64,000 nucleotides of DNA. Origin: Macrostomum lignano. Its lineage: Eukaryota. Location: positions 1 through 64,000 of the forward strand of contig NIVC01000622.1 in the NCBI GenBank assembly GCA_002269645.1. The letters run 5' to 3'. The translations under genes and the position numbers were made by a program. A model generated the notes under the pieces. It saw only the letters and a list, made by a program, of their open reading frames with translations. It was not told the DNA's origin and did no database searches. Position 1 is the stretch's first letter. Every line of letters starts with the position of its first letter. Shown in pieces: positions 1 through 64,000 of the stretch.

Positions 1-823
1 AATCCCATTAAATCCATCCATATTATCCCCGACAGAATCAGAAAAAAAGGGGGGGGTCGCACTCGCTCACAAAACGTCCTCCATAATCCCATTAAATCCA
101 TCCATATTATCCCTGACAGAATCATGAAAAAGGGAGGGGCCGCACTTGCTCCGAAAACTTCGAACATAATCCCATTAAATCCATCCATATTATCCCTGAC
201 AGAATCAGAGCAGGTGTCCACTGATACCCGTTATGCTCACTGACACTGACATAATCCACTGACATCCACCCATAGCATCTTCGAAACAATCAGAAAATAA
301 TCTGCATTCTTATCCCCACATTCGATTCGCAACATGAAACCAGATCCCAAAGACTTTAAATCATCAGCGCAGGGTCCTTACCCTTTGAAAAAAAAATTAA
401 ATTCTCAATAAAAATGTTTCCAGTTGTCTCTCCAGGTTCCTATTATACTCAGCCTCATCCATTGTACAAATCCAAGTACCGATGCAAACTTGAATGCAGC
501 GAATACATGAGAAAATATTGGCCCAACGTTGATATCCATGTCCCTAATATTAATCTAGCTCTCCAAAGACACTGGTTTCATAAGTATGGAGTAGTCATTA
601 ACGATTACGACAGCTACTATAACTTTGAAATCATTAGGCAATTGTGATTTCTTACATTCTCTCAATGATCAACGTCAATACAAACTCTTCACCGTTGAAA
701 TCAACACCCATCCCATCTTCAGTCTCAAACTGTAGCACAATCTCGTGAATCTCCTTATTACTCAATACAACTCTTTTCACTGGATTTGGTTTCTCTACCA
801 CCATCTGTCCTCCAGCAACAGAG
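1..823 (+). repeat. Left terminal inverted repeat (truncated by the window edge); contains three 40-bp direct repeats (1-40, 85-124, 168-207)
   Basis: Reverse-complement match to 24524-25339. Homology ends at ...CCAGCAACAGAG (823). Confidence 0.93.
414..647 (+). CDS. 77-aa orphan protein encoded inside the left TIR
   Basis: AAAAATG start context. The paralog at 24699-24938 is also open and differs by synonymous changes and in-frame indels. Confidence 0.75.
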   Translation: MFPVVSPGSYYTQPHPLYKSKYRCKLECSEYMRKYWPNVDIHVPNINLALQRHWFHKYGVVINDYDSYYNFEIIRQL

Positions 824-1513
824 TTGGAGATGTTGTACAAAATATTCGTTCGCTTTCCCTTAAATACCCAATCAAGACTGAGATTGCTTCTGATTAGAAT
901 ATTCAAACCCTTTACAATGTCTGCAATATTGGGTGCTAAGAACAAACCGCTTACACTTTCCCGGACCATTCTAACAGTCCCGATGCTTGAGTGGCGGTCC
1001 GCGCCGCGGATTCTGCCTTATAAACTTTCTTCTCGAATCCCAGTTCCCTATACCAAGTGTCATCTTTAAACTCAACCTCCGCATCTTTGTGAACTTGCAT
1101 GACCACTCTCATTACAGTGAGATCATAGGTTAGTTTGACAGGGAACAGTTTCTTCTCTGGCTTACTCGCATCAGGTGTCTCAAAATGGCCTCTCTTAGTA
1201 AAGACATTTTCTAGAAAGTAATTGTAGGTATCCACACTTTGCGTGCTCACATGGAATAAAACAGGGTCTGCTGCTGCACCTTTCCATTTGTAATAAAACT
1301 TATTATTTGCTGCCATCACATTGGGAACGTTTGACCAACCAGTGAAGTCGTTAAGATAGACATGGTAATTAGCGCCTGGATCCAGGCTAATCGCCTGCTC
1401 TAATTTTTGAACAAATATCCCGTTTGAGTCATTAATCGCCCAGTTATTGTAATAGGAATGCTCTCCTTGGAGTGCGAAATAATATTGTTTAGTCTTTCGG
1501 CTATAGCTTCCAT
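652..1513 (-). pseudogene. Polinton minor capsid (penton, single jelly-roll) protein, two frameshifts
   Basis: Joined frames read MEAIAERL...AISLDPGANYHVYLNDFTGWSNVPNV...RELGF...LNILIRSNL...VEKPNPVKRV...IHEIVLQFETEDGMGVDFNGEEFVLTLIIERM, the typical Polinton mCP pattern. Confidence 0.85.
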
Positions 1514-1536
1514 TTTTTTCACCACAAAAAAAATAT

Positions 1537-2821
1537 TTAAACTTTACTGGATGAATTGTTGATCATGTTAAGCTTCACCTTCCTCTCAAATGCATAGATA
1601 ATGTACAGGTCCACGGTGTTGCGACAGTCCTCTCAATGTTAGTCACGATATTCACAGGGCTGTTATCAGTAGGCATTTGTCTGGCAGACACATCAGCGCC
1701 AAACATCGGATATAGAGTTCCATATTGAAGAGCAGTGATAGCAATTCCATTGTTCTCTTTCACAGCCAAGTCGACCAACTCGCTGTAAAATTTGCTAATC
1801 TTGTTCTGACTGAAATCTCCATTTTGTGGCAGTGCAGGGTAAAGATTATCACTGATTTCATGCTGAATGGACCGCACGTCTCCATGCATGTAGCGTATAA
1901 TGCTATTTGGGTTTCTCATATTAATAATGATATACCTTGGATTGCTGCATGATCCCTCTTTAATGCAGATATTTGTTCTAGTTTCGTTTCGCTCATCTCG
2001 ACACATGTAGGCCGTGTATGCAACATCAATGTCCTTCTCTATTGCCTTAAGATAATCCGCTTTTAGTGCAGTCTTTGGCTCAATGACTTCCAAATACAGC
2101 TCGATTCCGGTTAGCTTCACCTCCATCCTAGTGTGGTCCGCCCCAGTCCACAACACTCTACTGCGATCATCTCTAGTCAGTCTAAATGTGTAGCTAAAGT
2201 TACTAGTCAGTCGATTAAATGTATTACAGAATCCACTCATGAATCTCAATGGTACAAATACATCAACAGACCGATACTGCGGGTTCTTAGCAGCATCATC
2301 AGCACCTTGCAATGCATAGTTGTATCTCTTCTTCCTATTTTTATAGCCACTGTCATTGATATCTCCTTCTTTTTCGTCTGCAATAAAACCCGCACCACTT
2401 CCAATTGAATAAAATCAGTATTCTCGATCAAACAATGAGCGTCATAGACAATTCCAAAGTTGGCGATTCGCTCCAACTCAGTGCTCCCATTCGATACACT
2501 AAACTCCTTGAACATGTACGCCCAAAAGTTACTGATCAGAGCCACATCCGCATCATGCTTGTCAACGTTAGCACGAGCCGCATCCGCACCACCCTTTGTC
2601 TTGAATTGAAATGTCATATGGAAGCCGCTCCTTAGACTGTGGACACTGACCAAAGACGAACATCCATTGTATGTAAATGTCAGTGTTTGGCCAGGACCAA
2701 GATTAGTTTCATTCTGATTTTCCTGACTGGGAACTCTTACCTGAGTCGCTTTGATTGTGCTATCATCACTCAAAATAGGCTTGTTAATTTTGTAGAAAAC
2801 TGGTGTCAGTGGGTCGTTCAT
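1537..2821 (-). pseudogene. Polinton major capsid (double jelly-roll) protein, two 1-bp frameshifts (about 2410 and about 1615)
   Basis: ILSDDSTI...LISNFWAYMFKE...TELERIANFG...VPLRFMSGFC...LTGIELYLEVIEP...NPRYIII...NLYP...LYPMFGADVS. An alternative frame gives the C-terminus DLYIIYAFERKVKLNMINNSSSKV*. Confidence 0.85.
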
Positions 2822-2851
2822 TTTTTAACTAAAAATAAAATAAAATAAGAA

Positions 2852-4030
2852 ATGAAGCGAAAAAGTACACAGCAGATATCTGAATTGGAGAAGCTAGCAC
2901 AAGCAGAGAAACGAGTTACCGGGCTAATAAATAAGGAGCAACAATCCTACAATGAGTTTGTCCAAGCAGCCACCGAATTTCACAAACCCGGATACACAGA
3001 AGCGAAGAAAAACCTCGACACTGTGAAGGAAGCAGTTGATGATATTCAAGAGAGCCACTTGCAAAACACATTGGGTAAAATCCCATCTTCACCAGGACAA
3101 CCACAGGCTCAGGAACCAGGACAACCGGTGCAGATGAAAGTGACGGATAACTTTTTTGGCCCCGTAGTGGATGATGGAAAATATATTTTTGGAATTAGCG
3201 CCTGGCGAAAAAATATTACCGGGGAACCGGCGGATTACAACATTGAAGTGACAAAGGAAAACATTTCAATCAATAAAGGCGCAAAAACTAAAAGAATCCA
3301 GTTCACTCAAACTTTACTTGATTACATGACTAAAAATCTAGAGAATACGTCTAAAAAGCAGCTCAAAAATTACAAAGATCTTGTTACCTTTGCTCTCGAT
3401 AGGGATATAGATATGCTCAAGAACAACGGTGTTTTGAAAATTTTACATGAAAACGGGATTGTCTTGAACAGATTTAGAAAATACAAATACTTTAAACAAT
3501 GGTTTGGTTTGCCGGATCAGGAAGAGGTCATAAGACAACAACCACAACAACAACAGCAACAACAGCAACCGCCACAACAGCAGCCACATTTTACAGAAGT
3601 ACTCAGGCAACTGGAAAATGCAGATCCGACTCAAGTAGCTAAATATAAAAATGATCACCCAACAGACTGGCAACACTTAGAACAACACTCTCCAGATCGA
3701 ATGAACAGAATCAAGCAAAGAGTTTTCACACCTCAACAAAGACAGGCGCCACATGACAGTTCCATCTCTGAAAGTGAGCAGTCTTTTGGATCACCTCCCC
3801 AGCAGCCACAAGCCCAACCAACTCCACAACCCCAAGACCAACCACCCAAATCTGGAAAAGGAATAGCTGAAATCTACAAGCGAGTAGCGGTTCTTCTAGG
3901 AGCGGCAAAGACCGGAATGAAAGACGAGTATAGAAAAGAATTTGTCAACATCCTGGACAAAATGCTTGAGAGAAAATACATCGATAAGAGGGCGAGAGAG
4001 CTTCTGCTTTCGCGGTTCAACAAAAAATAA
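2852..4030 (+). CDS. Polinton conserved core-type protein (PZ-like) with Q/P-rich linkers
   Basis: Intact 392-aa ORF. EFHKP, FFGP, TQTLLDYMTKN...YKDLV and the C-terminal KRVAVLLGAAKTG...EFVNILDKMLERKYI resemble PZ motifs from memory; not searched. Confidence 0.6.
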   Translation: MKRKSTQQISELEKLAQAEKRVTGLINKEQQSYNEFVQAATEFHKPGYTEAKKNLDTVKEAVDDIQESHLQNTLGKIPSSPGQPQAQEPGQPVQMKVTDNFFGPVVDDGKYIFGISAWRKNITGEPADYNIEVTKENISINKGAKTKRIQFTQTLLDYMTKNLENTSKKQLKNYKDLVTFALDRDIDMLKNNGVLKILHENGIVLNRFRKYKYFKQWFGLPDQEEVIRQQPQQQQQQQQPPQQQPHFTEVLRQLENADPTQVAKYKNDHPTDWQHLEQHSPDRMNRIKQRVFTPQQRQAPHDSSISESEQSFGSPPQQPQAQPTPQPQDQPPKSGKGIAEIYKRVAVLLGAAKTGMKDEYRKEFVNILDKMLERKYIDKRARELLLSRFNKK

Positions 4031-4046
4031 TTTATTTCAAGTAAAA

Positions 4047-4435
4047 ATGCCACTTATTTTCGAAAAAGACATTGACAAATACTATGACAAAGAGGAACTT
4101 AATCTCATTAAACGCGGATCTGGACTTTTCCCTGCAGGCCACTATCCAAGAAAAGAACGCTCTGGAATGGCCTTGCCGATTTGATCGCTCAGGGGGCTAA
4201 GATTTTTAAGGTCATTGGAGAGAACAAAGAGAACATCAAGAACGTTGCCGAAGCGGCTGGCAGTGTAGCCACAGCAGCCAAAAAGATTAAAGATACTGTA
4301 ACACCTAAACAAGAGATTCAACCTCCACTGGCCCCGCTGGCCCCGCTGGCCCCAAACCCAGACAGTGTGGACCCTGCAGTCTATGAGAAGATGAGAGCAA
4401 GCATTAAAAAAGGAAGTGGTTTCAAATTTGACTAA
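4047..4435 (+). CDS. Small virion protein candidate with three GxG motifs and an amphipathic helix; 1-bp frameshift at about 4167
   Basis: Adding one A at TCTGGA(A)ATGGC joins the two ORFs: MPLIFEK...KRGSGLF...RSGNGLADLIAQGAKIFKVIGEN...KKGSGFKFD. Confidence 0.6.
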
Positions 4436-4475
4436 AGGTACTTTCCGAGGGTACAAGAAATGTAAAGGTACAAGA

Positions 4476-4623
4476 CTAGTCCCAAAATGACATACCTAAG
4501 TCCCAAAATGACACATCCAAGTCCCAAAATAACACATCTAAGTCCCAAAATGACACATCTAAGTCCCAAAATGACACATCTAAGTCCCAAAATGACACAT
4601 CCAAGTCCCAAAATGACACATCT
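4476..4623. repeat. 21-bp tandem repeat (AGTCCCAAAATGACACATCTA), about 7 copies, intergenic in the Polinton
   Basis: Directly visible. Confidence 0.95.
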
Positions 4624-4666
4624 TCTAAATTATTTATTATTAAAAAAAATTTCATCATAGAAAAAA

Positions 4667-5468
4667 ATGGACTTTTCAAGCGACTTCAATCCTCACTGGA
4701 CGCGTAATCAGATTAAGTTTTCGCATCACGAGTCAATCCCGAGTCACTTCAGATGCATTGTTGTTGGTTCATCAGGTTCAGGTAAAACATTCAGAGTCTT
4801 TAACATGCTTCTTAGACCTGGCTTTATCGACTATGACACTCTGCACATCTACTCTCCCACACTGTATCAAGATGAGTATAAAATGCTGATTTCTGGATTG
4901 CAAAAACAAACTGAACAAAGAGGACATTATTCAATGTTTTAAAAACCAACAAAACCTTCCCAGTAACCCAGAAATTGTTGCTGCCGAATATGCAAAGCAC
5001 CTCAAAGACAATAAAAAATGGCAGAACATTTAAGTGTTCACCTATGGAGATCCACAGGTGGATCCAAAGACCAAACTTCTACCCCAACCAGATGAGCTAG
5101 AAAAAGGGAGAAAGCATTTGATCGTCTTTGATGATTGTATGACAGGCCCACATAAACAGATAGAGAACTATTTTACAAGAGGGCGACATAACAATTGTAA
5201 TGTAATTTACATTGCACAGAACTGGTTCGAGCTCCCAAACAAAACAATTCGTGGGAACTGCAATCTGATTCTCCTGTTTCCAACCATTCCACAGGACAGG
5301 CTAAAAAGATTTTACAATGAGGTCATTGCGCCTGCCTATTTTATAAATCCAACAAAAAACTCAAACAGAAAGATTTCACAAGAGGAATTTGTTAACCTCT
5401 GCTGCGAAAAGTGGAACCAACCCTATCAGTTTGTCATGATCAACAAGGAAAAAAGAACTGTAATTTAA
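4667..5468 (+). pseudogene. A32/FtsK-type genome packaging ATPase; one frameshift (about 4905) and an in-frame TAA (5031-5033)
   Basis: Walker A CIVVGSSGSGKT, Walker B HLIVFDD, and the motif FTRGRHNNCNVIYIAQNW. Confidence 0.92.
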
Positions 5469-5484
5469 AATTTGCTATTAAAAG

Positions 5485-6231
5485 ATGTCTATTAATTTTG
5501 CAGGTGAATCCATTTCTGGCAACAGCGCTCTTACATCAGCTCAAATATCCATCCTTGACAGGCGATATATCAACAGCGACGAAGAGATCCCAGAGATCAA
5601 ACTGAATAAAAACAGACTGAAAGCCCTAGAGCGCTCCATGCACCAGCTACAGATAAACATAGAAGATCTCCGCATAAAAGTAGCCAGGCAGAAGTTTGAA
5701 AGTGATAAGCTTTATGCGCAGTTTGATCACAGCACTAATGAACTAAGGTCAGAAATAACTTCGGCAGTCTCGCAAATCAACGGTTTAAGAACAAATTTAG
5801 CATCGACAATTAATCTTCTGAGAAACTCCATTGATAGGCGGATGCGCATTCTTGAAGAAGGAGTTTTCACAAACATAGTTAAAGTGAGGAATTTAGAAGA
5901 GTTCATGAACCAGTCAACAGCGTTGCATGATAGAATTAAAGAAAACGTCGCAACCAATACATGTAAAGTGAGGAATTTAGAAGAGATCATGACTCAGTCA
6001 ACAGCGTTGCATGATCAAATCAAAGTAAGAATTACTGCAAATAAAGTCTTTGTAGATTTAGTTTTTACCGAATGGCAGAAATCGTTGAGAAGAATCAGTC
6101 GTCTTGAACGCTTGCATAATCTCAAAAACATTGACGCTGAAGAGGCACCACCACAGACCACAAGGGAAATAAGTGATCCAACCGACTTGTTTGAGATCAG
6201 GCGTAGAATGGAGCTCACAGACAATGAATAG
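5485..6231 (+). CDS. 248-aa coiled-coil protein with an internal duplication (possible fibre/spike)
   Basis: Intact ORF with heptad pattern and the repeat KVRNLEEFMNQSTALHDRIK / KVRNLEEIMTQSTALHDQIK. Function is inference. Confidence 0.65.
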   Translation: MSINFAGESISGNSALTSAQISILDRRYINSDEEIPEIKLNKNRLKALERSMHQLQINIEDLRIKVARQKFESDKLYAQFDHSTNELRSEITSAVSQINGLRTNLASTINLLRNSIDRRMRILEEGVFTNIVKVRNLEEFMNQSTALHDRIKENVATNTCKVRNLEEIMTQSTALHDQIKVRITANKVFVDLVFTEWQKSLRRISRLERLHNLKNIDAEEAPPQTTREISDPTDLFEIRRRMELTDNE

Positions 6232-6342
6232 GCAAATTCGAAGAGACCCGTTGCCGTCACTGCAGACGAAGCAATCAACCGTAAAACAAATCTAACACCA
6301 CCAACTAGTTGTCGATTTTTTTTTTAAAAATTCCCTTAAAAA

Positions 6343-7014
6343 ATGGATGCTCAAAATTCTCTTTATGATCCGAATGCTCCCACAGCACCTAGTGCACCCC
6401 AATATGAGCAGCAAAAACTCTACCCCGTCATTACTTGTAACTCTCAACAGTTTCGACTGGTGGAGATTCAAAAAATGCGCGATGATCTTGAAAAAAATAT
6501 TTTCCACAACACAAAGAAAATTAAGCGCTATGACAACCACTGTAAATTTTTCGACTACAGCAATATGATTCTAGGATCTGTGTCTGTTCTATCTGGATCT
6601 GCTGCAGCTGTCTCAGTGTTGCCAGCCATCACAGTCCCAATCGCAATTCCACTTGGTTCAGTAGGTGCTGCATGTGGACTTATTTCAGCAATTACTGGAG
6701 CAGTAGCGCGAAACAGGCGAAAAAAACTAAAGCAGCTACAGGAGAAGCAAGTAAAAGAGAAAGGGGTGCACACATCAATCATAGGGTACATTTCAAGGGC
6801 AATCGAGGATAAGTTCATTTCAGAGGACGAGTTCAAAACCATTCAGGATCTTTATGAACAATCAATTCGAATGAACTTGAACATGGTCGGTACTGAGGAC
6901 ATGAGTCAGCTGAGAAATGAACTCGAGAAAGTTTTTCAACATTATGCGGAAAGAAAGTCGGCAAGAAATTCGGCAAGAAATTTGGCAAGAAGGACGACGA
7001 GAAATGCACAATGA
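6343..7014 (+). CDS. Conserved Polinton membrane-associated protein (GasderminX-like of adintoviruses)
   Basis: LYP...FRLVEI...KKIKRY, a central G/A/S-rich hydrophobic hairpin, then RKKLKQ...ISRAIEDKFISEDEF. Confidence 0.65.
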   Translation: MDAQNSLYDPNAPTAPSAPQYEQQKLYPVITCNSQQFRLVEIQKMRDDLEKNIFHNTKKIKRYDNHCKFFDYSNMILGSVSVLSGSAAAVSVLPAITVPIAIPLGSVGAACGLISAITGAVARNRRKKLKQLQEKQVKEKGVHTSIIGYISRAIEDKFISEDEFKTIQDLYEQSIRMNLNMVGTEDMSQLRNELEKVFQHYAERKSARNSARNLARRTTRNAQ

Positions 7015-7018
7015 ACCC

Positions 7019-7420
7019 TTATGAAACACAGCCAAGAATAATTTCCTTGTAGGTCTTTCGTGTTTTGGTCATTGCATACAAAACAGTCATGCACAGCTCA
7101 CCGCAAATATCACTGCTAAGACCTTGGAGAATAAAGTCTGAGCGATAAATTTTTTTATTATTTTTTCCCTTCATATAATTTCTTAGCTCTTCTGGTACTG
7201 CCGTCCCATAGCCATCGAAGTAATAACACTTGTGCTTGCCATCGGGATCAATCACCCAGCAAACCCAATGAGATCCTGGCTTATCGGTGGTGTCAAAGTT
7301 CATGATGCCGCATTCTTTTCTTAGAGGAATATCAGGCAGAGTGTCCCTCATAAATATTCCTCTAAAGTTTGGGATTTCCAGTTAGTTAGCCAAATCTTCA
7401 AGAAAGTTATTTGTCGTCAT
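7019..7420 (-). pseudogene. Adenain-like cysteine protease with an in-frame TAA at codon 13 (7382-7384)
   Basis: IPNFRGIFMRDTLP...GIMNFD...PGSHWV...YYFDGYG...LQ...DICGELC. The upstream ATG at 7420 is in frame. Confidence 0.92.
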
Positions 7421-7493
7421 TTTTTATGAGGTTTATTAAACTTTCTCTCAAACCTAAACCTAAACTTCACCTCCTAAACCTAAACTCCACCTC

Positions 7494-8157
7494 CTAAACC
7501 CAACTTCCACCTCCTAAGCCTAATCTCCAATGCCCGAACGGCAGACTGTTGATATTGTCATCAAAAATGAATCTCTTGTTATCTGCACCTGACAGTCCAA
7601 TCTTCTTTTGCTGAATTGTGTGAATAATATGGTTTTTAGATTGTAGCTTTGAGAACTCATGTGATGTCTTTTTGTTGCAATTCAAGGCGTCTCTGTATTC
7701 AGCTTCATTAATTTCCTTCCTAACCACACGTTTCGGAATTCCCTTTGATTTTTTAATTGGGTCTGACGACTCACATTTTACAAAATAGGACTTTGCTCTC
7801 AACCCAATGAATTCAGTGATTATGTCACCAGCAATCTCGTCCTTCATTTTCCCAATCACTTTCTTGTTAGTGGCGTCAAACACTTGATCGCCATTCTGTG
7901 TCCTGCAAGATTCATCATACTCAGACAAGTCAAACAAATCTTTTTGCTGCAGCATGTCCTGATAAATGTCTTCTGTTTGAATATCCATAATAAAACTGTC
8001 TGTGTCAGTGTACAAGAGTTTCATTTTATCCTTGTACTGCTGCTTCATGCCATAGAAGAACTGGTACATCAAACGTTTTGATTCGTCGAGAACAGTGACA
8101 CCTGTATAGATCGGCTTGCGCAGCGTCACCTTGGTTTTGTAAAATATGATCACACCT
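7494..8157 (-). pseudogene. polB: Protein-primed DNA polymerase B, 3' part (after the retrotransposon insertion)
   Basis: KPIYTGVTVLDESK...LLYTDTDS...GKMKDE...LRAKSY...KSKGI...DNKR. Rejoins the 5' part in frame once the insertion and one TSD copy are removed. Confidence 0.95.
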
Positions 8158-8256
8158 GACTTACTTCTTTGACTTAGCTGCAGGGCTGTCCCGGAGGGGA
8201 CACAGCGGGAAGGCGCGGGCGCCCATTCCGCTAGTCCCTGAACGGCCGACGCGTCG

Positions 8257-11224
8257 CTATGGACGGAGGGTTGGCGCCGCCCAGGGAGGTCCCCCAGTGT
8301 CGCCAGCAGCTATGGTGCTCTCTGGAAAGGAGAGTTCAGCCCTGCGGGTGGCCCGAAGGTAGCGCATGAGCTGATTAAAGTTTTCGGGTTTGCACGCTTC
8401 AGTAATAGATGTGTGTGGCCCGAGGTAAGTGAGTCTGGCCCGCGTGAAGGCGGGACAGATGCTGACGAAATGCTCAGCGGTTTCGTCACCTGAGTTGCAG
8501 AAACTACAGGTGGCGTTGGTGGCGTTGCCCTGCAGGTACTGGTGCCTGGAGAAGCAGCCGTGACCAGAGAGGGTCATGGTGGCAGCCCGGATGTCTCTGC
8601 GCGAGAGGCGCAAGAGGAGCTTCCGGAGCTGGTGAGAGGGCTGAGGGACAGCGCCTCTGAATTGCCTGCAGTTCGTGCGGTTCGCCCAAGTCGAGCGGTG
8701 CTGAGTCCTGATCCACGCTTTGATGCGCGAGTCGATGACACAGCCAGGAATCGGGACAAGAGGTTCGGGGCCGAGAGAGGAGCCGGAGGCACCAACTTTT
8801 GCAAGGGTGTCAGCCAACTCATTTCCTCGGATCCCCACATGCCCCAGAACCCACTTAAGGGTAATTTTGTTGGCGGAACCCAACACATTGAGGAGTTTGA
8901 TACAGTCAAGGACTGTAGCAGAGTTGGTGCTGCAGCCACTGATGGCGTGCAAGGCAGCTTGGCTGTCCGAATGGAAAATGATGTTCTTACCAGTAACGCC
9001 AGTGGCGAGAAGCTCTGCAGTGCAGGAGCTGATGGCCAGAACTTCATTTTGGAAAACACTGGAGTTGACCCCAGTGTATTGAGCGTGGGTAGCGATGACC
9101 CTCCCGTTCAGAAAGATTCCAACACCAAAGCCGGTGTTGGCTGACTGCTTAGAACCGTCGGTGTAGCAATGAAGCTCACCAGGGTTCCAATGGTCATTGA
9201 TGTTATCGCGCGAGTCGATAGCTACGGAGTAGCGCTGTCTCAGGTTGAGCGTTGAGGCAATGCCATCGGTGAAGACGCGATTGGCCTGACACTCGTTGAG
9301 AAAGTTGAGGCACAGATCGCTATGCGGGACAAGGTTCCGCTTAGCAGGTGCTCTCATGTAAATGAATTTGACGCCGGCATCAATTAGACGCCGCGTCGTT
9401 CTAGCCGCCTCACCCCTGATGAAGAGGTCAAGAGGCGGAAGATTAAGGAAGGCCCCCATGCCAGCAAAGGGCGTGGACCTGGTGGCGTTGCAGATGAGCC
9501 TACACGCTCTGCCTTGGATCGTGTTGAGCAGGTCTGCATGGCTTTTGACCTGGGTAGCGCTAACCCAGACAACAGAGGCGTACGTAATGGCAGGTCTAAC
9601 TACGGAAGTATAGATCCACCAAAGCCGCTTTGGGGATAGACCCCAAGAAGTGCCAAGTGCTCGTCGGAGCTGGGCCAGGATGGCTGAGGCACGCTTGGCT
9701 TTTGCTTTCACGTGGAAGGACCAGTTGAGCCGGTGGTCAAGTGTGACCCCGAGACATCTGGTCTGGTGCGCGAAGGCAATATCTCTGCCGTAGAGCTGCA
9801 GAGGACGTATGTTCCAGCGTAGTCTGCTGGTAAACATAATGGCAACGGTTTTGGGCTCAGAGAGTTCCAGACCATTGTCATTGGCCCAGGATTCTGCTTT
9901 GCGGATAAAGCTCTGCATCAGATCCCTGAGCGTGCTGGGAGACGGTCCTGCCACAATGGCCGTGACGTCATCAGCATACCCGACTTTGAAGACGGGGTCG
10001 GGTCGGGAGTCACTCAAAAGAGCGTCCATGACCAGGTTCCAGAGCGTCGGGGTGAGGACTCCGCCTTGGGGTCCACCCTTACAGACTCTGGTGGAGGCAG
10101 TTTGCCCAAGAAGTTGGGCAGTGACCGTACGGTTGGAGATCATGTACATGATCCACCGTATGAGGGTAGCATGAGCTTTGCGATTTTGAAGGGCCCTCTG
10201 AAACGCTTCAAAGATAACGTTGTCGAAGGCGCCAACAATGTCAAGAAAGAGAGCCAGAGCGTAACCGTCACCCAGTACCGCCCTTTCAATCTTCTCGACA
10301 ATCGCATGCAGGGCGCTGTCAGTCGACCTCCCGGTGCGGAAGGCGTGCTGATTATTGCTGAGGGGCATCGCTGTCAGCTCGCAGGACAGCAGCCGCCAGA
10401 GAATAAGCCTCTCAGTGAGCTTAAGCATTGCTGACGTTAAGCTAATAGGCCGGAAGGCCTTGACGCTTTGGTAGTCACCCTTCCCAGGTTTGGGAATAAA
10501 GACTACCCGAGCTTCAGTCCAGCATTTGGGAACGTATCCCAGCTGGATAGAGGCCCGCATGAGATTGCGGGTGAGTCTCAGGAACGAGGGTATCTTGGCT
10601 GCTTCACGAAGGAGAACAGGGTAGATACCATCAGGTCCAGGAGATTTGAAGGGTTTGAAGGTTCTGACCGCACGAGCGATTAGGTCTTCAGTGACAATGC
10701 CCGCCGCTAGGGTGGCTCCATCCATCGAATGGTTGGGCTCCGGTCTAGCAGTAGGTACCCTCGGAAGAATGTGCTAAGCATATGCTGAAGCACTTCTTCA
10801 GGGTCTTTAGTAAGAGAGCCATCATCTTTTTTGATCATGGCTAATTTGGACATTTTGTCCATTGTAAGGGCCTTGACAAGCCTAGAAGTAGGTCTGTCTT
10901 GATCCAATTCATTGCAGAATTGGCGCCACTTACATTCCTTGGCCTTGCGCACTTCAGATTTGAAATTGCGGGAGGCTTGCCGGAAAAGCTCCATGTCCTC
11001 CGGGTTTCCGGTCTTCATGGCACGGCGATGAAGGCTTTTGGCCTTCCGCCTGAGTTTCCCCAGCTCCGGGTTCCACCACGGCGCCGAGGTCTTGCCTCTG
11101 TAGGCGCGAGCAGGACAAGCCGCTTCGTAGGCTGCAATAATGCAACCTGTCAGCGTCTCAGCCATATGATCCACATCCTCGCAGGTCTCAATCGGACGTA
11201 AGTCCGTGAGTTCCTGCAGGTGCA
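8257..11224 (-). CDS. Retrotransposon ORF2, 3' part: reverse transcriptase, RNase H, C-terminal zinc finger; 1-bp frameshift at about 10765
   Basis: PWWN, KSPGPDGI, FRPISL, FLDIVGAFD, GPQGGVLTPTLWN, YADD; RNase H CYTDGSK...SDSQAAL...WVLGHVGIRGNELAD; CSFC...ETAEHFVSIC. Confidence 0.95.
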
Positions 11225-14200
11225 GGGTCGTTCTCAAAGCTAGGTCACAACTTTTTGTTATTGCAAAAAAAGTTTATACATCGACCAATAATCGTACAAA
11301 AAAAATTATTTCGACAATTTCTGTAAGAAGCTGCTACTAAAACCACAAGAAAACTTGAAATTGAGAAGAAATCAAGGCTATTTGTTATTCTTTGTTGCGG
11401 AAAATAAACGACAAAAATATTAAAGAGAAAATAAAATTTTCTTCTATTTTTATTTTAAATATGCAGTTAAATTTCTTTTGCAAAAATAAAAGAACAAGAA
11501 ATTGACAAAGGAAATGTTTTTGAGCACAGCATTTTGTTACTCTGCTCTAAATCCCAGACATTTAAAATTATCGTGTGCGAAAAAGTGCGAAATTATTATA
11601 GCATGCACTCGAAAGGACTTCGATCAGTTTAACTAATCACTGAATTAAGAAGTCTAAATAAGTCTTGAAAAGTTGAATTAAAAATCAAGTTTTCACTATG
11701 TATCTTTTCAAAGTCAAGATGATTCGACAAATAAAGAATGTTCATTTTTACGGTGAATAGAATTGTTCATTTTTACATTAAATATAATAAAATCTAACTA
11801 ATAATAGAAAAAGTCAGGGAACTATCCTTGAACACCAAAAAGCACATTGTGGATTTAATATCAACTGCATGTTCCTTAATAAAGGAATTCGGATTCTAGT
11901 ATATATTTGATTATTTGTAGCATAATTTCTGAAAACTATAACTTGCTTGATTTTACTTTAAGTACTTATTACATTAATACTTATACCAAAGCTGCATGTA
12001 CTTAAAATAAAAAATTATAGTTACTTATTAGACATTTTACTCCAATTAACTTAAAATAATTCAAATTTATTTTAATCAATTCATTTTTTGAAACTTTTTG
12101 GAAAATAGACAAAATTGAATTATTTAATTACCAAAAACCTACTAGCTTAACTAAAATAGCAGTTAGTCTTTAAAAAAAGATTTCACTTGTTAATTGAGAA
12201 AAATGAGTGTGTGCGAGGTGTAAAAATGCGAAAGAGCATGCAGGAAACAGAGACAAACAAAAATGTAGGTAAAAGACACTGCACATGCACATAATATGAT
12301 AACCAGACATAATGCGCACACTGAAACACCAGTAGCAATGACGCCCAAGCTTTTGATGATCACAAGCGAAAAGGCAAAACCCAGCCATCAATCAAAGAAG
12401 TAGACTATAGCACGCATCTTGAGTGCATCACGCATTTTTTGCAGAGAAGCTCGAAAATTAACATTGTATTCTGTGCACAACCACCAACTGCGACAGGGTC
12501 TGCCGGGGGATTTGTGGGCACGCGGTCGCGGATACAAATCGGAGGAGTCGCTGACCATTCTGAAATTACTAGCTAGTACATGTAATTTTGTGTATTAATA
12601 TATTTAGCCCGCTTTATTTCTATGCTCTCGTCCGCCTCTCGTTAATGCATCCCCAGACTCATGGAATAATCAAACTTATGATCGAACTATGCATGGCTTC
12701 CGTCCCTCGCTTTGAATCTCTCACCTCCCCATAGTTCCATCAACCTTACCGTAGTGGCTTCCTATGCAAAAATCATCCCTCCGCATCTTACACAGGCTAC
12801 TTCAGGCTGTAGACTGTACTACACTATTAATTAGTTGCGCTAAGGAATCTACATGTATTTTGCTCGCAGCGCAACGCGCTGCTCAAAGAAGTTTAGATCT
12901 ATCTAGATATTCTAGTAATTTCAGGTTTGTCCATAGACTAGAGCTCATGAGATGAGAATTCCATTAACTAGTACATTTAATATGAATGAACTGCGTGTGT
13001 GTGTGCTGTGCACACATATGTATAATATACGAGTAGTTTATGGGCCAAATTATTGTGTGGCACAATTCTTGGCATCACTCAGCAGGCACAAGATGCAGTT
13101 AAGCAGCGCACGAAAATTCTACAAAAGAAATTGAGCCTGGTTGAGGTGATGCGAGGAGGCAGATCCACACAATCTCAGTGAATACACCAGACTGCACCAG
13201 ATACGAGTCCAGTCGAATGTGCGCACTGGTCTAAGCAGCACACGCATGTCCTTCTGACAATGACGGCACCTAGCTTCGTCCAAGCCTTTGCCAGCGTCAC
13301 TGACAGCGTCAATACTACCATGCAGTGCCACCTGCAGCACCGACAACGGCAATTCCTCCAGTTAGCCCACAACAGTGGCTAAACTGAGGGACATGGAACC
13401 TACCCGCAGAAGACACACACATACACACACAGCACCGGCAGCAGCACTCTGACAGCATAACCTAAAGCTCCATGAGCTCAGTTTTCAAGCATTGAAGAAG
13501 CAGAAGCAGTCATCTTGAATCCAGGGATCAGGAAGAGTGTTGCATGTCCGACATGTGCTGTTTCCGTGGCAAAAGGTGATGGAGCAAATTAATCAACACT
13601 TACTATCTAGCTCGTATTAAGACTAAAAACTGAGGCAAGCTGGGATTAAACCAAAGAAAATTTTTTACTATACTTTTTTACCATGTACTTTTACTATACT
13701 TCTATAGTATAGTAGAGAGGTACTCTATTTAAATGCAGTAAGAAGTGAAACAAATTTATATATTTAATTATTAAAATTAAATTAATTCAAGGTAAATAAC
13801 TAATTTAACCAATTTATTAGAAGTATTTAATATTTTAATAAATTGATTTTTATACCTTACACGAAATAAGCTCTACATTCATTTCTTAGCTTGGGGCCCA
13901 TCTGTATAAGGTCAGTTTCTTCAAAATGCTGATTAATTAATTAAGGCCTGTTGTCTTTACTTAAATTTATAAGGGCATCTTAGAAGTTAATATTACTATA
14001 TAATACATGTATAATATTATTACTATATTATAATAATATAGTTGCAATTTTAATGACTATTGAATAAGTCTAAATGCTTCCCCTATTGACTCTAAATATA
14101 TGGTATCTTTACCTTCAGAAAAAATTAGCATAGAATGACTTGATGAAAACAAAAAAAATCATTTCGAGATACACATTTGCTGATCATTCAGGTCAAATTT

Positions 14201-15027
14201 CAAGGTCCAGTTTTGCACATGTTTCTCTGTAGCTTGGTTACAAGGATTTTAATAAAAAATATAATAAATATGTCCAATGTACTAACTGATACATAGCCAA
14301 ATTGAAGTATTTTCAAAAACAAAAAAAATCATTTGCTCAGTTTACTTTACTGGATATCTGTGTAAAATTTCAGCTCAAAAGGTGCTCCATGGAGAATGCT
14401 AGTGTGGTTACAGGATATTTATTTTGTGCTTCAAAGTAGGAGTTTATTGCGATGCATGGTTGCTTTTAATTATTTTTATCAACAATAGTGCTCTATTTCA
14501 TAACAATTTTTTACAAAAAGATAAAAAGACATGTTTTTCTAATTATCTGCATCAAAATGTATCATTTTAAGCGCACATTCTAGACGTCAGCTGAAAAAAT
14601 ACATTTTGTGAGACGCAAAGAGGCTATCCCACCGGAAATGCTAGGCGTACAGTTAAGCGTCTATAAAATCATTTATAGTGCAGTTTATTGAGCTTTAAAA
14701 AAATCTTAAATTAAATTTATATAAGCTTTAATTTTAAATGTAATATAGCAAGGTTTCAACACAACAACAACTTTTTTTTAGCTACAGACATCTTGTAGTA
14801 CCAAAAATTAACATCGGTGAAATGATTGAATTTGAATTTTTTCATCGCTAATTATCGCTTAATACCGCCAGATGATTAAAAAACACTTTTGCATGATAAA
14901 GTTTAACCCAAAAATTATCTTTATTCACAGATAAAAGTGTCCTATTATTTTCAATATGGCAGTAACAATAGTAAATGTTCGGAAAATTGTTAAAATTTTT
15001 GCTCCTCCTAGAATTTGCGAACGACCC
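11225..15027. mobile_element. Non-autonomous DNA transposon (3803 bp) nested in the retrotransposon ORF2
   Basis: Imperfect TIR of about 20 bp (GGGTCGTTC(T/G)CAAA..CTAGG) at both ends, with TGCA on both sides (11221-11224, 15028-15031). Removal restores LDLHLQEL in frame. The interior is AT-rich with no transposase ORF. Confidence 0.85.
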
Positions 15028-15803
15028 TGCAGATCAAGGGCAGCCTTGTAGGCCGCCCAATCAGTGTTGCGGATATTGCGTCTCCAAGTGATCGGAGACT
15101 GGGTTTTAGTGTCCGCGATGTTAAAGGCGATAAAGCAGTGGTCAGACAGGGAGGGCTCCTCAGACCAGACTCTCCACTCCTCAACTCTGTCAAAGAGTCT
15201 TGGGGTAACGAGTGTGGCGTCGAGGACCTCGGTCCATCTGCCATTATTAAAGGTAGGAGTGCTGCCGCGGTTGCAGAGCATGAGGTTTGTGTTAGAGATG
15301 AGGGCCAGAAGCTCCTCTCCTCTAGTGTTGGTATCTTTGCTGCCCCAGTGCTTGTGGTGCGCGTTGAGGTCGCCCCCTAAGCACAGCTCAGCGTTCTGGG
15401 ACTCGCAGTACTGCGCGAGGCGCAGTAAACTCTCAGGAGCAGGGTCTCTGTCGCCTGGGATATAAACCGAGGCAACAAGACACGTACGCGGAGAGAAATG
15501 ATTAGATTGGATGACACAAAGGTCTCCATCAGAGAGATCAGTCCTCAGCCAAGCTTGGAGATGGCTAGCAGCGAGGATAGCCGCTCTAGGGCGGCTGTTC
15601 CCCGGGCCACACACATAAAAATCAGAGTAGCCAGAGGGAATGTTGGGCAACTTACCGTTGCGCATCCAGGGTTCCTGGATCAGGATGAGGCCTGGCCTGT
15701 ACAGCTCAGCAATCTTCATCAGATTTACTGACGCAGATACGCAATGCTGTAAATTAATTTGCAGACAGAATGTCGCTCCTTTGGCAGCGTGGAGCTTAGT
15801 CAT
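15028..15803 (-). CDS. Retrotransposon ORF2, 5' part: apurinic-type (APE) endonuclease
   Basis: LQINL, LIQEP, ASVYIP, GGDLNAHH, NRGSTPTF, LDATL, SDH. Confidence 0.95.
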
Positions 15804-15826
15804 ACTGTATTAAATGCAATTTCTGG

Positions 15827-17404
15827 CTAGAGCCCAGGGCCATCAAGGAGACTTGGACAACAGATCGTCCTCGTCCCAGGCCGCTGGGCTTGACTGGGAG
15901 ATGGGAGTTGGTCGACGTCCATGGCCTCCTCACCCCCACCGGCCCCCCCAGCAGAGTCCTCAGGCTCCGATGACAGGATGGAGGAAGCTTCCTCACCTGC
16001 ATCTTTACCTTCAGACCCCACCAAGGTGGCCGAGGAGAGCTCGGATTCCGAAGACCCGGCCTCGTCCTCAACTCCTTCTCCGACTGGCAGGTTTGGTTCC
16101 CGGGGCTTGGCCGGAGCCGTTACCACGGTCGCCGAACTGCTGCTAGCAGACGGGCGGGATGCAGCTTTGGCTTTGGGATCGGCTTGCGCCTTTCCTTGGG
16201 CCTTAGACTGCGCCCCGCTCTTGCCGGAGATGCCGGGGTTGGCAGTAGCCTTCCCTTTGGCAGACTTTCCTCGGCGCATCTTGAGCTTGAGGGCACCCAG
16301 CTGGAAAGAGGATCCATTAGGGTACCGACTCGCCCAAGTGCTGGAAAGGCCGAGGACAATTGAGTTGCCCGTCTCCCCCCTGCGGACTTTACGGTGATAC
16401 ACCAGTCCACTAGCAGGGAGGTCGGGGTTCAGACGCAGTAGGACCCGGCGAATAACGTCTGGTCCAGCTGCGGTGCTCTTAGCAGGGACGAAAACCACAT
16501 AGGGTATCGTCTTTGGACGCTGGCCCTCGCGAAGAAAAAGAGCTCCGCCAAGGTCAGCATCCAAGGAGACCGTCGGTAGCCGCTGGAGCAGCCGCCGAGC
16601 GTCCTCCTCGCTGCTAGGAGCAATAAGAACGAATGTGCTTCGCAGCACCATCCGCTCAATGCCGATGGAGATTCCCTCCTCGACAGTCAGCTCAATCAGA
16701 TAGGAGTCAACAGCACTCCACACTTTTTGAAGCTGATCAGTGGTCCAGTCCTGGTCGCGACCTTGGATGATCACTCCCGGGATTTTGGCCTTGGCCTTCG
16801 CCGCAAAGGTAGCTCCCGAAGGAACCTCCTTGTTGGCAGTGGCCATTTGTTGCGCCGTGGTTTCGGCCTCAGCAGCCGCGGCAGCAGCTCCAGGGAGCGC
16901 CGCCGCTGAACTACTGGAGCTTCCACCGGCCGGCCCGCCTGGTTGCCTTGGGACTCCAGTCGCTTCAGCATCCATGGTGGACGCCGCCGCTTTGGCCCCC
17001 GCAGCTCCCTTCTTGGCCTGCCTTTTGGCGCGTTGTTTAGCGCGTTTGCGCTCAAGCCGAGCCCGCTGAGCTTCATCGGATCTGCCAGATTTGGCCGGTC
17101 CTTTAGGCTCAGAGCTCGCGGTTCCCTTAGATCCACCAGCGGAGCTGGCAGGTCTTTGGGTATTTTGAGTTTGGTAGCTCTGGTCGGATCTGCCAGCAGA
17201 GCCAGCCGGTCCTTCCTTTGCCACAGTTGAATCAGTCGGTTGGGATCTGCCAGCAGGGCCGGCCGGTCCTTCGGACTGAGGTTGGGGTTTAGAAGGGTCC
17301 CCGTCCCTAGAGTTAGCTTGATTATCCATAGACGGCTCGAAGGCCATGATAAAAGGTTGGTGGGCTACCCTCAAAGGGGCGCGGTACCCACCCGGCCGCT
17401 CCAC
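15827..17404 (-). CDS. Retrotransposon ORF1 (gag-like, low-complexity flanks, central folded domain)
   Basis: Intact 525-aa ORF directly upstream of ORF2. No CCHC knuckle is visible. Confidence 0.85.
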   Translation of the reverse strand: MERPGGYRAPLRVAHQPFIMAFEPSMDNQANSRDGDPSKPQPQSEGPAGPAGRSQPTDSTVAKEGPAGSAGRSDQSYQTQNTQRPASSAGGSKGTASSEPKGPAKSGRSDEAQRARLERKRAKQRAKRQAKKGAAGAKAAASTMDAEATGVPRQPGGPAGGSSSSSAAALPGAAAAAAEAETTAQQMATANKEVPSGATFAAKAKAKIPGVIIQGRDQDWTTDQLQKVWSAVDSYLIELTVEEGISIGIERMVLRSTFVLIAPSSEEDARRLLQRLPTVSLDADLGGALFLREGQRPKTIPYVVFVPAKSTAAGPDVIRRVLLRLNPDLPASGLVYHRKVRRGETGNSIVLGLSSTWASRYPNGSSFQLGALKLKMRRGKSAKGKATANPGISGKSGAQSKAQGKAQADPKAKAASRPSASSSSATVVTAPAKPREPNLPVGEGVEDEAGSSESELSSATLVGSEGKDAGEEASSILSSEPEDSAGGAGGGEEAMDVDQLPSPSQAQRPGTRTICCPSLLDGPGL

Positions 17405-17865
17405 CTGACCGGGCAGTAGGCCAATAGCACCCTCAAGGCTGGCCCGACACCAGGAGGGGGACCGCTTGCGACCGGACTACTCCCCGGCCTTCCAGCCCAT
17501 CGGCACGGTCAACACCTTAGGCATTAGAGAGTACGTTGAGCAGTACCACGGCCTGCAGGTTGGCGAGCCAGACCCGCATACCCAAATTCGGCCGAAGCCA
17601 CTGGATAGGGTCGCCAGCGCCGGAGCCCAGTCTGTCCAGCAGCCCTAGGGACTGCCTTGAACACACGCGGGGACGAGTACCCTGGGTCGACTTGCGAGAC
17701 AGCGTGGGGGGGGGTCTGCGGCTGCCAGAGGCAAATAGAGGGTGCAGACCTCCCACCAGCCTTGACCTGCTGAAGATAGGGGCAGGCGTGAAGCATCGCA
17801 GACCTTAGCCCATGGGCCTAGTCTGTCTCATACTTCACTGGCATGCTGAATACGCCTTCGCGTGC

Positions 17866-20800
17866 ATGATCACACCTAAGTAGCTATTAAAGATATGGAG
17901 TTCTTTGAATGTTGGCTTTGACATATTTGCCTGAATAACAGCAGGCTCTGATGAGGTAACAAGTTTCAGGTTTGTTCTTTTCCGCTCATTCTCAAGAGTC
18001 TTGCCATAGACAGAGTTGTTGGCCAACTTAAAGAGGTTCTTGTCAAAGTCGTTGGTTGCTTTGGTCCTAAACTGGGTGTTCTTATCAATGTAGGGTTTCA
18101 TCCACGCTTCCTCTGTAAATGTAAGAGCCCGGTGAACTTTGGTGACCCTGCAACCAAGTGAGATAAAATATTGAAGCAGTTTGTAATGAATTTTGTAACG
18201 TGTCTTGTTGTTTAGATTCTGTGTTAGTTTCTCTGTATGTTCTTTTTCTGTTCCTGACAGGTGCCAAGTTCCATTGGGAGTTTCGATTATTTTCGGGCAC
18301 TTGATGTTCTCTGGGAAGGGTGGAAAGTCAGAGAAATAGTCGTGAAGCTCTGGTGGAATGTAAACATCAACCTCATAAATGGCAGCCAATGAAAAGTCCC
18401 ACTTTAGTTCTGATGAAGGTAGCCATCGAAAATCTCTAACTGGAAGATCTTGACTCATCGCCCAACCGTAGAGATTATTAGCGTCCAAGTAAGTAATGTA
18501 GTTTGAGGGCTGCTCCTTATTGTAAGATTCAATGTAGGGATTGTTTGCTTTCGCATACCTGTTAACGCAAATTGAGATCCCCCTCGCTTTGACGATTCGA
18601 CAAAATTGTACATGTCAATGTCTGTAAGAAGTTCAATGTACCAATCTGGATCTTGATCCCATTTCATTTTAAGCAAAGATTCCCAGCTAGTGGCAGGCAG
18701 AGACACATAATGTGCTGGATCGAGGCCATATGCTGTGTACCAGGTATATCTGAAGGTTTCAAACACATCGGCCAGCAGAAACACATCTGTGTAGAGGTAA
18801 AGCAGGTGATACTGGAAGAAGTTTTGACAATTAAAGTAATTATAGACATGCTTCGCGTGCTCATAGTCTTTGTCAGAGATTCCAGAGTCTGTTAGCTTTG
18901 AAAAGAACTTTTCTTGTGGTGGTAAACCTTCTTCAAATACGTGATAACCGGTAATATTCTCATAGGGGTAGAAGCCTTTCTTTCTTAAAAGTTTAAATGA
19001 TTCATCACTGTTGTAAATTTTACTTGCAAACATCTTTGTATATGTACATTGTTCATCTTTTAGATTCTTGCTTAGTTCGTCTAGACTGGCAGCTAGAAAT
19101 TGATATGAATCCTTCAGTCTTATTTTACCTGTACCCAAATTATCCTGTTTAATATCAACACACTTAAACTTCTCCTTGTTCTCTGCGATGCAGTCAAGGT
19201 GTATGTCTGGAATCATGCCGATTTTTTCAACTATTAAATGCATGTCATAGTTCTTTGCGTTGTGACAAAATATCGTTAGATCATGAATGTTCGATTTTAG
19301 CTTTAGATTACAGGTGTTATGCGCTGCACCTCTAAATTTCCCAGTAAAGTGGCAGTGGTCCCTAACGGTGGGGTTTTTAATATCAGTGCAAGTTAACTGT
19401 TTCCTGCAGATGTGGCAATGAGTTTCTGATAGGAAATTGCTTTCATCCTCCTCAGTCATCATTATTGGAACAGGTTGAAGGGTGCTAATAACTTTTTGCA
19501 ACTCTAACATTCTGGCAATAAACTGCTCCACACACTGCTCTCCAAAAAAATAATTATACTCAACAAGTCCTTTTGTAGTAATAAAGACATATGCTACTGA
19601 ATTGGGGACATGTTTTTGAGTTTGAGTTTGTTTTTGAGTTGGAGTTTGTTTTTGAGTTTCTGGCATGATTGAGCATTCGAAATCAGCATATACAACAAAT
19701 GGGAGCTTCTCCATCTTGTGATAGTTCTTAAACCGGAGATACTTCTCTTCAGCTGAAGGAAGAGAGCAGTTGGTCGGGTGATCCTCGCATGATAATTCAT
19801 GTTCTGTTAGTTTTTCAAAGCGTTCAAGTCCACTGTAATGCTTAAGGCACAAGCGACAGATGGCAACAGCCTCGTGATGATTATTCAACTGCTTGTGAAT
19901 GAGTCTTGAGAGATCTTTAATCCAAACATAGTGAGCCTCCTCTAGTAAATTACCAATCACTAGAAGATCCACTACAGTCCGCCTTTTCCCCTCAGGATCT
20001 AAAACGTCTTTGCTACATCTGACCGGTTGAACTTTTCAGTTTTCTCACTCCACTCAAAGACTGTGATTCTAATTTTGTTATTAAACACTTCTTCTAGCTT
20101 AGGGATCTGAGAAATCGCCAAGCCTCCTTTGTCAAACCTGATTCCCTTCTTTTCACATTCGATGAGATAGTCCTTGAAATAATTTTGATAATTTGAGGTT
20201 CTTTCAGGGTGGTGAGGGACACTTTCATGAAGAAGTGCAGAAAGAACTGCCCATAGAGCACAGCAATTGTCTTTATTTTTAACATTTATGCAAGCTTTTT
20301 TGCCGGCAAGCTTATGCGGGAGCTCTATATAAGAGGAGGCTTTAAGTGGGTCATATTTCATGACCATGGCAGTCGCTCTTTGAATCCCTCCCACGACCCA
20401 TCCGGAACCTCTGGATGTAAACGCTTCAATTTTCTTAGTGACATCTTGAAGGAAAGGATCTAGTGTGTCTGTAGGGGTGAATGGCTTCGCCTTTGTTGTC
20501 ATGTAATACTCGAGATGCTCAGTGGGTTTTGCAGGCATATAAAACGCAATCTTGAATGATATCTGTAGTTTAAAGGTCTTGCGTGTTTTGAGTGTGTGAT
20601 CAACAACTGATTGGATGCTGTCTTTATAGTCGAAGATGTTTGCGGTGGTATCCTTAATTGGGATTGTGTACTCTACGTAATGTTCTGTAAACTTCCTCTG
20701 TGCAAAATTAATCTCTTCAATGGCAAGCTCCGACTCTTTTAAATGGATTAATTGCTCTAATTTCTCTTGTTCCTGCTTATTTTGTGGGTACTTTGCTTTT

Positions 20801-21063
20801 TCACCAGTGAGAGTTTCGTATTTGTTAACTAAGTTGCGACTCCTCTCTTGGTGTTCCTTTGCAGGATTTTTTATAGGCGCATACTGGTTGGATTCTAATT
20901 GATTGATGATTTCCAACTGTTTTTCATAGCTTCCCAGGTGACCAGGGTCGGTGTTAAACTTTTGTTTACATGATTCTCTTAGTAAATTACTTTTGTCTTG
21001 AAATGAGACGCCTTTTGAAAAATATTTGTTGACTAAATCTTTTGCTGGATTGGCTTTTGGCAT
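17866..21063 (-). pseudogene. polB: Protein-primed DNA polymerase B, 5' part (N-terminal region, exonuclease, endonuclease VII-like insert, motifs A/B); 1-bp frameshifts at about 20025 and about 18580
   Basis: RGSGW, CINVKNKDNCC, VYADFEC, VRDHCHFTGKFRGAAHNTCN, CHNAKNYD, KDSYQFL, KGFYPYE, TDVFLLADVFE, DANNLYGWAMSQ, KLANNSVYGKT. Confidence 0.95.
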
Positions 21064-21186
21064 TTTTTTCTCTAAAATATAAAAAAAATTGAGGGTGACC
21101 ACCCTGGTAGAAAAGTTGAACTGTTTCTACATCCTATAAGTAGCGTTAGGTTCATGAAGCTGGATAAAGTGGGATTTTAAACCTCA

Positions 21187-21633
21187 TCACATGCGCATTA
21201 TTGTAAACCCAGCATTGTGCAGTGTCATGATGGCTTTGACAATGTCAGACTTGCTTACAGAATTTTCATGCTCACAATCATCACGATCGGGGCAGCCCTC
21301 TCCTGCCTTAATTGTTATACCTTTGTCTCTTGCAATCTTTTGCAATTCAAGCTGGTGGGCTCTATCATTACCAGCTTTAACAGCAGTTGCTACACCTCCA
21401 GCTACACCACCTGCGGCACTTACAGCGCCTGCAATGATTGGGATAAGAGCTGCTAATGGTAGGATTCCTCCTGACTTTTCATCTGTGATGCTGTGTCTTT
21501 GTTCATTACACTGAACTATTTGCTGCGTGGGATCGATTTTTACTTTGATACCTTTAATTGATATAAGACCTGGTTTCTTTGATTCAATGATTTTATTGAG
21601 TTTATTGATGGTTCTGGTTTCAATCTTTGTCAT
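21187..21633 (-). CDS. Virion core protein with an adenovirus pX-like hydrophobic segment
   Basis: KSGGILPLAALIPIIAGAVSAAGGVAGGVATA resembles the adenoviral pX C-terminus (RGGILPLLIPLIAAAIGAVPGIASVA). Confidence 0.7.
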   Translation of the reverse strand: MTKIETRTINKLNKIIESKKPGLISIKGIKVKIDPTQQIVQCNEQRHSITDEKSGGILPLAALIPIIAGAVSAAGGVAGGVATAVKAGNDRAHQLELQKIARDKGITIKAGEGCPDRDDCEHENSVSKSDIVKAIMTLHNAGFTIMRM

Positions 21634-21649
21634 TTTTTATTTTAATATT

Positions 21650-22629
21650 TTAATTAATTTCTGTGTCAGCTGGTATCACTAGGAGTTCAGCTCTAGTGAA
21701 TGACCGCGTGGGGGATTTAGGGTTAAAAGCCTGAGATAAAAAGTAATAGTCACCGGAGTCGGAGGTAAAATGTCTGTCTATTTTATGTACATCAAGGCTG
21801 AAGTATGGATCTGTAGCTCTTCTTTTAGTGTCCTTCTCTAGCTCTCCAGGTAGATATAAAAAGCGTAGAAACTCAGAGTTTGTCAGTATGTATGGTGATT
21901 CAACTCCTGGAAGCTTAGGGTAGTTCGAGGTGTCTGTTCTATGAGATGATTTAAGTTCGACAGTGTCTTGTTTAATTGCATGGGACGGTTTCAATCCAGT
22001 CATGCGTGTGACTTCATTGTTCAGTTGCTCTATAACAGTGGGGAGGCGGTCTGTCTATTTTGAATAGTACTGACCACTTTTTATTTTCAGCTCTTCAGCT
22101 GTCTGCTTAGTGAATAGCCTCTTGGCTAGAGTTAGATTGAATCTTTCCACAAAAGCCTGATCTCTGTGGAGCTCAGTTCTGCGTCATACTTATGTAGAAG
22201 TGATTTCACTGCCCCAAAGAGTTCTTTACCCGGGTCGGTCATAAAGATTTGGGGGTATGTGAGCGGAGAGTTTTTATAAATATCTTGGAGGGCGGCTGCA
22301 ACTGCTTCTGACTTCTTCGTCTTAAGCGGTCTCGCTTCCTTATATCTGGAGGCAACGTCTGTAATTGTAAGAGCATACTTGTAGCCTGAGTCGTTGGGGA
22401 GAAACAAAAGATCTGCTTGGTGCGCTTCATTAGGTTTATAGATGCTAAAGTGAGGTCTTGTAAATTTTACTGGTGGGAAATAGACTTGGTAGACTGCTTG
22501 CTTAGAGAGCCACTTTTCTACTTTAGCTTTTGGTTCCTCACTTAGTTCTGCGAGTTTGGTGACTGCATTTTTTCCTACAAAGAATCCTTTGTCGCTGTAG
22601 TAGAGTTTTTTAAGTTTCTGATCTGTCAT
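21650..22629 (-). pseudogene. Retroviral-like DDE integrase (c-integrase); frameshift/deletion at about 22165 and in-frame TAG at 22055-22057
   Basis: HQADL (D), ITDVASRY, MTDPGKE (D), HRDQAFVERFNLTL (E), then RLP...LNNEVTRMTGLKP...RATDP. Confidence 0.92.
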
Positions 22630-22659
22630 TTTTTTAAAAATAAAATTTAAAATAAAATA

Positions 22660-23109
22660 ATGCAACGCTCTGGTGGTAAGTTAGATTCACATGGACTGAT
22701 AGAAAAGCTTCCTCATCCAAACAAAGGCTGGACACTTCCCGGCTATAAATATTGCGGGCCTTTGAATCCACTTGAAATTCAGTTGGATAAAAACAATAAT
22801 CCAAATCCTGGGCACGAGCCTGTGAACGAGCTAGACTCTGTCTGCATGTGGCACGATGTTAAATATAGAGATTTTCCTGAGGAGAAGAATCGCTGGGACA
22901 AAGAAATGATTAGAAGACTAGACAATATAGGGGCTTCAAGCGGGTGGAAGGAATCGATCGCTCGGAAGCTAGTTAAAGCTGTTATTTTTGGTAAGACAAA
23001 GTTGGGGTTGGGGGTCGGCGGCTGTTTGGGGGCGGGCTTTGCATTGCACGCACCAAGTAAAGAATTAGGAAGACTGCTGAAAGAGCTGGGGGTTGAGAGA
23101 GCAGAATGA
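22660..23109 (+). CDS. Parvovirus VP1u-type phospholipase A2 protein
   Basis: LPGYKYCGPLN (Ca-binding loop YxGxxx) and PVNELDSVCMWHDVKY (catalytic HD). The ORF is intact. Confidence 0.88.
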   Translation: MQRSGGKLDSHGLIEKLPHPNKGWTLPGYKYCGPLNPLEIQLDKNNNPNPGHEPVNELDSVCMWHDVKYRDFPEEKNRWDKEMIRRLDNIGASSGWKESIARKLVKAVIFGKTKLGLGVGGCLGAGFALHAPSKELGRLLKELGVERAE

Positions 23110-23364
23110 GTCAAGCAAGAAAATTCAGCTGGATTGGCGGCTGTTTTGGAGAAGAGAGAACCGGGAGGGGGATTTGCATTGCACACGCCAAATAGAGACT
23201 GCGTACATCGTCAATGCACACATCGTCAAATACAGACAGGTTGAGTTTGTCTGTATTTGAGGCAGTTTTCCGACAGTTTCTATTGAGCAAAAAAAAAATC
23301 CGACAGTTATTAAAACATAGCGGTTCACAACAACCATTTGCACCGTTTGCAGATCTTGCAGCAT

Positions 23365-23556
23365 CTATTGACCCTTTAATAGTGTTGCAATTGATCCAAC
23401 ACCTGAACCAGCTTGAGCTATTAGATTATCTTTAACTAAATTTTCTGCAGAAGTTAAAAAATCTAGAATTCCTTCTCCTTCATATCTATAATATTTTTTA
23501 TATTCTGCTTCAATAATGAAAAAAATTGACAACAAAAATATTTTAAATCTAAACAT
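23365..23556 (-). CDS. Possible small virion protein remnant (GEG motif followed by an amphipathic helix)
   Basis: KYYRYEGEGILDFLTSAENLV...AGSGVG. It lacks the A-rich start context of the other genes and may continue by frameshift. Confidence 0.35.
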   Translation of the reverse strand: MFRFKIFLLSIFFIIEAEYKKYYRYEGEGILDFLTSAENLVKDNLIAQAGSGVGSIATLLKGQ

Positions 23557-23681
23557 GGTAAAAGTGACTCAAGTGAGTCAACATGTGTTCAAAAAGATGG
23601 TATTTGTATTTTTTGTGTGAAAACACGCCACACACAAGTAGAATAATAAGTCAGTTTATTGATTTTTTGTCGCGCGCTATT

Positions 23682-24113
23682 TTAGATTCGCCGGGGAATT
23701 CGCGACCGTTGGTTGCCTTGAGGTTGAGCTTGAGCTTCAGGTTGAGCTTGAGGTTGAGCTTGAGCTTGAGCTTCAGGTTGAGCTTCAGGTTGAGCTTGAG
23801 CTTGAGCTTGAGCTTCTTGGTATGGTGGCGGTGGCTGTGGCAACTCAATGTTGCGGATGTTGCGAGTCTGCAGAGCGACTGCTTCTTGCTCGTCATAGTT
23901 TCTTTGGCGTGCTAGTTGTTGTTTAAATCGTCTTAAATTTTGGATAAACCTTTCAGTCTTCTTTAGCACTTCTTCTGAAGCGTCTACGAGAACTTGGTCG
24001 TCCATTTGATTGAATAAAGTTTCGGGCTTTAGGGTTGTTAAGACATTTCTATAAACCACAGACGTCATCTGCGCCGTAGCTCTCCTAGCTCTAACTGTGG
24101 CAAGGCCAGACAT
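23682..24113 (-). CDS. 143-aa orphan with a helical core and a (QA/PE) repeat tail
   Basis: Intact ORF with a GAAAATG start context. Confidence 0.6.
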   Translation of the reverse strand: MSGLATVRARRATAQMTSVVYRNVLTTLKPETLFNQMDDQVLVDASEEVLKKTERFIQNLRRFKQQLARQRNYDEQEAVALQTRNIRNIELPQPPPPYQEAQAQAQAQPEAQPEAQAQAQPQAQPEAQAQPQGNQRSRIPRRI

Positions 24114-24523
24114 TTTCTAGTGAATTTTTTTGTGAGGAAGCGCGGCGAAAGCTGAGTGATTAAAAAATCTACCCAATATATATGGCTGCAGAAACATAGC
24201 TTCCCCTTTTGAGAAGGGAAGAGAAATTTGTTCCTATAGTGTTTAGAAGGGAGGAAGGGAAGGGAGAGAAGGAAGAGAAGGAAGAGAAGGGAAGGGAGTA
24301 GAAGGGAAGTTCCCTTTTGAGAATAATAGAGATTGTACGGAGGAATGAAATTTGGTGTACAAAGGGTGAGGGCAGCCACACAAAGGATTGCATTCCTTTC
24401 TGTCAGAATTCTGACTAGCTGACGGAAATTTGCCGCGTTTCTGCAAATTTCCGTCAGCTGACAGATATTTGACGCAATAAAACACTCACCATTTACTATA
24501 AGTAGTTTTTTCCTAACCCTAAC

Positions 24524-24694
24524 CTCTGTTGCTGGAGGACAGATGGTGGTAGAGAAACCAAATCCAGTGAAAAGAGTTGTATTGAGTAATAAGGAGATTC
24601 ACGAGATTGTGCTACAGTTTGAGACTGAAGATGGATGGGCGTTGATTTCAACGGTGAAGAGTTTGTATTGACGTTGATCATTGAGAGAATGTAA
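24524..24694 (+). pseudogene. Duplicated 3' end of the minor capsid gene inside the right TIR
   Basis: Near-identical to the reverse complement of 652-823 (one missing G, one substitution). No start codon. Confidence 0.85.
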
Positions 24695-24698
24695 GAAA

Positions 24699-24938
24699 TC
24701 ACAATTGCCTAATGATTTCTTCAAAGTTATAGTAGCTGTCATAATCTTTTACATAGGTTACTCCATACTTATGAAACCAATGTCTTTGGAGAGCTAGATT
24801 AATATTAGGGACATTGATATCAACGTTGGGCCAATATTTTCTCATGTACTCGCTGCATTCAAGTTTGCATCGGTACTTACTCTTGTAATTAGGCTCGTGC
24901 GCTTTGTAATAAGAACCTGGAGAGACAACTGGAAACAT
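24699..24938 (-). CDS. 79-aa orphan protein in the right TIR, paralog of 414-647
   Basis: Same start and core (KSKYRCKLECSEYMRKYWPNVD), with two diverged patches. Confidence 0.75.
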   Translation of the reverse strand: MFPVVSPGSYYKAHEPNYKSKYRCKLECSEYMRKYWPNVDINVPNINLALQRHWFHKYGVTYVKDYDSYYNFEEIIRQL

Positions 24939-25392
24939 TTTTATTGAGAATTTAATTTTTTAAAGGGTGAGGACCCCTGCGCTGATGATTTAAAGTCTTA
25001 GGGATGTGGTAGCACGTTGCGGATTGAATGTGGGGAGAAGAATGCAGATTATTTTCTGATTGTTTTAGAAATGTTATGGGTGGATGTCGGTGGATGATGT
25101 CAGTGTCAGTGAGCATAACAGGTGTCCACTGTCTGATTCTGTCGGGGATAATATGGATGGATTTAATAGGATTATGTTCGAAGTTTTCAGAGCAAGTGCG
25201 GCCCCTCCCCTTTTTCATGATTCTGTCAGGGATAATATGGATGGATTTAATGGGATTATGGAGGACGTTTTGTGAGCGAGTGCGACCCCCCCTTTTTTCT
25301 GATTCTGTCGGGGATAATATGGATGGATTTAGGTGGATTCTGGGGACGTGAAAAATTTTGTCCCAAAAGCCCCCTCATGCCTTCTACTCTCT

Positions 25393-25550
25393 TTGCCTTG
25401 GGGGTTGACCTTCATGACTAACTATGAATCGCACAACAACCCACCGGTCAATTTTGTGCGCAAGTTCCAAATGCATGTGGCTACTTACGGAGAATCGAAC
25501 CAGGGGCTGTGGCGCAAAGGTTCAGACGCGTTTTTCCGCTAAGCTGCTCT
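25393..25550 (-). mobile_element. 5' part of a diverged tRNA-derived SINE, cut by the Polinton end
   Basis: A-box-like CAGCTTAGCGG and B-box GGTTCGATTC. Blocks AGCCACAT..ATTTGG, TTGTGCGATT and CAACCCCCAAGGC match the SINE at 26303-26662. Confidence 0.6.
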
Positions 25551-25881
25551 CTCTCTACATCTGGACTCTAGTTGGACTGTTTACTGTACTATGATTCCGA
25601 GTAATTCTCACAGTAATTCTGTAATTCTCACAACAACTTTGTAAGTTGTTTCTCAGTAACAACTTTGAGCTGGGATTCGAAATACAGGGTGCCAGTTTGC
25701 GGTCCCATCTGTGTTAAAGTTGTACTCCGTACAAACTGTACATACTATACGCTTCCCTCGGATGCAACACGTAATTGTAGAAGCTGTGCCCTTGGTTGCA
25801 CACATGACAAAATGTAATTTAATGTAAATGTTTTTGTATTTTGCCTAGTACAGATGTCACTAACTCGATCGTACTCCACAG

Positions 25882-27935
25882 ATCGTGGATCGTAGCTGTG
25901 GAAAGCGACTCCATTGACACCACGCGAGTACTGCTGCACAGCATTGGCAAACGCGACCCGACGGTGCGCCTGCTGGGCTGCGGCCGCGTCAACTCACCTG
26001 AACCGTGCTTGTTGAATGCCAAGTGTGTGCTGTGACTTATTCTATTTATCACTGAACCTACACGATCTCTGCTTTACATTGTTCCATAGACGTAACCTTG
26101 CTCGTCATATGCTTAGTTTTCGTTTGGGGCGATGCGCCTATTTGAAGCGCCTCAGCATCAGTGACGCCAACACCAACCGTTGGTCTTTCCCCGGGTATCA
26201 TCTTTGATTTGACACCCGCAGCTCACAGTTTGACGTCTCTTGACAATCTCCAGTGCTCAAAAACACCGAATACGAGTATTTGATCGACCTGAACTGACCG
26301 TTTTTTTATTAGAGGCAGGGGGGTTGTGTGCACCCTGGCGCACTTTAAGCGACATAGGCTCACAACCGGCGAGAGGCATTACTGCCCATTCCGCCGACTC
26401 CCCTGAGCAGGCATACAAGCGCGCGGATACGTTACGCAGGCACACACTCACACAGGAGTGTACAGCGGCCCTAACTTTATCAATTGTTAGGCATGTACAC
26501 TTCACTGCGCCTTGGGGGGTTGGCTCTCAAGGCCGTTAATTGCACAAGCGAGCCAAGCCGAAATTCTAATTCAGCCCCAAATTAATGTGGCTGCACTTGG
26601 AATCGAGCCTGGGTCGCGGCACACCAGAGCAGCTGCGCTACCGCTGGGCTACGGCCCCCCATTGAACTGACCGTTACAGCGCACATATTACCTCATCCTC
26701 AATTGCACTGCTGCAGATACGCCAGCACCCGTCGCAGTCATCAACCCGGATTGTTGGTGAAGCGCACCGTAGCGGAAGAGATTGACAGAGGCCTCATCAT
26801 GTCCGCCCTGCGCAACCAGTATCTGGACTACACTTATAGGCATCTGGCACCGATGGGCCCCACTCTGTTGCTAGTGCTAGATGCTGATGTTGCCTGGAAA
26901 AGGTGAATTTCTAGTTTATTTGATGACTTTTATTGATTAAGAAGACTCAACATTACTAATAAGAGATTCAATTAATTGTCTTAAGACAACGACAATTTAA
27001 CACTCTGTCAGCTTTAGGTCTAATACAACAAATCATCGTTATAGGGTGGGTCTCTAGGGTAGGATGCAACCGAATCTGGGACGCTATATAGCATCAAGCT
27101 AGCAGGCAGTTGACGAAGCTCCAAGTGCGCGCCAGTCCTATTCAATAGAGTGCCTGAAGAGGTAGCAGCAGCACCTGCTTCGGCTACAAGCAGTTCTCTT
27201 CGGCGTGGATGATGCGGCCTGCCAGCGTTCAGGTATCAGCGTTGTAAAGTCTATTCTGACCAATGCTAGTACAACGCTGTTTTTGTTTAAACTATGCATC
27301 AGTTAGTTGCATTAAATAATAATTTTTGGCACTACTTTCGAGCGTTATTATATGCATCGCCTACTAAAGAGTAGTAGGAAAGGAGTGTGAAAAGAATCCC
27401 TATAGTCAGAGTCAAAAGTTTATCGCCCCATTATGTGCAGAGCTCTGAACATCTGGCCGATTGGGAGTTCGAATGATTATTAAGCATGCATCTGAATGCT
27501 CAAATACCTCTTCTAATTGCCGCCAGATGGAACCTGGACAACATTGCTCAAGGACTCTATTACTTTGCGAGCAGACCTCAGCTGCATCAGCTGTGCGCTA
27601 ACACGCTTAGCGAGTCCAATGAGCTGCAGGACCCCTGCTCGCTGACATTTTACAATAACAAGCAGTTTGGAGAGGAACGCAAGCTGCCTACAGTTCACTA
27701 CAATCACGTCATGGCCAACCTGTCAGCAAAAAGCCACCTGCCGCCTATCAAAGTAGCCAGCTGCTTTCAATCATTTGCATTTTATAGACTGCAATACCTG
27801 GCAAACAGAAGGCTATTTTATCAACGAGCCCATGGTGAATGGATTTGCGAGCACAACACTTTGTCTAGGCAGCTGGCTGAGGTGTACATTGATCCGCTAA
27901 TGCGTCTCGCAGTCCGACGTGCCTATGTTGGCTGA
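25882..27935 (+). CDS. 3' exons of a GT-A fold glycosyltransferase-like gene (Anp1/CAP59-like). Exons 25882-26022, 26090-26194 (probable), 26717-26902, 27527-27935
   Basis: All junctions are GT-AG and phase 2. The spliced product reads SWIVAVESDSIDTTRVLL...RLLGCG...MSALRNQYLDY...LLLVLDAD...VASCFQSFAFYR...CEHNTL...YIDPLM and contains a DxD motif. The 5' exons were not found in the window. Confidence 0.7.
26303..26662 (-). mobile_element. Full-length tRNA-derived SINE
   Basis: 13-bp TSD TGAACTGACCGTT (26290-26302, 26663-26675), A-box TAGCCCAGCGG, B-box GGCTCGATTCC and an A-rich tail. Confidence 0.92.
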
Positions 27936-28367
27936 GGCGTGAGCAAGAGCCTGTAGCATCCAGCGACAGTTTCGCATTCACCTTAACAGTCGATCGCATA
28001 GTAACACGCAAAATATCGCATCTGAAATTATTAAAATCAATAGCTGAAAATTCTCGACTATAATACCAGCTCTTGCTTGCTACAGTTAGGGAATTAAATA
28101 TTTCAAACAAAATTTCATCGAAATTCGTTGTTTTGAAAGAGAACACCACAGAGATGGCTCAAAAATGGTTTATTGTTTCATATTTATGAAAGCTTTGACG
28201 TTCATTGGAGGGTTATCCAAACTGATCGCTTTTCTTTTTTATCACGCAATTGTTTTTGATACGGTTGGGTTGAGACGAAAACCATCCCCGGATTTTTCTA
28301 TACCCATATCTCTATATGCCAAGGGTTGGAAAACTTTTTCACCTAAAGAGCCAGATGAAGAATCTAG

Positions 28368-28600
28368 CTAGAGGGGAGAGAGGAGACGGAATAGAGAAAA
28401 GAGGAGAGGAGGGGAGAGAGAAGTAGAGAAAAGAGAGGAGAAGGGAGAGGAGAGAGGAGAGAAGGTAGATGAGAGAAGAGAAAGGAAGAGGAGATCAGGA
28501 GAGAATGTAGAGGAGAGGTGAGAAGGGAGAAGAGAGAAGAGAAGATAGAGGAGAGGAGAGAAAGGAGAGGAGAGAAGAGAGAGAGAGAAGAGAGAAGAGC
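28368..28600. repeat. GA-rich polypurine tract
   Basis: Directly visible. Confidence 0.9.
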
Positions 28601-29239
28601 GCTAAAAGACACAGACCTTGAGCAGGTCTGATTGTTACAATGAAGTTTCAAAGAACCCGAGGGCCGGATAGAGGCCATAGTCCCTATCCTCTAGTAACGA
28701 TGTGCTATAGTCCCTACATGCATGTTGTACTAAGCCTCTGAGACACTAGATGAGAGGAACTGCTGGTCAGTATCCCGGTACATTATGTTTATATTTACTG
28801 TGCCTAAACCAATACACGTGCTGAATAAAATATTGTGTTGCTCCTTCCCGAGTTCTTGAAGATGTTCCTAAAGTACAACTCGCTGCTCCGGAAGTAAGCT
28901 AGATAGTACCGTTGTACTACCTATCGATTTGCCTGAAAAAGAACCTAAAACGTTAGCCTTAGACTTGGTAGGGTTGCTGCCACCTTGTTGTGCGAACTCG
29001 ACGCGTCGGCACAGTTGTCTATCCGTCACCTGAAATAAAATAACGAAGTCTCTCGGAGCAAAGGCAAATCCGAAAATGTCTCGACAGTTGATCGTTCTAG
29101 TAGATGCTGCTCGAACCTGAAAACCTGAAAACCCTGAAATGAGAGAGGAGAGCTCGGAGGCAGAGAGGCAGCTCCGGACGAGGCCAGGCAGGACGACGCG
29201 AGGCTCCGCGCTGCTCCACTATCTGGAGAAAAAATGGCT

Positions 29240-30199
29240 ATGACTATGACTATGACTATGATAAGTACTTCCGGCGCCTCAGCCTAAGTAAAAAGGCTCT
29301 TACGCCACTAGAGATAATTTAGATTCCAGATTGGGAGTGTACTCATGTACACTAAAAGCCAATTAGACTATAGAGGACTGTACAGGGCAATAACATAAAA
29401 TCCAAACCTCTCCGGGAGACAGTGACAGCGGTTCGACGAACCAGTCAGGAGCCCGTGCCCAAAAACCAGGTTAGAAGGCCCCTTAGCCTGTTAGGGATGG
29501 CCCGAAGGCCTAGAGCCGTGGCAACCATGCTGGGGCCGACCGCCCACCACCCCCGGGTACATATCAAAAACCTCCCCGGGGCCAGAGGGGGTTGAGTGAA
29601 CCATTCAGGGAAGCCCGTGCCTACTCCTGGGTTAGATAAGCCAATGCCGGTCATTTGACCGCCCCCCACGGCCGTGGCAACCCGAAGGAGCCTCCCCCCC
29701 AACTAAACCCCGGGTACTCCTGCCAACAGACAGTCTCTTATCTTTGAAGCGGCAGGAGGGCTAATCGCCGGGACTGTTTCACCCTTTGCTTCGCCAACCC
29801 GCTATTTCTATTGTGACCGTGCCAACGGTCTCGTCCTGCTCAGACTCAGTCCTGGTTCTGGCACACTCCAGCTTTAATAGGGTCGCCGGCTGTACGCTCA
29901 GAGGGCGCCTGAGGGATACCGTCAGAGCACCTTGGTACAGGTATAGGCCTGCCTTCCTATACAGCTACCCACAGCCCTTCCCGATCCACTATTACCCTCC
30001 AACCCAGCCTACTCACTCATTACAAGCTTTCAGCCAGGCAGAGACAAGTTTCACAGGAGTGACTGCGGTTAGGCGTCTCTATGCGAGACAAAACCAAGGC
30101 AGAGACAAGTTTCACAGGAGTGACTGCGGTTAGGCGTCTCTATGCGAGACAAAACCAAGGCAGAGACAAGTTTCACAGGAGTGACTGCGGTTAGGCGTC
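29240..30199 (-). mobile_element. 960-bp non-coding retroposed element with 5' tandem monomers and a (TCATAG)n tail
   Basis: 15-bp TSD GGAGAAAAAATGGCT (29225-29239, 30200-30214). About 2.7 copies of a 61-bp unit at 30036-30199; ATGACT repeats at 29240-29262. Confidence 0.75.
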
Positions 30200-30204
30200 G
30201 GAGA

Positions 30205-30600
30205 AAAAATGGCTCGCGGATGCTCTGTATTTATAGCCGAGCGGACCCCCAAAAGTCACGTGAGTTTCATGCAGTGAGCGCGTGAAACTTCCTTATTTGG
30301 TCCTCTGAATCATGCGAGCGATGCGTGATCCAAGGCCAACTTCCAAATAAGGTAACCCTGTCACGCTGCTGTGGCGTGACTCAAGGTCAGCTGCCACGCA
30401 AAACTAGCGTGCACAGTCACGTGTTTTTCTGCTAAAAATAGAACTTGGGCGAATGAGTCATCCTGTTTACTCCCTCTAGGCAGCCTTTACACTCCGCGCA
30501 GGTGATGAGTCATCCAGCTATGCTTCCTCAGCGCGAGTGGGAAGACATTGAGTGTGGCTACTCGCGCCTGCTCGCCTGCTCGGGCGATGAGTCATCGGGC
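30205..30600 (-). promoter_or_regulatory. Pol II promoter/enhancer pointing leftward
   Basis: TATAAATA (30235-30228) lies 25 nt before Inr-like CCATTTT. Also two CArG boxes, four AP-1 sites and two GTCACGTG. Activity is not shown. Confidence 0.6.
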
Positions 30601-31419
30601 AGTAAACACTTCGGCCCAGCACAGGGTAACTCTCTCAAACAGGTGGACTGAGCTTCTGTGCAGCGGATCACAGCACTACTAGGAAAAGCTAGTGAATGTT
30701 GCTGAATAGCCAGTTAGCAGTCAGTCACTACAATATAATAAATTCAAAGTAAGTACATGCGATTCAATTAAAATCTGCTGCAGTGATTAAATACGCGACC
30801 ACGGTGTTAACGCAAGTCGTAGCGTACAAAATCATACCGTACCGTCGGTGCGGCTGTGTTAACTCTTCATTAATATCAAACACTGTTTTTGAAGCCGATG
30901 ATTAAAGATAGGCGATCTAGCTGTTTTTCCTGCAAACCTTCTTTTCTCTGAGCCCAATCTTTGAGCAAAGTGTAAAGTGAAACCAACACGAACAGTTGTC
31001 AGATTTCAGCAGCACGCGACCTTTTTAAGATACCCAGAATTTTTCGAAAGCCATGCTCAAACACAAGTGCTTTTATTGGGAATTTTTTATCTTTAATTCT
31101 AATTAGAACGGCCCCTTTTCTCGCACGATACTTTGTTTTTTAACCAACACATATTTATCCCGTTCGACGAATTTGCAAGGACGACTAAAAGTAACATATT
31201 CATACATGTACAGTATATATAGTAGTCCTTTTAGTAGCCCTTGCGAAATTGACCGTCGTAGTTTACAAAAAATATGTGAAATAAAGAAGGACTAAAATTT
31301 GCTGTCAAAATACATGTATTTCACATGTAGATCAACACGGGGCGTCGACCACCTAGGTGCAAAAATGAGTACCTGGTCGGCGCTGGTCGTGTGTTTTGCC
31401 GGGGTCTATGAAATTTGCT

Positions 31420-31700
31420 TGCGGAATTTCGCTTGCGGAAGTCTGCTTGCCGAACTTTGCTTGCCGAACTTTGCTTGCCGAACTTTGCTTGCGGAATTTC
31501 GCTTGCAGGAACTTTGCTTGCCGAACTTTGCTTTCCGAACTTTGCTTGCGGAATTTCGCTTGCGGAAGTCTGCTTGCCGAACTTTGCTTTCCGAACTTTG
31601 CTTGCGGAATTTCGCTTGCATGAACTTTGCTTGCCGAAGTTTGCTTGCAGGAACTTTGCTTGCCGAAATTTTGCTTGCCGAGGTTTGCCAGCCAAAGTTT
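31420..31700. repeat. Minisatellite with a unit of about 15 bp (TTGCTTGCCGAACTT and variants)
   Basis: Directly visible. Confidence 0.9.
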
Positions 31701-33290
31701 TCTTGCAGAACCTTATCAGGCGGATGCCGATGGGGGGGGGTATTTCAAATACCCAAAAAGTTATCCACGCCATAACTCTTGAACCCGACGATGGATTCGT
31801 CTGAAAATTCGCAGTACGGGCTAAAGTTTATCGAGGAATCTGATGAAACCATCGCCTACTCTCTCCGACACGAGATCGTCGAGATATTCAGCGATTCTCA
31901 AGGAGGTCCCCCTGTTTTTGAAGGCAAACCTCGAATTCAGTGGCTAGGTCTTGACACCAGGCAGTAAGGTGCACAAAATGATCCCAAACCTCATTTCAGC
32001 CACTGGTGAGGTAACCCAGAACACTTGTAGTGCGCTACAACAATGCCCCGTGGCCACCGTCGACCATCGTCAGGACATTCAACGAGCACATTCTGACATC
32101 ATCGGAATTTGAGATCCGAAACAAATTTCGGTCAAATATTTATTATGAAATCTTGTCAATGAGCAACCTACGACTCATTGCACTCACTATACTTCCTGCA
32201 CTATCCCGACCGTCTGGGACGACCGTCGGGACCTTCAACGGATGTGTCCATCGGACTTCTGGCAGTCTAGCATATACTTTGGCTAGAAATTCTTGATCAA
32301 GCCTCACCAATGAGCAACGTGAGACTCCCTGTCTCACTCGCTATACTTCCAGCACCATCCCGACCGTCTGGATGCCTGAAAATATAGGGAGTTTTCGTTT
32401 AGCATTTTCTGTTTTGTTCCGTAAACCACTTAATGAAAATCCATTGCGCCCTTGCTACATGCACTACATATGTACATTACGTATATGTTATTTGGACGGC
32501 TATACATGTACATGTGCATGCATTCGCATATATTTATAATAATAATTCGGATTAAGTCCGTAGCTTTTGGGCTTAAATCGACTATAGCTAGTACTGATTT
32601 TTATGTATGTATACATACTGAATGCTTTGAATCAAGTGCTTCCTAGAATCGACTTTTTCATACATTTGGCCTGGCCCAAGATTGTAAGGGGCGTTTACTT
32701 CCGCATACAGTAATAAGTGGCAATTTTTAAAAAACCCAAATGAAAGTTTATACACATTTTTTATAAGCATAATTTTTTTTAAATTATGGAATGCTTTATA
32801 CTTCTTTTCTTCAGTCAAAAGATGTAATTTTGTAATAATTTTTTGTTAAGCTACGCATTTAAGAACCCATATTTTACAGGAACAATGAATATTGAAATTT
32901 AATTTGCGGAAGAGAAGACCTTGATTCTGCGAGAGCTGTAGAAGAAGAAGTTGAATCAGTTTAAGCGTCGTGCGGCAACGCAAGCGCTTTATATTGAGTA
33001 AAATCAGATTGCACAATTCAGTCATGAGTCAGCCTTTGAATCAATTGATTCGTATTAAACTTATCTCTAAATAGCTTTTCACAAGAAATTTACTTTTCTA
33101 TTGCCCTGTCCTTGACTTAATTTTCTTGTGTTTGTCGTTGCTAATTATTTCAAACTAAGCAGAAGCATAGTAGTTGTAGGCCTACAGTACGGAAAATACT
33201 AAATTAGTCACCATTTAGCAAGCAAAATTTCTATTTAATCTCAATATTTATGTAAGTTTTTCTTGAGAAGCCATCTAAGATCATAGAAAC

Positions 33291-61973
<28,683 letters not shown>

Positions 61974-63324
61974 GTAAGCCTTGTCACTCTTTGCAGCGAT
62001 ATTTATTTCAATCGAATTACTTACTTAACTACCTAAAATACCTGTAATGTAAGAACCCGCTGGCTCTGTCTGAGAAGCTAATTAAATTAACTGCAGCACC
62101 TTTATGAAAGCTATTTTTAAAAAACTACTCCAATCTTGACTTACCTGAGAGACCAATTAAGTCACCTGTTGTAAAGTTATAGTTAATTACACCCGCCTCC
62201 AGAAATCTTATCTATCTGAGAAGCCAATTTAAATTATCGGCGGTGCCATAAAAGTTTATTATTACCTGTCTACTTACCTTTAGGGGCAATTAAGTCACCT
62301 GCGGTATCCTAAAAGTTAATTACACATCTGCTACCTTTACATGTATCTTATCTATCTGAGAGAGCAATTAATTAAAGTACTTGCAATTAGTCTCGTACAC
62401 TTTTGCATTCAGATCAGACTGTTCAAGACTCCCTAATTTACACCTATCAATTCAAGTCATCTAGCTAATGCTGGCTACCTTTACCTAATTAATAATAAAA
62501 TATCTAAGCAAAAATTAAATCCCACTACAATTCCTCACAGTTCGTCTGATATATAATTAAAGAGTGGCAGACTTTCGAGGGCTACGAAAGGTGTGAAAAT
62601 CATAAAAAATAGTACTAATAAATATTATATTGCATTGATAAACCTTACTAATAGTTCCCTAGCTCAACAATAACTTTATATAGCCTGAATTATAATATAA
62701 ACTGCTTTTGCCGTTTTGTTTCGGTTTAACTTCCGTCGCGTTTTGTGTTGTTTTTACCATTTATACTACTGCTGCTGCCGCTAATAAAGACTACTAATAC
62801 TATTTTGACAAAACCAAAGTGCAGTTAGTACTTTTTGAAGTGAGCTGTTTGGAAATCTTTGCCTGGCCCTCTCTGCCTTTCCCCCTCCCTCCTATGAAGC
62901 CACCGGATGAGGGCCTTGTCGCTAGCGAGAGACTGGCCAAGGCTAAGGCTAGGCAACAGGTACCTAATTAGAGTCCGAATACCTGCAAAATATCATCATT
63001 TATTTATTTTTCTTTCGCGGATGAAATCTTTATAATTGCAGCGGTTTTACCTGCTTTATACATATGTATACATATATTTATATGATTGAGACATCCAAAC
63101 CTTAAAACACCTGGCTTTATGATTGTTTTTATTTATTCCTTCTTTACCTTGTTTATAATTAATCGGTGTTGAGCTTGTGAATTGTATCCGATCTGGTTTC
63201 AATTCTCATTATTGCTGTCGAAAGGTTAAGGCGCTGCTATATAGAAAGTTAGTTATTTATTTAAAATCACCATTGATAAGAAAGCATATCTAATTGATGC
63301 TAATTTTTCTATGGTCGTTGCTAA

Positions 63325-63780
63325 GGAATTCCCCATTATGGGTTGTTAGATAAGGATTCCCCATTATGGGTTGTTAGATAAGGATTCCCCATTATGGGTT
63401 GTTAGATAAGGATTCCCCATTATGGGTTGTTAGATAAGGATTCCCCATTATGGGTTGTTAGATAAGGATTCCCCATTATGGGTTGTTAGATAAGGATTCC
63501 CCATTATGGGTTGTTAGATAAGGATTCCCCATTATGGGTTGTTAGATAAGTATTCCCCATTATGGGTTGTTGCTAAGGAATTCCCCATTATGGGTTGTTA
63601 GATAAGGATTCCCCATTAGGGGTTGTTGCTAATGAATTCCCCATTATGACTTGTTGCCAAAGGAATTCCCATTGCGGGTTCTTGCTAAGAAATTCCCTAT
63701 TATTGGTTGGAAAAGGAATTCCCAATTTTAGGTTGTTTCTGAGAAATTCTCCATTATGGATTTTTTGAAAAAGGAATTCC
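63325..63780. repeat. 28-bp minisatellite (ATTCCCCATTATGGGTTGTTAGATAAGG)
   Basis: Directly visible. Confidence 0.92.
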
Positions 63781-64000
63781 TCGCTAGGGTGTTGCAAGAG
63801 GCTTCATCTGTTGCTCAGTGTTAAAAATAGCCAGATAAAAAGCTTAATGAAGTATTGCAGTCGTGAATTTACTGGCCTCGTTAGCTGTTATAATGCTGTG
63901 AAATATTCAACAGTTGATTATTAGATATATTAATTATTCCATTTATATTTCTGCCTGCGGTTCTCTAACTCTGTCTGTCCTAATGGCACCTATCTGCCCT

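Follow-up and report, generated by a model that had tools for sequence, protein, structure and literature searches.

A disabled Polinton/Maverick copy from an apparently divergent and probably young family in Macrostomum lignano

Organization of the locus

The window, a 64,000-nt stretch of Macrostomum lignano DNA (contig NIVC01000622.1, from position 1), opens with a Polinton that extends to position 25392 and is interrupted by a long non-LTR insertion. The features are as follows.

1..823: left terminal inverted repeat, truncated by the window start; a small ORF, a tandem repeat of 83 bp and the minor capsid gene's 3' end all lie within it
414..647, plus: 77-aa ORF in the left repeat, matching no family; the right repeat has a 79-aa variant
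652..1513, minus: minor capsid (penton-like) gene, by profile match; two frame breaks
1537..2821, minus: major capsid gene, assigned to the PF21738 double-jelly-roll type by Pfam and homologues; two frame breaks
2852..4030, plus: 392-aa ORF whose C-terminal end bears a weak likeness to a Polinton protein conserved in related loci L001-L003 and L007
4047..4435, plus: candidate cupiennin/pVI-like protein, small and containing an amphipathic helix; frame broken once
4667..5468, plus: A32-like packaging ATPase, by Pfam and homologues; one frame break
5485..6231, plus: coiled-coil ORF of 248 aa that contains an internal repeat; not assignable to a specific family
6343..7014, plus: 223-aa SLATT-like helical hairpin protein with two membrane segments; open frame
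7019..7420, minus: adenain-type cysteine protease that has the His, Asp and Cys motifs but is interrupted by an in-frame stop close to the 5' end
7494..8157, minus: C-terminal piece of pPolB with motif C, severed by the LINE
8158..17865, minus: non-LTR retrotransposon (LINE) with ORF1, AP endonuclease, RT and RNase H; 12-bp target duplication
11225..15027: AT-rich DNA transposon of 3.8 kb inside the LINE; its inverted ends (GGG..CCC) are short and imperfect, and there is a 4-bp duplication
17866..21063, minus: N-terminal and central part of pPolB, PF03175 type, with an endonuclease VII-like insert; two frame breaks
21187..21633, minus: 148-aa pX/mu-like protein; open frame; PF05829 score of 30.1 bits (cut-off 25)
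21650..22629, minus: rve integrase (PF00665, 5e-9), interrupted by a frame break and an in-frame stop
22660..23109, plus: 149-aa parvovirus VP1-type phospholipase A2 (PLA2), unfused to pX; open frame; calcium-loop and His-Asp motifs
23365..23556, minus: 63-aa ORF with a hydrophobic N-terminus, an uncertain gene; short weak likeness to a small protein of L001
23682..24113, minus: 143-aa ORF containing a repeat rich in Q, A and P; no family assigned
24524..25392: right terminal inverted repeat, with CTCTCT as its last bases

Once the 9,720-bp LINE insertion is subtracted, the Polinton spans 15,672 bp and holds 15–16 ORFs (approximately 15 genes). Its terminal inverted repeats, which are approximately 870 bp long, align over 831 columns (1-823 with 24524-25339) with an identity of 91 %, and the final 176 bp of the minor capsid gene recur in the right repeat at 99.4 % identity. 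The initial annotation had described a Polinton with terminal repeats, about 15 genes and a 9.7-kb insertion, about 15.7 kb long otherwise, and the repeats, the ORFs and the 12-bp duplication agree with that description. The right terminus (25387-25392, CTCTCT), which bears the Maverick end motif given in PMC8097293, follows the Polinton/Maverick end rule, (AG)3//(CT)3 or (AGT)2//(ACT)2, while the window starts approximately 53 bp inside the left repeat, so that the left terminus and left flank lie beyond it.

The LINE, flanked by an exact duplication (8146-8157 and 17866-17877), splits pPolB between motifs B and C. The insertion is itself nested, with a transposon within the LINE, which the initial annotation had understated; the ends of this transposon were read from the sequence itself, and by end rules it may be Sola2-like. 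A joint that omits 3,807 bases at the nested transposon was found in all four public sequencing runs compared.

Replication and morphogenesis genes

A Pfam scan of 27 reading frames provided family matches for eight genes. Those to PLA2 (4e-14), rve (5e-9), PolB_2 (2e-9 and 1e-7) and Adeno_PX (5e-7) lay above the cut-off, while those to the DJR-like (6e-5), Peptidase_C5 (3e-4) and Pox_A32 (7e-4) families lay below it and were each supported by homologues. The previously proposed set of major and minor capsid proteins, ATPase, protease, pPolB and integrase is thus borne out by Pfam and homologue matches. An Rfam search of positions 1-30000 gave no match.

The two pPolB pieces, both above the PF03175 cut-off, are collinear with relatives of 1,294 aa and 1,319 aa, and a region presumably corresponding to an OTU domain aligns to the relatives' proteins. 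The highest identity to any compared protein was 43 %, and pPolB joined no supported clade in a tree constructed by a quick method, in which long-branch joins are unreliable, from 41 of the 120 listed proteins and those ORFs of related loci that passed a length filter. The third catalytic motif of the integrase is located past a frame break.

The major capsid protein can be assigned at the family level to the double-jelly-roll type on sequence grounds: it is 71–85 % identical to one homologue, and all five full-length homologues pass the PF21738 cut-off. These homologues (422–438 aa) have open frames and a mutual identity of 76–79 %, and the close relatives are environmental proteins without names. 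A capsid profile detected capsid ORFs in three of 14 related loci taken from IMG/VR; the capsid as a query in the related-locus scans of IMG/VR and JGI metagenomes returned nothing. The fold predicted for a capsid stand-in was of low confidence, with a pLDDT of 37.5, and its matches, weak ones to capsids among them, were set aside; the capsid and penton profiles had no meaningful match among the sequences of solved structures in PDB, so that a jelly-roll fold was not directly obtained. The two halves of the minor capsid protein matched a profile of three related-locus proteins (E 1.5e-6 and 2.5e-7), while a penton piece led to an unrelated low-recognition family in an atlas search. The A32-like ATPase and adenain protease matched the related loci with E values down to 1e-24.

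Accessory proteins

The initial annotation had listed three candidate membrane-active proteins: PLA2, a pX-like protein and a GasderminX-like protein. The first assignment stands. PLA2 and the pX-like protein are encoded by separate ORFs on opposite strands, with no PLA2X fusion. In adenoviruses, pX (mu) is a DNA-condensing core protein with an arginine-rich middle peptide, rather than a membrane protein (PMC7998265), and the membrane-active label of the pX-like protein is not confirmed. As judged by eye, the pX-like protein does not contain the arginine-rich middle peptide, being lysine-rich before the conserved region with no arginine run.

The third assignment, placed at 6343-7014, is not supported. 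GasderminX typically has a pX domain (PMC8502044), and PF05829 is absent from the 223-aa protein, although the same profile does detect ORF 21187-21633. The protein has hydropathy maxima of 1.85 (from residue 76) and 1.89 (from residue 97) and is predicted to fold into a long helical hairpin (helices 34-91 and 95-156, pLDDT 87). The nearest predicted folds are unnamed iridovirus proteins and SLATT-annotated giant-virus proteins; the latter make up seven of the 50 rows from BFVD, the best with E 5e-4. Likeness to SLATT profiles is weak, both for the protein itself (NCBIfam NF033634, E 0.014) and in Pfam, where it appears for two of 110 family members. Gasdermin was absent from 15 PDB sequence matches, the Foldseek rows listed and 50 VIA rows, as well as from the best 25 of 40 Pfam families, absence from a list not being the same as exclusion; the best VIA fold Z of 11.9 is ordinary for long helices. 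In total 204 relatives were found, atlas searches led to unnamed clusters, and the protein as a metagenome query retrieved no related loci. Maps of the Hydra and Stylophora Alpha adintoviruses also carry a SLATT label (PMC8502044). Taken together, these results make a SLATT-type membrane protein likelier than a gasdermin-like one, which corrects the annotation of a two-segment hairpin gene common in such elements to SLATT-like with iridovirus look-alikes.

The small protein at 4047-4435, missed in the initial annotation, has a helix moment exceeding that of 300 shuffles (P 0.03, uncorrected over 12 proteins). Small proteins occupy the same position in L001 and L002, while a profile comparison gave no significant match. 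The likeness of the 392-aa ORF to the conserved Polinton protein (E 0.003, probability 11 %) offers only a lead.

Relationship to described elements

PLA2, pX and SLATT occur together in one of the 14 related loci, L001 (IMGVR_UViG_3300027549_000010). This locus shares with the window an integrase, a stand-alone PLA2, an ATPase, a penton, a pX-like protein also separate from PLA2, a SLATT-like protein, a small amphipathic protein, a PF21738 capsid, pPolB with an endonuclease VII insert and a protease. It differs in having extra genes downstream of the protease; its capsid is 22 % and its pPolB 36–44 % identical to those of the window, and its pPolB clusters with Stylophora proteins.

PLA2, pX and SLATT have each already been described from adintoviruses (Starrett 2021, PMC8502044), and parts of the combination are in print elsewhere (PMC11296320, PMC12220804). 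The Alpha adintoviruses/Polintons with PF03175-type pPolB, especially those of the Stylophora and Hydra type, share the pPolB class, integrase, ATPase and adenain, as well as hexon, penton, PLA2 and a pX-like domain, with SLATT and Cupiennin labels on the cnidarian maps; however, they have a PLA2X fusion where the window has separate genes, and the gene order is not alike (PMC8502044). The Alpha-class label of the element is indirect, since the pPolB tree contained no named adintovirus reference. Among the loci matched by the capsid profile is L007, which has fused PLA2 and pX and an insect-type gene set; no named reference of the Mayetiola class was among the proteins compared.

Entomopoxvirus-associated PLVs, three of which were found with poxvirus occlusion bodies, have in common an adenovirus-type protease, a parvovirus-type phospholipase, an A32 ATPase and a mu/pX-like protein, but are without an rve integrase, having either no detected integrase or a tyrosine recombinase, and some encode primase-helicases (PMC11296320). 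SLATT proteins of PLVs and giant viruses, for which pore formation has been proposed, likewise fold two neighbouring hydrophobic segments into a helical hairpin and occur in small DNA viruses too (PMC12220804); the 223-aa protein differs in its weak profile scores and in its nearest fold matches, which are unnamed iridovirus proteins. Cryptophyte PLVs have been reported as lipase-free (PMC12220804), whereas here the SLATT-like protein is accompanied by a phospholipase.

The gene kit is thus known, and alone would not surprise a specialist, while the lineage appears new, judging from pPolB divergence and environmental capsid relatives. The sequence distance makes an uncatalogued lineage plausible. 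The several entry modules that had been put forward as a notable kit are not supported, because one was mislabelled, pX is a condensing core protein in adenoviruses, and the combination recurs in L001 and in print.

Decay, other copies and age

The description of a near-complete endogenous Polinton virus holds for the morphogenesis gene set, which is full, but understated the decay: the copy carries 11 frameshifts or stops in addition to the LINE, all six core genes are affected, and it is incapable of self-replication.

The region 600-8100 was found in 20 of 24 listed public runs, all from one organism and from seven studies. Other copies in these runs differ from the window by approximately 1.2–1.3 %, with 245–269 substitution places per run across 19,991 bases (four runs), among which transitions are in excess (154 of the 248 places of run X1). 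All six frameshifts inside the compared stretch showed an indel or loose-end row, both capsid breaks differ in other copies, and a LINE-free site is present in run X6. An intact sister copy in one piece was not seen in the four runs, whose contigs are short. None of the listed runs containing the region was recorded as RNA; the long contigs of two that might be RNA also span the non-coding nested transposon, and these two runs were therefore not read as evidence of expression. The low divergence, the LINE-free site and the differing frameshifts suggest that the family is likely young and has spread recently in its host.

These observations are very probably explained by an integrated, disabled copy of a Polinton/Maverick of the Alpha-type adintovirus kind, belonging to a divergent, likely young multi-copy family that would use protein-primed synthesis and whose working members likely package their genomes in jelly-roll capsids. 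The overall repeat identity counts against this, as the difference is greater than a young single insertion predicts, and so do the missing direct evidence for a jelly-roll fold, the weak SLATT scores, the failure to see an intact sister copy in the short contigs and the indirect basis of the Alpha label.

Most of the frameshifts could instead be consensus errors of long reads, the true copy being open except for the LINE and one or two stops. All 11 single-base length differences checked, which come from 12 of 41 listed rows, lie at runs of at least two equal bases (compared with 62 % of background places), and five of them at runs of at least five; the LINE and its nested transposon contain such differences as well, and most contig depth of the other runs is without them. 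Nevertheless, natural slippage likewise favours equal-base runs, none of the runs compared was identified as reads from the window's own individual, and the two in-frame stops and approximately 250 substitutions with a transition excess resemble real divergence and are consistent with real decay. Error as the source of most breaks is considered possible but unlikely.

The repeats are mosaic, with identities of 97.1 % in the outer, 88.5 % in the middle and 99.4 % in the inner zone, and the differences between their ORFs are clustered and frame-keeping, not like random decay. This pattern favours a chimera of two family copies, formed by recombination or mis-assembly. On the other hand, partial homogenisation during replication could produce the same pattern, the gene content is complete and non-redundant, and the left flank falls outside the window, which leaves a chimeric origin rather doubtful.

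Particle formation and possible significance

By analogy with Polinton and adenovirus biology, the integrase of a working member of the disabled copy's family would insert the linear genome, pPolB would copy it starting at the repeat ends, the A32 ATPase would load it into a capsid built from the major and minor proteins, and the adenain protease would mature small precursors bearing Gly-x-Gly. This pattern, an ad hoc one applied with no control, is shared by the pX-like protein, PLA2, the small protein and the 392-aa protein but missing in the SLATT-like protein. A core or scaffold role is likely for the pX-like protein, and entry likely occurs via the phospholipase, perhaps aided by the small amphipathic protein. 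The SLATT-like protein is likely seated in a membrane by its hydrophobic segments, and a role in the infected cell (exit or exclusion) is more likely than one as a matured virion part.

The gene set suggests that the lineage made particles. The family could alternatively spread now as an intracellular transposon with the virion genes as passengers and particles absent, given that animal Maverick particles were unobserved as of PMC8097293 and that the capsid here is known from genes alone. This appears improbable, as the open, conserved frames of the capsid homologues and the differences of other copies at both capsid breaks fit selection on the capsid. The remaining alternative, in which PLA2 is united with a true GasderminX in a hybrid of Alpha and Beta accessory genes with several entry modules, could draw on the hydrophobic hairpin, its family's weak likeness to pore formers and translocons (RTX N-terminus in 14 of 110 members, ApoL in two of 110, AopB at E 0.003) and the cupiennin-like candidate, but is very hard to reconcile with a protein that lacks the pX domain typical of GasderminX (PMC8502044) and has iridovirus and SLATT-annotated proteins as its nearest folds, SLATT being on the Hydra and Stylophora Alpha maps.

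It has long been asked whether animal Polintons form virions, and if capsid RNA or protected DNA were found, the family of this disabled copy would be a direct test case. It is a speculative and rather improbable extension that a deep, uncatalogued lineage is still active in a well-sampled animal and makes infectious particles that combine two membrane-breaching routes, phospholipase and amphipathic peptide, with a SLATT-like pore shared with invertebrate iridoviruses; if true, it would offer a natural system for observing Polinton virions. The practical value of the family lies in its copy divergence of approximately 1.2–1.3 %, its presence in the runs of seven studies and its distance from named relatives.

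Core genes and affiliation

The element at positions 1-25392 is a real Polinton, ordinary in kind. A Pfam scan of 27 frames placed pPolB (two pieces, carrying an endonuclease VII-like insert), the rve integrase, PLA2 and Adeno_PX above the cut-off, with DJR-like, adenain and A32 matches below it. The capsid gene (1537-2821) has nine homologues, all without an informative name, six of which align over 87 % or more of the query, with 66–71 % identity. The PF21738 cut-off was passed by all five full-length homologues, one of which aligns to the window across three frames (85, 71 and 80 %). A profile built on three putative pentons encoded in related loci picks up the neighbouring gene (652-1513) in each of its two halves (E 1.5e-6 and 2.5e-7). 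For the jelly-roll virus genes proposed in the initial annotation, the family membership was borne out; folding of a natural capsid homologue as a stand-in reached a low pLDDT of 37.5, and profile searches of solved structures returned no meaningful match. The putative jelly-roll capsid rests on family membership.

What is observed is the gene set, the repeats and insertions, the breaks and the sister sequence; how such an element would operate is suggested by the families involved. The rve integrase would mediate integration, a polyprotein of terminal protein, vOTU and polymerase would support protein-primed copying (as described in PMC11161782), the A32 ATPase would act in packaging and adenain in maturation, while entry would proceed via PLA2 and perhaps also an amphipathic protein. 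Expression of hallmark genes has been reported for coral polintoviruses (PMC11131425), and particles of vertebrate Mavericks are reported as not yet observed (PMC8097293).

A search with the central pPolB piece drew 2702 relatives at E 1e-30 or better; the top 120 show 31–41 % identity, and those with names come from insects, molluscs, a spider and a coral. In a quick 52-row pPolB tree, the window formed the longest end branch (1.3), at no more than 43 % identity and in no supported clade. Judged from its sequence, the family is divergent; the distance would fit an uncatalogued family, yet such distance is common among Polintons. A search confined to the literature returned no published description that could be tied to this family.

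Related polymerases (37–44 %) were found in 14 IMG/VR loci, with PLA2 in three of the 14 and the SLATT-like family discussed below also in three, although absences mean little because the loci reach only 10 kb from the match. One locus (L001, IMGVR_UViG_3300027549_000010) resembles the element in combining PLA2, a SLATT-like protein, all core genes and a weak pX match (E 0.008), and this set of genes is therefore not special to the element.

Accessory proteins

The parvovirus-type PLA2 (22660-23109) is sound (Pfam 4e-14), its calcium-loop and His-Asp motifs aligning with parvovirus VP1; unlike the PLA2X described for adintoviruses (PMC8502044), it has no pX fusion. The pX-like ORF (21187-21633) passes PF05829, which upholds the likeness to adenovirus pX but not the entry role once assigned to it, since adenovirus pX is described as binding and condensing DNA (PMC7998265). 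The arginine-rich peptide is absent from this ORF, and mu-like genes beside PLA2 have previously been reported in insect PLVs (PMC11296320).

The 223-aa protein (6343-7014, +) was probably mislabelled as GasderminX: the pX domain that GasderminX typically has (PMC8502044) was searched for in it and is absent, and its nearest predicted folds are iridoviral and SLATT-named. A search at E up to 0.001 finds 204 relatives. The protein has two hydrophobic segments, and in the fold predicted from a 110-sequence alignment (pLDDT 87) two 60-residue helices meet at a hydrophobic tip, accompanied by two shorter helices. The top predicted-structure matches are three uncharacterised proteins of invertebrate iridoviruses (E 7e-7 to 3e-5); on these models, genes may have passed between Polintons and iridoviruses. 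SLATT names account for seven of the 50 best predicted-structure rows; NCBIfam SLATT_1 matches weakly (E 0.014), and two of the 110 alignment members match SLATT families, versus 14 matching the RTX N-terminus (Pfam). With modest confidence, the protein is regarded as SLATT-like. SLATT is labelled on Hydra and Stylophora adintovirus maps (PMC8502044), and 868 SLATT genes, suggested to act in endosomal escape, are described in cryptophyte PLVs (PMC12220804; also 10.1101/2025.10.09.676808).

Four further proteins, small or accessory, contain a Gly-x-Gly pattern, chosen ad hoc and with no control. It is missing from the SLATT-like protein, which therefore leans towards a non-virion membrane role. 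Two products, from 4047-4435 and 23365-23556, carry Gly-x-Gly motifs beside amphipathic or hydrophobic stretches and are candidate virion peptides beyond those initially listed. The former, a small broken gene, may be a better lytic-peptide candidate than the 223-aa protein; an amphipathic helix (P 0.03, uncorrected) is seen in its product, which shares its position with small proteins of L001 and of a second IMG/VR locus, L002, homology to which was not significant.

Terminal repeats

The terminal inverted repeats were recovered by window self-comparison as the sole long inverted pair, 1-823 and 24524-25339, with 91 % identity over 831 columns. The right arm ends in CTCTCT (25387-25392), one of two end motifs given for Mavericks (PMC8097293); the window starts approximately 53 bp inside the left arm, the left terminus and the target duplication falling outside it. 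Identity between the arms is 97.1 % in the outside zone, 88.5 % in the middle and 99.4 % in the inside zone. Each arm holds a small ORF without a family match (77 aa at 414-647, +; 79 aa at 24699-24938, -), and the two copies differ in two short, frame-keeping patches flanked by repeat that is 97–99 % alike, looking in sequence like two variants of one variable gene. The repeat takes in the final 176 bp of the penton gene, which thus recur at the other end (648-823 versus 24524-24694, 99.4 %); this suggests a recent extension of the repeat into this gene. The zoned identity, the clustered frame-keeping changes and the duplicated penton end together suggest that variants of the family have exchanged sequence or that the copy is a chimera, and do not point to age. 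Two telomere-like CCCTAA-type units lie at the right repeat's inner edge (24510-24523) and a similar 20-bp tandem past the polymerase stop (7453-7529); both may be due to chance.

Nested insertions and state of the copy

The polymerase is split by a 9720-bp insertion flanked by an exact 12-bp duplication (8146-8157 and 17866-17877), the removal of which leaves 15 672 bp, in agreement with the 15.7 kb first estimated. The insertion has two layers:

8158-17865, LINE (non-LTR retrotransposon) encoding ORF1, an AP endonuclease, RT and RNase H
11225-15027, nested 3.8-kb DNA transposon, AT-rich and non-coding, whose ends read GGG..CCC and which has a 4-bp duplication

The LINE, which by its motifs may be Loa/Lian-like, has a 549-aa ORF1 that falls in no family of Pfam or NCBIfam, and its tail is a short repeat. 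Both layers are confirmed by contigs of four public sequencing runs, in all of which the LINE is plentiful. A joint omitting 3807 bases, found in all four, attests the nested transposon; a loose end at 17866 in run X6 matches the sequence preceding 8146 and so represents the LINE-free site, and in runs X10 and X18 loose ends place the transposon at other insertion sites.

PLA2, the pX-like ORF and the 223-aa gene are open in this copy. The penton and capsid genes have two frame breaks each, and the small-protein and ATPase genes one each; the protease has one stop, the integrase one frameshift and one stop, and pPolB two breaks as well as the LINE, which lies between its motifs B and C. The stretch 600-8100 is present in 20 of 24 listed runs, all from a single organism and from seven studies. 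Four of the 20 were compared over 1500-21490, each covering 30 of 30 bins with 245–269 substitution places (1.2–1.3 %). Among the differences listed (40 of 349 substitution and 12 of 41 indel rows), all six frameshifts inside this range have an indel or loose end where other copies differ. This low divergence and the differing frameshifts indicate a family that is likely young and multi-copy, and the breaks of the window are not family-wide. These breaks may be assembly errors rather than private mutations, as every one of the 11 single-base differences examined touches a run of equal bases, compared with 62 % of background places; however, the two stops and the excess of transitions (154 of 248 in run X1) favour real decay.

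Flanking region

Downstream of the element lie exons of an LRR and PDZ gene (37492-62036, +), presumably Scribble-like; many different minisatellites of 4–46-bp units crowd its introns. This gene makes an animal the most likely host. Three copies of a 350-bp repeat (88 % identity) are dispersed in the flank (26301-26659, 36029-36371 and 39032-39232) and probably represent a small element of non-autonomous type.
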